DNA from: Abditibacterium sp.
GTDB taxonomy: Bacteria > Armatimonadota > Abditibacteriia > Abditibacteriales > Abditibacteriaceae
Assembly (NCBI GenBank): GCA_965199495.1
Contig: CBDASK010000003.1
Location: 4,352,001 to 4,416,000, forward strand
Length of the DNA: 64,000 nucleotides
Direction of reading: 5' to 3'
The position numbers and the translations under genes are program-made. The notes below the pieces were generated by a model that was given only the letters and a program-made list of their open reading frames with translations, was not told the DNA's origin and made no database searches. The stretch's first letter is position 1. Each line of letters begins with the position of its first letter. This document shows, in pieces, positions 1 to 64,000 of the stretch.

Positions 1-12
1 GACGTTTCTCGG

Positions 13-68
13 ATAAGACGTTTTCGTTACGCCAAAAACCGCGCGACCCGCACCATAGAACGTCTTAT
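13..68. promoter_or_regulatory. Pair of CG-centred LacI-type operator candidates upstream of GH92
   Basis: ATAAGACGTTTT (13-24) and ATAGAACGTCTTAT (55-68, reverse complement ATAAGACGTTCTAT) share 10 identical bp. A LacI gene lies directly downstream of the GH92. Confidence 0.4.
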
Positions 69-167
69 TAATCTCGCGATCCGATATAGATAATACCTTT
101 GCAATTCGTCGCAGGGGCGGCGTGGCTGCTGCGTTTGTCCCAGCTTTACGCTGCCATTTCTTTCACA

Positions 168-3011
168 ATGTCGCAACTCAAATTCTCCCCAACTCCCGCC
201 TTTCTTCTCGTCGCATCCAGCCTTTTGGTTCCGCTCGTGCAACCCGGCTGTGTGCAGGCTCAACCCAGCGCGATGCGCCAATCCCCGGCGCCCGTCATTC
301 CCGCCGTAGTTGCGGCGGCCAATCCGTTCGTCGGCACCGCCGAACACGGCCACACTTATCCCGGTGCGACGATGCCGTTTGGCATGGTGCAGCTTTCGCC
401 CGATACACCTTTGCAGGGCTGGGACGGCAGTTCGGGCTACCACTATTCCGATTCGGTGATTCAGGGCTTTAGCCATTCGCACCTGTCGGGCACGGGCGTC
501 GGCGGTTTGGGCGACGTTTTGCTGATGCCCACAGTTGGCGAGGTGCAACTTTCGCCGGGCGATCCGGGCAAAGCGGCGGGTTATGCGTCGCGCTTTTCGC
601 ACGCCAACGAATCAGCCACGCCGGGCTACTATAAAGTTTTTCTGGACGATCCCAAAGTCACCGCCGAACTGACGGCGACCGAGCGTTGCGGATTGCACAA
701 ATATACCTTCCCGGCCTCGAATAACGCGCACATCGTGCTGGATTTGCAGCACGGCGTCGGCAACAACGTCGCCGCATCGGGTTTGACAATCGAGAATAAC
801 ACGACAATTAGCGGCTATCGTAGCTCCGATGGCTGGGGCGGGCGGCGCGATGCTTATTTCGTGATGGAGTTTTCCAAGCCGTTCGCGTCTTATGGAGTCG
901 AGAAAGACGGCGCCCGCGAAACCGGCACGCCGACGAACGTGGATGGCAAAGCCGTCAAAGCGTTCGTCAACTACAACACGACGGCGGGCGAAACGATTTT
1001 GGTGCGCGTCGGCATTTCGGGCACCAGCATCGAAGGCGCGCGCCGCAATTTGAATGTCGAAATTCCCAATTTCGATTTCAATGCGGTTCACACCAAAGCC
1101 GTGAACGCGTGGAACGATCAGTTGGGCGCGATTCAAGTCGAAAGCAAAGACCCCAAGGTCGTGCGCACCTTTTACTCGAATTTGTATCAGTCGTATCTCG
1201 GCCCGGTTCTGTTCAACGATGTGGACGGAATGTATCGCGGGCCGGATAAAAAGAATCATCCGGGCACGGCATTCCAGAATTACACCACGTTTTCGCTGTG
1301 GGACACTTTCCGCGCTCAGGCGCCGCTTTTGACGCTGACCGAGCCGAGTCGCATCGCGGATATGATGAACTCGTTGCTGATGTTCGAGGCGCAGCGCGGC
1401 CAAAACGAGATGCCGGTCTGGACGCTGTGGGGCAACGAAACCGGGACGATGATCGGCTACAACTCAGCGCCGGTTGTCGCTGACGCTTACCTGAAAGGCT
1501 TTACGGGATTCAACGCCGAAGCGGCTTATCAGGCGCTCAAGCGCACGGCTTTGAACGGGCGCAACGGTCAAGACGAATTCAACAAAATGGGCTACGTGAT
1601 TTCGGGCGGAAAAAACAATCAGGCGGTCGCGCGCACGCTCGAATTCGCCTATGACGATTGGTGCATCGCGCAAATGGCGCAAAAGTTGGGGCATACCGAA
1701 GACGCCAAGATGTTCATGGAGCGGGCGGCCAATTTCGTCAAGGTTTACGACAGCACGAGCGGTTTCATGCGCGGGCGCACGGCCAGTGGCGATTGGCGCC
1801 GCCCGTTCAATCCCGATCAACTCGCGTGGGCCGATTATACCGAAGCCAACGCGTGGCACTATACCTGGGCCGTGATGCAAGACCCGCAGAAGTTGGTCAA
1901 GTTGATGGGCGGCGACGCGGCGTTCGTCAACAAAATGGACGAGATGTTCACGACCGAATCGAAGGGTTTATTCGGCATTCCCGACATCACCGGTTTGATC
2001 GGAGAATATGCGCAGGGCAACGAGCCGATACATCACGCGGCCTACCTGTATAACTATGCGGGCGCGCCCTACAAAACGCAGATGCGCGTGCGCGACATCA
2101 TGAAGCAACTTTATAACGACACGCCCGCTGGCGCGCCCGGCAACAATGATGTCGGCCAGATGTCGGCGTGGTATGTGTTTAGCGCCCTCGGTTTTTATCC
2201 GGTCAACCCGGCGCAGGGCACCTACGCCATCGGCAGCCCGCTCGTGGATAAAGCGACGATTCACCTCGACAAAAACTATTACGGCGGGCGCACCTTCACC
2301 ATGACGGCGCAGAATAACTCGCCGCAAAACGTTTATATTCAGTCGGCGACGCTCAACGGCAAGGCGCTGAATAATAGTTACATCACGCACAACCAGATTC
2401 TGGCGGGCGGCACCTTGAACTTCGTGATGGGGCCGAAACCAAATATGAACTGGGGCCGCGCCGATGCGAATCGTCCGCCTGCGGGTATGCCGGTTGGCTT
2501 TAATTATCCAGCCACGCCAGACCCGGCCAAGAAAATCGTGCAAAACTGGACGTTGCCGATTCGCGTTGTCGCGGGCAGCTACGACGATATCGACGGTTTC
2601 AAGGCCGATTTCACCAACGAAAACGGCGCGGTCAACGGCAACGGCGAGACGATTGATGTGAGCGCGCCGGGCGCTGCGCCGATGGCGATTTATCAGACCG
2701 AGCGTTACGGCAACGATGTCTCTTACGCGTATCCGGTTCCCAAGGGCGGCACTTACACGGTCAAGTTGCACTTCGCCGAAATCTTCGGCGCCGTGCCGGG
2801 CGAGCGCGTCGAGAACATTTCGATCAACGGCAAACCGGTTTTGACGAACTTCAGCGTCGCCGCCGAAGCCGGTCAGAATAAAGCCTTGGTGAAAACGTTC
2901 ACCGGCATCACGCCCGACGACAAGGGCAATATCACGGTTCGCGTGCAGGCGGCACGCGATAGCAAAGATCAAAACGCCAAAATCAGCGCGATTGAGATTA
3001 TGAAATCGTAA
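168..3011 (+). CDS. GH92 alpha-mannosidase with C-terminal malectin-like domain, secreted
   Basis: NPFVGTAEHGHTYPGA, PFGMVQLSPDT, FSLWDTFRA, YTEANAWHY, GNEPIHH, GNNDVGQMSAW; C-terminal IYQTERYG..YTVKLHFAEI..AKISAIEI. Start moved to ATG 168 (signal peptide). Confidence 0.92.
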   Translation: MSQLKFSPTPAFLLVASSLLVPLVQPGCVQAQPSAMRQSPAPVIPAVVAAANPFVGTAEHGHTYPGATMPFGMVQLSPDTPLQGWDGSSGYHYSDSVIQGFSHSHLSGTGVGGLGDVLLMPTVGEVQLSPGDPGKAAGYASRFSHANESATPGYYKVFLDDPKVTAELTATERCGLHKYTFPASNNAHIVLDLQHGVGNNVAASGLTIENNTTISGYRSSDGWGGRRDAYFVMEFSKPFASYGVEKDGARETGTPTNVDGKAVKAFVNYNTTAGETILVRVGISGTSIEGARRNLNVEIPNFDFNAVHTKAVNAWNDQLGAIQVESKDPKVVRTFYSNLYQSYLGPVLFNDVDGMYRGPDKKNHPGTAFQNYTTFSLWDTFRAQAPLLTLTEPSRIADMMNSLLMFEAQRGQNEMPVWTLWGNETGTMIGYNSAPVVADAYLKGFTGFNAEAAYQALKRTALNGRNGQDEFNKMGYVISGGKNNQAVARTLEFAYDDWCIAQMAQKLGHTEDAKMFMERAANFVKVYDSTSGFMRGRTASGDWRRPFNPDQLAWADYTEANAWHYTWAVMQDPQKLVKLMGGDAAFVNKMDEMFTTESKGLFGIPDITGLIGEYAQGNEPIHHAAYLYNYAGAPYKTQMRVRDIMKQLYNDTPAGAPGNNDVGQMSAWYVFSALGFYPVNPAQGTYAIGSPLVDKATIHLDKNYYGGRTFTMTAQNNSPQNVYIQSATLNGKALNNSYITHNQILAGGTLNFVMGPKPNMNWGRADANRPPAGMPVGFNYPATPDPAKKIVQNWTLPIRVVAGSYDDIDGFKADFTNENGAVNGNGETIDVSAPGAAPMAIYQTERYGNDVSYAYPVPKGGTYTVKLHFAEIFGAVPGERVENISINGKPVLTNFSVAAEAGQNKALVKTFTGITPDDKGNITVRVQAARDSKDQNAKISAIEIMKS

Positions 3012-3163
3012 TGTTTCAACGCGTTTGATGTTTCAAATAAAGTTCGGCGATTTATTTCGCCGAACTTTATTTTTGAGATTACCGTTTGCGCCAACAAATC
3101 TGGTTTTTGAAATTCTTTAATTCGCTTTATTTGATGAGCTAAACTGGCTGCGGACAAACTGTT

Positions 3164-4189
3164 ATGGTGCCTAAAAGTGCGAGTTCAACGAAAGCCAAGA
3201 GTATCAGGCGGGTCACTTTGCAAGACATCGCCGACCTTGCGGGCGTGCATAAAATGGTGGTTTCCAATGCGCTCAACGGCACCGGGCGCGTGGCACCAGC
3301 CACGCGCACGCGCATCCAACGCATCGCTCGCGAATTGCACTATATTCCCAACTTCGCGGCGCGCGCCCTGAGCAATGGAAGCACTCAAATCATCGCCGTT
3401 ATTAGCGGGCCAGTGGACGAACCTTATTACGGCACGATGGTTCATCTGCTGAAAAAACAGCTCGGCGAACAGGGCTTTCATTTGATGTTGATGGAAACGC
3501 CCGAAGAAGTTCAGGAGTTGGTCAGCGCAACGGGAAACCTCGCCGTTGATGGCGTGATTGCCATTGATATGCTGGGTTTAGTCAACGAATTTCGTTCTCA
3601 TCCGACGATTCCCCTCGTTTCGATTAGCACTTCCAGACAAGCCTTTGTGGACAACGTTTACGTGGATTTGAGCGCCAGCGTGCGACAAGCCATCGAGTTG
3701 ATGCTGGCGGCGGGCCGTCGCCGCATCGCGTATCTGGTCACGACCCACAGCATGGCCGACGAAACCGAAGTGCGGGCGGGCACCTATTTAAGCATGATGC
3801 GCCAAAGTGGGCGGGCCGAAGAGATTATTAACGTCCAGACCAACCAATTTTTCGCGCAGGAAGATCACTTCAGAATTTATATCAAAGAAAACGGCTGCCC
3901 CGATGCCCTGCTCTGCCAGAACGACGATACTGCGATGTGCGCCTTTGAAGTGTTGCGAGCATCGGGTTACCAAATTCCCCGCGACGTGCTTTTGCTGGGC
4001 TGCGATGGGCAACGACAGACGCAATATCTCACGCCGCCGCTTAGCACAATTGTGCAGCCAGTGGAAGAAATCTGCGCGACGGCGTGGCAGTTTTTGCACA
4101 ATCGCATCGCCAACCCCGGTTTGCCTCATCAGGAAGCGACCATCCAGGGAACTTTACTCGTCCGCGAATCTCTAAACGGTTCGCCCTAA
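3164..4189 (+). CDS. LacI-family transcriptional regulator
   Basis: HTH VTLQDIADLAGVHKMVVSNALN, hinge YIPNFAARAL, and DALLCQNDDTA..PPLSTI in the sugar-binding domain. Confidence 0.93.
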   Translation: MVPKSASSTKAKSIRRVTLQDIADLAGVHKMVVSNALNGTGRVAPATRTRIQRIARELHYIPNFAARALSNGSTQIIAVISGPVDEPYYGTMVHLLKKQLGEQGFHLMLMETPEEVQELVSATGNLAVDGVIAIDMLGLVNEFRSHPTIPLVSISTSRQAFVDNVYVDLSASVRQAIELMLAAGRRRIAYLVTTHSMADETEVRAGTYLSMMRQSGRAEEIINVQTNQFFAQEDHFRIYIKENGCPDALLCQNDDTAMCAFEVLRASGYQIPRDVLLLGCDGQRQTQYLTPPLSTIVQPVEEICATAWQFLHNRIANPGLPHQEATIQGTLLVRESLNGSP

Positions 4190-4247
4190 AACGGTTTCGT
4201 CCGCGACGATTCGAGGCCGCGAAAATTTTTCGTTACCAACCGAATAA

Positions 4248-4308
4248 ATGTTTGAAAAACGTCGAATCTGGGTATACATAAAAGCGCGCTACCGGTAGCG
4301 CGCTACCG
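4248..4308 (+). promoter_or_regulatory. Promoter (ATGTTT-N15-TGGGTATA) followed by a 22-bp perfect palindromic operator candidate
   Basis: AGCGCGCTACCGGTAGCGCGCT at 4283-4304, just after the -10-like TATACA. The same promoter architecture occurs at 18268 and 51524 (minus). Confidence 0.55.
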
Positions 4309-4342
4309 ATGAAATCCGCTTTCGATATTTCGCGCCAATGCT

Positions 4343-7327
4343 ATGAAACAAAAATTTCTTTTTAGTCTCGCTCCAACTCTGAATTTCAAGCGCACTTCCG
4401 CGCTCATCGTGCCCTTGACCGTCGCGTTCGCGGGCTGTGCCCACGCGCAAACCTACAAAGACGCCAAGGCGCCGCTTGAAACGCGCGTTGCCGATTTGAT
4501 GAGCCGATTAACCGACGATGAGAAAATCTCGCTGTTATCGGGCACCGATTTCACCACCAAACCGATTCCGCGCTTGGGCGTGCCCGCGATGGCGATGGCC
4601 GATGCCGGTCAGGGCGTGCGCGGCGGCTCGGATTCGACGCTCGGCCCGGCGACGGCTTTTCCGTCGGGCGTGGCGATGGCTTCGACTTGGAACACGAATT
4701 TGATCGGCAAAGTCGGCGCGCAGATCGGCATCGAAGCGCAAAACAAAGGCACCGGTTTGCAACTGATACTCGGCCCCGCCGTCAACATTCAGCGCAGCCC
4801 ATTGGGCGGGCGCAACGGCGAGTATTTTTCGGAAGACCCACTTTTGGCGGGCAAAATGGCCGTCGGCTACATTCGCGGAATGCAGGGCACGGGCACGGTG
4901 GCTTGTATCAAGCACTTCATCTGCAACAACGAAGAGGACGACCGTTTCACCGTCAACGTTTTGGTCGGCGAGCGGGCACTACGCGAGATTTATATGCCAG
5001 CGTTCGAGATGGGCGTCAAAGACGGCCATGTCTGGACGGTGATGTCGTCGTATAATCATATCAACGGGCCGTTCGCTTCGGCGGATCGCTACATTTTGAC
5101 CGACGTTTTGAAGCGCGGCTGGGGTTTTGATGGCGCCGTGATGTCGGATTGGGGCGGCGTGCATAATGGGCCGCAAGCGGTGATGGCGGGCAACGATCTG
5201 GAAATGCCCGACCGAGGTTTCATGGCGCCCGCGAAAATCAAGGACGCTCTCCATCGTGGCACGGTTACGATGGAGCAGATCAACCAGAACGTGACGCGCA
5301 CCGTTCGCACGATTTTGCGTTCGGGCGTGATTGATGGCGCCAAAACGCCCAATCCGGCTTTGGTCAACTCGCCCGCGAGCAGCCACGTCGCCCTGCAAGC
5401 GGCGCAGGAAGGCATCGTTTTGCTCAAAAACGAGCGCGCGACGTTGCCACTCGATGCCAGCAAAATCCGTTCGATTGCCGTCTTTGGCCCCGCCGGACGC
5501 GCAATGCAAGTCGGCGCGGCGGGCAGTCCGGGCGTGACGCCGCTTCATTCGGTTGGGCCGCTTCAGGGCATTCAAGAGCGCGCGGGCGCGAACGTCAAAG
5601 TGAATTATGTCGCGGGCGACACGGCGGGCATTGCGTTTCCCGCGGGAACTTTGAAAACGCCCGACGGCGCCGCCGAAGGTTTCCACGCCGACTATTACAA
5701 TAACATCAATCTCGAAGGCGCGCCCGCTTCGACGCGCACCGACGCGCAAATTGACTTTGAAGTGCCGATTACCGGCATCGTGACCGACCGTTACAGCATT
5801 CGCTGGACGGGCACTTTCACGCCGCGCGTGAGCGGCCCAACGAAGATATTGTTTCGCGCCGACGACGGCTCGCGCCTGTTCGTGGACGACAAACAGGTGA
5901 TTGACCATTGGGTGAACAGCGCCGCCAACACGCAAACCGCGACGCTTGATTTGGTCGCGGGCCAGCCGGTGAAACTGCGCGCCGAATACTTTCAATCGGG
6001 CGGCGGCGCCGTCGCGCAGTTGCGCATTCAGGAGCCGAACACCGACCCGTTCGCCGAAGTGACCAATCTGGCCAAGGCGAGCGACGTGGCTGTTGTTGTT
6101 GTCACCACGCGCGGAACGGAAAGCGAAGGCCAAGATCGGCCTTCGATGAGTTTGCCCGACGGACAAAACGAACTCATCGCGCGCGTCGCGGCGGCCAATC
6201 CGCGCACGGTCGTGGTTTTGAACAACGGCACGCCGGTCACGATGCCGTGGCTTTCATCGGTTCCGGCGCTGGTTGAGACGTGGTTTCCCGGACAGGAAGG
6301 CGGCACGGCGCTGGCGCAGATTCTGTTTGGCGATGTCAATCCGTCGGGCCATTTGCCCACGACTTTGGGCGCGCGCCGCGAAGATTACCCCGACTATCCC
6401 AACTTCAACGGCGACGGTCGCACCGTGCGCTACGACGAAGGCATTTTCGTCGGTTATCGCGGCTTCGATAAGAAGAAAATCGCGCCGCTCTTTCCGTTCG
6501 GCTATGGTTTGAGCTACACCAATTTTCGCATTGATAACCTGAAATTGTCGGCGCCGACATTGGTCGCCAACGGAACGATTACAGCGAACGTGCGCGTGAC
6601 TAATACGGGCCGCAAAGCGGGTGCGCAGGTCGTGCAACTTTACGTGCGCGATCCGAACCCGAAAGTCGAAAAAGCCGTGCGCGAGTTGAAGGGCTTTACA
6701 AAAGTCTTCTTGCAGCCGGGCCAGAGCCAGACCGTTTCGCTGCCGCTTTCGCCGCGCGATTTCGCGTGGTGCGACACGACCGCTAAAGGTTGGCGCGCCG
6801 ACGCTGGGCGCTACCAAATCGAAGTCGGCGATTCGTCGCGCAATTTGACAGCGCACGCGGCTTTGCAAGTCCAATCGTGGTTTCAGCCGATTCCATTTAT
6901 GCGCGCGCAAACCGACATCGCGCCCGTCGAAACCGCGCCCGATTTGGCCTTGAATAAACGCGCGTTCGCGTCGTCGGTCAACGGCGAACACGCGGCGGCA
7001 CGAGCGTTCGACAACGATGTTAAAACGCGCTGGCAAGCGCAAGGCCGCGACGGCGAATGGCTCGCCATCGATCTGGGCGCGCCGCAGAAAATTGGGCGCG
7101 TTCACCTAAATTGGGAAGCGGCCAACGCCGATGCGTATCGCATTGAAGTGTCGGACGATGGCGAAAATTGGCGCCCAGTTTATTCGACCGACAAGAGCCA
7201 AGGCGGCGAAGAAGACGTGACCTTTACACCAGCCACGGCGCGTTACGTGCGAATGTTCGGCGTGAAGCGCGCGACCGATTTCGGCTTTTCGCTTTACGAT
7301 TTCGAGGTGCGCGCGCCGTTGGGTTAA
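4343..7327 (+). CDS. GH3 beta-glucosidase/xylosidase with PA14, Fn3-like and C-terminal F5/8 type C (CBM32-like) domains
   Basis: GRNGEYFSEDP, IKHF, VMSDWGG (nucleophile), GIVLLKN, PA14 (SIRWTG..ADDGSRL), PLFPFGYGLSY, ELKGF; C-terminal AFDNDVKTRW..WLAIDLG. Confidence 0.93.
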   Translation: MKQKFLFSLAPTLNFKRTSALIVPLTVAFAGCAHAQTYKDAKAPLETRVADLMSRLTDDEKISLLSGTDFTTKPIPRLGVPAMAMADAGQGVRGGSDSTLGPATAFPSGVAMASTWNTNLIGKVGAQIGIEAQNKGTGLQLILGPAVNIQRSPLGGRNGEYFSEDPLLAGKMAVGYIRGMQGTGTVACIKHFICNNEEDDRFTVNVLVGERALREIYMPAFEMGVKDGHVWTVMSSYNHINGPFASADRYILTDVLKRGWGFDGAVMSDWGGVHNGPQAVMAGNDLEMPDRGFMAPAKIKDALHRGTVTMEQINQNVTRTVRTILRSGVIDGAKTPNPALVNSPASSHVALQAAQEGIVLLKNERATLPLDASKIRSIAVFGPAGRAMQVGAAGSPGVTPLHSVGPLQGIQERAGANVKVNYVAGDTAGIAFPAGTLKTPDGAAEGFHADYYNNINLEGAPASTRTDAQIDFEVPITGIVTDRYSIRWTGTFTPRVSGPTKILFRADDGSRLFVDDKQVIDHWVNSAANTQTATLDLVAGQPVKLRAEYFQSGGGAVAQLRIQEPNTDPFAEVTNLAKASDVAVVVVTTRGTESEGQDRPSMSLPDGQNELIARVAAANPRTVVVLNNGTPVTMPWLSSVPALVETWFPGQEGGTALAQILFGDVNPSGHLPTTLGARREDYPDYPNFNGDGRTVRYDEGIFVGYRGFDKKKIAPLFPFGYGLSYTNFRIDNLKLSAPTLVANGTITANVRVTNTGRKAGAQVVQLYVRDPNPKVEKAVRELKGFTKVFLQPGQSQTVSLPLSPRDFAWCDTTAKGWRADAGRYQIEVGDSSRNLTAHAALQVQSWFQPIPFMRAQTDIAPVETAPDLALNKRAFASSVNGEHAAARAFDNDVKTRWQAQGRDGEWLAIDLGAPQKIGRVHLNWEAANADAYRIEVSDDGENWRPVYSTDKSQGGEEDVTFTPATARYVRMFGVKRATDFGFSLYDFEVRAPLG

Positions 7328-7404
7328 ATGACTTGTCCACGTTTTAGAGTGGAATTCGCCGTTCAATAGCGTAATAGAGTGTAATATTTTCAAATGTCAA
7401 AAAC

Positions 7405-8352
7405 ATGAAAAAAATCAAACTTTTTCCGAAATCGAAATTCGCGGTTCAGGCCGGATTACTCGCGTTTTTCCTCGGCGCGGGTTGCGCCGCACCGCAACCC
7501 GCGTCCGCCATCGAAGCTGGCGATGCCGACCTGATGTTCAACGGGTTCAACCAAGCGTTTCTGGTCAATTCGAGCTTCTACGCCAATTCGATCAAGGACA
7601 AAAAGCCGATTGACACATGGCGTTCTTCGCTGACCATTATGATCGCCGAAGACGCCTACGAGCGCACCGGCAATGCCAAAGATAAAGCTCTGGTAGGCGA
7701 ACTCTGCTCGTCGTGGCTCCAGTGGAGCGAAGACGGATGGCCACGCGCGCCGTTGGGTGCGCGCCGCAGTGAGCCGATGCCCGCGCCGATGGGCGTGCAG
7801 CAAAAGCCGATGATTCCGCTCTCCGACGATTTCCGCGCGGCCCAACTCCGCCCAACGTGGCAAGCGTGGAACGAACGCGACATGAATCGCTTTCAAGTCG
7901 GCAACGGCACCTTGACGATGCGCGCCAAAGGCGAAACGCTGGCGGAAAGTTCGCCGCTCGCGATTATGGCGCGCGACCCCAGTTATCAGGTGCAAGTCAC
8001 GGCAACGCCGCCAGCAGAGGGCGCGGTGGCGCTGGGTCTGTTTTACAACGTGAACAACGGGTTATGGCTCGAAGTCAAAGGCGGCGAACTGCGCGTTTAC
8101 GACGCCAAACAGAGTTTGAATACTCGCCCGTGGAAAGCGGGACGCACGCATCTGAAAATAGTCAACCGCCGCAATCAAGTCGATTTTTTGGCGAGTGCCA
8201 ACGGATGGGACTGGATTTCTCTGGTCACCAACCATGATGTCTCCGACTATATGCACAACAAACGCGGCGGCTTTCAGGCATTGCGCCCGGCACTTGCAGC
8301 CACGGGCACCGGCAACGCACAGTTCAGCGATTTCGTTTATAGCGGACGCTGA
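7405..8352 (+). pseudogene. In-frame chimeric ORF: signal peptide and GH76-like N-terminus fused to a GH43-type C-terminal beta-sandwich; no complete catalytic domain
   Basis: N-terminal part DADLMFNGFNQAF..EDAYERTG resembles GH76 starts. From WSEDGWP..SDDF..LRPTWQ it resembles a GH43 C-terminal domain. Assignment is by motif recall only. Confidence 0.5.
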
Positions 8353-8421
8353 GAATGGGACGAGGTTTTAGTTCGGCTAACTCGCGTGAAATTACCGTCG
8401 CGAAATTGGCCTAACGAACAA

Positions 8422-8463
8422 TTCAAGCGTCTGAAGCGAACGGATTCGCTCCAGACGCTTGAA
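8422..8463. repeat. Intergenic hairpin
   Basis: TTCAAGCGTCTGAAGCGAA-cgga-TTCGCTCCAGACGCTTGAA, one mismatch. Confidence 0.6.
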
Positions 8464-8496
8464 AAACTTACGACTTAGGTGTCAAGGGCTATAAAC

Positions 8497-8536
8497 AAAA
8501 GCGGGCGAAGAATAGAAATATCCTTCGCCCGCTTTT
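8497..8536. terminator. Bidirectional intrinsic terminator
   Basis: AAAAGCGGGCGAAG-N12-CTTCGCCCGCTTTT between convergent genes. Confidence 0.75.
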
Positions 8537-8546
8537 CACAAATCAA

Positions 8547-11500
8547 TTATCGTCCAGCAGTTTCCATAACTTTCACCGGGCCGAGCAGGCCCGATGGCAA
8601 CAACGGATCGTTCGCGTTGAACGGATTCCACGTCGTCGAAGTGAACTGCTTGTCGGCGGGCAAACTCTTGTCGCCAATCAGACGGTTAGGCCACAGGTTG
8701 GCGACGGTAATCTCCAACTTGTTGTCGCCCGCTTTCAGCGCGCTCGAAATATCGACGTTCCACGGCGCGCACCAGACGGTGCCCATGTCGCGCCCGTTGA
8801 GTTTGACATTCGCCATGTTATCAACCACGCCCAAATCGAGGTAAACCGGCGAACCGGCGGTCACTTTGGGCGCCACAAAAGTCTTGCTGTAAACGGCCTT
8901 GCCCGAATAATAACGGATGCCATCTTCGGAGTTTTTGCTCCAATCAGAGAGCGTCGGAATAGTCGTCTGCGCCGGGCCACCGAACTTCGGATTGAAGGCG
9001 ACCTGCCACGGGCCGGTCACTTCCATCGCCGAACGCAGGGTCGGGAAGTTGGTCGCCAGGCGCGCTTGCGGCGCGGCTTTGGGAATCGCGCTTTTGGCGC
9101 TACGGAACACGACGAACCACGATTGGAACGGCTCAAAGCGGAGCGGCACCGAGATTTGTCCGTTCTTGGCGGTGAACTGCGGCAACGCGCGGCGCTGGCC
9201 GGTCAAAGGATTCCATAGTTCGGGTGCGGCGCCCGTCACGCGGAACGTGCAGGTGGCGTTGACCATTTTGTCCTCGCTGTTGGCGACGAAGTAATAATCG
9301 GCGTCGGCGCTGCGGCGATGAATGTTGCGAATTGGGCCGTTGCTCTCGAAGTCCATCGGGACTCCCCTATTTTTCAGCGCGCGCGTGACAACGCCGAAAT
9401 CGCCGTATTGCGGCGTGGGAACCGTCGCGCTCAAGTTCCACGGGCCAATCGTCAGCGCGCCGAGTTCTTGGGCGGGCGCCGTGGCTGCTGTTGGCGCATC
9501 GGTCTGCGCGCTCTGCCACTGGCTATCGGTCGGAACGTTCACCACATGGCCATCATTGTATTGCAGCCGGATCATGGCGATAAGACCCGCCGGGCTGGGC
9601 GAATCGGTCGCGTTGTTGGCGGTGACGGCGAACTCGTTCACCCCGTTTTTAAGGTTCTTGAGGATGTCGAACGAATAGACCTTCTGCCATTGGTCGCCCT
9701 GCCCGGCGCGCACGCCGTTGATGCTCAAATCGAAGCTGTTGTCGGCGGTTATGGCGATGCGGGCCGATTTGAGATTGGCGAGTTTATCAACCGCAACGGT
9801 GCGATGAAAATAACGATTGCCAGCAGGTGCGCTCGATGCGGGCGAGCCTCCGGGATACCAAATCCACTTGGCGCCCGACAACGGCGAGGCCGTGGCTTCG
9901 GCCAAATTCAAGTTGGTATCGCGTTGCCAGATGACGCGGCCTTTGCCAAAGCGATGCTCGGTGACTTTGACGCCATCGGCATTGCCCCACAGCGCGGCGC
10001 CCAAACGCTGAATTTCGGCGTCGCTCTGCGGAAAGCCTGTCAGACCGGGCGCCTTGAGCGGGCGCGGGCCGATAACCGTCGCGCCATCGCGAGCTAACTG
10101 CGAAATTTTGCGCAGCAACGGTACCGTCATGGTATCGCGTTCGGGCAAAACCAAGACGCGATAACTGGTGCCATCGGGCAAAACCAGTTGGCCGTTTTTC
10201 ACCGTCATGTTGGCGATCACGTTTTCGCCCTCGATGGCGTCGAAGCTGTAACCCAAACGGTCATTGCGGTCGCCGCTCGTCGCCGAGTCGGGCGCCAGAA
10301 AGGTTTGCGGCGCGCCTTCGGCGACCAGAAAAGCCACGTCTGAAACCGACAGCCCCTGGCGCAAAAGATATTGCGAGCGCGACAGATACTGGGTGTACGC
10401 GGGCACCAAATCCCACCAAGTCTGGGTGCGCTCGAAGTGAATGCCGAACGGCCCCATCGTCATGCCGGGGAATTTATCCAAATCGGGCTGGTGCTGGTAG
10501 CGATGGAAAACAAAGCGGTTGACGCCCTGCGTAAACGCCCAGTCGCCTAACTCTTTCATGTTGCCGGGATAGGCCTTCCAACGCTCGTCGCCGCCCGAAG
10601 TAAAGGACTCGGCGCCGACGATTTTCTTGCCATTGGTATGCGCAATCGAGGATGCTTCGGGCAAGCTAAAAGTCGTCTGCTGGGGCGGATCGTAACCCCA
10701 GAATTCGCCCATCGGAACATCGGCGGGCGCGCCCAGACTGATGTCGGAAGCCATGACTTTGTCGTAGGGTTCAATCGTCAAACCAAAGCCGTGCTGCGCC
10801 GCGATTGTTTTGAAGTGCGCGACGTGATCTTGCACGACCAATTCGTTACAGGTCTGGCGCCAATCCCACAGAAACCGCTCGGATTGTTCCGGGCTGTTCA
10901 CGATCAGTCCGCTCAGGGCCGGAAAGTAGGGCAGCGGATCGTAGCCACGGCGGGTCTTGAATTCGGAGATGAACGCGGGCGTCCAGTTTTGCGTGCCGAC
11001 TTCCCAACTGTCGATGTGCAAATTATTCCAGCCCCGGTCGGGCGCGACAACGCGCGGCCCGACGGTTTTCAGAAGCGGCCCGATGAAATCGTTAAAGTGC
11101 GCGTCCAGTCCGGCTTTGGAGAATTTGTCGCTTTCCATGCCCACGCCCGACTCAGGCGCTGGCAAAGTCGAGGCGCCGTTGTTGGTCGCGCCAAAACGCA
11201 AAATCGTCCACTGGCCGGACGGCACTTGCCAATTCAAGTGCCCGTCGGCGCCCATTTTATCGGTCAAATCAATGATCTTGCTCCCATTCACCACTTCGCT
11301 CGCGGGCAACGTCGGATAGGCCGAATGCGAAGGCAAATCGGCACTGGCGCCGCCCGAAACGAACGAACTGCGGTTGATGAACGCCTTCTGGTCAATGGCG
11401 GCGGTGCGCTCGTCACCGCTCGGCTTGGGAAAAGCGAGGACGCGCACGTCTTTGTAATAATCGGTGAGATTGGAGTGATTCGCCGGACGCGGCACTTCGC

Positions 11501-12029
11501 CACTGAAATTCTGCGGCCCCGTCACGTCCAAAGCGGCGCTGGTCAGCAATTGCATTGACAGCGCGGGTTTGACCCACGGCCCACCACTGCCCGTCCAACC
11601 CGGCCCGCCGTTGAGATCGAGCGCAATGCCCAACCGCTCGGATTCGCGCACCGCGTGCGCCCACAAACCCTGCCATTCGGGACTCATGAATTTGACCGGG
11701 CCGCGCGGAATGCCGACGTTAACTTCCATGAAAATCAGCCCGCCGATGCCCGCGCGTTTCATCGCTTCGAGATCGGCGGTGATGCCCTGACGGGTGAAGT
11801 TGCCATCCATCACGAACCAGTAAACCCAGGGCCGCGCCGTCGCTGGCGGCGTGGCGAAATCGCGCTCGACGTTGGCTTTAATCGGCACCAAAGCGGGCCG
11901 CGCGAGCGTAGTTGCGGGCGCGGGTGCGACGCGAGGTTGAGCATAGGCGCAACCGGAAAAACCGATGGCGCCTGCGAGTGCGCTGGCCCACAAAAAAGTC
12001 GTCGCGGAGCGCGAGATTTGATATATCAT
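8547..12029 (-). CDS. GH106 alpha-L-rhamnosidase with inserted CBM67-like module, secreted
   Basis: PPATARPWVYWFVMDGN..GITADLEAMKRAGIGG, HIDSWEVG, PMGEFW, GAESFT, NLWPNRLIGD, LPSGLLGPV. Confidence 0.87.
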   Translation of the reverse strand: MIYQISRSATTFLWASALAGAIGFSGCAYAQPRVAPAPATTLARPALVPIKANVERDFATPPATARPWVYWFVMDGNFTRQGITADLEAMKRAGIGGLIFMEVNVGIPRGPVKFMSPEWQGLWAHAVRESERLGIALDLNGGPGWTGSGGPWVKPALSMQLLTSAALDVTGPQNFSGEVPRPANHSNLTDYYKDVRVLAFPKPSGDERTAAIDQKAFINRSSFVSGGASADLPSHSAYPTLPASEVVNGSKIIDLTDKMGADGHLNWQVPSGQWTILRFGATNNGASTLPAPESGVGMESDKFSKAGLDAHFNDFIGPLLKTVGPRVVAPDRGWNNLHIDSWEVGTQNWTPAFISEFKTRRGYDPLPYFPALSGLIVNSPEQSERFLWDWRQTCNELVVQDHVAHFKTIAAQHGFGLTIEPYDKVMASDISLGAPADVPMGEFWGYDPPQQTTFSLPEASSIAHTNGKKIVGAESFTSGGDERWKAYPGNMKELGDWAFTQGVNRFVFHRYQHQPDLDKFPGMTMGPFGIHFERTQTWWDLVPAYTQYLSRSQYLLRQGLSVSDVAFLVAEGAPQTFLAPDSATSGDRNDRLGYSFDAIEGENVIANMTVKNGQLVLPDGTSYRVLVLPERDTMTVPLLRKISQLARDGATVIGPRPLKAPGLTGFPQSDAEIQRLGAALWGNADGVKVTEHRFGKGRVIWQRDTNLNLAEATASPLSGAKWIWYPGGSPASSAPAGNRYFHRTVAVDKLANLKSARIAITADNSFDLSINGVRAGQGDQWQKVYSFDILKNLKNGVNEFAVTANNATDSPSPAGLIAMIRLQYNDGHVVNVPTDSQWQSAQTDAPTAATAPAQELGALTIGPWNLSATVPTPQYGDFGVVTRALKNRGVPMDFESNGPIRNIHRRSADADYYFVANSEDKMVNATCTFRVTGAAPELWNPLTGQRRALPQFTAKNGQISVPLRFEPFQSWFVVFRSAKSAIPKAAPQARLATNFPTLRSAMEVTGPWQVAFNPKFGGPAQTTIPTLSDWSKNSEDGIRYYSGKAVYSKTFVAPKVTAGSPVYLDLGVVDNMANVKLNGRDMGTVWCAPWNVDISSALKAGDNKLEITVANLWPNRLIGDKSLPADKQFTSTTWNPFNANDPLLPSGLLGPVKVMETAGR

Positions 12030-12104
12030 GATAGATTTTTATTTTTGCAACAGAAACGCAGTTGCCGTTTATTTGTAGGGACATGGCGTACTCTGCCCGA
12101 AACG

Positions 12105-12118
12105 TCATAACGTTATGA
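12105..12118. promoter_or_regulatory. Palindromic operator TCATAACGTTATGA (rhamnosidase-associated motif)
   Basis: Perfect 14-bp CG-centred palindrome 76 bp upstream of GH106. The motif recurs upstream of both GH78 units. Confidence 0.62.
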
Positions 12119-12262
12119 ACATGACGCGCGTGCTACTCTGGACAGGGCACCATATCCCTACGTTTCACAATTACAGCGACAGCGCAGGCGGCGTGGCTCA
12201 TGTTGCAGCCACGCCGCGCGCTCCGAATTTTGCTCCGAAACAATCGAAGCAAAACTCCTAAA

Positions 12263-13093
12263 TTAAACGGTGGCGTCCTGTGATTTCGACCAAACCACGG
12301 GAAAATGAGCGCCGCGCGCGGTTTCGCCGTCCGCCGATTCGATGAACTGACCCATCGGGTGCTTATCGCGTTTATCGGCATCGAAGACAGCGCGTTCGGT
12401 CATGAAATGCAGCGCGACGGCGCGGCGCGGGCGCCCCGAAGTGTTGGCGGGCGAGCCGTGCCAAGTGAGTGGATGATGAAAGTGAACGCGCCCGCGCTCG
12501 ACCGGACAGGTCGCGATTTGAATCGGCTCGCCCTCGAACTCTGCGGGCATTTCGTCGAATTTCTTCAAGGTGTGCAGCCAATCGATTTGGTCGCCGAAAC
12601 GCTGTGAGCCGGGCACCATGCTCATGCAACCGTTCTCTTCGTCGGCGTCATCGAGCGCGACCCACGCGGTGAGTTGCACGTCTTTGGGCTGCAAAACCGG
12701 CCAATACGGGGAATCTTGATGCCACATATTCACGCCGCCTTTCTGCGCGGGCTTGTATTGAATTTGGTCATGGAAAAGCCGGATTTCGTGCGCGTCCATT
12801 GCGGCGCCCATTAATTGCCCGATTTCTTCGGCCAAAATCGGGTTGTGAATTAACGCTTCAAAAGCGGGCGAACCTTCCCAGATATTAACGATTTGCCAGA
12901 CCGGAGCGTTCTCGTCGCCCGACAAATTGCAAACCTGAACCGGCTGTTTCTCGGCTTCGACGCCATTTTGAAAATCGGCGATGACGCGCAAAACTTCGTC
13001 GCACAAGACATCGGCCTGGGCGTTATCAATGATTTGCGAGCCTTTGACGAAACCGTCGCGCGCAAAAGATTCGAGTTGAGTTGAGTTGAGCAT
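12263..13093 (-). CDS. Phytanoyl-CoA dioxygenase (PhyH) family Fe(II)/2-oxoglutarate dioxygenase
   Basis: QLESFARDGF, WHQD (HxD), LTAWVALDDADEENGCM..PGS, distal HGS..N.SGRPRRA. Confidence 0.88.
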   Translation of the reverse strand: MLNSTQLESFARDGFVKGSQIIDNAQADVLCDEVLRVIADFQNGVEAEKQPVQVCNLSGDENAPVWQIVNIWEGSPAFEALIHNPILAEEIGQLMGAAMDAHEIRLFHDQIQYKPAQKGGVNMWHQDSPYWPVLQPKDVQLTAWVALDDADEENGCMSMVPGSQRFGDQIDWLHTLKKFDEMPAEFEGEPIQIATCPVERGRVHFHHPLTWHGSPANTSGRPRRAVALHFMTERAVFDADKRDKHPMGQFIESADGETARGAHFPVVWSKSQDATV

Positions 13094-13118
13094 AATTTTT
13101 TAGTGAAAACCGGGTTTC

Positions 13119-13187
13119 AGTAAAACATCTCTATGCAAAAGAAAATTGACTGCGCGGCGCCACGATTTGACGTTTTCTGCGCTTCAC
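13119..13187 (-). promoter_or_regulatory. Duplicated promoter / AraC-type activator site, copy 1 (upstream of phyH-like gene)
   Basis: 69-bp ungapped match (55/69) to 14288-14356, with TTGA half-sites 21 bp apart. Confidence 0.6.
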
Positions 13188-13364
13188 TGGGTGTACTGGA
13201 AAGTGTCACTCTAAAAAAGGACTTCTCTCAAAGATCGTCAATGAGAATGAGACAACGAAATCGCCCCACTTTAGATAGAGCGATTTTAAGTTGGTCAAAG
13301 TTTTATTTTTAGGGTTGGTCGTTGAAAGGGTGTGCCCGTCGCAAAACGGTGTGCGATCCGCAAA

Positions 13365-14138
13365 TTACGGAACGGGATTGAAAGTCGGACTGTTACCCGA
13401 AAGCGGGGCGGCGCCCGGTGTCGGACAGTTGCCACCGGGGTATACAGCACCGCCGACGACTGACGGCGTGCAGGCGTTATAAACGGTCGCGCTTTGGTTG
13501 AGCGTTTGGCCCTTATAAGCCTTGACGTGACCATCGGTAAACAGAAAGTTCTGGGTTTCCAGATGGCGCTGCGCGGCACCATCCGTAGTTGTCTCCAAGT
13601 TGGCAGCACCGTTAACCGTTCCAACGGGAGCGATGCCCACGGAATAGTTACCGCTCGTGCCGTTTGCATAGTCCGCAGCCATAACGGTCAACACGGGTTG
13701 AGTTAAAGCGGCCAGCGACAAACCACGCATATCTTGTTGTTGCGAATACCCCAGCGTGAGATTATAGGTGTAGTCGGAGTAACCTACCGCATTTGGATTG
13801 AGGGTTCCGCCTGGCCCGCTGGTGTTTGGCCCGTTGGTCTCGCTGGGGCACTGAAGAATTTGCGTGCTTTTCACGTAGGGTTGCATGAGAGAAAAAACAC
13901 CATCGTTGTCATTTCCCGAATTACCGCCGCGCAAAATCGGATATTTTTCGTCGTAATCCTGGACGTATTGCAGCAAGCCCAGGCCAATCTGCTTGAGATT
14001 GCTGGAACACGACGAACGACGCGCGTTTTCCCTCGCGCGGGCGAAGACGGGAAACAGAATGGCGGCTAAGATCGCGATGATGGCGATGACTACCAAAAGT
14101 TCGATCAAAGTAAATGCGGAGCGAAATGAATTTTTCAT
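13365..14138 (-). CDS. DUF1559 (PF07596) prepilin-type N-terminal methylation protein with H-X9-DG motif
   Basis: [67 protein letters not shown]. Confidence 0.93.
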
Positions 14139-14287
14139 GTTGATTGAAGTGGCAAAGCCACGAAAGTGCCTCGAAAATTGAGCGCTAAGAACAAGTCCGC
14201 ATCGGGCCAGAACACGGTGTTTGGATGCAGAGCCGACCAGTAAAAATTAAGTTGGCTGGGCATAGTTCTCCAATTAAACCGTTGTTT

Positions 14288-14356
14288 AGTAAAACTGCTC
14301 TGTGCCACAAAAATTTGACTGTGCCGCGCCATTATTTGATGTTTCCTGCGTTTCAC
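14288..14356 (-). promoter_or_regulatory. Duplicated promoter / AraC-type activator site, copy 2 (DUF1559/isomerase divergent region)
   Basis: Same orientation as 13119-13187, 80% identity. Confidence 0.6.
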
Positions 14357-14401
14357 CGAGCGCGACCGACTATTTTGCGTCAACCTTTTCTTCTAACAAC
14401 C

Positions 14402-15853
14402 ATGAACCCTCCTTCTCATCCTACGCGCATCGGACTTTTCGGCATCGGCCTCGACACTTACTGGCCCCAATTTCCCGGCCTCGAAGCCCGCTTGCAATGC
14501 TATCTGGGCGAGGTCGAAAATCGCATCGCGCGTCCGGGCGTCGAGGTCGTGAACCTCGGTTTGATCGACACGCCAGAAAAAGCGATGGAAGCCGGTCACG
14601 ATTTTCGGCGCGCCGATGTCGATGTGATTTTCCTGCACGTCACGACTTACGCGCTTTCATCCACGGTGCTGCCCGTCGTGCGCCGCGCCAAAGTGCCGGT
14701 GATTATCCTCAACCTCGCGCCCGATGCGGCCATTGATTACGCGGCGTTCAATGCGCTGGGCGACCGCACGCAGATGACGGGCGAATGGCTGGCGTATTGT
14801 TCGGCGTGTCCCGTGCCCGAAATCGCCAACGTGTTTGGGCGCGCGGGCATTGATTTTCATCAAATCACCGGCATTTTGGGCGAGACACGCGACGAAGACC
14901 CGGCGTGCTGGAACGAAGTGGACGAATGGATCGAAGCCGCGCGCGTGCAGAGCATCATGGAGCGCAATCGCTTAGGTTTGATGGGCCATCCTTACGGCGG
15001 GATGCTCGATATTTACTCGGATTTGACGCTGCAAACCGCTATTTTTGGCGGACACATGGAGATTTTGGAAGTGGACGAACTCGCCGCCAAACGCCGCGAG
15101 GTGACGAGCGAACAAATCGCGGATCGCGTCGCGCATTTGCACAAGGCGTTCGACGTGCAAGCCGACTGCGAACCCGCCGAACTCGAACGCGCGGCGCGCA
15201 CTTCGGTCGCGCTCGACCAACTGGTGGAAGAGCACGATTTGGGTTCGCTGGCCTATTATTACATGGGCAGCGGCAACGCCGACAACGAGGACACGATTTC
15301 CTCGATTATTCTGGGCACCTCGCTGTTGACGGCGCGCGGCATTCCGGTCGCTGGCGAATACGAAGTGAAAAACGCCCAAGCGATGAAAATTCTCGATTCG
15401 TTTGGTGCCGGTGGCTCCTTCACCGAGTATTATGCCCTTGACTTCAACGAAGATTTGGTGTTGATGGGCCACGATGGGCCGGGGCACATTCAGATCGCGC
15501 AGGGCCAAACTAAGGTGCGGCCACTCAAGGTGTATCACGGCAAAGTCGGGCGCGGTTTAAGCGTCGAAATGGCCGTCGAACAAGGGCCGGTCACGCTACT
15601 TTCGGTCGTCGAAGACCCGCGCAAAGGCACGCTCAAATTGTTGGTGGCGCAGGGCGAATCGGTGCCGGGGCCGATTCTGGAAATCGGCAACACCAACTCG
15701 CGCTATCGCTTTTCCATCGGCGCGCGCCGCTTTGTCAATGAGTGGAACGCGCGTGGCCCGGCCCATCACTGTGCTGTTGGCGTCGGGCACGTCGCGCCGA
15801 AGTTGCAGAAGTTGGCGCTGTTACTCGGCATCGAAATGGTGCAGGTTTGTTGA
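14402..15853 (+). CDS. L-fucose/L-arabinose isomerase family protein
   Basis: RIGLFGIGLDTYWPQF, GGMLDIYSD, AGEYEVKN, GSFTEYY, MGHDGPGH, GPAHHCAVG. Start moved to ATG 14402. Confidence 0.85.
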   Translation: MNPPSHPTRIGLFGIGLDTYWPQFPGLEARLQCYLGEVENRIARPGVEVVNLGLIDTPEKAMEAGHDFRRADVDVIFLHVTTYALSSTVLPVVRRAKVPVIILNLAPDAAIDYAAFNALGDRTQMTGEWLAYCSACPVPEIANVFGRAGIDFHQITGILGETRDEDPACWNEVDEWIEAARVQSIMERNRLGLMGHPYGGMLDIYSDLTLQTAIFGGHMEILEVDELAAKRREVTSEQIADRVAHLHKAFDVQADCEPAELERAARTSVALDQLVEEHDLGSLAYYYMGSGNADNEDTISSIILGTSLLTARGIPVAGEYEVKNAQAMKILDSFGAGGSFTEYYALDFNEDLVLMGHDGPGHIQIAQGQTKVRPLKVYHGKVGRGLSVEMAVEQGPVTLLSVVEDPRKGTLKLLVAQGESVPGPILEIGNTNSRYRFSIGARRFVNEWNARGPAHHCAVGVGHVAPKLQKLALLLGIEMVQVC

Positions 15854-15860
15854 GGTATGG

Positions 15861-16005
15861 AAGCGAATGAATTCGCAGCCACAGTTAAGTGTCGGCCTGC
15901 GCCGACACGAAAAAATTTTGAGAGTGACGCCCAGTTTTTCTTGGTAATAAACTCTTCGTGTCGGCGCAGGCCGACACTTAACTGTGGCTGCGAATTCATT
16001 CGCTT
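15861..16005. repeat. REPIN/MITE-like long inverted repeat
   Basis: Perfect 51-bp arms (15861-15911, 15955-16005) with a 43-nt spacer. The arms contain GCGAATGAATTCGC and GTGTCGGC-CTGC-GCCGACAC hairpins. Confidence 0.9.
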
Positions 16006-16044
16006 TCTTTGTAACGAAATTTAAACAACGTTTGCTCCGCTTCG

Positions 16045-17001
16045 ATGCCCTCGCTTAATTTCCAATTTTCGCCCCGCGCCAACATCGCTTTGATGTCCTG
16101 CGATTTTGCGTCGCTGGGCGCGAGCGGTGCGCTCGAATTAGTTTTGCGCCGCGAATTTTATGCGGCGGGTGAAACAACGGGAACTCATTTGCACCGCGAT
16201 TTTTGCGCGCTTTACGTGGTCAAAAGCGGGCGTGGTGTTCATCAAATCGACGGCATTCCGTTTGGCATCGCGCGCGGCGACGTTTACCTGTTGCCGCCCG
16301 GCGCGCGCCACGCTTACACCGGTTACCAAAACCTGGAAATCGACGCTTTTTATTTCCCGCCCGCTTTATGGAGTGACGAAGAATTAGGCGCTTTGCGCGA
16401 AGTATCGGGCTTTTGGCATTTGCTGCTGGAAAACGAGGCGCGGCGTCTTCATCTGACGCCCGAATTGCACGCCCAAATTGAAACGTCCATCGCCGAAATG
16501 CGTATCGAAGCCGCCACCAACGAACGCGCCACGCCATTTCTACTGCGCGCCTTATTTTTCCGACTCTTGATAAGATTAGCGCGCGCCGCGCCCGCAGCAG
16601 CCACGCCGCCTCGACGCCCTGACGCCGCGCAGGGCGGGAATGCACAAAAAGGCGAACTTCACTTCGCCGAACTTATCGCGTGGTGCGAGGCCAACGTCGA
16701 GCGCGAAATCTCGGTCGCGCAAATGGCGGCGCGCCTGTTTCTCTCGCCCGCTCACTTTGCGCGCGGCTGGAAACGAGAATTTGGCGTGCCGCCCGCCGCT
16801 TATTTGCGACGCCTCAAATTGGAGCGCGCGCGAGCGCTCCTCGAACATTCCGATCAGAGCGTGGCCCACATCGCGCGCGTAGTCGGCTTCAAAAGTGCGG
16901 CCCACTTTTCGCGTTCTTTTCGCAATTGTTACAGCGTGTCGCCACTGCAATTTCGCCGCACGGTGACGCTTAAATCGAGCGCGCTGGCGAACTCAACTTG
17001 A
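16045..17001 (+). CDS. AraC-family transcriptional regulator
   Basis: N-terminal cupin (HLHRDF..GRGVH..GDVYLLPPG.RH) and C-terminal double HTH (SVAHIARVVGFKSAAHFSRSF..SPLQFRR). Confidence 0.92.
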   Translation: MPSLNFQFSPRANIALMSCDFASLGASGALELVLRREFYAAGETTGTHLHRDFCALYVVKSGRGVHQIDGIPFGIARGDVYLLPPGARHAYTGYQNLEIDAFYFPPALWSDEELGALREVSGFWHLLLENEARRLHLTPELHAQIETSIAEMRIEAATNERATPFLLRALFFRLLIRLARAAPAAATPPRRPDAAQGGNAQKGELHFAELIAWCEANVEREISVAQMAARLFLSPAHFARGWKREFGVPPAAYLRRLKLERARALLEHSDQSVAHIARVVGFKSAAHFSRSFRNCYSVSPLQFRRTVTLKSSALANST

Positions 17002-17134
17002 TTTGAACGCGCTTGAAATTTGCGAGCCACTAAAATAGAAAACGCGCGCGTGGCATCGCGGCGTGAGTTTGGCGTTGCTTCTCTACCGCTCCAGCCGCCG
17101 CGCCTTTAAATTTGAGTCGCGCGCCGCGCACCAA

Positions 17135-17168
17135 CAAAAGCCGCGATCCGATCCGATCGCGGCTTTTG
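17135..17168. terminator. Bidirectional intrinsic terminator
   Basis: CAAAAGCCGCGATC-N6-GATCGCGGCTTTTG between convergent genes. Confidence 0.75.
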
Positions 17169-17207
17169 GTTTGAGTTTTATATTCGACAACGGCGATTAA
17201 AAATGCC

Positions 17208-17987
17208 TTAGTTGCGTGGAGCGTCTATCGCCTCAACTTTGTTTTTAGCGGCGGCGGTGGCAACGACATCTGCGGCGATGAAGGGAGCGGCTTCCTGGCG
17301 AATCGTTGCGATGGCCTGTTGCATCGCCGGTGTTTTCAGCATTTTGTCGATGACATCTTTGGCGAGCAGTCGGGCCGCTTCGGTGTCGGTGGGATAATGA
17401 ACGCCGCCCACAATGCGACCCCACATAACGCGATGGGTCATTTCATCGAAACCATCGGCTTTGTCCGGGAAAGCGGCGGCGAGAACGAAATCGGGGATGG
17501 CCGTGCCATAGACGTGGCCGCTGGGATAACTGCCAGCATCGCCAATCCTGCCAGCAACGGGAGAGACGAGATTGGAACGCGTGTAAGGCCGTGGGCGCTG
17601 CCATTTCTTCTTGGCATCTTCTTTTACTTTGTCGGTCACCTTGGTGACCTGTCGCAGAATATCCGCCGTTTTAGGCAAGTTTTCCCGCGTGAACCAAGGC
17701 CCCATGACTTCGCGCCCCATCTCGAAAATTGAAGGGCTTTCCATTTTCTTGGCAAGAGCTATGTCCTCCGGTGTGCGGTGAGCCTGCACATAGAGCAACG
17801 TATCGAGATCGGCGAGTCCGGCGGGCGAGTCGTTGGCGGGCGGCGGCGGCAGAATGGAGAAATCGGTGCCCGGCGGCAAAAAGATGGGATCATCCGCGTG
17901 GCTGACACTTCCCGTCAGGGCAAGGAAAGAGGCGAGAATTAGAGCAACGAAGGCGCTGCCAATTTTTTTACGGGAAGTGAGAATCAT
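17208..17987 (-). CDS. Class A non-specific acid phosphatase (PAP2 superfamily), secreted
   Basis: KKKWQRPRP, SYPSGH and GRIVGGVHYPTD motifs; signal peptide. Confidence 0.9.
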   Translation of the reverse strand: MILTSRKKIGSAFVALILASFLALTGSVSHADDPIFLPPGTDFSILPPPPANDSPAGLADLDTLLYVQAHRTPEDIALAKKMESPSIFEMGREVMGPWFTRENLPKTADILRQVTKVTDKVKEDAKKKWQRPRPYTRSNLVSPVAGRIGDAGSYPSGHVYGTAIPDFVLAAAFPDKADGFDEMTHRVMWGRIVGGVHYPTDTEAARLLAKDVIDKMLKTPAMQQAIATIRQEAAPFIAADVVATAAAKNKVEAIDAPRN

Positions 17988-18267
17988 AGTTCAAGAGATG
18001 TCTGCTCGACGGAAAAAGTTTAGCGCAGAAGCGTGAAGTCAAGGCTCAGATGAATTGCACTCAAAAAGGTAGCCCCAGATTTTAGATAAGTGACGAACAC
18101 TTTTGTGGTAAGAAAATCCTTCAAAGTTGGCCGATTCTCCTTGCGACCGTGACCAGCGAAATCAAATCCTACGAAACGCTCAAAATGCCCGATTGCAAGT
18201 GGCGCAAGTCGGCTACTCAGAACCGTTATATCTCAGCCATGCAAGTTTAAAAACTTTTTTTATTTTG

Positions 18268-18355
18268 ATGTTTAAAAGTTAATCGAAGTGGGTATACTCA
18301 ATTTAGGCTTAACGTTATGGGTCATTATTTTTTGTTGTTCATCCATAACGTTATA
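18268..18355 (+). promoter_or_regulatory. Promoter plus two CATAACGTTATG-type operators for the DUF1559-GH78 unit
   Basis: ATGTTT-N15-TGGGTATACT (18268-18298); CTTAACGTTATG (18308-18319); CATAACGTTATA (18344-18355). Confidence 0.6.
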
Positions 18356-18370
18356 GGAATTCTTCAGATC

Positions 18371-19168
18371 ATGAAATCTCCCTCTTTCCATCGCTCTCCT
18401 GTTACCAGAAATTCTGGGTTTACTTTGATCGAGCTTCTCGTAGTTATCGCGATTATCGCGATTCTCGCGGCGATTTTGTTCCCGGTTTTCGCCCGCGCGC
18501 GGGAAAACGCGCGTCGTTCGTCTTGCACCAGCAATCTCAAACAGGTCGGTTTGGGAATGCTGCAATACAGTCAAGATTATGACGAACTCATGGTTCGCAC
18601 CAGTTATGGGGTGGGCTTAGGCGATGGTCGTTCCGATGGTTCGCCCGGCAACTTCAAATACAAATGGATGGACGCCATTCAGCCCTATACCAAAAGCACG
18701 CAGATTTTCGTTTGTCCCAGTGATTCTTCGACTTACGGCGGAAAATATGTTCCCAGCGTGCCCGGCGCACCGGCCAACAACGCGGCGTTTGGTTCTTACG
18801 CCATCAACTGTGGGGGCGATGGGCGCACCGGGGCCTCGGTTAACGACCGCGATGTCAATCTGGCCTCGCTTGGAGCACCGGCCACGACGGTGTGGGTTGC
18901 CGATTCGGAAGCGTATGCGACGATTGATCCGGCCTATCGTTTTGTGGGCAACAATTTCACTTTCGATGAGGCCGCGCGGCCCCGTCGTTTGCAAGCCTAT
19001 AATGGCCAATCGGCGGCTTTGGTCGAGCGCCATCTGGAAACTACTAACGTGCTGTTCACCGATGGACACGTTAAGTCGCTAAAGATGAATGTATTGGCCC
19101 AGAATAATCCTGATCCCAACGCGCCCGCTTCGAGCCGCCATCCGATGTTTACCACCGAAGACGATTAA
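18371..19168 (+). CDS. DUF1559 prepilin-type protein with H-X9-DG motif
   Basis: [51 protein letters not shown]. Start moved to ATG 18371. Confidence 0.93.
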
Positions 19169-19210
19169 TTCCTCTTCGATTTCGCTCATTTCAAACGCCC
19201 GCGCGCAACG

Positions 19211-19256
19211 AGAAAGCGGCTGTCTTGTTCTTAACCAAGGCGGTCGCTTTCTTTTC
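19211..19256 (+). terminator. Intra-operon hairpin or partial terminator between DUF1559 and GH78
   Basis: AGAAAGCGGCTGTCTTG-N8-CAAGGCGGTCGCTTTCT followed by TTT. It pairs fully only on the + strand (three G-U pairs). Confidence 0.55.
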
Positions 19257-19278
19257 GCCTTGCTGCCCTACTCTCACG

Positions 19279-22275
19279 ATGAAATTTCTTGTTCCCGTCA
19301 CACTCTGCGCGCTCGGCCTGAGCGTTTTTACTTTTGCCGATATTTCTGTGGCGGCACCCGCAAAAACAGGTTTGGTCAATTTGCGCTGCGAATACCTATC
19401 CAATCCGCTTTCGGTTGATGCAGCCACGCCGCGCCTGAGTTGGGTGCCGCAGTCGAATCAGCGCGGTTGGCGCCAGAGCGCCTATCGCGTGCAAGTCGCT
19501 TCGAGCGCGCAAAAGTTGGGGAACGGCGCCGATTTGTGGGATAGCGGCAAAGTCAAATCGGCGCAAACGTTGGGCGTGCGCTACGCGGGCAAACCGCTGC
19601 AATCGGGCACGCGTTGTTTTTGGCGCGTGCAGGTTTGGGACAGTAAAGATCAAGCGTTGCCCGTTAGCGCGCCGAGTTTCTGGCAGATGGGTTTGCTGCG
19701 CCAATCCGATTGGCGCGCGCAGTGGATCAGCGCGCAAACGCCGCGCGACGTGAAAGTTGACGGACTCACATTGCCGCCCGTGCCGATGCTGCGCAAAATG
19801 TTCACCGTGTCCAAACCTCTCGCGCGCGCGACGATGTGGGTGAGCGCGCGCGGGCTTTACGAGATGCGTCTCAACGGCGCCAAAGTCGGCGACCGTATGA
19901 TGGCGCCCGGCTGGACGGATACTAACACGCGCATCCAATATCAGGCTTACGATGTGAAGGCGCAACTCAAGCCGGGCGTCAACGCCGTTGGCGCCTTGCT
20001 GGGCGACGGCTGGTATAGCGGATACGTTGGGTTTGGAAAACAGAACCATCATTATGGCCACGATGTCGCGCTCAAAATGCAGATGCAAGTGCGCTACATC
20101 GACGGCACAACTCAAACCGTCGTCAGCGATCCGTCGTGGCAGGGCGCGAGCGGGCCGATGGTTTATTCGGATATGCTGATGGGCGAGTTTTACGACGCGC
20201 GCCTCGAACAAACCGGTTGGGACACCGCTAATTTCAAGGGCAACTGGAAAAGCGCCGAACTCGCCAGTGAATCGGGCGGGCAAATCGTGGACGTGACCGA
20301 CAAATTGCGCGCGTTGATTGAGAATGGCGCGCTTTCGGTCAAAGTGGGCAACGACATCGCGGGCGATCCGGCGTTTAACACGGTGAAAACTCTGCGCGTG
20401 CAATACACGCTCGATGGCGTCGCCAAAACGCAAACTCTACCCGAAGACCAAACGCTGAACTTGCCCGGCGACGGACAAACCGGCAAATTGGCCATCGTCA
20501 AAGCGACCTATGGCGTCAATCGCGATGCGAACGCGGCGGCGCTTTTGGTCGGCTCGCAGGCGCCCGCCGTGCGCGTGACGCAGGAGTTGAAACCGGTAAA
20601 GATTACGCAACCGAAGCCGGGCAATTTTGTTTTCGATATGGGCCAAAACATGGTCGGCGTGACGCGCCTCGCGGTGCGTGGCGCGGCGGGCACGCGGGTT
20701 CAGTTGCGTTTCGCCGAAATGCTCAACCCCGACGGCACCGTTTATACCGCCAATCTGCGCAGCGCGCGCGCGACCGACACTTACATTTGCAAAGGCGGCG
20801 GAATCGAAACTTTCGAGCCGCGTTTTACCTTTCACGGTTTTCGCTACGTCGAAGTGACCGGCTTTCCCGGCACGCCCAATTTAAACGCGCTGACGGGTCT
20901 GGTCATCGGCTCGGATATTCCTGTAACCGGCACTTTCAACACGTCTTCGGCGCTGGTTAATCAACTGCAAAGCAACATTGACTGGGGCCAGCGCGGCAAC
21001 TTTCTGAGCGTACCGACCGATTGCCCGCAACGCGATGAGCGTTTGGGCTGGATGGGCGACGCACAGGTTTTCGCCAAAACCGCGACTTATAACCGCGACG
21101 TGGCTGCGTTCTTCGAGAAGTGGCTGCAAGATGTAAAAGACGCGCAGACGCCCGACGGCGGCTATCCCGATGTGGCGCCGCGCAAAGTGGACAACGGCAA
21201 CGGCGCGCCCGCGTGGGGAGATGCGGGCGTCATTGTGCCGTGGACGATTTATCAGGCGTATGGCGACCGCGAAATCATTGACCGGCAGTGGGTTTCGATG
21301 GGCAAATGGCTGGATTATATCACTTCGGTTAATCCCGACGGTTTATGGAAAAACCGCCGCGCCAACGATTTCGGCGACTGGCTTTCGATTGGCGCCGACA
21401 CCGACAAAGAATTGCTGGCGACCGCCTATTACGCTTACGACGCCGACCTGATGGCGCGCATGGCGCGCGCCACTCACCGCGGCGCCGAAGCGACACAATA
21501 CGACGCGCTTTTCAATAAAATTAAAGCCGCCTTCAACGCGGCTTACGTGAGCGAGAACGGCAAACTCAAGGGCGACACGCAAACCGCGTATCTGCTGGCG
21601 TTGCACTTCGATTTGCTGCCCGCAAACCTGCGCGCCGGGGCAACGCAGCGTTTGGTCGCCGACATTTCGGCCAAAAACGATCATCTCTCGACCGGCTTTA
21701 TCGGCGTCGGTTATCTGTGCCCGACGCTGAGCGATAACGGGCGCAACGATGTCGCTTACAAGCTGTTATTGCAAGACACGTTTCCTTCGTGGGGCTACTC
21801 GATTAAAAACGGCGCGACGACGATCTGGGAACGCTGGGACGGCTGGACGCAAGACAAAGGCTTTCAAAATGCGGGCATGAACTCGTTTAATCACTACTCG
21901 CTCGGCTCGGTCGGCCAGTGGATGTTTGGCACCGTCGGCGGCATCCAAACCGACCCCGGTTATCCCGGTTTCGAGCGGATTTTGCTGCATCCGCAACCCG
22001 GCCCCGGCCTAACTTTCGCCAACGCGACTTACGACAGCGTGCGTGGGCGCATCGTCAGCAACTGGAAAACCGAGGCGAACGCGACGACCTACGATATTAC
22101 GATTCCCGCGAACACGACGGCGACAGTGACGCTCGCAGCGAAGGACGCCAAATCGGTCAGCGAAGGCGGGCGCGCGGCGAATGTCGCGCCGGGCGTGAAA
22201 TTGGTGGGTCAGAAAGACGGCAACGCGGTTTTCGCGGTCGGTTCGGGCGTTTACCGGTTTGTCGTCGCTGGGTAA
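19279..22275 (+). CDS. GH78 alpha-L-rhamnosidase with inserted DUF3395-like module, secreted
   Basis: LRCEYLSNPL, FDMGQNMVG, FTFHGFRYVE, PTDCPQRDERLGWMGD, GATTIWERW, MNSFNHY. Start moved to ATG 19279. Confidence 0.93.
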   Translation: MKFLVPVTLCALGLSVFTFADISVAAPAKTGLVNLRCEYLSNPLSVDAATPRLSWVPQSNQRGWRQSAYRVQVASSAQKLGNGADLWDSGKVKSAQTLGVRYAGKPLQSGTRCFWRVQVWDSKDQALPVSAPSFWQMGLLRQSDWRAQWISAQTPRDVKVDGLTLPPVPMLRKMFTVSKPLARATMWVSARGLYEMRLNGAKVGDRMMAPGWTDTNTRIQYQAYDVKAQLKPGVNAVGALLGDGWYSGYVGFGKQNHHYGHDVALKMQMQVRYIDGTTQTVVSDPSWQGASGPMVYSDMLMGEFYDARLEQTGWDTANFKGNWKSAELASESGGQIVDVTDKLRALIENGALSVKVGNDIAGDPAFNTVKTLRVQYTLDGVAKTQTLPEDQTLNLPGDGQTGKLAIVKATYGVNRDANAAALLVGSQAPAVRVTQELKPVKITQPKPGNFVFDMGQNMVGVTRLAVRGAAGTRVQLRFAEMLNPDGTVYTANLRSARATDTYICKGGGIETFEPRFTFHGFRYVEVTGFPGTPNLNALTGLVIGSDIPVTGTFNTSSALVNQLQSNIDWGQRGNFLSVPTDCPQRDERLGWMGDAQVFAKTATYNRDVAAFFEKWLQDVKDAQTPDGGYPDVAPRKVDNGNGAPAWGDAGVIVPWTIYQAYGDREIIDRQWVSMGKWLDYITSVNPDGLWKNRRANDFGDWLSIGADTDKELLATAYYAYDADLMARMARATHRGAEATQYDALFNKIKAAFNAAYVSENGKLKGDTQTAYLLALHFDLLPANLRAGATQRLVADISAKNDHLSTGFIGVGYLCPTLSDNGRNDVAYKLLLQDTFPSWGYSIKNGATTIWERWDGWTQDKGFQNAGMNSFNHYSLGSVGQWMFGTVGGIQTDPGYPGFERILLHPQPGPGLTFANATYDSVRGRIVSNWKTEANATTYDITIPANTTATVTLAAKDAKSVSEGGRAANVAPGVKLVGQKDGNAVFAVGSGVYRFVVAG

Positions 22276-22507
22276 GAGCCACTTTTTGTGGGTTCAATGA
22301 GAAGTCAGTCGCGACCCTTTCATTTTTTGATTCGTGTGGAAAATTTCCGGCAGAGTGCGCCTCTGATGCAGCCACGTCGCGGCGGGCATAAACCCAACCC
22401 TCTCGTCACCCGAATTCGATGGTTGCGCGTGGCTCATCGTGTTTGGAGCGCGTTCGGTGAAAATTAACGCCGAAATTAGGTTAAACTAAACTCTGCGCTC
22501 CGTTCCC

Positions 22508-23545
22508 ATGCCGACTAAAACCGAGAAAACTCCGACCAAACGTGCAGCTCGTCCCAAACGCGTGACGCTACGCGACATCGCAGAAGTCGCGGGTGTTCAC
22601 GTCATGACGGTTTCCGATGCTCTCAACGACACGCGCAGCGTGGCTCCGGCGACGCGGGCGCGCATCAAGGAAATCGCCCGCGAAATGAACTATGTGCCCA
22701 ACTCGGCGGCGCGCGCCCTCGTCACGGGCAAAACCGGCCTTATCGCCGTTTTGAGCGGCATTTTGTCCGAGCCTTATTACGCCAACATCGTTCATCAACT
22801 CGAAGACCGCATCAGCGATTCTGGGCTGCATATGCTGCTGATGCGGTCGCATAAAGAGATCGCGGGCGTCGTCAACGCCAGCATCGCTGTTGACGGCATT
22901 ATCGCCATTGACCGGTCTGAGCTGGTCGAGGAATTGAAGTCGCTGCCCAAAGTGCCGTGCGTCGCCATCGGCACCCAGGCGTTGCCCGGCGTTGACAACG
23001 TGACCATCGATTTAAGTGCCAGCGTCGCCGAGGGATTGCGCCTGATGCTGGATGCCGGACGCGAGCGCATCGCCTATCTGGTGACGGCGCCCAGCATGGA
23101 GCAGGACAACGAAGTGCGCGCGCGCGTTTATCGCGCCACGATGAAAGCCGCGAATCGAACGCCCGAATTCATTAACGTCAGAGCCGACGAGATTCACGTT
23201 ATCGAGCGCCGTTTCCGCGAATACATCGAGCAACACGGCGCGCCCGACGCGCTGTTTTGCCAGAACGACGAAACGGCGATGTGCGCCTTTAGCGTTTTGC
23301 GAAGTTTGGGCTACTCCATCCCGGACGACCTGCTTTTGCTGGGTTGCGACGGCCAACTGCACATGAAGTATTTCGACCCGCCGCTCAGCACGATTATCCA
23401 ACCGATAATACCGATCTGCAAAGCCGCGTGGCAACTTTTGCAGCGCCGTTTGGAGCAGCCCGATTTGCCGCTTCAAACCGTGGTTTTCGAGGGCGAATTG
23501 GTGATCACTCCGTCGTTGGTGGGCGCCAGTTCGACGCGCGAATAA
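22508..23545 (+). CDS. LacI-family transcriptional regulator (paralog of 3164-4189)
   Basis: VTLRDIAEVAGVHVMTVSDALN, YVPNSAARAL, DALFCQNDETA, PPLSTI. Confidence 0.93.
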   Translation: MPTKTEKTPTKRAARPKRVTLRDIAEVAGVHVMTVSDALNDTRSVAPATRARIKEIAREMNYVPNSAARALVTGKTGLIAVLSGILSEPYYANIVHQLEDRISDSGLHMLLMRSHKEIAGVVNASIAVDGIIAIDRSELVEELKSLPKVPCVAIGTQALPGVDNVTIDLSASVAEGLRLMLDAGRERIAYLVTAPSMEQDNEVRARVYRATMKAANRTPEFINVRADEIHVIERRFREYIEQHGAPDALFCQNDETAMCAFSVLRSLGYSIPDDLLLLGCDGQLHMKYFDPPLSTIIQPIIPICKAAWQLLQRRLEQPDLPLQTVVFEGELVITPSLVGASSTRE

Positions 23546-23634
23546 ACGCGAGGCGTCGAGGAAGATTTGCGCTATATCGCGCTTGTCAATACAGAGGCGA
23601 CACGCTGTGTAGCAGCGGCAAATCCAAAAAACAG

Positions 23635-23668
23635 AAGGGCCGACGAAATCCACTTCGTCGGCCCTTTT
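23635..23668. terminator. Intrinsic terminator between convergent genes
   Basis: AAGGGCCGACGAA-N6-TTCGTCGGCCCTTTT. Confidence 0.72.
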
Positions 23669-23685
23669 CACGCCTGAACCTCCCA

Positions 23686-26600
23686 TTACTTCTTGGGCGC
23701 CGCGCACGCGAAATGGTAATCGCCCGCCTCGACCGTCAGCTTCGCAGTGCCATTTTCGTAACCCAACATTTTCACGCCCGTCGATGCAGCCACGGGCGTG
23801 CCGCCTTCGCGAATTGGCGCGTTGGCCGCGCACGGCACCATCACCGTGGCTGTTGTGTTGGCCGGAACGACGACGTGCCAACCGAACTGGCCGTTCGTGA
23901 TTTTCCAATCGCTGACGATGGTGCCATAAACCGTGTCGTGCGTGGCGCGCGCGGATGTCAAATCGCCCCAAATGTGCGGCTGGAACACGATGGTTTTAAA
24001 GCCCGGACTGCCGATTTGAATGCCCGCCAAGTATTTGGTGAACCACGCGCTGACATCGCCAAACATGACGTGATCGCGCGAGTCGTCATTGTCGTCTTTG
24101 TCCGTCCAACGTTCCCACATCGAGGTCGCGCCTTTGTCGATCCAATAACCGTAGCTCGGCATCGAACGCGTCTGCAATATCCGATAAGCCACGTCGCCAC
24201 ATCCGTTATCAGCGAGCGTGCGCAACAAGTATTTCGCGCCCAAAATTCCCACGTCCATGTGATAATCCTGATTTTTCACTTCGGCCAAAAGTGCGTTAAT
24301 CACGGCGGGCTTATTCTGTTCTTCGACCAAACCTTGATACAAAGCGCAGCTTTGCGCGGTCAGGCTGCCATTGTCGTATTTGCCGGTTTTCGCGTCGTAA
24401 AACTTCTGGTTGAACGAAACCTTAATGCGCGCCGCCTGCTCGCTGTATTTGAGCGCATCGGCATCTTTGCCCAGCAACTGCGCCATTTTACTCAGCAAAA
24501 TCGAATCGGCGTAATAGTAAGCCGTGCTGGTCAAAGCGTTCGAGGTCTGCGTCTTGGCGGGCAACCAATCGCCCAAACCGTAATCCACGATATTATCTTT
24601 GGCACGCGACGACAAATAGTTCAGGTACGAAACTAAGTGTGGATAATGTTTTTCGACAATAGTTTGGTCGCCGCGATACTGATACAAATACCAAGTAATT
24701 AACGGGTAAGCGCTGTCCCACGACGGGCCGATATTGTATCCCCAACCCGAAGTCGGAATGATGGCGGCGAAGCTGCCATCGGGGCGCTGTTCGTCGGCGA
24801 TGTCTTGGAGCCACTTCTCGTAGTTGGCGGCGCCGTCGAAATTCGTCAGCCCCAGCTCGGCGGCCAGATGCGCGTCGCCCGTCCAGCCGTTTTTCTCGCG
24901 CGTCGGGCAGTCGGTCGGAATCGAGTGCCAGTTGTTGCGATACGACCACAACGCGATGCGCTGAATATCGTTCAAAAGCGGATTGGAACTCGAAAACGTG
25001 CCCGCCTCATCGAACGCCGTGTGCATGACCAAGCCGCGAAAGTTATCAACCGTCGGCGTTCCGGGGAAGCCCTTGACTTCGACGTAACGAAAACCGTGAT
25101 AGGTAAAAAGCGGATTCCAGACTTCGCGGCCCTGACCTTTGAATGTATAAATATCGGTCTGAAACTTGGCGTCCGGGTCACGGCGCTTGAGGAACACGTC
25201 AATGTTGTTGGCGTTGAGCGTGCCGTCGGGATGCAATTTCTCGGCACAGCGCAGCGAAACCTGCGTGCCCGCCGGGCCGGTGGCTCTGAGTTCCGGCACG
25301 CCCGCGAAGTTCTGGCCCATGTCCACGATGAAAGTGCCCGGCGTCGGCTGCGTTACGGCGATTGGCGTGAGCGTTTGCGTGACTTTAATCGCGGGCGCGA
25401 TTTGCGCGCTCAAAATGCCCTTCACCGGCTCGACCGACTGGGCTTTGGCCCATTGGCTGTCGTCGTAACTCGCCGTATTCCAACCGGGCATTTCGCGTCG
25501 CGCGTCGTAGTGAGTGCCGCTCGAAATGCTGTCGAAGGTGATCGGCCCATTTGCCGCTTTCCAACCTTCGTCGCTCGAAACGGTTTGCACGCGCCCGTCT
25601 TCGTATTCGACGCGCATTTCCAACTTCATTTTGGGCCGCGCGCGCCACGAAGCCGTATCAAAATCCCACACCGACAAAACGTGATCGTCGAAATGGCCCG
25701 TGCCCAAAATCACGCCGATGGCGTTATTGCCAGCTTTAAGATAATCGGTCACATCGTGCGCCACATAAAGCGAGCGGCGGTCGTAGCGCGTCCAGCCCGG
25801 ATCTAAAACGTGATCGCCGACTTTGCGCCCGTTGAGGCTCATTTCGTAATAACCTAAACCGCAAATATAAGCCGTCGCGCGCTTGATCTTGCCACCAATT
25901 TGAAAAGTGCGGCGCAGATAAGGCGCGGGCAAACCGGGAATAATTGTATTATTGGCGATGGCGCCCCACGGCCCTTCGCCGGTCGGCGCCAGAACTTGGG
26001 CCGCGCGCCAATTGGCGTCATCGAAAGCGGCGGCGAACCAATTGGGCGTTTCTTTATCGGTAGTTTTCCACGTCGCATCGGACGAGATCGTGAGTTGCGA
26101 GCCGTCGTTCCCATACCCAACCAATTGAGCAGCCACGCCGGCTGGGTTGGGCACGTTGTCGGCGGTATCACTCGCGTTGGTAACGGCGAGGGCGATGATA
26201 TTTTCGCCGACTTTCAGATCGCGCGTCACATCAATCGCCTCGCGTTTTTGCCACCCGTTTTCGCTCTGACCCACTTCGCGTCCATTAAGATAAATTGCCG
26301 CTTTGTTGTCGGCAGCCACGCGCAGCATCGCGTTTTGGATGACGGAGAGTTGATCTTTCGACAAGTCGAATTTCTGGCGAAACCAGCGCGTGCCCACGGG
26401 CGCGGCCACTTTCGGATCGCCCGTCGTTTCGGGAAACCAGACCCACGACGCGCCTTCGAGGGTCGGCACGCGGTCATTTTCGGCGCTCGCGCCCGGCGCG
26501 GCGTAACCCAGCCAACCGCCGTGCCAATCGGCTTCTTGGAGCAAGCCCATTTGCCACGAAGCGGCCTCGCTCTGCGCCGATTGGCCGTTTGGCGCCCAAA

Positions 26601-26973
26601 CGCGCACTTTCCAGAAACACACCTGATTCGATTGCAGCGGCTTGCCTTTATAGGCGATTTGCGTCGCGTCGGCAGAGCGCATTTGCCCGCTATCCCACAA
26701 ATCGGCTTTCCCCGTGCCCAACAATTCGGGCCGGGAAGCGACCCAAATTTGATAAGTCGCTTGGCGCGCGCCGCGCACCGTGGAGTCGAGTTGCCAGCCC
26801 AGACGCGGCGTGCGCGCTTCGATGCCGCGCGGCGTGGCTACGTCTTCGCAGAGGAGATGAGAAATTTGCATAAAGGAACGGTTCGCTTGAAGTGGCTGTT
26901 TGGGCGCGGCTTGGACGCAACCGCAGGAAAGCACGCACAAGCCGAAAGTGAGGCCGAGTAGAGTTTGATTCAT
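23686..26973 (-). CDS. GH78 alpha-L-rhamnosidase with CBM67-like insert, secreted
   Basis: APYLRRTF, VDMGQNFAG, FTYHGFRYVE, IPTDCPTREKNGWTGD, GATSMWERW, SRDHVMFG. Start moved to ATG 26973. Confidence 0.92.
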   Translation of the reverse strand: MNQTLLGLTFGLCVLSCGCVQAAPKQPLQANRSFMQISHLLCEDVATPRGIEARTPRLGWQLDSTVRGARQATYQIWVASRPELLGTGKADLWDSGQMRSADATQIAYKGKPLQSNQVCFWKVRVWAPNGQSAQSEAASWQMGLLQEADWHGGWLGYAAPGASAENDRVPTLEGASWVWFPETTGDPKVAAPVGTRWFRQKFDLSKDQLSVIQNAMLRVAADNKAAIYLNGREVGQSENGWQKREAIDVTRDLKVGENIIALAVTNASDTADNVPNPAGVAAQLVGYGNDGSQLTISSDATWKTTDKETPNWFAAAFDDANWRAAQVLAPTGEGPWGAIANNTIIPGLPAPYLRRTFQIGGKIKRATAYICGLGYYEMSLNGRKVGDHVLDPGWTRYDRRSLYVAHDVTDYLKAGNNAIGVILGTGHFDDHVLSVWDFDTASWRARPKMKLEMRVEYEDGRVQTVSSDEGWKAANGPITFDSISSGTHYDARREMPGWNTASYDDSQWAKAQSVEPVKGILSAQIAPAIKVTQTLTPIAVTQPTPGTFIVDMGQNFAGVPELRATGPAGTQVSLRCAEKLHPDGTLNANNIDVFLKRRDPDAKFQTDIYTFKGQGREVWNPLFTYHGFRYVEVKGFPGTPTVDNFRGLVMHTAFDEAGTFSSSNPLLNDIQRIALWSYRNNWHSIPTDCPTREKNGWTGDAHLAAELGLTNFDGAANYEKWLQDIADEQRPDGSFAAIIPTSGWGYNIGPSWDSAYPLITWYLYQYRGDQTIVEKHYPHLVSYLNYLSSRAKDNIVDYGLGDWLPAKTQTSNALTSTAYYYADSILLSKMAQLLGKDADALKYSEQAARIKVSFNQKFYDAKTGKYDNGSLTAQSCALYQGLVEEQNKPAVINALLAEVKNQDYHMDVGILGAKYLLRTLADNGCGDVAYRILQTRSMPSYGYWIDKGATSMWERWTDKDDNDDSRDHVMFGDVSAWFTKYLAGIQIGSPGFKTIVFQPHIWGDLTSARATHDTVYGTIVSDWKITNGQFGWHVVVPANTTATVMVPCAANAPIREGGTPVAASTGVKMLGYENGTAKLTVEAGDYHFACAAPKK

Positions 26974-27034
26974 AGAATATTTCAGAGTTGACACGCCGTC
27001 AATTCGTGCCCAAAGCGGCAATTTTTAGCGCAGC

Positions 27035-27064
27035 CATATCGTTATGTCTATATAATTATACCCG
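27035..27064 (-). promoter_or_regulatory. GGGTATAAT -10 element followed by a CATAACGATATG operator
   Basis: The minus strand reads CGGGTATAATTATATAGACATAACGATATG, about 60 bp upstream of GH78. Confidence 0.58.
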
Positions 27065-27087
27065 GTTTTGAAGCCAATACGAAAGAC

Positions 27088-27129
27088 AAAAAGATCGAGG
27101 TGTCTTTGAGTAGACGCCTCGACCTTTTT
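27088..27129 (-). terminator. Intrinsic terminator downstream of GH92
   Basis: AAAAAGATCGAGGTGTCT-N6-AGACGCCTCGACCTTTTT, an imperfect stem. Confidence 0.55.
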
Positions 27130-27223
27130 ATTTTGAGAACGCAAAATTGTTGAGCGCGATTCCGATTAGCTTTGTCCGTATCTTCCATTTCTGTGGAGCC
27201 GCTTGTTAGGAGCTTATCGAACT

Positions 27224-27292
27224 TGTAGGGGCTTATCGCACAAGCCCAAATTCAACGCGCAGAAACTTGGGCTTGTGCGACAAGCCCCTACA
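27224..27292. repeat. GTAG-type REP doublet (REPIN)
   Basis: TGTAGGGGCTTATCGCACAAGCCCAA..TTGGGCTTGTGCGACAAGCCCCTACA; 26-bp arms with one mismatch. Confidence 0.82.
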
Positions 27293-27335
27293 CGTCAATG
27301 CCAACCGGAACCACTATAAACGTGCGACATCTGCA

Positions 27336-29774
27336 TTAAGAAGGATTAAACATTGCGCCCGCCATTTCCGTTTTCGCGGAGTAAGGCAACTCTTGCGGCT
27401 TCACCACGCGCACGTTGGGGCGGCTCGACATCGAGTCCACGATTTTCGCGCCATTTTCCAGTTCCGCGTGCGAAATCCAAGTGTTCGTCCACGGTTTTCC
27501 GTTCACGGTGCGAGACGCGACGAACACATTTTTCTCCGAGTTGTTCTTCGCTACGATTTGCAGCGTTTTGCCATTGCGCAGCGCGATTTTCACCGAATCA
27601 AATTCGGGACTCGTCAGCACGTAACTGGGATGGCCCGGCGTGAGCTGGTAAATTCCCATCGCGCTCAGCAAATACCACGACGAATTCGAGCCGTTGTCGT
27701 CGTCGCCCGAAAAACCTGCGGGAGTGGCATTGAAGAGTTCGCGGCAAGCGCGCCGCGTCCAATACTCGGTTTTCCACGGCTGGCCGATGGCCGCGTAGAG
27801 ATAGGGCAGATGAAAGCTCGGCTGATTGCACGCGCCGTATTGGCCCATACCGACCGCCGCGAATTCGATCATCTCGTGAATCACGCCGTTGTAATAACCC
27901 GTCTTGAAAATCGGCGGATGGGTGAATAAATCGTCCAACTTGGCGCCCATCGCCGCCGGGCCGCCCACCAAATCGGCGAGTCCCAGCGCATCGTGCTGCA
28001 CGCCCCAACTGCTCTGCCACGGCCCCGATTCGGTGTAGGGGCCGCCCCACTCATACTGGTCGAAGCGCCGCGACCAGTTGCCGTCCTCGTCCTTGCTGCG
28101 CATGAACCCGACGGATGGATCCCACAGGTTGCGGTAGTTTTGCGACCGCTTCATCAGCGCCCGATAATCGTCCATTTGGCCCATGCCTTTGGCGACCTGC
28201 GCGACGCACCAATCGTTATAGGCATAATCCAGCGTCATCGAAACCCAATATTCCGTTTTGCGTTCGGGCACATAGCCTAAACGCAGATAATCTTCCATAT
28301 CCGCCTTGCCGCCGACCGGTTGACCGCGACGCCCGATGGGAATCTCGAATGCGTCTTTGTGCAGCGCCGCGTAAGCCGTTTTGTAATCGAAACCCGGAAT
28401 GCCTTTCACCATCGCGTCGGCGATCATGGTGTCGGCGTAGGTGCCCGGCATCGCTCGAAAACCGCCCGGATTGGGCCAGTTCGGGAGCCATCCGCCCTCG
28501 CGGTAAGCGTTGAGCCAGCCCTGCGCGATCTCGCTGTAAATATCGGGGTAAGCGATGGAAAGCAGGGGGAACTGCGTGCGAAAAGTGTCCCACAAACCGG
28601 TGTCGGTATAGGCTGGCCCCGTCTCGATTGCGCCGTTCCACGGGCTGTAATGAACCATTTCGCCCTGCCCATTGAACTCATAAATTTTGCGCGGATACTT
28701 CAGCGCGCGATAGAGACACGAGTAGAACGTCGCTTCGCGTTCGGGTGTCCCCTTGACCGAAATGCGGCCCAGCAATTTTTCCCACGCGTCGGCGGTCGTT
28801 TTACGAACGCCCTCGAAGCCCCCGGCGGTTTCGCGGTTGAGATTAACGCGCGCCTGTTGCGGGCTGATGAAACTGGTGGCGATGCGCATTTCCAGCGGCT
28901 TGCCGTTCTCGGTGGCGAACTCGATATATCCCGTGCCTTGGCCCGACGCCTCTGCCGTGCCGACGCCCTGCCCGCCCGAAATGGGACGGTCGAGAATGCC
29001 CTCAAAATAGCAGTGAAAATCGCCCGCCGCCGCGCCGCCGTGATATTTGGTATAACCCCAAACGCGGTTGCCCTCCATTTGCAGTTGCGCATCGCCCGGA
29101 AACTCGAATATCAATCGCCCAATTTTGTCTTTCGGGTCGAAGTGAACGCGCCACACCGCCGCCCGCTCGGAAGAGGTCAGCTCCGTAGTCAAGTTATATT
29201 TTTTCAGATGAATGCGCAGATAATCGGGCCGCATAATCGTCGTCGCCGGGTCGTATTGCGAAGCGCGCGCGTCGGCTTGCAGGGCGAGCGGGCCGGTCTG
29301 CGGAGAAACCAAAAAGTGGCCATAATCGCCCGCCCACGGCGAAGGCTGATGCGTGGCGCGAATGCCGGCGAAGCTGTGGCTGCGCGATTGAAAGAAGAAC
29401 CGTTCGCCGATGTTGCCGACGTTTTGCACCGACCAATCGGTCATGCCAAACGGCGCGCTGACGAGTGGATAAACGTTGCCATGACTGAACTCGCGAACGG
29501 AATCGGTGCCCTGCATCACGTTCACCAGCGACAACGGCCCACTCACCGTGGGAATTGGCCCCAGAGTTTGGGGGATTGACGAGCGGAGGGGCAAACGGTC
29601 TTGCGCCTGCGCGCCCGTGATAGTGCAGAGCGCCATCAAACTCGCCATGACGCAAATTCGACGACAGTTTTTCCAAGACGCGTTTTGCTCCTTGCGACTT
29701 CGCGCAATTTTGAAGCGTCCCAGAAATGAAGCTGGCTGTTGCAAAGTAGATTTTTGGTGCTGACTCATAAACAT
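27336..29774 (-). CDS. GH92 alpha-1,2-mannosidase (Bt3990-like subgroup)
   Basis: FSHGNVYP, HQPSPWAGDYG, LWDTFR, PYTESGPWQ, VIHEMIE, NQPSFH, GDDDNG. Exact start uncertain. Confidence 0.9.
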   Translation of the reverse strand: MFMSQHQKSTLQQPASFLGRFKIARSRKEQNASWKNCRRICVMASLMALCTITGAQAQDRLPLRSSIPQTLGPIPTVSGPLSLVNVMQGTDSVREFSHGNVYPLVSAPFGMTDWSVQNVGNIGERFFFQSRSHSFAGIRATHQPSPWAGDYGHFLVSPQTGPLALQADARASQYDPATTIMRPDYLRIHLKKYNLTTELTSSERAAVWRVHFDPKDKIGRLIFEFPGDAQLQMEGNRVWGYTKYHGGAAAGDFHCYFEGILDRPISGGQGVGTAEASGQGTGYIEFATENGKPLEMRIATSFISPQQARVNLNRETAGGFEGVRKTTADAWEKLLGRISVKGTPEREATFYSCLYRALKYPRKIYEFNGQGEMVHYSPWNGAIETGPAYTDTGLWDTFRTQFPLLSIAYPDIYSEIAQGWLNAYREGGWLPNWPNPGGFRAMPGTYADTMIADAMVKGIPGFDYKTAYAALHKDAFEIPIGRRGQPVGGKADMEDYLRLGYVPERKTEYWVSMTLDYAYNDWCVAQVAKGMGQMDDYRALMKRSQNYRNLWDPSVGFMRSKDEDGNWSRRFDQYEWGGPYTESGPWQSSWGVQHDALGLADLVGGPAAMGAKLDDLFTHPPIFKTGYYNGVIHEMIEFAAVGMGQYGACNQPSFHLPYLYAAIGQPWKTEYWTRRACRELFNATPAGFSGDDDNGSNSSWYLLSAMGIYQLTPGHPSYVLTSPEFDSVKIALRNGKTLQIVAKNNSEKNVFVASRTVNGKPWTNTWISHAELENGAKIVDSMSSRPNVRVVKPQELPYSAKTEMAGAMFNPS

Positions 29775-29815
29775 CTTTTTGGCTCGGTGGCTTGAGAGAA
29801 TTTGTAGGAATTACG

Positions 29816-30882
29816 TGTCGAGTCCCACCACAAACTGAACAGAAAGGAGGTAAAAGCGAGTGACATCCGGTAGGCTTTCTTAGCGACCAAGCAAAGGAAC
29901 CCCACCGAATGCAACTTCATTCTAACGCAGCGACTTGCCCCCGGCAACGCCAACTTATCCGCAATAGCACACAAACGATGCGCACATTAGCCCACAATCT
30001 GGGCGTCTCCCTCGCCACCGTTCACAAGTGGACGCATCGAGAAGATCGCTTTGACCGCTCGTGCCGCCCGGACAACATTCATTACGCTCTGCAAGAAGAG
30101 GAAGAATCTCTACTGCTGTGGCTGCGGCAAACGGGCGAACTCTCGCTCGATGACCTCTTCGACGCCATGGCGCCGCTCATGCCGCATCTGCGCCGTTCGA
30201 GTTTGCACCGTCTGCTGCGCCGCAACGGCTGCAGCCGCTTACCCAAAAAGGAGCAACAGCCCACGGGACACCGGGGCACATTCAAAGAATACGGCCCCGG
30301 CTTTTTGCACATCGACTGCTTCTACTTGCCCAAACTGGGCGGACAGAAGTATTATTGCTATGTGGCCATCGACCGCGCCACTCGTCTGCTCTATCTGGCG
30401 GTTTACCCCACCCGCAACGGCGACGCAGCCACGCACTTTCTGCGGCGCTGTCTGCAGTTCTTCCCGTTTACAATCGAGAAGATACTCACCGACAACGGGC
30501 GCGAGTTCACCCTCAATACTTTCCGCAATCGCTACGACCGCGCCAAAAAGCTCTCGCTCTTCACCCAGATCTGCCATGACAACGCAATCGAACACCGCCA
30601 AACACGGCCTTACACGCCCAAAACCAATGGAATGGTGGAACGGGCCAACGGTCTAATCAAAGAAGGCACGACCAAACGCCAGATCTACGACAACGCACAG
30701 GAGATGAAGGACGATCTTCATCGTTGGTTTGTCTTCTACAACTTCAGCCGCAGCCACCGCCAGATCGGACGCATCACGCCTTATCAGGCCGTCTGCAACT
30801 GGCACCAAAAACAGCCCGAACTCTTTCGCAAAGACCCAACCGAATTGCTCGCTTACCGTTTACAACCTCATGGGACTTGACA
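29816..30882 (+). mobile_element. IS481-family insertion sequence, 1067 bp
   Basis: TGT..ACA ends; inverted repeats TGTCGAGTCCCA / TGTCAAGTCCCA; 6-bp target duplication ATTACG (29810-29815, 30883-30888). Confidence 0.92.
29909..30880 (+). CDS. IS481-family DDE transposase
   Basis: LHSNA N-terminus, HTH, GFLHID, AIDRATR, ILTDNGREF, RPYTPKTNGMVERAN. Confidence 0.92.
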   Translation: MQLHSNAATCPRQRQLIRNSTQTMRTLAHNLGVSLATVHKWTHREDRFDRSCRPDNIHYALQEEEESLLLWLRQTGELSLDDLFDAMAPLMPHLRRSSLHRLLRRNGCSRLPKKEQQPTGHRGTFKEYGPGFLHIDCFYLPKLGGQKYYCYVAIDRATRLLYLAVYPTRNGDAATHFLRRCLQFFPFTIEKILTDNGREFTLNTFRNRYDRAKKLSLFTQICHDNAIEHRQTRPYTPKTNGMVERANGLIKEGTTKRQIYDNAQEMKDDLHRWFVFYNFSRSHRQIGRITPYQAVCNWHQKQPELFRKDPTELLAYRLQPHGT

Positions 30883-31073
30883 ATTACGCGGTTGTCCCGC
30901 ATCCATTTGCGGCGGCTAAAGTATAGGGATTAACGGAGATGAATTACTCGCAGCCGCAAGCCAATTTAAAGTTGGAATCGAATTTCATATCAACGGGCAG
31001 AGTCGAAATATGGCAAGCGTCGAGATTTCTTTACAGACTCAACACCTGTCCTATTGTCCTAAACTTTGCTTCA

Positions 31074-33908
31074 ATGTCAAAACATTCCATTTTACTTCTC
31101 GTCGCCTGCGGCTTGCTGGTGCCCGCCGCGTGCGCCCAAACCAAGCCCGCCCCGACCGCCGTGGCTGCTAAAGCGTCCGCGCAATCGAAGGCGCCCACAA
31201 TTCCGATGCGCGTGGCTGCCGTCAATCCGTTCGTCGGCACCGCCGAACATGGCCACACCTATCCCGGCGCGACAACGCCGTTTGGCATGACGCAGGTTTC
31301 GCCCGACACGCCGACGCAGGGCTGGGACGGCGCGTCGGGTTATTACTACGCCGATTCGGTAATTCGCGGTTTTAGCTTCACGCACCTGTCGGGCGTCGGG
31401 CGCGCTGGCGGATTGGGCGATTTTATGCTGATGCCCACGGTTGGCGAACTGCAACTGAACGTCGGCGATCCGGGCAAAACGCCGGGTTACGCGTCCAAAT
31501 TCTCGCACGACAACGAAGCAGCCACGCCGGGTTACTACAAAGTTTTACTGGACGATTCTAAAGTCACCGCCGAACTGACCGCGACCACGCGTTGCGGAAT
31601 GCAGCGCTATACCTTTCCGGCTTCGGACAATTCGCACGTCATTTTAGATTTGGAACATGGCATCGGCAGCACAGTCGCGCAGTCGGGCTTGACGGTTGAA
31701 AACGCGACGACTTTGTCCGGCTATCGTCTGTCCGATGGCTGGGGCGGGCGGCGCGCGGCTTATTTCGTGATGGAGTTCTCGCGCCCGTTCGATTCGTATG
31801 GCGTCGAGAAAGACGGCGCGCGCGTGGACGGCACGCCAACCAAAGTGGATGGAAAAGCGGTGAAATTTTTCGCCAATTACAAAACCAGCGCGGGCGAACA
31901 AATAGTGGTGCGCGTCGGCGTTTCGTCAACGGGCATCGAAGGCGCGCGTAAGAATCTGGCGGCGGAAATGCCCAATTTCGATTTCAACGCGGTTCACGGC
32001 AAAGCCGTCACTGCGTGGAACGATTTGCTGGGCCAAATCGAAGTTGAAAGTAAAGACCCGAAAATCGCGCGCACGTTCTACTCGAATGTGTATCAATCGT
32101 CGCTCGGCCCGGTCTTGTTCAACGATGTGGACGGCGCCTATCGCGGCGCCGACGGCCAGAATCATAGGGGCGCCGGTTTCCAGAATTACACCACGTTTTC
32201 GCTGTGGGATACCTTTCGCGCGCAAAACCCGCTGATGACCATCACGCAGCCCAGTCGCGTTTCGGACATCGTCAATACTTTGGTCGCGTTCGAGAAAGAG
32301 CGCGGCAAAGACGAGATGCCGGTTTGGACGTTGTGGGGCAACGAAACCAACACGATGATCGGCTACAACTCGGCGCCGGTCGTCGTTGATGCGTATCTCA
32401 AAGGTTTCAAGGGTTTCGACGCCGAAGCCGCGTATCAGGCGCTCAAGCGCACGGCTTTGAACGGGCGCAACGGTCAAGACGATTTCAACAAAACCGGTTA
32501 CGTCGTTTCGGGTGTGACCGGCGAATCGGTTTCGCGCTCGCTTGAATACGCCTATGACGATTGGTGCATCGCGCAGATGGCCCAGAAGTTGGGGCACACC
32601 GACGATGCCAAAATGTTTTTGGCGCGCGCGGCGAACTTTACCAATTTGTTCGACAGTTCGACCGGTTTCATGCGCGGGCGCAAAGCGAGCGGCGCGTGGA
32701 GCCGTCCGTTCGATCCCAAAGTTGGCAGCGGAGATTTTACCCAAGCGAATCCGTGGCAAAACACCTGGGCCGTGATGCAAGACCCGCAAAAATTGGTCTC
32801 CATGATGGGCGGCGACGCGGCGTTTATCAATAAGTTGGACGGCCTGTTTAACGAAGGCGGCGAGAAATCGAACTACATCGGCGCGACTGGACTCATCGGC
32901 CAATATGCGCACGGCAACGAGCCGGTGCATCACGTCGCCTATCTGTTCAATTACGCGGGCGCGCCCTTTAAAACTCAGTTTCGCGTGCGCCAGGTGATGA
33001 GTTCGTTTTACAGCGATACCGCCGCCGGTTCGCCCGGCAACAACGATGTCGGCCAGATGTCGGCGTGGTATATTTTCAGCGCATTAGGTTTTTACCCGGT
33101 CAATCCCGCGCAGGGCGTCTACGTTTTGGGTAGCCCCGCCGTGGATAAAGCGACGATTCACCTCGATCCAAAACTCTACGGTGGCAAGACTTTCACCATC
33201 ACGGCGCAGAACAATTCGCCGCAAAACGTCTATATTCAATCGGCCACGCTCGACGGCCAGCCGTTGACAAAAAGTTATATCACGCACCAGCAGTTGACCA
33301 GAGGCGGCACTTTGAATTTCGTGATGGGGCCGAATCCGAACATGAACTGGGGCAAGGCGCCCGCATCGCGCCCGCCGTCGGGGATGCCGAATAATTATGC
33401 GTATGCAGCCACTCCCGAAGGCTCGAAGCCGGTGAACGTGAATTGGAAATTGCCGATTCGCGTGGCGCCCGGTTTGGAAGAAGCGACCGATGGTTGGTTG
33501 CCCGATTTCACCGTTGATGCCGGTTCATTCAACGCCAAAGACGTGAAAGTTGATACCAATGTGCCCAACGCGGCGCCGGAAAAAATTTACCAGACCGAGC
33601 GTTACGGCAACGACGTGACCTACACTTATCCCGTGCCCAAAGGCGCGACTTACACGGTGCGTTTGCACTTCGCCGAGATTTTCTCGCCCCAACCGGGAGG
33701 CCGTTTGGAGAACATTTCGCTGAACGGAAAGGTCGTGTTGCCCAAACTCGACATCGCCGCCGAAGTTGGTCAAAACAAAGCCCTTGTGAAAGAGTTCGAT
33801 AACGTCGCGCCCGATGCCAATGGCAACGTCGTGATTCGCGTGCAAGCCGATCCAAGTAGCAAAGATCAGAACTCGAAAATTAGCGCGATTGAAATATTGA
33901 AGCCGTAG
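31074..33908 (+). CDS. GH92 + malectin-like, close paralog of 168-3011, with Gln at the predicted general-acid position
   Basis: Colinear with the first GH92 and sharing long identical stretches; FTQANPWQN versus YTEANAWHY. Start moved to ATG 31074. Confidence 0.92.
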   Translation: MSKHSILLLVACGLLVPAACAQTKPAPTAVAAKASAQSKAPTIPMRVAAVNPFVGTAEHGHTYPGATTPFGMTQVSPDTPTQGWDGASGYYYADSVIRGFSFTHLSGVGRAGGLGDFMLMPTVGELQLNVGDPGKTPGYASKFSHDNEAATPGYYKVLLDDSKVTAELTATTRCGMQRYTFPASDNSHVILDLEHGIGSTVAQSGLTVENATTLSGYRLSDGWGGRRAAYFVMEFSRPFDSYGVEKDGARVDGTPTKVDGKAVKFFANYKTSAGEQIVVRVGVSSTGIEGARKNLAAEMPNFDFNAVHGKAVTAWNDLLGQIEVESKDPKIARTFYSNVYQSSLGPVLFNDVDGAYRGADGQNHRGAGFQNYTTFSLWDTFRAQNPLMTITQPSRVSDIVNTLVAFEKERGKDEMPVWTLWGNETNTMIGYNSAPVVVDAYLKGFKGFDAEAAYQALKRTALNGRNGQDDFNKTGYVVSGVTGESVSRSLEYAYDDWCIAQMAQKLGHTDDAKMFLARAANFTNLFDSSTGFMRGRKASGAWSRPFDPKVGSGDFTQANPWQNTWAVMQDPQKLVSMMGGDAAFINKLDGLFNEGGEKSNYIGATGLIGQYAHGNEPVHHVAYLFNYAGAPFKTQFRVRQVMSSFYSDTAAGSPGNNDVGQMSAWYIFSALGFYPVNPAQGVYVLGSPAVDKATIHLDPKLYGGKTFTITAQNNSPQNVYIQSATLDGQPLTKSYITHQQLTRGGTLNFVMGPNPNMNWGKAPASRPPSGMPNNYAYAATPEGSKPVNVNWKLPIRVAPGLEEATDGWLPDFTVDAGSFNAKDVKVDTNVPNAAPEKIYQTERYGNDVTYTYPVPKGATYTVRLHFAEIFSPQPGGRLENISLNGKVVLPKLDIAAEVGQNKALVKEFDNVAPDANGNVVIRVQADPSSKDQNSKISAIEILKP

Positions 33909-33912
33909 CCAA

Positions 33913-33959
33913 TTCGTTCCGTAGAGACACCGACTTGTCGTCTCTACGGGGCAAACGAA
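33913..33959. repeat. Collapsed GTAGAGAC-family REP hairpin
   Basis: CCGTAGAGAC-ACCGACTTGTC-GTCTCTACGG; same family as the elements at 44395 and 57316. Confidence 0.75.
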
Positions 33960-33993
33960 AAAGCCCGCCATCATCCAAATGGCGGGCTTTTTT
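33958..33993. terminator. Bidirectional intrinsic terminator
   Basis: AAAAAGCCCGCCAT-N7-ATGGCGGGCTTTTTT between convergent genes. Confidence 0.8.
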
Positions 33994-34005
33994 ACTCACT
34001 CCAAA

Positions 34006-37000
34006 CTAACCCGCCGGAACCACGCTCAACTCAGCCAGCGTCGCCAAACCCTGTCCGCTGCGTTCGCTTTTGACCACGATTTTGAGGTAACGCGCCGTCT
34101 GGGGCGCGTCCAAACTAATTCTCTGCTGCGTGCCTTCGTTGGCCAGCGTGCCGGTTTTCACTGGTGTGCCGAAATCATCGGCATCGTTGCTCAGATACAG
34201 TTCGTAATCCCCAATGCGCCCGTTGCTGCCATCGGCGCGCGGCGTCAGCAAAACGGCTTGGATGTTCTGTGGCGTCGCCATATCCACGCTAATCCATTGC
34301 GGCAGTTCGGTTTTGTCGGGCGAATAGCGCGAATGCCAGAACGTCGTTTCGTCGCCATCGAAAATATTCGAGGGCGTTCCTTCGCCATTCTGAAAACTGC
34401 TGGCGCTCGCCTTCCACTGGCTGCGCGCGACGAACGCATCAACCGGCACGGCGCTCTCGAAACTCTGGCCGTTAGCGCCGTGGCTGCGCACGCGCACCAG
34501 TCCGCCGCTTCCGAACGCGAATGCGCGCGTGTAAGGCTGATAATCGGCGTCGCCCAGCGCGTATTCGATTTTGTCGCCGTTGGCGTCGAGCGAAATCAGA
34601 CCGCTTTTATCGCGCGTCACCAAAACCGGCCACGCGCGATTGGCCGGAGCCACCACGCGCGCCACAGCAGCCACGTCGCCCGCCTTCGTGGGCAACAGGC
34701 GCAATCCATAGGAAAACGCCGTCGCGTTGGTGCGCACCATGCACTCCGCCGTCGGGCGCGGGCCACAACTCGCCGAACCCACGCCCAGAGTTTTCGAGGC
34801 CAAATTCAACACCGTCGCGTTCGAGGGCGGCAAATCCACCTTGTATTCGATGGGGTTCATCGTCTCGTCGGTGTATGGCAACGCCGAAAACTGCAAGGGA
34901 GCGCCCTGCGATTGCACCAACAACGTCGGCATCGCGCCGCCTTTGAGTGCGACCCAGCGCGCGTCTTCGTGGTTGCCTTGCTCCATCGGTTTGGCATAGC
35001 CCGTCATCTGCTGCGCGACCGTGCTGGAATAACGCCCGACATCCGAGCCGCGCTTGCGATCAACGTAATTTTCCATTGGCCCACGCGCCAGATATTCGAC
35101 GTTATCCAGTTTTTTATCGAGCAACATTCGCACGCCCATGCGCGCCAAAACGATGTCCGGCCCGCGCGGCACGACCGCGTTATCGGCGACGATGAAGCCG
35201 TCGCCGTAAACCGAGTATTTCACCGAATGCGTCACGGCAAACCCGCTTTTGCCCGTCAGTTGTAGCGTCTCGTCCACGCTCACTTGCGACGGCGAAACCT
35301 GCACAACTTTCATATTCACCAGTTCGGTTTTCAGGTCGTTCAAATCCGTGCTGTCCCAGCCACCCGCCGCATACATATCGTCGTTGCGGTGCGGCGCGCG
35401 CCACAGGTTCAATTTCGGGCCGCCGCCTTCCAACAACAAATTGGTGCCGCCGCGCGCCAAACGCACGATTTCGCCGGATTTGTCGTCGAACGCAATTTCA
35501 AAACCGTCGCCACGAATCGTCGTTTCTCCCGCGTTTTTGGCGATTTGCAATGGCTTCATGTTCGCCGTGGCTACTACCGGCGCTGGCGCCGCCATCGGCA
35601 ATTCCATCTGCGCGCGCGCCATTTCCGTTCCCGACGGCGCCCAATTCGCGTCTTTGTCGGTTACCATCGCCACGTTGAGATGATAAACCGCGCCCGTTTT
35701 GGGCGCGAACTTTTTTATCGGAATCGTTAGCGTCGTTTCTGCGCCCGGCGCCAACTTCAGCGCGGGCAAGTTGCCGTTTCGCACGGTCTTGCCGTCTTCG
35801 GTCACCGACCAGTAACCGCGAAATCCGCTCAAATCAATGAACGCATATTTGTTCTTGATTTTGATTTGGCCTTTGCTTAAATCCACTGGAGCGAATTTAA
35901 TCCACTGGTAAACGCGCTTAACTTCGGGATAGTGCGGTTTGGGCGAACGGTCGGAGAAAACCACGCCTTTGTGGATGAAATAATGGTCGTTGGGAAACTC
36001 GCCGAAACCGCCGCCGTAGGCGATATATTGGCGGTTCGGGTCGCGCCGATTCCAGATGCCCTGATCTTCCCACTCCCAAATCGCGCCGCCCAGCAGCGAC
36101 GGATAGGCGTCGAAAACATCGTTATATTCGCCCAGCGCGCCCATCGAATTGAACATCGCGTGCGCGTATTCGCACAGATACATCGGCTTGGTGTAATCGG
36201 CATTTTGCGCGATGCCCGCGAGCGGATTGGGCTGCGTATACATCTGCGAATCAATGCCCGCCGGGTTGTTGTCGCCGATGCCGAAACCTTCGTAATGCGT
36301 CGGACGAGTCGCGTCCAATTCGCGCACTTTGGCTTCGGCGACGCGCAAATTGGGGCCGCGCCCCGATTCGTTGCCCAGCGACCAAATGATGATGGACGGA
36401 TGATTCTTGAAATTTTCGACGTTGGCGACGTTTCGATCCACGAACATCTTTTCCATGCGCGGCTCGCTCGAAAGCCGCTGGTTGCCGTGACATTCCAAAT
36501 TCGCTTCGCCGACCAGATACAAACCGTATTCGTCGCACAGCTCATACCAACGCGGATCGTCGCTGTAGTGCGACGTGCGAACGTGATTGCAGTTGGCGCG
36601 CTTGAGCAGCAAAATGTCCTGAATCATGTTTTCTTCGGTGACATAATGGCCGGTGTTGACGTTGCTTTCGTGCCGGTTGGCGCCCTTGAGCTTGATCGGT
36701 TGGCCGTTGACCAAGAACTCGCGGCCCCGAATCTCGATTTCTCGAAAACCGACGCGCTGCGACAACAATTCGGGCACGGCGCCATCTTGCGACAAACTCA
36801 AAACGGCGGTATAAAGATTGGGCGTTTCCGCCGTCCATTTGGCCGGATTCGCGACTGGCATCGCAACCGAAACCGCCGTTTCGGCGCCCGCTTCGAGCGC
36901 GGGAACGATCACTTGCACCGGCGCGCCCACGCGCTGGTTGGCTTTGTCGAAAAGCGTCACATTCAAGCGGCGCGCGCCGACCGATTGCGCGCTGTAATTG

Positions 37001-37824
37001 TGAATCTTGGCGGCGACTTTCATGGTCGCGTTGCGATATTGCGCATCCAAATCGGTGGTAATTGCAAAATCGCGCGCGTGAACATCGGGCGCACTCCATA
37101 AGGTCACATTGCGAAAAATGCCCGACAAACGCCACATATCCTGATCTTCGAGATAGGAACCGGTCGTGTAGCGATAAACCTCGACCGCCAATTTGTTGGC
37201 GCCGCCCGCGTTGAGATAGGGCGTAATATCGAACTCGGCGGCGTTGCGTGAGTTCTCGCTATAACCGACTTTGCGCCCGTTAATCCACAGAAAAAATCCG
37301 GCGTCCACGCCATCGAACGTCAGAAACGTGCGGCGCCCGTTCCAATTCGCCGGGACAGAAAAATCGCGGCGATAACTGCCGACGGGATTGCGCTCTTCGT
37401 AGGCGGTATAATTCTTGGGCGGCTCGCTCATCACGCGCGGAAAATCGTTCTGGAAGGTGTAGCCGATATTGCGATAATAGGGCGTGCCATAGCCGTGCAA
37501 CTGCCAGTTCGAGGGCACCGAAATCGTCTTCCACGCGCTGTCATCGAAATCGGTTTTGAAGAAATCAAGCGGACGCATTTCGGGGCGCGCCACATAATTA
37601 AATTTCCAATCGCCGTTCAAGCTGCGCGCCCACGACGACGCGCGGCGGTCGGCTTTGAGCGCCTCGGCTTGATCGGCATAAGGCATCAGCGTGGCGTGCC
37701 ACGGTTGTTTGTTTTCGCCGATAACCGAAGGGTCTTCGATTTCGGCGGGAATCGGCGCGTTTTGCGCCCAACTGGTCATCGGTGCGGACATAATCAGGCC
37801 GCCGAGTAACAAAAATTTGTTCAT
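34006..37824 (-). CDS. GH2 beta-galactosidase (LacZ-like architecture) with C-terminal F5/8 type C domain, secreted
   Basis: YLEDQDMWRLSGIFR, KGANRHE, VRTSHY, WSLGNESG (acid/base), LCEYAHAM (nucleophile), Bgal_small_N-like region GPMENYVDRK. Confidence 0.92.
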   Translation of the reverse strand: MNKFLLLGGLIMSAPMTSWAQNAPIPAEIEDPSVIGENKQPWHATLMPYADQAEALKADRRASSWARSLNGDWKFNYVARPEMRPLDFFKTDFDDSAWKTISVPSNWQLHGYGTPYYRNIGYTFQNDFPRVMSEPPKNYTAYEERNPVGSYRRDFSVPANWNGRRTFLTFDGVDAGFFLWINGRKVGYSENSRNAAEFDITPYLNAGGANKLAVEVYRYTTGSYLEDQDMWRLSGIFRNVTLWSAPDVHARDFAITTDLDAQYRNATMKVAAKIHNYSAQSVGARRLNVTLFDKANQRVGAPVQVIVPALEAGAETAVSVAMPVANPAKWTAETPNLYTAVLSLSQDGAVPELLSQRVGFREIEIRGREFLVNGQPIKLKGANRHESNVNTGHYVTEENMIQDILLLKRANCNHVRTSHYSDDPRWYELCDEYGLYLVGEANLECHGNQRLSSEPRMEKMFVDRNVANVENFKNHPSIIIWSLGNESGRGPNLRVAEAKVRELDATRPTHYEGFGIGDNNPAGIDSQMYTQPNPLAGIAQNADYTKPMYLCEYAHAMFNSMGALGEYNDVFDAYPSLLGGAIWEWEDQGIWNRRDPNRQYIAYGGGFGEFPNDHYFIHKGVVFSDRSPKPHYPEVKRVYQWIKFAPVDLSKGQIKIKNKYAFIDLSGFRGYWSVTEDGKTVRNGNLPALKLAPGAETTLTIPIKKFAPKTGAVYHLNVAMVTDKDANWAPSGTEMARAQMELPMAAPAPVVATANMKPLQIAKNAGETTIRGDGFEIAFDDKSGEIVRLARGGTNLLLEGGGPKLNLWRAPHRNDDMYAAGGWDSTDLNDLKTELVNMKVVQVSPSQVSVDETLQLTGKSGFAVTHSVKYSVYGDGFIVADNAVVPRGPDIVLARMGVRMLLDKKLDNVEYLARGPMENYVDRKRGSDVGRYSSTVAQQMTGYAKPMEQGNHEDARWVALKGGAMPTLLVQSQGAPLQFSALPYTDETMNPIEYKVDLPPSNATVLNLASKTLGVGSASCGPRPTAECMVRTNATAFSYGLRLLPTKAGDVAAVARVVAPANRAWPVLVTRDKSGLISLDANGDKIEYALGDADYQPYTRAFAFGSGGLVRVRSHGANGQSFESAVPVDAFVARSQWKASASSFQNGEGTPSNIFDGDETTFWHSRYSPDKTELPQWISVDMATPQNIQAVLLTPRADGSNGRIGDYELYLSNDADDFGTPVKTGTLANEGTQQRISLDAPQTARYLKIVVKSERSGQGLATLAELSVVPAG

Positions 37825-37879
37825 AATTTGGGGAATTGGACAAAAGATTTAACTGAGACGACTCTTAGTTTAACAAGTT

Positions 37880-37895
37880 GCCCCGGCGTCGGGGC
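37880..37895. promoter_or_regulatory. Operator candidate GCCCCGGCGTCGGGGC
   Basis: CG-centred near-palindrome in the divergent GH2/GH67 region; matches 51470-51485. Confidence 0.55.
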
Positions 37896-38155
37896 TTTTA
37901 AAAAAGTCTCCTAATGTATCGAGTGATGTGGCGACACAAACCTCTTTATTTTTTGCTCCTGCGCTGGGGCAACGAATTAAACTATTTATAGAACTCACTT
38001 TTATCAACGCGATTGAATGCCCCAATTTTCGAGTTGCGGACACCAGCGAAAGTCATCGTGTCGGGATTTGCGCCGCATTTGGATGCGGCGTGGTTGTCCA
38101 ACGATGCGCTCGCAGAGCAACGAAATTCGTATTTCTCGTAGAAACTAAACTTCCC

Positions 38156-40315
38156 ATGCAACATTCTTTTCGTGTCTCGCGCTTTGGGCGCGTTGCCCCT
38201 CTGCTCTGCCTTTTGACGGCGCTGTTTTTCTCGGCTCAAGCGAGTTGGGCCGACGACGGTTATCGCCTGTGGATGCGCTACGACTCCCTACCCGCGCCCA
38301 ATATCGCCGTTTATCGCCAGCAGGTTTCCTCGATTGTCGTGACGGGCGATTCGCCCACGCTGACCGCGATTCGTAGCGAATTGGCGCGCGGTTGCGCCGG
38401 ATTGCTCGGCCAAAACGTGCCGCTCGCCAGCGCAGTCAACCGCAATGGCGCGCTCGTCGTAGGCACGCCGCAAAGTTCGCCCCTCATCAAAAATCTGAAA
38501 TGAGATAAACAACTCGGCGCGGCTGGGCCGCAAGGTTTTATCATGCGCTCGACGCAAATCGGGCCGCGCCGCGCGACGGTTATCGCTTCGCAAAGCGAAG
38601 TCGGCGCGCTTTATGGCGCGTTCGATTTGTTGCGCCGCATGGGCACGTTGCAGCCGATTAACGCATTGAACGTGAGCCAAAAGCCGCGTTTCGAGCTGCG
38701 GATGCTCGATCATTGGGACGATTTGGACGGCTCGGTCGGGCGCGGCTACGCGGGCAAATCGCTGTGGAAGTGGGACGAATTGCCTAAAGTGGACGCGCGC
38801 TTGTTGGATTACGCGCGTGCCAACGCGTCGTTGGGAATTAACGGCGCGGTTTTGAATAACGTCAACGCCAGCGCGCAGAGTTTGGCGCCAGATTACCTGA
38901 AAAAGACGGCGGCCATCGCCGATGCGTGGCGCCCCTACGGAATTCGGGTTTATCTGTCGGCGCGTTTTTCGTCGCCCATCGAACTGGGCGGATTGAAAAC
39001 CGCCGATCCGCTCGATCCCCAGGTCGCGGCCTGGTGGAAAGCCAAGGCTGACGAGATTTACGCGCTAATTCCCGATTTCGGCGGTTTTGTGGTCAAGGCC
39101 GACAGCGAGGGCCAGCCGGGGCCGCTCACCTACAAGCGCAGCCACGCCGATGGCGCCAATATGTTGGCCGCTGCGCTCGCGCCGCACAACGGCATCGTGA
39201 TGTGGCGCGCCTTTGTTTACGCGCCCAAACCCGGCTCCGACCGCATCGCCCAATCCTACGACGAGTTCAAGCCATTGGACGGCAAGTTCGCGCCCAACGT
39301 GCTGTTGCAGATCAAAAATGGGCCGCTCGATTTTCAGCCGCGCGAGCCGTTTCACCCGCTCTTTGGCGCCATGCCCAAAACGCAATTGATGGCCGAATTG
39401 CAAATCACCCAGGAGTATCTGGGCCACGCTTCGCAACTCGCTTTTCTGGCGCCGATGTGGCACGAATTTCTCGATTCCGATACTTACGCCAAGGGCGCCG
39501 GTTCGACGGTGAAAAAAGTGCTGGACGGCAGCTTGACCGGCCAGAAACTTACTGGCATCGCCGGAGTTTCCAACATCGGCGACGACCGCAACTGGACGGG
39601 CAGCGATCTGGCTCAGGCCAACTGGTATGCTTTTGGTCGTCTGACCTGGAACCCCGATATCTCGTCGCAGCAGATCGCCAATGAGTGGAGTATGCTGACT
39701 TTCACGCGTAATCCGCAGGCCGTCGCCACGCTGTCTCGTTTGCTGCTTCAATCGCGCGAAGCCGTGGTGGATTACATGACGCCGCTCGGTCTGACGCATA
39801 TTATGATGGTGGGCAATCATTACGGCCCGCAACCGTGGCGCGGCATGAGCGACAATGGCGATACGACCGGCACTTTTCATCGGGCCGACGCGCAGGGTTT
39901 GGGCTACGACCGCACCGCGACCGGCAGCGACGCGGTGAGTCAGTATCAAGGGAAGACGCGCGAAAAATTCGCCGATATTTCTCAGACGCCCGACGATTTG
40001 TTGCTGTGGTTTCACCATGTGCCGTGGGACGCCAAAATGCGTTCGGGGCGCACGATGTGGGACGAATTGGCGCTGCACTATCAGCGCGGCGTGGATTGGA
40101 CGCGCCAAGCCCAAAAGGAGTGGGCGACGATGAAAGGCAGCGTTGACCCGCAACGCTACGACGCCGTGGCTGCGATGTTCGCCCAGCAGGAAAAAGACGC
40201 GATGTGGTGGCGCGATGCCTGCCTGCTCTACTTCCAAACCTTCTCCAAACGCCCCTTACCAGTTGGCGTCGAGAAATCGGGGGCGACGTTGGAAGAGTTC
40301 AAAGCGCGCCAGTAA
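38156..40315 (+). pseudogene. aguA: GH67 alpha-glucuronidase interrupted by an in-frame TGA at 38501-38503
   Basis: DDGYRLWMRY N-terminus and [51 protein letters not shown] all lie in the same frame, separated only by K-TGA-DKQL. Confidence 0.85.
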
Positions 40316-40322
40316 AGACGGG

Positions 40323-40362
40323 AAAATCGGCGGCAAACCACTTTCGGTTTGCCGCCGATTTT
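40323..40362. terminator. Bidirectional intrinsic terminator
   Basis: AAAATCGGCGGCAAACC-N6-GGTTTGCCGCCGATTTT. Confidence 0.8.
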
Positions 40363-40402
40363 TCTTTTTTCAAGGTTTGGCGCTTGGCTTCGATTCCGCG
40401 CT

Positions 40403-42382
40403 TTAGCCCTTCATAATGCGCGTCACGAAATCGGTATCAGCCGGAACCGCCACCGACAACATATAAACCCCGCCGCGCGCCAAATCGTAAGCTCGCTTGA
40501 AAGTTCCGGTCGTGTTGATACCGAATTCCAGCGTCGCGTAAGCCGTTTGGCCGCCGCACACGCGCTTCACACGCAAGTGGCGCCCGGCGAAAGCCGTGGT
40601 GTCGCCGCTCTTATAATCCCAGGCGTTGCCGTCAACTGTGATCGTATCTTCGGCATCGAGATAAAGCGGGATCTGCTCCGTGGCGGCTTCGCGCGTGCGC
40701 GTCGTTACTTCCACGGCGTTGTCGGTAATGCCGAAACTTTTGGAGATGCCTTTACCGTCAAAGTTGGTAGCGAATTGCAAATCGCCCGCTTCGACGGTGC
40801 CATCGGGCGTGGCTTTGTCGAATGACGCGGGCACCTTGAAGTCGAGGATGGACTTGCGGAAAGTATTCTCGTTGCCCATCTGCGTGAGGTAAGAGTTATG
40901 CGGCTCGTCGTTGCCCGAACGAATCAGGGTTCCAAAACCGGGCAACCACACCAAACCGATGCCCTTGACCTGACGGCTATCGCCCGCCCTACCCCAGTGC
41001 ATGGTGGCGTAAAAGCCCGGACGCCGCGCGAACAAATAAGCATCTTGCCCTGCCGCAACGGTGAAATAGCGCGTGAAACGTTGCTGGCTTAGCGTCGGCA
41101 ATTTAAGCATCTGCTCGCGGCGCTCGCCATCCGATTGCGTCCACATTCCCAGCGGCTCGAAATACATCGGGTAATTATGAAACGGATGGTAACCCGAAGT
41201 CATATCGCGCCCCGTCGGCCTATCTGCGGGCGGAATCGGATTCTTAAACCAGTTCGCGATGCGCGTCTCGCGCTCGGTGTCGGTCATGTTATAGCGTGTC
41301 TCGAAAGGCCGCGCTTCGGGCAAAACGCTCATGATATGGTTGTAATACCCGACCAACTCCGGCAACTTTGCGGGCGTCGTGCGCCCATTGCCAGCGACAT
41401 CCATCACGAACGTTTTGCCGTCGTTTTCCGGGACGGTATTAAGGGCGCACCATTCGTAATACTTGCGAAAAGAGTTGAGGATGCGCGGGTCACGACTCAA
41501 GATGAGCAGACGATCCATTTCCCATTCGGTGACCTGGCTGTAAGCGAAAGTTTCCACGCCGTCGCCTTCCAGCCAGAACAGCGAGGGTTGCGCATTTTCC
41601 AGCCAGTAATCGAGCCGGGTATCAAACATCGTCTTCCACTTCGCGTCGTTGGTCTGCTGCCACAGCCGATACATCGCGTAGAGCGAGCCGCAGTATTGGT
41701 TCGAGTAGTGAATGCCCTGATTGATCGCGCCCTCGTCGGTCGCCGACCAAACTACCGCTCGTTTGATCGAATCAAACAATTGCGCGCGTAGTTTCGGATC
41801 GGCGGTGCCGTCTTTGTCGAGCATCTCGCGCATATCGACCAGAAATTCCAAGACAAACGAAGTCGGCGGCAATTCTTGCGCGCCTTTGCCGCGATTCTCC
41901 GAAAAGCCGCCATCTTTGCCCTGCAAAGTCAGCCAGTAAGCGATACCCACTTCCATGCGGGCGCGCAAAATCTCGTCGTGATAGTATGGGTTCCACGGTT
42001 TGTTGAGCGTATAAGCCCACGCCAGCGTGTAAACCGGTTCCATCAAGCGCGCGTTGGTCGGCCCGCGCCCGCCATGACGGTAAAGGTTGGTTTTATACCA
42101 GCCGTAAGTCGGCGAGTTCGGATCGCCTTCCAGCCCGTTGGCCAGATCAGCCACGCCAGCCAGCGTTGCAATCAGGTTGGGCGATTGGGTGAGGGCGTCG
42201 CGCTCGATCCACGCGCGGTCGGCCAGCGTCCACTGCTCTTTTTTGAGTTCAAAGCGATTGGGCACGAGCGGCAGAACCTTGGGAGACGTGGACGTGGCTG
42301 GTGTCTGGGCGAAAGTTGGGGTTGAAGGCATCAGAGTCATAGCGCCAAGCAGAATGGCACAGGGTAAGGTGGGACGAATCAT
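40403..42382 (-). CDS. Secreted protein of unknown function, possibly an alpha/alpha-toroid plus beta-sandwich (lyase-like) fold
   Basis: 659-aa ORF with signal peptide (TFA|Q), helical-looking N-half (LAWAY..NPYYHD..GIAYW) and beta-rich C-half. Family not recognised. Confidence 0.7.
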   Translation of the reverse strand: MIRPTLPCAILLGAMTLMPSTPTFAQTPATSTSPKVLPLVPNRFELKKEQWTLADRAWIERDALTQSPNLIATLAGVADLANGLEGDPNSPTYGWYKTNLYRHGGRGPTNARLMEPVYTLAWAYTLNKPWNPYYHDEILRARMEVGIAYWLTLQGKDGGFSENRGKGAQELPPTSFVLEFLVDMREMLDKDGTADPKLRAQLFDSIKRAVVWSATDEGAINQGIHYSNQYCGSLYAMYRLWQQTNDAKWKTMFDTRLDYWLENAQPSLFWLEGDGVETFAYSQVTEWEMDRLLILSRDPRILNSFRKYYEWCALNTVPENDGKTFVMDVAGNGRTTPAKLPELVGYYNHIMSVLPEARPFETRYNMTDTERETRIANWFKNPIPPADRPTGRDMTSGYHPFHNYPMYFEPLGMWTQSDGERREQMLKLPTLSQQRFTRYFTVAAGQDAYLFARRPGFYATMHWGRAGDSRQVKGIGLVWLPGFGTLIRSGNDEPHNSYLTQMGNENTFRKSILDFKVPASFDKATPDGTVEAGDLQFATNFDGKGISKSFGITDNAVEVTTRTREAATEQIPLYLDAEDTITVDGNAWDYKSGDTTAFAGRHLRVKRVCGGQTAYATLEFGINTTGTFKRAYDLARGGVYMLSVAVPADTDFVTRIMKG

Positions 42383-42863
42383 GGGTGAATCGGACGGAAG
42401 AATCTGTTTGATTTATCGTGGCGAAATCGTGTTCGCTCATCCGCGCCGTTCGCGTGTTTTGAGTTCAAGCGGGCGCGATTATGTTTTGTGAAAATTTTTC
42501 CTACCTCAGAAGTGACGACGTGCGAATGAATTCGCGCGTTTGGGGCAAAGCTAAGTTGCGAGGCGGTACGACTCTCTTACGCGCGCGGTTCACAACGGCG
42601 AACACAACCAGACCACACAAGGTGAGATTCATGTTTTAGCTGCGAAGGTTAAAATGCTCTGCGCATTGGATTCTGTCGCGGCAACACCGCGAAACAACGG
42701 CGTGGGCAAATTCGCACCGCGAACCAAATTCGCGCGCGGCCAATTCGATTTTACAAAATTTGTCCATTTTTCAAATTCAAAGTTATGAAATGAATGTAAA
42801 GGAAAGCCTCAAAACGAACAAACCGCTTTGAGGCTGAACTGAATAGAAAACCGTTACGAAGCA

Positions 42864-43077
42864 TTAATCGTGGACATGAAAAGTCGGCGAACCACCGAAA
42901 GTCGCGAAGGGAGTGTTCGCATGATAGATGAGTCCCCTGGGGCACTGGCGTTGGTTCTGGCCCATTTGACGTGCCCATCGGCGTAACAAGAAATTGGCGC
43001 CATCCAAATGCCGGTTCACGACGTCACTGGAGTAAGCGATACCCGTATTGCCCTTGGGCGGCGAACCAATGCTCGTG
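42864..43077 (-). pseudogene. 5'-truncated DUF1559 gene relic (copy of the 3' end of 50625-51410)
   Basis: [35 protein letters not shown] +1 insertion at 42984 and a -1 near 42940 scramble the DG motif. Similarity continues through the terminator to about 42693. Confidence 0.88.
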
Positions 43078-43271
43078 AGCTGGCCCTTTCGCAAAACATA
43101 CGCAGTCCTCAGCGAATCTGCCAGCCCATTTTGCGTTGAGAATTTGAGACGCAGCAACTTAATTTTCGAGAGCAACCCTCCTCCGCAGAAATGGGTTCAA
43201 ATCTCGTCGCTGCTTCTATGATTAACCCCGATTGAGAGCATTCTTTCAGGTAATAACGTTGTGCTTTTTGA

Positions 43272-44357
43272 TCAAGCACAATTCGCTTTCTGAGAGTCTA
43301 CAGTCGAAGCGATTTTTAGTTCGGCGGCTAAAGTCTGGACTAACTGGCTGGCGGGCAGAGAACGGGCAAGCGGGGCGCCCTGCCCTGCCCAGTGAGCGCC
43401 ATAGCCAAACTCGCCTTGGGCTGTGGCGGCGGCGTGGAGCGCCTTGCCCGCCTCATAAGCGCGGGGGTAATCGGGGCGGCGCAGGGTCGCGAGGTTTTCG
43501 CCCAACGCGGTGAAGCGGTTAGCAAGGCAACGGGCGGGTCTGCCCGATATCGCCGTTGTCATAATCGTGCGGGCCTCGCGGTTCAACACAGCCGCGCGAT
43601 AAGTGGAAGACGCGCTGCTTTCGGGGCACGCGATAAAAGCGGTTCCCAGTTGAGCAGCCACGGCGCCCAGCGACAGAACGGCGGCAATGCCGGCTCCATC
43701 CATAATTCCGCCCGCCGCAACAATGGGCAAATCCACTTCTCGAACCAACAAACGCGTCAGCGCCAAAGTCGTCAAACAATCGTCGGGCGCGCCCGAATCA
43801 AAAACGCCGCGATGCCCGCCCGCCTCGAAACCCTGCGCGATTACCGCATCCATGCCCGCAGACTTTGCCGCCAAAGCCTCTTTTAAATTGGTCGCGGACG
43901 CGAGCAACAACGCGCCCGTGGCTTTGAGCGCGGCAATACGGTCTTGGCGCGGCAAACCAAAATGAAAGCTGATGACGCGCGGCGCGGTTTCGACCAGAGT
44001 CGCCAACATCTCGTCGTCTTCGTTAAAGCTCCGGTAGATGGTTCGCAGCGATGGCGGCGGCGCGCTTCCAAAAGCCTCGAAAGCGGGCGCCAGACCCGCA
44101 AGCCAATCGGCTTCTCGAATCGCATCGGGCGCGGGCGCGGCATGAACAAAAACATTGACATTAAAGGCCCAATTTGTGCGCGCGCGAACGTCCGCGATCA
44201 TGGTTCGAGCGCGCGCCGCGTCCACTGCGCCCACGCCAATCGAACCCAGCGCGCCCGCATTGCAAACCGCCGCCGCCAGTTCGGGCGTCGAAACGCCCGC
44301 CATCGGAGCCTGAATAATCGGCAACGCGATACCAAGACGGTTTAAAAGGTTTGGCAT
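43272..44357 (-). CDS. Nitronate monooxygenase family flavoprotein
   Basis: PIIQAPMAGVSTPELAAAV, SFHFG, QGFEAGGHRG, AAGGIMDG, AQLGTAF, SGRPAR, WAGQG. Confidence 0.92.
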   Translation of the reverse strand: MPNLLNRLGIALPIIQAPMAGVSTPELAAAVCNAGALGSIGVGAVDAARARTMIADVRARTNWAFNVNVFVHAAPAPDAIREADWLAGLAPAFEAFGSAPPPSLRTIYRSFNEDDEMLATLVETAPRVISFHFGLPRQDRIAALKATGALLLASATNLKEALAAKSAGMDAVIAQGFEAGGHRGVFDSGAPDDCLTTLALTRLLVREVDLPIVAAGGIMDGAGIAAVLSLGAVAAQLGTAFIACPESSASSTYRAAVLNREARTIMTTAISGRPARCLANRFTALGENLATLRRPDYPRAYEAGKALHAAATAQGEFGYGAHWAGQGAPLARSLPASQLVQTLAAELKIASTVDSQKANCA

Positions 44358-44394
44358 TTTGGAAAGTTTGCGAGCTGAGTAAAAATAATAATGT

Positions 44395-44532
44395 TCGACC
44401 GGGTTATTGCGTCCCGTAGAGACACCGACTTATCGTGTCTAAAACGTTGCGGTAACCGCGAACTCCGCAAGTTCATCCAACGTTTTAGACACGATAAATC
44501 GGTGTCTCTACGGGACGCAACAACCCGGTCGA
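44395..44532. repeat. GTAGAGAC-family REPIN
   Basis: 55-bp inverted arms (2 mismatches) with a 28-nt spacer; core GTAGAGACACCGA(C/T)TTATCGTGTCTAAAACGT. Confidence 0.9.
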
Positions 44533-44584
44533 GTCTCGCGTTCGGCGAACAGGTGAACGCAATGCTTTGCTCGATTTGTCTTGA

Positions 44585-46660
44585 TTAAGGCGTCGCTTCC
44601 AACTTCCATTCGCACCAATCGCTCACGGTTTTGCCGCCCTTGGTGCCGATGGCTTGCACGCGGTTTGAGCCGGGCTGTAACGGCACGTTTTCCCAGCGAA
44701 ACACCCGGACTTTATCCGGTTTGGCGACGCCAAACGAAGTCCCGTTGACTTTGAGCTCGACGGTTTCGCAATTGGAAAACACCTCGACGGGCGTAGACGC
44801 GACTTTGCGCGGCGTATTGCGCCGCGCCGCGATGTAGGTCATCGGTGCGGGATTCCAGTTCGCCTTGTAGAAAAAATACGAGTCCTTTTTCACGGTGCGG
44901 TCGTGCGAGACCAAGCCTTTGTCGTTCAAGCCGGGCGTGCTGCCTTCGTTGCGATTATCCGCCGCGAAATCGAACATCGCCCACACGAAGGTGCCCCACA
45001 AATTCGGGTTATCCATCATCTGTTCCCAGTCGCGCTGGTGAATGTAGGTCTGATACTCTTCGGGGTGAAAGGCGCCGTTCGATTGAATTCTCAATTTATC
45101 AACCGCCTCTTCGGTGTGCTGCCGGTAGTTGGCGCCCGCGCCGTATTCGCTCATGGCGATGCGCTGGCCCGCCAGTTTGGTGGTGCGTTCGATGACCGCC
45201 GTCATGTCGCTGGCTTTTCCGCCATACCAACCGGGATAGGTGTTGTAACCGATCCAATCGGGGACGCGCACCGAAGTGCCCTTTTCGCCGCCGCCATAGA
45301 CGGCGCTCACCACGGGCCGCGAGGGATCGAGTTCATGGACAATCGCCTTTTGGCGCTGCAATTGTGGCGTGCCCTCGTCCGACCATTGTTTGTTCAATTC
45401 GTTGGACAAGCCCCAAAACGCCATGCTGGGATGGTTGCCGTGCTGCAAAATCATCTCGCGCAACTGCATTTCGGCGTTGGCGGCGAACTCCGGCGTGGAA
45501 CGCATCTCGTTGACCTGCGGAATTTCCTGCCACAACAACATTCCGCCCCGGTCGCAAAGGTCTTGAAAATAGTCGCTTTGCGGGTAGTGCGCCAGTCGAA
45601 TCGCCGTCGTGCCCATGTCGGCGATGATGCGATAATCCTCCTCGTGGTCGGCGTGGCTGATGGCCCAGCCTTTATTCAGCTTTTCCTGATGCCGGTTGAC
45701 GCCGTGAATCGGATAAGGCGCGCCATTGAGCAAAAATCCGCGCTCCTGCGTGATGGCGACGGTGCGAATGCCCAGCGGCTGCACCACTTCATCGAGCAGC
45801 GTTTTTCCCCGCCAAATTCGCACGGTCGCCGAATACAAATACGGGTCTTTGCGCCCATTCCACAAATGCGGATTTTTCACGCGCAGGTTCTGAACCAGCG
45901 TTTGTGTCTCCGAAGCGGGCAACGTCACGCGCTCCGAGTTTTTCTCGACGACTTTGCCGCGCCCGTCTTTAATCTGCGTTTCCACTCGCACGGGCGACGG
46001 AGATTTAAGTCCATTGGAAAGCAGAGTTTTCGCCACAACTCTGGCTTCTCTGGCTGTAATCGCAGGCGTCGAAAGCGACACGCCGGGCGAGGCATAATTG
46101 AGCGGTGACACGCAAACGGCATCGGTGGCAAAAAGCGCGACGGGCCGGTAAATGCCGCCGAACACGGTGAAATCGCCCGCCAATGGCGCCACATCTTCGA
46201 CGCGCGCGTTGTCCACTTTCACGCGCAATTCGTCTTTGCCATCGAAGCGCAACTTCGAGGTCAGTTCAAAGCAAAACGCCCCGAACGCGCCCCGATGTTG
46301 CCCCAGCATTTGTCCATTGACATAGACATCCGAAACCAGCGAGGCGCCTTCAAAGCGCAAAAAGACGCGTTTATTTTTCCAGGCGGCGGGCACATCGAGC
46401 GCGCGCCAATACCACGCCGGGCCGCGATAATAACCTTCGGAAGTTTGCGCGGTGGCGGCTTTGCCGTTCTGCCCGTCAATGGCGTTCCAGGTGTGCGGCA
46501 CTTGAACGTTGGCCCAGGCACCCGTGTCGGCGCCGATTGCGGCATCCTGCTTCAAGAACTTCCAATTCGCCGCGAGTTCGCGCGACGGCCTTTGCGCCAA
46601 CGCGGGAACGGCCATTTGCAGCAGAACGCTCAGGGCCAACGCCCATCGAAAATTTTTCAT
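44585..46660 (-). CDS. GH2 glycoside hydrolase (beta-galactosidase/glucuronidase type), secreted
   Basis: VPHTWN, FGGIYRPV, HGVNRHQE, RLAHYPQ, WGLSNE, MSEYGAG, NDKGLV. Start moved to ATG 46660. Confidence 0.9.
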   Translation of the reverse strand: MKNFRWALALSVLLQMAVPALAQRPSRELAANWKFLKQDAAIGADTGAWANVQVPHTWNAIDGQNGKAATAQTSEGYYRGPAWYWRALDVPAAWKNKRVFLRFEGASLVSDVYVNGQMLGQHRGAFGAFCFELTSKLRFDGKDELRVKVDNARVEDVAPLAGDFTVFGGIYRPVALFATDAVCVSPLNYASPGVSLSTPAITAREARVVAKTLLSNGLKSPSPVRVETQIKDGRGKVVEKNSERVTLPASETQTLVQNLRVKNPHLWNGRKDPYLYSATVRIWRGKTLLDEVVQPLGIRTVAITQERGFLLNGAPYPIHGVNRHQEKLNKGWAISHADHEEDYRIIADMGTTAIRLAHYPQSDYFQDLCDRGGMLLWQEIPQVNEMRSTPEFAANAEMQLREMILQHGNHPSMAFWGLSNELNKQWSDEGTPQLQRQKAIVHELDPSRPVVSAVYGGGEKGTSVRVPDWIGYNTYPGWYGGKASDMTAVIERTTKLAGQRIAMSEYGAGANYRQHTEEAVDKLRIQSNGAFHPEEYQTYIHQRDWEQMMDNPNLWGTFVWAMFDFAADNRNEGSTPGLNDKGLVSHDRTVKKDSYFFYKANWNPAPMTYIAARRNTPRKVASTPVEVFSNCETVELKVNGTSFGVAKPDKVRVFRWENVPLQPGSNRVQAIGTKGGKTVSDWCEWKLEATP

Positions 46661-46824
46661 GTGAAAGTAGATTTTTGCCAGATGCGTGAGCATTTGGGAG
46701 TCGAATGGCTTAAATAGGCCGCGCCGTGGCTGCTGTGCGCCCACCAAGGGAACGACCGCCCCAAATTTAGCGCGCTGAGGCAACAGAACTTTCGGGGCAA
46801 AACGGATTGTGATTCAAGGCGCTG

Positions 46825-48375
46825 TCAGGGCAGCGAGGCTGTTTCGGGCGCAATCGGCTGTCCGTCCAAAATCACATTTCTCACGTCTTGTTCCGCGCTT
46901 ACCAAAGGGCGAGCATCCGGTTTTCGTGGCGTGATAACGATATTGGAAAGGAAAACATTGGCGGCATGGCGCACCCAGAATCCGTAGGCTGGCGTGTCGC
47001 CAAACATGGTCGCTTCCGGGTAGCCGCCATCCTGTTCTTTCTTGGAACCTTGCACTTCGCCGCCGCCCTCGGTCGCAAGCGAGATGTTGCGAATCACCAC
47101 ATCCTCGATAATCGCGCCCGCAATGCCGACGATGCTGGAGCCGTAAGGCCCGCTCGATTCGCCAGAGATGCCATCGAAGGCGATGCGCCGGATGGCGCCG
47201 ATTTTTTTCTCCTGGCCCGGCATCATGCGGCCCCGGCTGGCCAATCGCAGAAAAATGGGGCTGCGCGTGCGCACGATGCGGATGTTCTCGCAGCGAATGT
47301 TTTCCAAAACTCCGCCGTCCACCGATTCCCACGAAACGCCCGAAATCGCCGTCCGGCGCGTTTTAGCGGGCATATCGTCGGATGGGCCGCCGACTTCGAC
47401 GTTGCGAATCAACACGTTGCGAAACCCGCCCTGCGAATCGGTGCCGAACTTGATGGCGTTGCAGGTGCTGTAAAAGCGGCAGTTCTCCACCAGCACGTTC
47501 TCCATCGTGCGCCCGCTCGCGCCCTTGAAACATAAACCGTCGTCCTCCGAGTTGACGAAACAGTTGCGCACGATGACGTTGCGGCAACCGTCGATGTCGA
47601 AACCGTCGTTGTTGTAATTGGCCTGATTTTGAACGTAGAGATTTTGCAGAATCACGTCTTCGCAGGCCAGATAATTTTGCAGCCACGACGCCGCGTCGAG
47701 CAGCCGAACGCCGTCCATAACGACCTTTTTGCATTCGACAAAGCGAATCAAAAACGGGCGACCCGGCAGCGTGCCATTGCTTTGCCCGCCCGGAAAGTTC
47801 GCTGGCACGCCGCGCCCGTTGATCTCTCCCTGACCGCGAATGCCGACGCGCTCGCAATTCTCCGCGTAGATCAGCGACATCTTGAGCTGATAATGCGAGT
47901 CCATGATCGTCGGGCGCGCGGGCACATGGTCGGGATAATCCGCCAAATTTGTGCTGGCGACCAAACGCGCGCCGCGATCGATTTGCAGCATCACGCCCGA
48001 TTTCAATTCGATGGTGCCCGAAACGTAATCGCCTTTGGAAAACGTAACTGTGCCACCGCCCGCCGCCGCACACGCGTCAATCGCTCTTTGTATGGCCGTC
48101 GTATTGACGGTCTGCCCATCGGCGAGCGCGCCGTAACTTTCAACGGCAAACGAGCGCGCCGGAACTTGCCACGGCTTGAGGTTGGCCGTTAAGTTGGCCG
48201 CCATCTGGTTGAGCGCGGCGCGTTGCGACATTTCCCAAAGCGGCGCCTTGGTTTGCGCCCGCGACGGAGCGGCGCTCGCCATGCACGCGAGAACCAAAGC
48301 CGCCAACATCCAGCGAAACTTGTTCTGAAATCCCAATTTTTGAACTGGATTCCTCTTACGAATATTGAATATCAT
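46825..48375 (-). CDS. GH28 polygalacturonase/rhamnogalacturonase-family beta-helix protein, secreted
   Basis: TTAIQRAIDAC..GGGTV, NNDGFDIDG, SEDDGLCFK, NAIKFGTDS. Start uncertain (48408, 48375 or 48309). Confidence 0.88.
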   Translation of the reverse strand: MIFNIRKRNPVQKLGFQNKFRWMLAALVLACMASAAPSRAQTKAPLWEMSQRAALNQMAANLTANLKPWQVPARSFAVESYGALADGQTVNTTAIQRAIDACAAAGGGTVTFSKGDYVSGTIELKSGVMLQIDRGARLVASTNLADYPDHVPARPTIMDSHYQLKMSLIYAENCERVGIRGQGEINGRGVPANFPGGQSNGTLPGRPFLIRFVECKKVVMDGVRLLDAASWLQNYLACEDVILQNLYVQNQANYNNDGFDIDGCRNVIVRNCFVNSEDDGLCFKGASGRTMENVLVENCRFYSTCNAIKFGTDSQGGFRNVLIRNVEVGGPSDDMPAKTRRTAISGVSWESVDGGVLENIRCENIRIVRTRSPIFLRLASRGRMMPGQEKKIGAIRRIAFDGISGESSGPYGSSIVGIAGAIIEDVVIRNISLATEGGGEVQGSKKEQDGGYPEATMFGDTPAYGFWVRHAANVFLSNIVITPRKPDARPLVSAEQDVRNVILDGQPIAPETASLP

Positions 48376-48388
48376 CTTTATAAAGTTT

Positions 48389-48742
48389 TCAAAAGCCAAC
48401 CAACGCATCCAGTTGCGCAGTCGAGCGCGGAGAAATGTTGGTGGAAATCGGAGGGTTTGACCGCATCGTTATCTCAGTCGCGTCGCCGAGCGTTTTCCAA
48501 TTTTGCAGCACCCAGACAACTTTCTTATCCGGCGTAATTTCGACGAGTTGCGGGCCTTTGCCGTTGTTGCCGCGCGAAGTAAAAATCGTGTTGCTGTTGG
48601 CCAGCCGCGTGCAAGTCTGCGACGACGAAGCGAGCTTGTATTCTGTGGGCAAATTGTCGGTATTGAACTCCCACACCGTCTCGCTTTTGGAGTTGACCTC
48701 GCGCGCCAGATGCTCGGATTCGTCGGTAATATCCAGTAACGA
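48389..48742 (-). pseudogene. C-terminal fragment of a beta-propeller (PQQ-like repeat) protein
   Basis: ITDESEHLAREVNSKSETVWEF and QLVEITPDKKVVWVL are propeller-blade-like repeats. There is an upstream in-frame TGA at 48743-48745 and no proper N-terminus. Confidence 0.6.
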
Positions 48743-48802
48743 TCACCTGTCGGGGCGACGTGGCTGCTCTTCGAGTCGCACCGGCGAAACGGTGAGCGAA
48801 CA

Positions 48803-50386
48803 TCAAAATTTGCCCCCAAACAGAGCTTTTTGCTGTCTGTCTTGGCTGCCGTCCACCATGCGAACCGTCAAATCCGAGGAATTTTTGACCGCGAAAACCG
48901 GAACGCCCGCCACACGGTCGGACTTGATGCGGAAAAACTCGGCGCCCTCCACGTCATCGAGCGCGAACGGGGGGCGCGCATCGCTGGTCAGGGTGTGCAA
49001 CTGCACGTTATCAATGGAAATGTTCTTGACGTGGCGCAAATACATTCCGTAAGACGGCATCGTGCCCATGTTGTCCGGTTCGGGATAGCCCGTTTCCTGC
49101 TCTTGCGGCACAAGCGCGGCTTGTTCTTTGGTGCCGCCGCCCTTCGACCAGATTTGGATATTGCTGAGCGTAACGTCTTCGATGGCGTGACCGGGAATGC
49201 CGGTGATTAGCACGCCCGATTGCGCGGTCGAGTTATAAACCACGATGTTGCTGATATTGATGCGGCGCAGTTGGCCGATGGGCCGCCCGGCTCCAGTCAG
49301 CCACGGGCCACGCATCCGAGCCGCCAGACGCAGAAAGATCGGCGCGTTGCTGATGTCGCGCATGGTGATGTTGCTGATGGAAATGTCTTCCAAATTCCCG
49401 CCGTCCACCGTTTCGAGCGCCAAACCGCGACATTTTTCAAAGACGCAGTTGGAAATCGTGATGTTTTTGAAGCCGCCGTTCGATTCGGTGCCCAACTTGA
49501 TGCGCCCCGTCGGCGACTTGCGAAACGCTTTATCCGGGTTATAGCGGCGCGTGCCGTCGAGCAGCGCGCCCTCGTCGTAGCCGCTCACGAAACAGTTGGT
49601 GATAGTCACGTTTTCCGTGGCAATCTCTTCGCCCAGCGCGTAGGAACTTTTCAGGCAAAGCCCGTCATCGCCGGGCGAGTTGATGCTGCAATTGGAAAGG
49701 CGCACGTTGCGACAGCAGTCAATGTCCATGCCGTCGCGGTTGGTATCTATCTTCAAATTGTCGAGCGTAAAATTATCCACGCCCGTCGCTAAAATCCCGA
49801 ACCAGCCGCCCTGCCGAATCGTGAAATCGCGCAAGGTGACGTTGCGACACAATTTCAGCGCGATTGCCTTGTTGCCTTCGCCCTCGACAAATTTTCCGCC
49901 TGCGACCAGACCCTGGCCGTAGATTTCGCCCGGCCCATCAATCGTCACGTTTTCCAAACCGATGCCCCAAATGAGACTGTTCTGCCAATGGCTGTGGCCG
50001 AAGTCGGTAAATTGGGTTATCTCGTTGGGTTCTGCGGCGTCGTATTGCCGAGTCGCGGTGTTCTTCACCCCCAGCAGCACCGCGCCTTGATCGAGGTGCA
50101 AGCGAATGTTGCTTTGGAGGCGAACCGAAAGCGACAGATACGTGCCCGCAGGCAATCGCACCGTGCCGCCGCCTGCCGCCGTGGCTGCCTCAATGGCGCG
50201 GTTGATGGCCGGGCTGTCTATCGTTTGGCCGTCGCCACGCGCGCCGAAATCGCGCACGTTAAATTCGCCGTTGTGAACGGGTGCGGCGCCCAGAGCAGCC
50301 ACGGGCACGGGAGCCTGGGCTATGGCGAGAGGGACGTTGCCCAATCCCAAACCTAAAATTATGGGCGCAAGGAGAAATTTATTCAT
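48803..50386 (-). CDS. GH28-family glycoside hydrolase, secreted
   Basis: FNVRDFGARGDG, DFGHSHW, TNRDGMDID, GDDGLCLKSS, TGRIKLGTES. Confidence 0.88.
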   Translation of the reverse strand: MNKFLLAPIILGLGLGNVPLAIAQAPVPVAALGAAPVHNGEFNVRDFGARGDGQTIDSPAINRAIEAATAAGGGTVRLPAGTYLSLSVRLQSNIRLHLDQGAVLLGVKNTATRQYDAAEPNEITQFTDFGHSHWQNSLIWGIGLENVTIDGPGEIYGQGLVAGGKFVEGEGNKAIALKLCRNVTLRDFTIRQGGWFGILATGVDNFTLDNLKIDTNRDGMDIDCCRNVRLSNCSINSPGDDGLCLKSSYALGEEIATENVTITNCFVSGYDEGALLDGTRRYNPDKAFRKSPTGRIKLGTESNGGFKNITISNCVFEKCRGLALETVDGGNLEDISISNITMRDISNAPIFLRLAARMRGPWLTGAGRPIGQLRRINISNIVVYNSTAQSGVLITGIPGHAIEDVTLSNIQIWSKGGGTKEQAALVPQEQETGYPEPDNMGTMPSYGMYLRHVKNISIDNVQLHTLTSDARPPFALDDVEGAEFFRIKSDRVAGVPVFAVKNSSDLTVRMVDGSQDRQQKALFGGKF

Positions 50387-50557
50387 GTGATAGAAACTTG
50401 CCAGAGATAATTCAAACGTTCATGCGCCCTCGATTCGTCTGCGACGACATCTTGAACAACGGCGCGGGCAAACGCGTGCCGCGAACCCAAGTTCGCGCGG
50501 CAAATTCGACTCTACGAAATTTGCCCGTCTTCCAAAATGCAACGGGCTGGAATTTGT

Positions 50558-50596
50558 AAAAGAAAGCCTCAAAGCGGGCGACGCCGCTTTGAGGCT
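50558..50596 (-). terminator. Intrinsic terminator after the DUF1559 gene
   Basis: AGCCTCAAAGCGG-N6-CCGCTTTGAGGCT with a U-rich tail on the minus strand; a degenerate copy lies at about 42805-42836. Confidence 0.7.
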
Positions 50597-50624
50597 AAAC
50601 CAATCGAAAAACCGCTACGAAGCA

Positions 50625-51410
50625 TTAATCGTGGACGTGGAAAGTTGGCGCGCCGCCGGAAGTGGCGAAGGGAGTATTCGCATGATAGATGGCTCCTCTG
50701 GGGGCACTGGCGTTGGTTCTGGCCCATTTGACGTGCCCATCGGCGAACAAGAAATTGGTGCCATCCAAATGCCGGTTCACAATGGCACTGGAGTAGACCA
50801 ACCCCGTATTACCGCCGCCCGGCGAACCGATGCTCGTGGGATCACCGTGCGAGCTGTTGCCGTTGGTGCGGTAGGCCGCCGAGCCGTTTTTGGCTTCGCC
50901 GTCCCCGTTCATAATGGTGAGCGTGGGGTACTGAACCGAGGAAAGGCTCACCGAAGTATTGCAGTTTGAAGCAGAACCACCAGCGGGCGGGTCGCTGCTC
51001 AAGTAGGCGTTATACCAGTAATCGGTATAAGAACTCGTATTTCCAGCCGGAGTTCCTACTCTGGCTATTGGATCGGCGCTGGGCGAAATGGTATCGCTTG
51101 GGCACTGGTAAATCTGCGTGCTTTTCAGATAAGGCTGAATCGCATCAGCCCATCCCACGGGCACGCCGGGAGTCTGCGTTGCGGTGCCACCAACAATGGC
51201 CAGCGCATATTTCTCGTCGTAGTCCTGCACATACTGCAATTGACCCAAACCGATCTGCTTGAGGTTGGACGAACAAGACGAGCGACGCGCGTTTTCGCGG
51301 GCGCGGGCGAAGACGGGAAACAGAATCGCCGCGAGAATGGCGATGATGGCGATCACAACGAGAAGCTCGATAAGGGTGAATGCCGAATTTTTGCGGAAAT
51401 TTGAGATCAT
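50625..51410 (-). CDS. DUF1559 prepilin-type protein with H-X9-DG motif
   Basis: [51 protein letters not shown]. Confidence 0.93.
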
Positions 51411-51467
51411 GGGGTTTGTTCCTTATACAGAAAATTAACTGAGCAGCTTTGAATTTTCTCCATCCTG

Positions 51468-51524
51468 ATGCCCCAACGCCGGGGCACTTTTTAATTATAC
51501 CCATTTTTCCGTGTTTCCAAACAT
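51468..51524 (-). promoter_or_regulatory. Promoter ATGTTT-N15-TGGGTATAAT followed by operator GCCCCGGCGTTGGGGC
   Basis: Minus strand ATGTTTGGAAACACGGAAAAATGGGTATAATTAAAAAGTGCCCCGGCGTTGGGGCAT; the operator matches 37880-37895. Confidence 0.6.
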
Positions 51525-51771
51525 TTATTCGCAAATTTTATCGGCCTTGAGCGTTTCGGTCGGGTTGGCGTAAGGCATCAACGTGGCGTGCCCCTGTTGC
51601 TTATTTTCGCCGATGTTAGCGGGGTCTTCGATTATAGACGCGCTCGCGATGAAAACGGATTTAATTTCGCAATGGTAAACGCGACTAAATTTGCCCCTGC
51701 GTTGGACTATGAATTACAATTATACAAAATTATGCGTTATTCGGTGCCATTTGAACGACGCCAAAACTCAT

Positions 51772-54700
51772 TCAGGTTTTAGTCCCCGCTTTCTGCGGCG
51801 CGTAAACGCTGATTTCCCACAACGAAAACCCGTAATCGGTCGCGCGTTTCAGACATAGAATCCGCACATAACGCGCGACGACCGGCGCAAATTTGCGCGT
51901 TTCGGTTGCGCCTTTGCCGTCGGAAACGTGCGCGGCGTCCGTCCAATTTACGCCGTCATCCGAAGTTTGAATTACATATTCGCTGGCGTAAGCCGCTTCC
52001 CAGTTGAGACGAACTTCGCCGATTTGCTGCGGCGCGCCCAGATCTATCGCGATCCACTGATTGTCCGTGCGCGCCGACGACCAACGCGTTGTGGTGCTGC
52101 CATCAACGGCGAAGTTGGCGGCGCGTTCGGGCACTTCGACGCTCGACGCCGTGGCGGCTTTGCCGCGCGCCAGATTCGCGTCGGGCACGGGCACAATACG
52201 CTCGCGCACGGGCAAGTTCTTCCAGACGCCATTTACAAACTCGCGCGGCGCGATATTCCAACCGTCAACGACGAGTTTGGTGGGAATATCGGCGCTGTAT
52301 TCAATAGAAATTGCGCGCGTTTCGCCCGGCAACAGCGAAACGAAATTATCGTCATAAAACGCCGGGCGCACCGGTTTTCCATTGGCATCTTGTAAGCGCA
52401 GCCACACCATGAACGCCAGATTTTTCGACGGATTGCTCAAATTCACGCTGTAAAAATGGCGACCGTCTCGGTCGAATTTGCGCGCGCTCGTTTGCAAATT
52501 GACCGTGGGCAACGCGTTCAATGATTCAAAACCCTCGTATTGCGGCCCGGTGAGCGTGCGTCCGCGCACATAATCGTGGTTGGAGCGCCAGTAAAACGTC
52601 TGCGCCAACGGTTTGCCGTCGCGGTCAGCGATGTCGAGGCGAATGAAGTGAACCGGCGAAACATCGGCGGGAAAATCAATCGCCATTACTTTGGGCATGA
52701 AGCGATCAGCAGCCACGTCGAGTGCCACGGTGCGCCGGAAGACTTCGCGCATATCCAAGTTCAGCACACGCGCGGTGATTTTGGCGCCGGGAAAAGCGCG
52801 CACGAGTTCATTGTTGACGCCAACTTCGTTCTTCAGAAAATCGAATTGCGCGTGCAACGGTTGGTGCGCGTTCTGCGAGAAATAAAGCGCCGCCGTCGGC
52901 TCCAGCGACCAATCCCACATTCGCCCACAGACCTGCGGGTTGGGGCTGTTGTGATACCAGAACAAAACGCCGGTCGAAAAGCGGTCGCCATAATCGAAGC
53001 GGTTGGCGTTCCAATTTTCCCAGATAGCACGATAGGCTAAGCCGCCAAACATTTGCGATTTCCACGCGTAATCTTCGATATTGGTGCTGGCGCCATACTG
53101 AGCCACGGCGTCTTTATAGGCCGTCGTCATGCGGTGAAAACCGCCGCCGTCCATATAATCCCACGTCGTTTTGTCAATCGGCCACAGCGCTTCGGGGGGC
53201 ATCATGGCGCGCAGCGAATCAATCGTCGGCAGAATCGGCGCGCCATATTCGGGACAAAACCCGTTGATTCGGCTGCCTCGATCCGACGCCGTATCTTCGT
53301 AATACCACATCGGATTCACGCTCACATACGGGCTGCCGTCGTGAATGCCATCGGTTTCCGAGCCGACCTGCCAACCGCGCGTACCGTCGAGCGAATCCAC
53401 CAAATCCTTGATCGGCACGCTGTTATTATCGCCGCGCTCGTTGGCCGTGACGTAATACGCCAAACTCGCGTGGTTGCGCAGCCGCTTGATGGTGTCAGCG
53501 ACGTTGGCGCGATACAAGTCTTTATCGAGCGGAATATCGGTATCGCCCGCCTCCCAAAACTCCGTCCAAACCATGATGCCCAGTTGGTCGCACAAATCGA
53601 AAAACTGGTCGGATTCGGGAATGCCGCCCGCCCACAAACGCAGAAAATTAACGCCCGATTGTCGCGTATAACGCAGTTCGGCCTCGGTGCGAAGCGGCGA
53701 AGTGCGCAGCATCGCTTCGGGAATCCAGTTGCTGCCCTGAATGAAAATCCGCTTTCCGTTGACATAAAATATCCGGCTTTTGTCGGGCGTGTTGCGGTCA
53801 CTGGTAATCTCGCGGATGCCGAATCGCGTGCGCATTTGGTCGGAAATTTGACCGCCGATTTGGAAGTCCAAATCGAGTTGATAAAGATATTGTTCGCCTT
53901 TGTTAAACGGCCACCACAAACGCGGATTCCGCACGTTCAACTGCGCGAACTCGTCGGACGAGAGCGTCACGACGCGCGTTTCGCCCGCCGCCAAAGTCAA
54001 GGTTTTTCGGGCAAGGATTTTGGCCGCATCAACGCGCGCGGTCAAAACGCCGGTTTGCGCGCGGTCGCTGGCGTTGGTGAGTTCGACCTGAATCGTTTCG
54101 CGCGCGCTCGACGTGGCTGGTAGCGGCAAATCGCTTTTGACAAATGGATTGCGCAACGCGACGGCACCCGTCGAGAACAATTTGATGTCGCGCCAGATGC
54201 CGGTATTGCGGTCGCGGATGCCATCGGGAAAAGTGAAATCCCAGCCCGCCGTCATCAGCATCGTGGTGTATTTGCCGATGGTGCCATCACCGCCGTTGCG
54301 GTTTTCGCCCGCCGCGCGCGGCTTGTCGCTCTTGGCGCGAAAGCCGTTGGGCACGTCAATCGGCGCAACCAAAACCGCGAGGGCGTTGGGGCCGCCGATT
54401 TTCACCGCGTCGGTGACATCGAACAAACCGCGATTGAACATTCCGGCCATATCGCCCAACTTGACGCCGTTGAGCCAAATCTGCGCGCGATAGTTGATGC
54501 CGTCGAATTGCATCCACACGCGGCGCCCGCGAAACGTGTTCGGAACCACGAATTCACGGCGAAACCAGTAGGTATAAAACGGCGTTCCGACGACCGAAAG
54601 GTCGGGAATCACGCTGGTTTCGTGGGCGTTATTCAGTCCGAAATACGGGTCGGGATAGACGCCATCGGCGACCAAGTTCGTCAAAACCGTGCCGGGCACG

Positions 54701-54978
54701 CGCGCCTTTTGCCAATCGCGCGCGCCAAACCCGGCGCGCGAAATCTGCGCGCCATCGGCATTGGCTTTCTCGGCTTGAACCATTTGCCAGCGAGATGCAG
54801 CTGCATCGGAGGCTTGCGAACTCAAAGTCACGGTTTCGCGCTGGGCAAACTCGCCATTTGTGTCATCGGCGCGCGCGGGTTTCGGCACGGCCAAGGCCAG
54901 CAACGCGCAAGCAGCCACGCCGCGTAACAGTGCGGCACCAAACGAAATTTTGTGGTGCCTTTGCGTCTTGATCTTCAT
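51772..54978 (-). CDS. GH2 (beta-mannosidase / exo-beta-glucosaminidase-like) with C-terminal F5/8 type C domain, secreted
   Basis: VPGTVLT.LV..G.YPDPY, GWDF..RDRNTGIW, QGSNWIPE, RLRNHASL..ANE, FCPEYG, YDDNFVSLLPGE. Confidence 0.88.
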   Translation of the reverse strand: MKIKTQRHHKISFGAALLRGVAACALLALAVPKPARADDTNGEFAQRETVTLSSQASDAAASRWQMVQAEKANADGAQISRAGFGARDWQKARVPGTVLTNLVADGVYPDPYFGLNNAHETSVIPDLSVVGTPFYTYWFRREFVVPNTFRGRRVWMQFDGINYRAQIWLNGVKLGDMAGMFNRGLFDVTDAVKIGGPNALAVLVAPIDVPNGFRAKSDKPRAAGENRNGGDGTIGKYTTMLMTAGWDFTFPDGIRDRNTGIWRDIKLFSTGAVALRNPFVKSDLPLPATSSARETIQVELTNASDRAQTGVLTARVDAAKILARKTLTLAAGETRVVTLSSDEFAQLNVRNPRLWWPFNKGEQYLYQLDLDFQIGGQISDQMRTRFGIREITSDRNTPDKSRIFYVNGKRIFIQGSNWIPEAMLRTSPLRTEAELRYTRQSGVNFLRLWAGGIPESDQFFDLCDQLGIMVWTEFWEAGDTDIPLDKDLYRANVADTIKRLRNHASLAYYVTANERGDNNSVPIKDLVDSLDGTRGWQVGSETDGIHDGSPYVSVNPMWYYEDTASDRGSRINGFCPEYGAPILPTIDSLRAMMPPEALWPIDKTTWDYMDGGGFHRMTTAYKDAVAQYGASTNIEDYAWKSQMFGGLAYRAIWENWNANRFDYGDRFSTGVLFWYHNSPNPQVCGRMWDWSLEPTAALYFSQNAHQPLHAQFDFLKNEVGVNNELVRAFPGAKITARVLNLDMREVFRRTVALDVAADRFMPKVMAIDFPADVSPVHFIRLDIADRDGKPLAQTFYWRSNHDYVRGRTLTGPQYEGFESLNALPTVNLQTSARKFDRDGRHFYSVNLSNPSKNLAFMVWLRLQDANGKPVRPAFYDDNFVSLLPGETRAISIEYSADIPTKLVVDGWNIAPREFVNGVWKNLPVRERIVPVPDANLARGKAATASSVEVPERAANFAVDGSTTTRWSSARTDNQWIAIDLGAPQQIGEVRLNWEAAYASEYVIQTSDDGVNWTDAAHVSDGKGATETRKFAPVVARYVRILCLKRATDYGFSLWEISVYAPQKAGTKT

Positions 54979-55203
54979 AAATTAAAAACGTTATTTTTGC
55001 CGGGAAACGCACTATCAAACTGGAGTTGCGGCTTTCAGTACGGGCGTCGAAATTCTCATTTTCTAAAACAGTCGCAACGCAGGATTACCCCAAGTCAGGA
55101 ACTGATAACGACGTGACGCTGCAAAAATGTCCGACAAACTGCGCGGAATTAATATCGTCCGCAATTGATTGTCTCTGCGTCAGAACACTGATTACAATTA
55201 TAC

Positions 55204-55221
55204 TGAACTATCGTTAGTTCA
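55204..55221. promoter_or_regulatory. Operator candidate TGAACTATCGTTAGTTCA
   Basis: 18-bp CG-centred palindrome (one mismatched pair) directly after TATACT, upstream of GH27. Confidence 0.5.
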
Positions 55222-55276
55222 CGGAGCGACAAAGAACCAGTGAGATTATCGTTCTGCTTTATATGCGATCAACGCG

Positions 55277-57334
55277 ATGAAATCCCTTTCTTTTTTTACC
55301 CTGTCTGCGGGGGCCTTGATGCTTTTTCCATGCGCGGCGAATGCCGCGCAAAGCGTAAATTGGGGAGACTCGGATATTTCCAAAATCAGCGTCGGTTATG
55401 GCGCGCCGGGGCGCGACAAAAGCGTGGATGGCCAGCCGCTTTCGATTGGCGGACAAAAATTTGAGAAGGGCGTCGGCGTCCATGCGACCAGTGGCGCGAC
55501 GGTGCAACTCGACGGCAAAGCCACGCGTTTTACGGCTTCGGTTGGCGTGGATGATGAAGTCATCAAAGCCGGAGAACAACGCGGTTCAGTTGAGTTTTTG
55601 GTGGCGAGCGACGGTAAAATTTTGTGGCGTAGCGGCCAAATGAGCGCGGGCGACATCGCCAAAACCGTGGACGTGGCTTTAGTTGGCGTGCGTGAGCTTC
55701 AGTTGGTGGTTTCGTCTCTGGGCGACAACGCGTTCGATCACGCCGATTGGGCGCAGGCGAAGCTTGAATACGACGGCGCCGCGCCGCAATTGGTGGATGC
55801 GCAGCGCGAAACCGCCGTGATTTTGACGCCCCAACCCAAAGCTGTGCCGCGCATCAACGGTGCGCGCGTTTTTGGCGCGCGGCCCGGCACGCCGTTTCTT
55901 TATGCCGTCGCCGCGACCGGACAAAAACCGTTGCACTATTCCGCCCAAAATTTGCCCGCCGGACTTTCGCTTGACGCGCAAAGCGGTTTGATAACCGGAC
56001 GCTTGGCACAAAAAGGCACTTATCGCGCGACGATTTCAGTGGCCAATGCGCTGGGCCGCGACACAAAACCACTGCGCATCGAAATCGGGCAGGACATTAA
56101 TCTGACGCCGCCGATGGGCTGGAATTCGTGGTATCGTTACAGCGAATCGGTGAGCCAGCAGAACGTTTTGGAAACCGCGCGCGCCCTCAAAGAAAGCGGT
56201 TTGGCCGATCACGGTTGGAGTTACATCAACATTGACGATTGCTGGCAGGGCGAGCGGAGCGGGCCGAATCTGGCATTGCAGGCCAACGAGAAATTTCCCA
56301 ATATGAAGGCGATGTGCGATCAAATTCACGCGCTCGGACTTAAAGCCGGACTTTACTCGACGCCGTGGATTAGCAGCTACGCCGGGTTTCGCGGTGGCAG
56401 TTCGCCGGGCGCCGACGGCAGTTATCCGGTCGCCCTGCCGCCCGAAAAACGCTTGCAACCGGGCCAGATTTTCGGGCGCGCGCCGGGCTATCGTTTGGCC
56501 GGATTGAATCATATCGGCGAGCATTGGTTCTTCGACCGCGACGCGCGGCAAATCGCCGATTGGGGTTTCGATTACATCAAAATGGACTGGGCTGGCCCCG
56601 ACGTGGCGACGACGCAACGCATCGAATCCGATTTAATGAAAGTGAATCGTGATATTACGCTCAGTCTGAGCAACAGCGCGCCGCTCGATAGGGCGCCGCA
56701 ACTGAGCCAACTCGCGCAGGCGTGGCGCACGACGGGCGATATTCACGACAACTGGGCCGCAGTTTCGAGCATCGCGCAGGCGCAGCAGAAGTGGGCGCCT
56801 TTCACCAAACCGGGACATTGGAACGATCCCGATATGTTACAAGTCGGCGTTTTGGGCGTGCCCAATTCGTTCAATGCCGCTGGCAAACCAAGTGGCCTCA
56901 CGCCCAACGAACAATACAGTCAAGTCAGTTTGTGGAGCCTGTTTTCGGCGCCGTTGATTTTGTCGTGCGACATCGCCACGTTGGATGATTTCACCAAAAG
57001 TTTGCTCACCAACGACGAAGTTTTGGAAGTCAACCAAGACCCGATGGTCGCTCCGGCGAGTTTGATTTCGGACGGCGACGCGCGCATTTGGAGCAAACCA
57101 CTCGAAGATGGCAGCATCGCGGTTGGTCTGTTTAACTTCGGCGAATTGGAACAGGAAATCAGCGTGAATTTCGCCGATTTGAAATTGGATAAACCGCAAC
57201 GCGCCCGCGATTTATGGAGGCAAAGCGATTTAGGCACCCACGACAAATTTTTTGCCGCGCGCGTGCCGCGTCACGGTGTGTTGCTGGTCAAACTCTCGCC
57301 AGTTGATGGCGGCAGATTTTCATCAACCCCATAG
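55277..57334 (+). CDS. GH27 alpha-galactosidase-family enzyme with NPCBM/NEW2 and Ig-like domains, secreted
   Basis: NPCBM (KGVGVHA..VGVDDE..DHADW), LPAGLSLD Ig-like, TPPMGWNSW, IDDCW, YIKMDW, WRTTGDI, WNDPDML. Confidence 0.92.
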   Translation: MKSLSFFTLSAGALMLFPCAANAAQSVNWGDSDISKISVGYGAPGRDKSVDGQPLSIGGQKFEKGVGVHATSGATVQLDGKATRFTASVGVDDEVIKAGEQRGSVEFLVASDGKILWRSGQMSAGDIAKTVDVALVGVRELQLVVSSLGDNAFDHADWAQAKLEYDGAAPQLVDAQRETAVILTPQPKAVPRINGARVFGARPGTPFLYAVAATGQKPLHYSAQNLPAGLSLDAQSGLITGRLAQKGTYRATISVANALGRDTKPLRIEIGQDINLTPPMGWNSWYRYSESVSQQNVLETARALKESGLADHGWSYINIDDCWQGERSGPNLALQANEKFPNMKAMCDQIHALGLKAGLYSTPWISSYAGFRGGSSPGADGSYPVALPPEKRLQPGQIFGRAPGYRLAGLNHIGEHWFFDRDARQIADWGFDYIKMDWAGPDVATTQRIESDLMKVNRDITLSLSNSAPLDRAPQLSQLAQAWRTTGDIHDNWAAVSSIAQAQQKWAPFTKPGHWNDPDMLQVGVLGVPNSFNAAGKPSGLTPNEQYSQVSLWSLFSAPLILSCDIATLDDFTKSLLTNDEVLEVNQDPMVAPASLISDGDARIWSKPLEDGSIAVGLFNFGELEQEISVNFADLKLDKPQRARDLWRQSDLGTHDKFFAARVPRHGVLLVKLSPVDGGRFSSTP

Positions 57335-57441
57335 AGACACCGATTTATCGCGTCTAAAACGTCAAAGCCACCGCCAACAAAGCGGATTCATTGAACGTTT
57401 TAGACGCGATAAATCGGTGTCTCTACGGGGTTGATGAAAAT
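57316..57441. repeat. GTAGAGAC-family REPIN overlapping the GH27 stop codon
   Basis: 47-bp inverted arms (1 mismatch) with a 32-nt spacer. Confidence 0.9.
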
Positions 57442-57474
57442 TGCGATCCAAACGAAACCTAAAAATCATTCCCA

Positions 57475-60330
57475 ATGAATTTTTTCAAATCAAATCCCGC
57501 CAAACTCATCGTTCTGGCTGCGAGCCTAATCCTGAGCGCCGCGCCCTTACTCGCGCAGCCTTTGACGGTGCGCGAACGCGCGCAAAAGAACGATTTCGCG
57601 CTCGTCAATAACGGCAAATCTGCCGCGATTTTGCGTGATAACAGCGACGCTAAAGTCGTCCAAATCGCCGCCGATTTGCTGGCGCAAGACATCAAACGCG
57701 TCACGAATGTGAATGCCCAAACTTCGCTCGACCGCTCGCAAGCAGTGATTATCGGCACGCTGGGCGAAAGCGCGTTGGTGAGCGAAGCCCTCGCCAGCAA
57801 CAAGCTCGACGTGGCTGCACTTAGCGGGCAGTGGGAAAGCTACAAAATCGCTGTTGTCAACAATCCATTGCCCAAAACTCATCCCGAAATCAAACGCGCG
57901 CTTTTAGTTGTCGGCAGTGACCGGCGCGGCACGGCTTACGGCACGTTTGCGCTCAGCGAATCCATCGGCGTTTCGCCGTGGTACTGGTGGGCCGACGTGC
58001 CGCCAACGCGCCATGCCAATTTGTTTTTGGCATCGCAAACCATCAATCAGGGGCCGCCGTCGGTGAAGTATCGCGGACTTTTCATCAACGACGAAGATTT
58101 CGGCATGCAGCCGTGGGTCGCCAAAACGTTCGACCCAGCCACCGGCAATATCGGCCCGAAAACCTACGCTAAAGTTTTCGAGTTGCTCCTGCGATTGCGC
58201 GCCAATTTCTGCTGGCCCGCGATGCACCCGAATACGCACGCCTTCAACTTTTATCCCGACGATAAACGGGTCGCCGACGATTACGCGATTGTGATGGGCG
58301 CCTCGCACTGCGAGCCGATGCTGGTCAACAACGCGGTCAAAACCGAGTGGGACACGAAGGTGGATGGCGAGTGGAATTACGAAACCAACGCGGCGGGCAT
58401 GGGCAAAGTTTGGGATGCACGCCTTCAAACCAACGGCCAATATGAGAACGTTTATACCGTCGGGATGCGCGGCATTCACGATGCGCCGATGCCGGGCAAG
58501 GGCACGCCCACGGAAAAGGCGCGCATTTTGGAAAAAGTCATCGCCGACCAACGCGAAATTTTGCACAATCGCACCGGCAAACCCACCGACGAAGTGCCGC
58601 AGATTTTTATCCCTTACAAAGAAGTTTTGGGCATTTACCGCACCGGAATGCAGGTGCCCGATGACGTGACTTTGGTCTGGGTTGATGATAATCACGGCTA
58701 TTTGCGCCAATTGTCCAATCCGCAGGAGCAAAAACGGGCGGGCGGTTCGGGCGTTTATTATCACTTTTCCTATTGGGGCGCGCCGGAAGATTATCTGTGG
58801 ATCGCCTCGACTTCGCCGTCGCTGACCGCCTACGAAATGAACAAGGCGTATCAATATGGCGCCAATCGTTTGTGGGTTTTCAACGTCGGCGATTTGAAAC
58901 CCGCCGAAAAAGAGTTGACTTTCGCGCTCAAAATGGCGTGGGACATCAAAGAGGGCACGCCGCAAAAGGCGCTCGATTTTCCGCGCCAGTGGGCGGGCCA
59001 AACTTTTGGCGCCCAATTCGCCGCGCCGATTGGCCAAATTCTGAACGAATATTATCGTCTGGCGCAACGCGGCAAGCCGGAACACATGAATTTGGTGACG
59101 TTTTCACCCGCGCAGCGCGCGCAACGTCTGGCCGATTATCGCTCAATCGCCGCGCGTGCCAACGCGATTTATGGACAAATTCCGGCGCCACTCAAAGACG
59201 CGTATTACGAATTGGTTTTCTATCCCATCGCGGCGGCGGCGCTGCAAAACGAGAAATTTTTGCTGGCGCGCGACAGTATAGAAATGGCGGCGCAGGGCGA
59301 CCCGAACGCCCTAAAAGTCGCCGCGCAAGCGCAAGCGGCCTACGACCAAATCGCGCGTATCACCGACGTTTACAACAACGGCATCGCGGGCGGAAAATGG
59401 CGCAACATGATGAGTTGGCATCCGCGTGACATCGCGCCTTTTAAGATGCCCAAAGTCGCCACCGCCGATATGATTGGAGCCGCGAAAATCTCGGCGCCGA
59501 TTGAAATTCCGCTTGCGGCGGGCACTTTCGCGGCGCCGATGCAACTGAAAAACGGCGTATTGGGTGGCACTTCGCCCGACGTGCAAAGCGAAGCGACGGG
59601 CGGAAGCGCGACTTTTCAATTCGATTCTCCAGCAAGCGAAACGGCGCCGCTGTGGGCTTGGGTGAGCGCGCCTTCGCCCGACGAAGATTCGTGGTTTTTC
59701 GATTTCAACGGCCAAAAAACCGTCGTCAACGACAAAACGACGGGCGCGCAATGGAAATGGGTAAAATTGGGCGATTTTGATTTGAAAGCGGGCCACAACA
59801 CGCTGACAATCGGTCAACGCGAACCCAACGCGCGCATCCAAAAACTGCGTTTTGGCGGCGATGATCCGACGGCGCCAACCGACGCATTACTCCAAATCGC
59901 GGGCGCCGATTTCGTCCGCAAGACCGATACCGCGAGCGCAAAAATTACTAAATTCGCCGGTTTCGGTCAGGGCAACGGTTCGGTGACGATCCTGCCCGTC
60001 ACGGCGCCATCGGTGGCGCCCGACAAAGCGGCGAGCGCGATTTATCAAGCGCAATTACCCGCCGGAAGTCGCAGCGCGACCCTGCGATTTTTGCCGACTT
60101 CGGCGATTAACGAAACGCACGGCCTGCGCGTGGCTGTCAGTATCAACGGCGGTGCGGCGCAGATTCTCGATCTGAACGCGCAGGAATTCAGCAAAGAATG
60201 GGGCGATAACGTATTGCGCGGCTTTTCGCAGCGCGAAATGAGTTTCGAGCAAAACGCGGGGCAAAAAACCAACGTCGAAGTCAAGTTTTTGGATCCAGGT
60301 CTGGTTTTGGAAGCGATTGATTTTCGATAA
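57475..60330 (+). CDS. GH115 alpha-glucuronidase-family enzyme, secreted
   Basis: GSDRRGTAYG, GVSPWYWW.D, VKYRGLFINDE, WPAMH, SHCEPM, GMRGIHD, DDNHGY, NVGDLKP. Confidence 0.92.
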   Translation: MNFFKSNPAKLIVLAASLILSAAPLLAQPLTVRERAQKNDFALVNNGKSAAILRDNSDAKVVQIAADLLAQDIKRVTNVNAQTSLDRSQAVIIGTLGESALVSEALASNKLDVAALSGQWESYKIAVVNNPLPKTHPEIKRALLVVGSDRRGTAYGTFALSESIGVSPWYWWADVPPTRHANLFLASQTINQGPPSVKYRGLFINDEDFGMQPWVAKTFDPATGNIGPKTYAKVFELLLRLRANFCWPAMHPNTHAFNFYPDDKRVADDYAIVMGASHCEPMLVNNAVKTEWDTKVDGEWNYETNAAGMGKVWDARLQTNGQYENVYTVGMRGIHDAPMPGKGTPTEKARILEKVIADQREILHNRTGKPTDEVPQIFIPYKEVLGIYRTGMQVPDDVTLVWVDDNHGYLRQLSNPQEQKRAGGSGVYYHFSYWGAPEDYLWIASTSPSLTAYEMNKAYQYGANRLWVFNVGDLKPAEKELTFALKMAWDIKEGTPQKALDFPRQWAGQTFGAQFAAPIGQILNEYYRLAQRGKPEHMNLVTFSPAQRAQRLADYRSIAARANAIYGQIPAPLKDAYYELVFYPIAAAALQNEKFLLARDSIEMAAQGDPNALKVAAQAQAAYDQIARITDVYNNGIAGGKWRNMMSWHPRDIAPFKMPKVATADMIGAAKISAPIEIPLAAGTFAAPMQLKNGVLGGTSPDVQSEATGGSATFQFDSPASETAPLWAWVSAPSPDEDSWFFDFNGQKTVVNDKTTGAQWKWVKLGDFDLKAGHNTLTIGQREPNARIQKLRFGGDDPTAPTDALLQIAGADFVRKTDTASAKITKFAGFGQGNGSVTILPVTAPSVAPDKAASAIYQAQLPAGSRSATLRFLPTSAINETHGLRVAVSINGGAAQILDLNAQEFSKEWGDNVLRGFSQREMSFEQNAGQKTNVEVKFLDPGLVLEAIDFR

Positions 60331-60338
60331 TTGAAGTG

Positions 60339-60424
60339 ACAGGAGCGGGGCTGACGCACCCTTCCAATAGGATAAGTTCCTCCATAGACCGCCGATTGGA
60401 AGGGTGCGTCAGCCCCGCTCCTGT
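60339..60424. repeat. Long inverted repeat (REPIN-like, distinct family)
   Basis: Perfect 30-bp arms ACAGGAGCGGGGCTGACGCACCCTTCCAAT with a 26-nt spacer. Confidence 0.85.
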
Positions 60425-60483
60425 AGTATCCAATTCAAGAATGGTTAGGACTTACGCAGGGGCGTTGATTTAGACTTTTTCTG

Positions 60484-61551
60484 ATGAGTTTGAGCAAACT
60501 GGATTACTGCCAATATCTTCTGAGCAGCCCGGTCAATTACACCTTGACTAACATGGCCGCTCATGTGGAAGAGCTGTCCCATGACCGTCTCAACCGCTAC
60601 CTGCGCGGGGAGAAGCTCACCCCGCGTTTGTTGTGGGAGAACGTGCGCGAAGTTTACCAGCCGTGCGCGAGTGGGTTTATCGTGTTCGACGACACGGTGT
60701 TGGACAAGAGCTTTGGCCCCTCTATCGAGACCACGCGCAGACAATGGAGCGGCAACGCTCATGGTATCGTGCGCGGTATCGGTCTGGTCTCGTGCCTCTA
60801 TGTCCATCCCGAAACCGAGCAGTTTTGGGTCATTGACTACCGCATCTTCGACCCCGATGGCGACGGCAAAAGCAAGCTCGACCATGTCGAAGAGATGCTG
60901 CAAAGCATCAAGGCGCGGGCAATTCCGTTTCAAACCGTGCTGATGGACTCGTGGTATGCCACCAAACACCTGATGTGGACAATCGAGAACTGGCACCAAA
61001 ACACCCAACAGGAGGACAGTGCCGGTGCCGGTGCCGGTGCCGGTGCCGACAAGAAGCTGTTCTACTGTCCGCTCAAAAGCAACCGCAAAGTCGATGATAG
61101 CTTTGGTGAGCGACCTTACCGCGCGGTGAGTGAGTTGGAGTGGAGCGAAGCAGAGTTACAAACGGGCAAAAAGATCAAGGTTTATGGGTTTGCTAAAGAG
61201 TTCAAGGTGCAACTGTTCCGGGTGCCGGTTTCTTCCAGCCGCACGGACTACGTCGTGACCAACGACTTGTCTCAGGATTCCACGCAAGAGACACGAAAGG
61301 TGTGTGCCGTGCGCTGGAAGATTGAGCAGTATCACCGAGAAATCAAGCAACTCACAGGCATCGAGAGCTGCCAATGCCGCAAAGCTCGCATTCAGCGTAA
61401 CCACGTCCACTGCGCGCTTTTGGTCTGGACACGATTGACCGCCATTGCTCACCGCAATCTCACAAACGTCTACCAACTCAAGCACGGCTTGCTGCGAGAC
61501 TACCTCGTTCAACAACTCAAAAGACCTACCATCAACTTGGCTTCTGCGTAA
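60484..61551 (+). CDS. IS701-family DDE transposase
   Basis: YCQYLL, SHDRLNRYL, FDDTVLDK, LMDSWY, RWKIEQYHREIKQ..QCRKARIQRNH. Confidence 0.88.
   Translation: MSLSKLDYCQYLLSSPVNYTLTNMAAHVEELSHDRLNRYLRGEKLTPRLLWENVREVYQPCASGFIVFDDTVLDKSFGPSIETTRRQWSGNAHGIVRGIGLVSCLYVHPETEQFWVIDYRIFDPDGDGKSKLDHVEEMLQSIKARAIPFQTVLMDSWYATKHLMWTIENWHQNTQQEDSAGAGAGAGADKKLFYCPLKSNRKVDDSFGERPYRAVSELEWSEAELQTGKKIKVYGFAKEFKVQLFRVPVSSSRTDYVVTNDLSQDSTQETRKVCAVRWKIEQYHREIKQLTGIESCQCRKARIQRNHVHCALLVWTRLTAIAHRNLTNVYQLKHGLLRDYLVQQLKRPTINLASA
61021..61047 (+). repeat. In-frame hexamer tandem repeat (GCCGGT)4.5 in the transposase
   Basis: Encodes AGAGAGAGA. Confidence 0.9.
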
Positions 61552-61557
61552 GTCCTA

Positions 61558-63453
61558 ATGGTTATATTCCCCAAACAATTGCTCCGCACAAACCATTATC
61601 TCAACTTAATTTTGGTTGTGGTCGCGAGTCTGTTGGCACACAGCAGCCACGCCGCCGATGACGTGATGATCGGCGATTTTGAAGGCCCAAATTACGGCAA
61701 TTGGACAACGCAAGGCACGGCGTTTGGCGATGGCCCCGCGCGGGGCGCGCGGGCCGCGCACTTAGAAATTCGCGGGCAACGCGGCAATGGAGCGGCCAGC
61801 AGCGAATTAGACGGCGACGCGCCGATGGGAACTTTGACTTCGCCGCTCTTCCAAATTGAACGGCACTATATTTCTTTTGTGATTGGCGGCGGTGGCTACG
61901 AGCATGACACCTGCTTGAATTTGCTCGTCGGCGGGCGCATCGTCAAAAGTGCGACTGGTTTTTTCAGCGACAATCTCCAGCCGATGAGTTGGGATGTCAG
62001 TTCGCTAATGGGACAACGCGCGCAAATTCAAGTCGTGGATCGGGCCAGTGGCCAATGGGGACATATCAACGTGGATAACATCAAACAAACCGACGCACCA
62101 GAGCGCCTGCCCGTCGTGACACAGCCACTCTATGGAGAGACGTTTCGCCCGCAGTTTCATTTTACCGCGCGCCAGTGGACAGTTGACCGGCTCAATCCCG
62201 CGCGCCGCCAAGAAGGTTGGCTCAACGATTTGAACGGGTTGGTCTATTACGATGGCGAATATCATCTTTTCGCGCAGCGTTGGAACAAATGCTGGATTCA
62301 TGCGGTGAGCCGCGACTTAGTTCACTGGACGGAATTGCAACCTGCGTTTTGGGAAGAAGAGTTGGATAGCGGCGTGCAATCGGGCAGTTGCGTGATAGAT
62401 TACGGCAACACGTCGGGGCTTTCGCCCGACAAGAACAATCCGCCGATGGTGGCGTTTTGGTCGCGCAACGATAACCGCAGCCAGTGCCTTTCGTATAGCC
62501 TCGATTACGGGCAGACTTGGACGCATTACGCCAAAAATCCCGTTCTGCTCAAGCCGGAACGCGACCCGAAAGTCTTTCGCTACGAGCCATCGGGCGAATG
62601 GGTAATGATCATGTATGGCGAGGGCCAATATCATGTGCTGACTTCCAAGAATTTGCTGGATTGGACGGATGAAAAGAAGCCCATCGGCCACAGTTTTGAG
62701 TGCCCGGATTTTTTCGAGTTGCCCATTGACGGCAACAAAGCCAACAGCAAATGGGTCTTGGTGCGCGCGGACGGCAAATACACGCTCGGAACTTTCGATG
62801 GAACCCAGTTCAACGAGGAAACCCCGCAATACACCTCGGATGTCGGCCCCAACTTTTACGCGACACAGACGTGGGACAACACCGACAAAATTGACGGACG
62901 CCGCATTCAAGTCGCCTGGATGCGCGAAGGCATCTACCCCGAAATGCCCTTCAATCAGCAGGTGACTTTTCCGTGCCAACTGACATTGCGCACGACCGCC
63001 AACGGCCCGCGCTTGTTCCGCGAACCGATCCCGGAAATCGCGGAGCTTCACCAAGGCGAGGACAAATGGGCGAACCGCACGCTTCAGGCGGGCCAAACGT
63101 TGGACTTGAAACCCGTTGGCGATTTGTTCCACATCAAAATGCAAGTCAGCATTCCGGCGGGAACGACGCTCACGCTCAACGTTCGCGGTGTCCCCTTAGA
63201 AATGACGCATGACAGCCTCGCCAATGGCAGCGCACCAGCGACCGTTGCGGGCGAACTGCAAACCGTCGAAATACTGATTGATCGCACGTCTATCGAGGCG
63301 TTTGGAAACGCGGGCGAAGTTTCGACATCGCGCTGCTTTTTGCCGGGCGACAGCGGCTTGTCGTTGACAGCGAATGGCGGCCCGGCGACGGTTCGGTCTT
63401 TGTCCGTTTTCCGGTTGAAATCGATTTGGAATCCTCGTGTTGCCAAGCCTTAA
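61558..63453 (+). CDS. GH32 beta-fructosidase/levanase with N-terminal accessory domain
   Basis: RPQFHF, WLNDLNG (nucleophile), QSGS, ERDPKV, FECPD, FYATQTW, IDRTSIE; signal peptide. Confidence 0.92.
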   Translation: MVIFPKQLLRTNHYLNLILVVVASLLAHSSHAADDVMIGDFEGPNYGNWTTQGTAFGDGPARGARAAHLEIRGQRGNGAASSELDGDAPMGTLTSPLFQIERHYISFVIGGGGYEHDTCLNLLVGGRIVKSATGFFSDNLQPMSWDVSSLMGQRAQIQVVDRASGQWGHINVDNIKQTDAPERLPVVTQPLYGETFRPQFHFTARQWTVDRLNPARRQEGWLNDLNGLVYYDGEYHLFAQRWNKCWIHAVSRDLVHWTELQPAFWEEELDSGVQSGSCVIDYGNTSGLSPDKNNPPMVAFWSRNDNRSQCLSYSLDYGQTWTHYAKNPVLLKPERDPKVFRYEPSGEWVMIMYGEGQYHVLTSKNLLDWTDEKKPIGHSFECPDFFELPIDGNKANSKWVLVRADGKYTLGTFDGTQFNEETPQYTSDVGPNFYATQTWDNTDKIDGRRIQVAWMREGIYPEMPFNQQVTFPCQLTLRTTANGPRLFREPIPEIAELHQGEDKWANRTLQAGQTLDLKPVGDLFHIKMQVSIPAGTTLTLNVRGVPLEMTHDSLANGSAPATVAGELQTVEILIDRTSIEAFGNAGEVSTSRCFLPGDSGLSLTANGGPATVRSLSVFRLKSIWNPRVAKP

Positions 63454-63459
63454 AGAAAT

Positions 63460-64000
63460 ATGGGACGAATTATCGAAGGTAGCGCACCGGAATTACGCAT
63501 GGCGTGGGGCAGTCACAATGTTTGGAAGGCCGGGCAGGAACACGAAGGGCCAGTCCACGCCCACACGATTTGGTTGCTGCTTTATGGCCACGCGCAGGTC
63601 AGCGATGGCGCGCAGACATGGGACGTGTTGCCCGGCCATATTTTGCTGTGGCCTTTCGATAAGCATCGCCATATTCGTGCGTTGAGCGATTCGGCGTGGC
63701 TCTCGATTGGAATCGCGCCTAACGCGCCGGGGCAAACTGATATTCTGCGGCTTTTGCCGTTGCCCGCCACCCATTTGTTGGAAGATGACGAAAATCGTCT
63801 GCTTCGCTCATGGTTCAGTCAGATCGTTGAACTGCGAGAAGCGCAGTCGCTGGCTTTGTTGATGGACTCGCCCCATTATGGCAATCAAGACATCACGCAA
63901 ATCCTCGGCGTGCGCCATGACATCGTCTCGCAGCGCCCGCACGAAATATGGATGGAACACGTCGTCGCCGAGCGCGCTTCTTTTTATGACATCGTCGAGC
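63460..64000 (+). CDS. Partial ORF with cupin-like N-terminus, probably an AraC-family regulator (runs off the window)
   Basis: Open frame from ATG 63460 to the window end: HAHTIWLLLYGHAQVSDG..WDVLPGHILLWP..HRHI. The HTH is not visible. Confidence 0.6.
   Translation, partial: MGRIIEGSAPELRMAWGSHNVWKAGQEHEGPVHAHTIWLLLYGHAQVSDGAQTWDVLPGHILLWPFDKHRHIRALSDSAWLSIGIAPNAPGQTDILRLLPLPATHLLEDDENRLLRSWFSQIVELREAQSLALLMDSPHYGNQDITQILGVRHDIVSQRPHEIWMEHVVAERASFYDIVE

What the first reader, a model, noticed from the sequence alone, without database searches (positions are those of the whole stretch)
121..61651. Octamer CAGCCACG/CGTGGCTG about every 1.5 kb on both strands: candidate DNA uptake sequence or HIP1-like signal
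Seen: at least 43 exact copies by manual count, 25 as CAGCCACG and 18 as CGTGGCTG. Examples start at 121, 613, 2509, 3297, 5380, 6085, 7230, 8297, 9480, 12206, 16598, 19421, 22369, 23787, 26130, 31160, 34668, 42293, 50180, 54912, 60129 and 61644, and there are many one-off (A/G/T)AGCCACG variants. Base composition at about 60% GC predicts roughly 4. Copies often read GCAGCCACG, occur in genes in both orientations (GCA-GCC-ACG, GTG-GCT-G, using Ala codons that look otherwise disfavoured here) and also between genes. Established: Neisseria DUS and Pasteurellaceae USS are non-palindromic and occur about once per kb; Chi and KOPS are strand-polarised. Inference: a lineage-specific uptake, recombination or methylation-linked motif.
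Basis: partly seen in the sequence, partly recalled or inferred. Interest (0 to 1): 0.72.

Follow-up and report, generated by a model that had tools for sequence, protein, structure and literature searches.

The report
Strand-specific DNA word in Abditibacterium genomes
This little-studied bacterium has written one short DNA word about 3,000 times through its genes, spaced out separately on each DNA strand; some relatives use other words, and the pattern looks most like the self tags that Neisseria uses when taking up DNA, but what reads it is unknown.

Summary
Confirmed: 43 copies in the window, 2.5 expected. The genome, an Abditibacterium, holds 3,091; the full word is a-g-CAGCCACG-B-CG. It survives synonymous (10.6x) and dicodon (4.1x) nulls, shows no replichore bias (48.4%), is thin on plasmid, phage-like contig and islands, and arises by substitution. 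New here: copies avoid neighbours within about 1 kb only on the same strand (178 against 523 pairs). A Neisseria DUS control shows the same over 300 bp (16 against 41). The word marks one three-genome clade among 401 searched, in which AddAB was not found, so it is not Chi. Seven other family members carry AGTAC-type words instead, palindromic in the four examined. Best reading: an uptake-sequence-like self tag read per strand (0.5). No reader identified; function untested. The scan noted similar words on other DNA (Pontibacter, Rubrivirga, Gemmatimonadaceae, crAss phages), none in this family.

The parts
121..61651 (.). Window share of a genome-wide word, consensus a-g-CAGCCACG-B-CG; 43 exact octamers, neighbours on opposite strands in 29 of 42 cases
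613..61651 (+). Plus-strand series, 25 copies starting at 613, 2509, 3297, 5380, 7230, 8297, 12206, 16598, 19421, 22369, 23787, 26130, 26313, 30426, 31519, 34668, 39139, 42148, 43655, 47680, 49298, 50296, 52710, 54912, 61644
121..60136 (-). Minus-strand series, 18 copies with low coordinate 121, 6085, 9480, 17897, 21099, 23845, 31160, 31211, 34479, 40165, 42293, 45652, 46725, 48759, 50180, 54112, 57810, 60129
23787..23852 (.). Close head-to-head pair inside an alpha-L-rhamnosidase gene (opposite-strand copies do not exclude each other)
31160..31218 (-). Close same-strand pair, an exception to the spacing rule; the copy at 31211 lacks the NCG tail
42287..42306 (-). Copy with the flanks typical of the sister genome G004 dialect (GACAC before, TCC after)
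12206..12213 (+). Intergenic copy
22369..22376 (+). Intergenic copy
48759..48766 (-). Intergenic copy

Best explanation
The word is a species-group self tag for DNA exchange that works like the Neisseria DUS. Shown: it is kept by a force acting on DNA, not on protein or RNA; it is created by substitutions; a copy is redundant within about 0.6-1 kb of another copy on the same strand but not of one on the other strand. Inferred: DNA that carries the word is preferentially taken up or recombined during natural transformation (type IV pilus, ComEA, ComEC, DprA), so word-bearing alleles replace word-free ones (molecular drive). Species meet the same two-strand demand differently: single copies in genes (G000, G011), intergenic inverted doublets plus single copies (G004), or palindromes (G014, G017, G020, G022).
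For: Codon nulls: 2,802 observed against 264 (synonymous shuffle) and 682 (dicodon), all six frames enriched. No replichore bias: 1,491 of 3,083, 1,499 of 3,083. Plasmid 2 in 24.7 kb, phage-like contig 6 in 64.6 kb, four islands 0.21-0.33 per kb. In 360 orthologues shared with G004, 113 of 272 G000 sites differ at 3 or more of 8 bases (22% for random windows) with no excess of gaps, 16 of 288 against 5.5%; PMC2397512 reports recent DUS with too many differences for single point mutation. Same-strand 178 against opposite-strand 523 pairs at 60-600 bp, p 3e-40; of 444 frequent 8-mers only the 8 overlapping the word fall below 0.8; it holds across gene boundaries, 9 against 37 for oppositely oriented genes, and in G004, 21 against 52. 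Neisseria DUS control: 16 against 41 at 60-300 bp, p 0.0013. G004 doublets deplete nearby coding copies (2 against 11.0 expected at 60-300 bp), and G000 has 288 coding copies where G004 has 172. comEC, dprA, pilT and a ComEA-type gene are present; minor pilins are 41-59% identical to G004 against 84-93% for PilB/T/C/D.
Against: No experiment; no reader found. Competence genes are in nearly all relatives with or without a word (comEC 40 of 41; pilT 27 of 27), so they do not discriminate; fast evolution is usual for surface pilins (recalled). The polarity is stronger and longer than in the DUS control (163:507 against 51:76, Fisher p 0.0004), and that control is weak: 45 merged contigs chosen around inverted pairs, related species, bins chosen after seeing the data, 35 against 35 at 300-600 bp. 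Published uptake in H. influenzae did not depend on USS orientation (PMC1939737) and efficient DUS recognition needs double-stranded DNA (PMC12061091), which a pilus-tip reader would have to reconcile with per-strand spacing. G000 copies are rarer between genes (212 of 3,083 in 15% of the sequence). No enrichment in repair genes (36 against 30.1) or competence genes (21 against 17.4). G000 sites are no more conserved in G004 than random windows (23% against 28.5%). G011 polarity is not significant on 91 kb (4 against 10).
Confidence: 0.5

Rival explanations
1. A Chi analogue inside the cell: a directional helicase-nuclease other than AddAB/RecBCD resects broken or incoming double-stranded DNA until it meets the word in one orientation, then loads RecA. 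Candidate: the 1,421-residue PD-(D/E)XK nuclease plus DNA2/NAM7 helicase at G000:C3:4111365-4115630.
For: Per-strand spacing is what a one-way translocating reader predicts (Chi is orientation-dependent, 10.1101/2021.07.08.451572). AddA is in 10 of 10 word-free genus members and 0 of 3 carriers; all 10 word-bearing family genomes show a single UvrD-family helicase. The nuclease-helicase is in 3 of 3 carriers and 0 of 10 other genus members.
Against: The candidate is split by a frame change in the G011 assembly, present in G016 where no word was seen, and not found in G014, G018, G020, G022, G024, G042. Five genomes without a seen word also lack AddA. Within the genus this is one phylogenetic event. 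No replichore bias.
Confidence: 0.2
2. A methylation mark for strand discrimination in repair, as proposed for HIP1: an asymmetric site methylated on one strand informs only one daughter duplex, so each strand needs its own series about 1 kb apart.
For: Explains per-strand spacing and why palindromic words in relatives serve both strands. mutS is present by motif inspection. HIP1 acts in a methylation-dependent way in transformation (10.1101/2024.09.10.611283, abstract).
Against: No PF07669 or PF01555 methyltransferase shared by G000, G004 and G011 and missing from G009 and G012; the one shared by all three is also in G009 at 53%. Other methyltransferase families were not searched. Selection per site for repair fidelity seems too weak to force amino-acid changes (inference; identity at sites 0.73).
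Confidence: 0.1
3. A priming or replication-restart site read on single-stranded template.
For: Mean per-strand gap about 2.5 kb, median 2.0 kb, near Okazaki-fragment scale (recalled); weak GC skew and heavy rearrangement against G004, 78 blocks for 360 orthologues, could blur replichore bias.
Against: Newly gained sites are unbiased, 84 leading against 75 lagging, while third-position AT skew does differ by replichore. One ordinary-length dnaG and no PF01896 primase found in 5 of 5 genomes searched; other primase families not searched.
Confidence: 0.1
4. Binding site of a nucleoid-organising or other chromosome-wide protein that binds with orientation.
For: Even spacing (variance/mean 0.75 in 2 kb bins); HIP1 has been linked to chromosome structure through periodicity (PMC5861425).
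Against: A protein occupying double-stranded DNA should exclude neighbours on both strands; opposite-strand pairs are at 0.96 of expectation.
Confidence: 0.06
5. No function: codon artefact, decayed REP insertions, or purging of direct repeats.
For: The G004 form resembles a GTAG-type REP doublet with fixed 33-34 bp spacing. Deletion between direct repeats could thin same-strand pairs (inference).
Against: Codon nulls passed; 93% of G000 copies are coding and gap-free in alignments; other frequent 8-mers show a same-strand excess, median 1.24; G004 tolerates tandem direct copies; no Y1 transposase is bracketed by doublets in 8 G004 and 6 G000 loci.
Confidence: 0.04

Closest known systems
DUS of Neisseriaceae and USS of Pasteurellaceae (PMC2397512, PMC7811141, PMC12061091, PMC12616744; passages read)
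   Same: Thousands of asymmetric copies, equal on both strands, about one per 1-1.5 kb, written into genes, scarce in acquired DNA, clade-specific dialects, inverted intergenic pairs (in G004), competence genes present; same-strand spacing also seen in my DUS control.
   Different: Other phylum and sequence; same-strand exclusion reaches about 1 kb against about 0.3 kb; G000 has few intergenic pairs; relatives use palindromes; no ComP/PpdA-like reader identified; uptake untested.
HIP1 and alternate HIPs of cyanobacteria (PMC5861425 passages; PMC13756078 and 10.1101/2024.09.10.611283 abstracts)
   Same: Hyper-abundant, frame-independent word under DNA-level selection; the family's AGTAC palindromes (G020, G022) look HIP-like; HIP1 is now proposed to aid transformation.
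   Different: The G000 word is not a palindrome; no cognate methyltransferase found in the families searched.
Chi sites of RecBCD/AddAB (10.1101/2021.07.08.451572, passages)
   Same: Short asymmetric word whose effect appears to depend on orientation.
   Different: No RecBCD/AddAB found in carriers; no replichore bias; abundance is not explained by codon usage, unlike E. coli Chi in that paper.
REP/REPIN elements with RAYT transposases (recalled)
   Same: G004 copies form fixed-spacing inverted doublets with a GTAG foot; G017 and G014 copies are mostly intergenic hairpins.
   Different: G000 copies are 93% coding, made by substitution, not hairpins; no transposase bracketed by the word; G017 has no Y1_Tnp match.

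Membership tests
DUS/USS | Strong over-representation beyond codon and dicodon nulls, equal on both strands | tested here: met
DUS/USS | Scarce in recently acquired and mobile DNA | tested here: met
DUS/USS | Arises by substitution, not insertion | tested here: met
   gaps at 16 of 288 sites against 5.5% random
DUS/USS | Clade-specific dialects with a shared core | tested here: met
   G000/G011 against G004
DUS/USS | Competence machinery present | tested here: met
   also present in relatives without a word
DUS/USS | Inverted pairs at gene ends | tested here: inconclusive
   common in G004, rare in G000
DUS/USS | Sequence-specific uptake through a minor pilin (ComP, PpdA/ComN) | not testable with these tools
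   candidate pilins at G000:C3:867671-880963 only described
Chi | RecBCD or AddAB present to read it | tested here: not met
   only UvrD found in G000 (95% complete), G004 (92%), G011 (87%)
Chi / KOPS | Replichore polarity | tested here: not met
Chi | Orientation-dependent activity | tested here: inconclusive
   spacing implies a per-strand reader; activity not measured
HIP1 | Palindromic word | tested here: not met
   met by the words of G014, G017, G020, G022
HIP1 | Cognate orphan methyltransferase | tested here: inconclusive
   two Pfam families in 5 genomes only
REP/REPIN | Mainly extragenic hairpin repeat | tested here: not met
   G000: 212 of 3,083 intergenic; partly met in G004, G014, G017
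REP/REPIN | RAYT gene flanked by the repeat | tested here: not met

The most novel reading that the evidence does not exclude
Abditibacteriaceae carry one undescribed per-strand self-recognition system whose target has switched between palindromes (HIP1-like), intergenic hairpins (REP-like) and an asymmetric word (DUS-like), always at 0.6-1 locus per kb, and which stands in for AddAB-Chi in lineages without that enzyme.
Probability: 0.2. Interest if true: 0.9.

Novelty: new variant of a known kind. Interest (0 to 1): 0.72.

Why it matters
The papers read describe uptake sequences for two proteobacterial families, and HIP1 for cyanobacteria with its function still debated. Here a third phylum shows, within one family, asymmetric and palindromic words at similar density, gained recently in one clade together with apparent loss of AddAB. 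The same-strand-only spacing gives a testable constraint on the mechanism (a per-strand reader with about 1 kb reach) and appears, more weakly, in Neisseria DUS.

Tried and rejected
Restriction-site avoidance (TTCGAA, CGGCCG, CTCGAG and others) is shared across the family and does not track the word. No asymmetric base-composition footprint around sites, and weak variants are excluded symmetrically, so no direction could be read. Gapped and ungapped word searches found no comparable word in samples of G002, G006, G009, G010, G012 (100-120 kb each), G013 (83 kb), G023 (64), G016 (59), G019 (43), G021 (29), G015 (16); G001, G003, G007 had 13-20 kb, G005 and G008 were not examined, G041 had 4.8 kb, so a word may have been missed. 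recJ is in 5 of 5 genomes. The PilX-like tip protein is in 25 of 27 family genomes; its N-terminal 741 residues folded at pLDDT 72.7, pTM 0.44, matched a minor pilin only at Z 6.7 and did not list ComZ: no verdict. CRISPR spacers hold 0 octamers in 4,753 bases, uninformative. Viral contigs: none of 85 loci examined (120 or more matched) was clearly word-rich. Sequencing runs: no RNA holder listed; laid contigs gave nothing usable. dnaG sequences of relatives could not be compared. A toy simulation gives same-strand-only depletion under a per-strand rule and both-strand depletion under a strand-blind rule; it is built that way and is an illustration, not evidence. Not in print as far as searched: searches listed no paper on such words in Abditibacteriaceae (listings only; most subscription journals are not held; no supplements were read, and genome-wide k-mer tables there could contain the word).

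Full report
Observation. The window holds 43 exact copies, 25 plus and 18 minus, against 2.46 in dinucleotide shuffles. The window is a run of glycoside hydrolase genes, regulators, three prepilin-like DUF1559 genes and two transposases; nothing in it is special for the word. It lies at C3:4352001-4416000 of a 4.81 Mb assembly. The two closest relatives are recorded as Abditibacterium sp. (CBDHBZ010000003.1, my G004) and Abditibacteriales bacterium (JBBSTH010000005.1, my G011); the tool ranks both in the window's genus. Placement in Armatimonadota is recalled.

Genome-wide form. There are 3,091 copies: 3,083 on the chromosome (0.65 per kb), 2 on a 24.7 kb plasmid-like contig and 6 on a 64.6 kb phage-like contig, where 1.2 and 2.5 are expected (contig labels are my reading). 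An EM fit gives about 3,150 sites with consensus a-g-C-AGCCAC-G-B-C-G. In 3,557 genes of at least 300 bases (my own gene calls) 2,802 octamers compare with 264 under synonymous shuffling and 682 under a dicodon model; the 11-mer gives 1,978 against 54.5 and 162; all six frames are enriched, 3.3 to 26.5-fold. Only 212 of 3,083 copies are intergenic although 15% of the chromosome is. Density drops to 0.21-0.33 per kb in four islands picked as the largest gaps and to 0.29 in the lowest GC3 class. The 16S gene has none; the ribosomal protein cluster is not depleted. Replichore bias is absent: 48.4% (p 0.07) by skew extremes, 1,499 of 3,083 using a dnaA recognised by its Walker motif.

Spacing. Neighbours alternate strand (1,940 against 1,142). 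Same-strand pairs are at 0.1-0.3 of expectation within 400 bp and recover by 1-1.5 kb; opposite-strand pairs stay near 1, with a small excess under 30 bp. At 60-600 bp the count is 178 against 523 (p 3e-40; 200 label shuffles give at least 322); among 444 frequent 8-mers only the eight overlapping the word fall below 0.8. The rule holds within genes (109:366), across co-oriented genes (42:64), across opposed genes (9:37) and with an intergenic partner (18:56), so it acts on DNA. Variants at the edges are excluded by strong same-strand sites and variants in the core are not, which maps the functional core to AGCCAC. As a control I took 79 loci around inverted DUS pairs from metagenome contigs, kept 64 of at least 8 kb, merged them to 48 and dropped 3 of low density (821 kb). 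After removing close inverted pairs, DUS gave 16:41 at 60-300 bp (p 0.0013), 35:35 at 300-600 and 117:123 at 600-1,500. A known uptake sequence thus shows the same sign over a shorter range; the control is small, non-independent and binned after inspection, and G000 is significantly stronger (p 0.0004).

Evolution. The 11-mer is enriched in 3 of 401 phylum genomes searched; these three form a clade on a single-gene ComEC tree of 21 genomes, support 1.0. G011 shares the G000 form; G004 has GACAC-CAGCCACG-TCC, 2,083 copies of its 12-mer against 41 and 36, half of them intergenic, often in head-to-head doublets 33-34 bp apart. In 360 orthologues 63 of 272 G000 sites are identical in G004 (random windows 28.5%), 63 of 142 G004 sites are identical in G000, and 113 of 272 differ at three or more bases without extra gaps; with G011, 14 of 19 are kept (random 41%); with word-free genus members 3 of 115. 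So sites turn over quickly and are rewritten by substitution. G004 doublets deplete nearby coding copies, so both kinds count toward one demand.

Family. RAGTACK is very abundant in 7 of 27 family genomes (3,152-9,383 matches) and rare in the three carriers (18-73). In the four examined the words are palindromes: AGTACGGTCGAATTCGACCGTACT-like in G017, CTGCAAGTACTTGCAG in G014, ATCGAGTACTCGAT in G020, CGAGTACTCG in G022. The coding share of loci runs 17% (G017), 34% (G014), 57% (G020), 61% (G004), 83% (G022), 93% (G000) at 0.6-1 locus per kb. That these are one system is inference; the G017 and G014 forms could be plain terminators or REPs.

Candidate readers. comEC, ComEA-type, dprA and pilT genes are present but near-universal. 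The pilus locus at C3:861101-880963 has fast-evolving minor pilins and a tandem pair of PilX-like proteins, paired in all three carriers; an atlas search gave PilX_N and DUF4900 clusters as leads. AddA is found in 10 of 10 word-free genus members and in none of the three carriers; tblastn of AddA and AddB against G000 hits only UvrD. All 10 word-bearers show one UvrD-family helicase, but so do five genomes without a seen word. A nuclease-DNA2/NAM7 helicase tracks the word within the genus but not the family. No methyltransferase of two families tracks it.

Mechanism. Shown: DNA-level selection or drive, per-strand saturation near 1 kb, recent clade-limited gain, dialects. Inferred: biased DNA exchange as the force and transformation as the route. 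I give 0.5 to an uptake-sequence-like tag, 0.2 to an intracellular Chi analogue, 0.1 each to methylation and priming, 0.06 to a nucleoid site, 0.04 to no function. It works like DUS/USS on the genomic criteria but cannot be filed as a member without an uptake assay; it fails Chi, KOPS, HIP1 and REP membership on defining features.

Literature seen. Passages: PMC2397512, PMC7811141, PMC1939737, PMC12061091, PMC12616744, 10.1101/2021.07.08.451572 (102), PMC5861425. Abstract and outline: PMC13756078, 10.1101/2024.09.10.611283 (67). Listing only: PMC6561018 on ComZ (120), PMC4390886. No supplements read. Searches listed nothing on this family's words. REP architecture, Okazaki length and pilin evolution rates are recalled. 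Earlier scan notes describe similar words in other taxa; they are leads, not support.

Noticed in passing
G017:C14:200000-539999 (L129-L131, L142-L155); G014:C6 (L123-L125, L156-L158); G020:C1 (L120-L122, L159-L161); G022:C13 (L041, L135-L136): Four other Abditibacteriaceae carry their own hyper-abundant AGTAC palindromes, 0.7-1 per kb; three more (G018, G024, G042) by count only. Each deserves its own study.
   Followed up: partly
whole genome G000 and ComEC loci L022-L041: Extreme family-wide avoidance of six-letter palindromes (TTCGAA 176 against 7,515 expected; CGGCCG 32 against 4,780) and of CTAG and GTAC.
   Followed up: partly
G000:C3:2766475-2775027: CRISPR array of 131 repeats; one spacer matches the chromosome near C3:593121.
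   Followed up: no
G000 chromosome, dispersed: Two GTAG-type REP families (about 85-90 copies each) and a third repeat of about 88 copies, unrelated to the word.
   Followed up: no
G000:C3:4111365-4115630 (L092:5366-9631, minus): 1,421-residue PD-(D/E)XK nuclease fused to a DNA2/NAM7 helicase, present in the AddAB-less clade; split in the G011 assembly.
   Followed up: partly
G000:C3:872853-880963 (L328): Tandem pair of 1,300-residue PilX-like pilus proteins without Pfam match beyond the N-terminus.
   Followed up: partly
G005:C98, C508, C522: Clusters of GAGTACT-type sites on a few contigs of a genome that otherwise avoids them: possible transfer from, or contamination by, a palindrome-bearing relative.
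   Followed up: no
L344 (G041:C59:1162-5949): Three AAAGTACTTT copies in 4.8 kb although the genome has only 398 RAGTACK matches.
   Followed up: no
G004 against G000: Heavy rearrangement despite 84% median protein identity: 78 blocks for 360 orthologues in 720 kb.
   Followed up: partly
window 37928-40315: GH67 alpha-glucuronidase appears in two ORFs (N-terminal domain at 37928-38503, rest at 38543-40315): frameshift or assembly error.
   Followed up: no
window 29909-30880 and 60484-61551: Two transposase genes (rve and DDE types) inside the sugar-utilisation region; the first carries one copy of the word (30426), the second none.
   Followed up: no
G000:C3:1860971-1862487: The single 16S gene is followed by protein genes, not by a 23S gene: apparently unlinked rRNA genes.
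   Followed up: no
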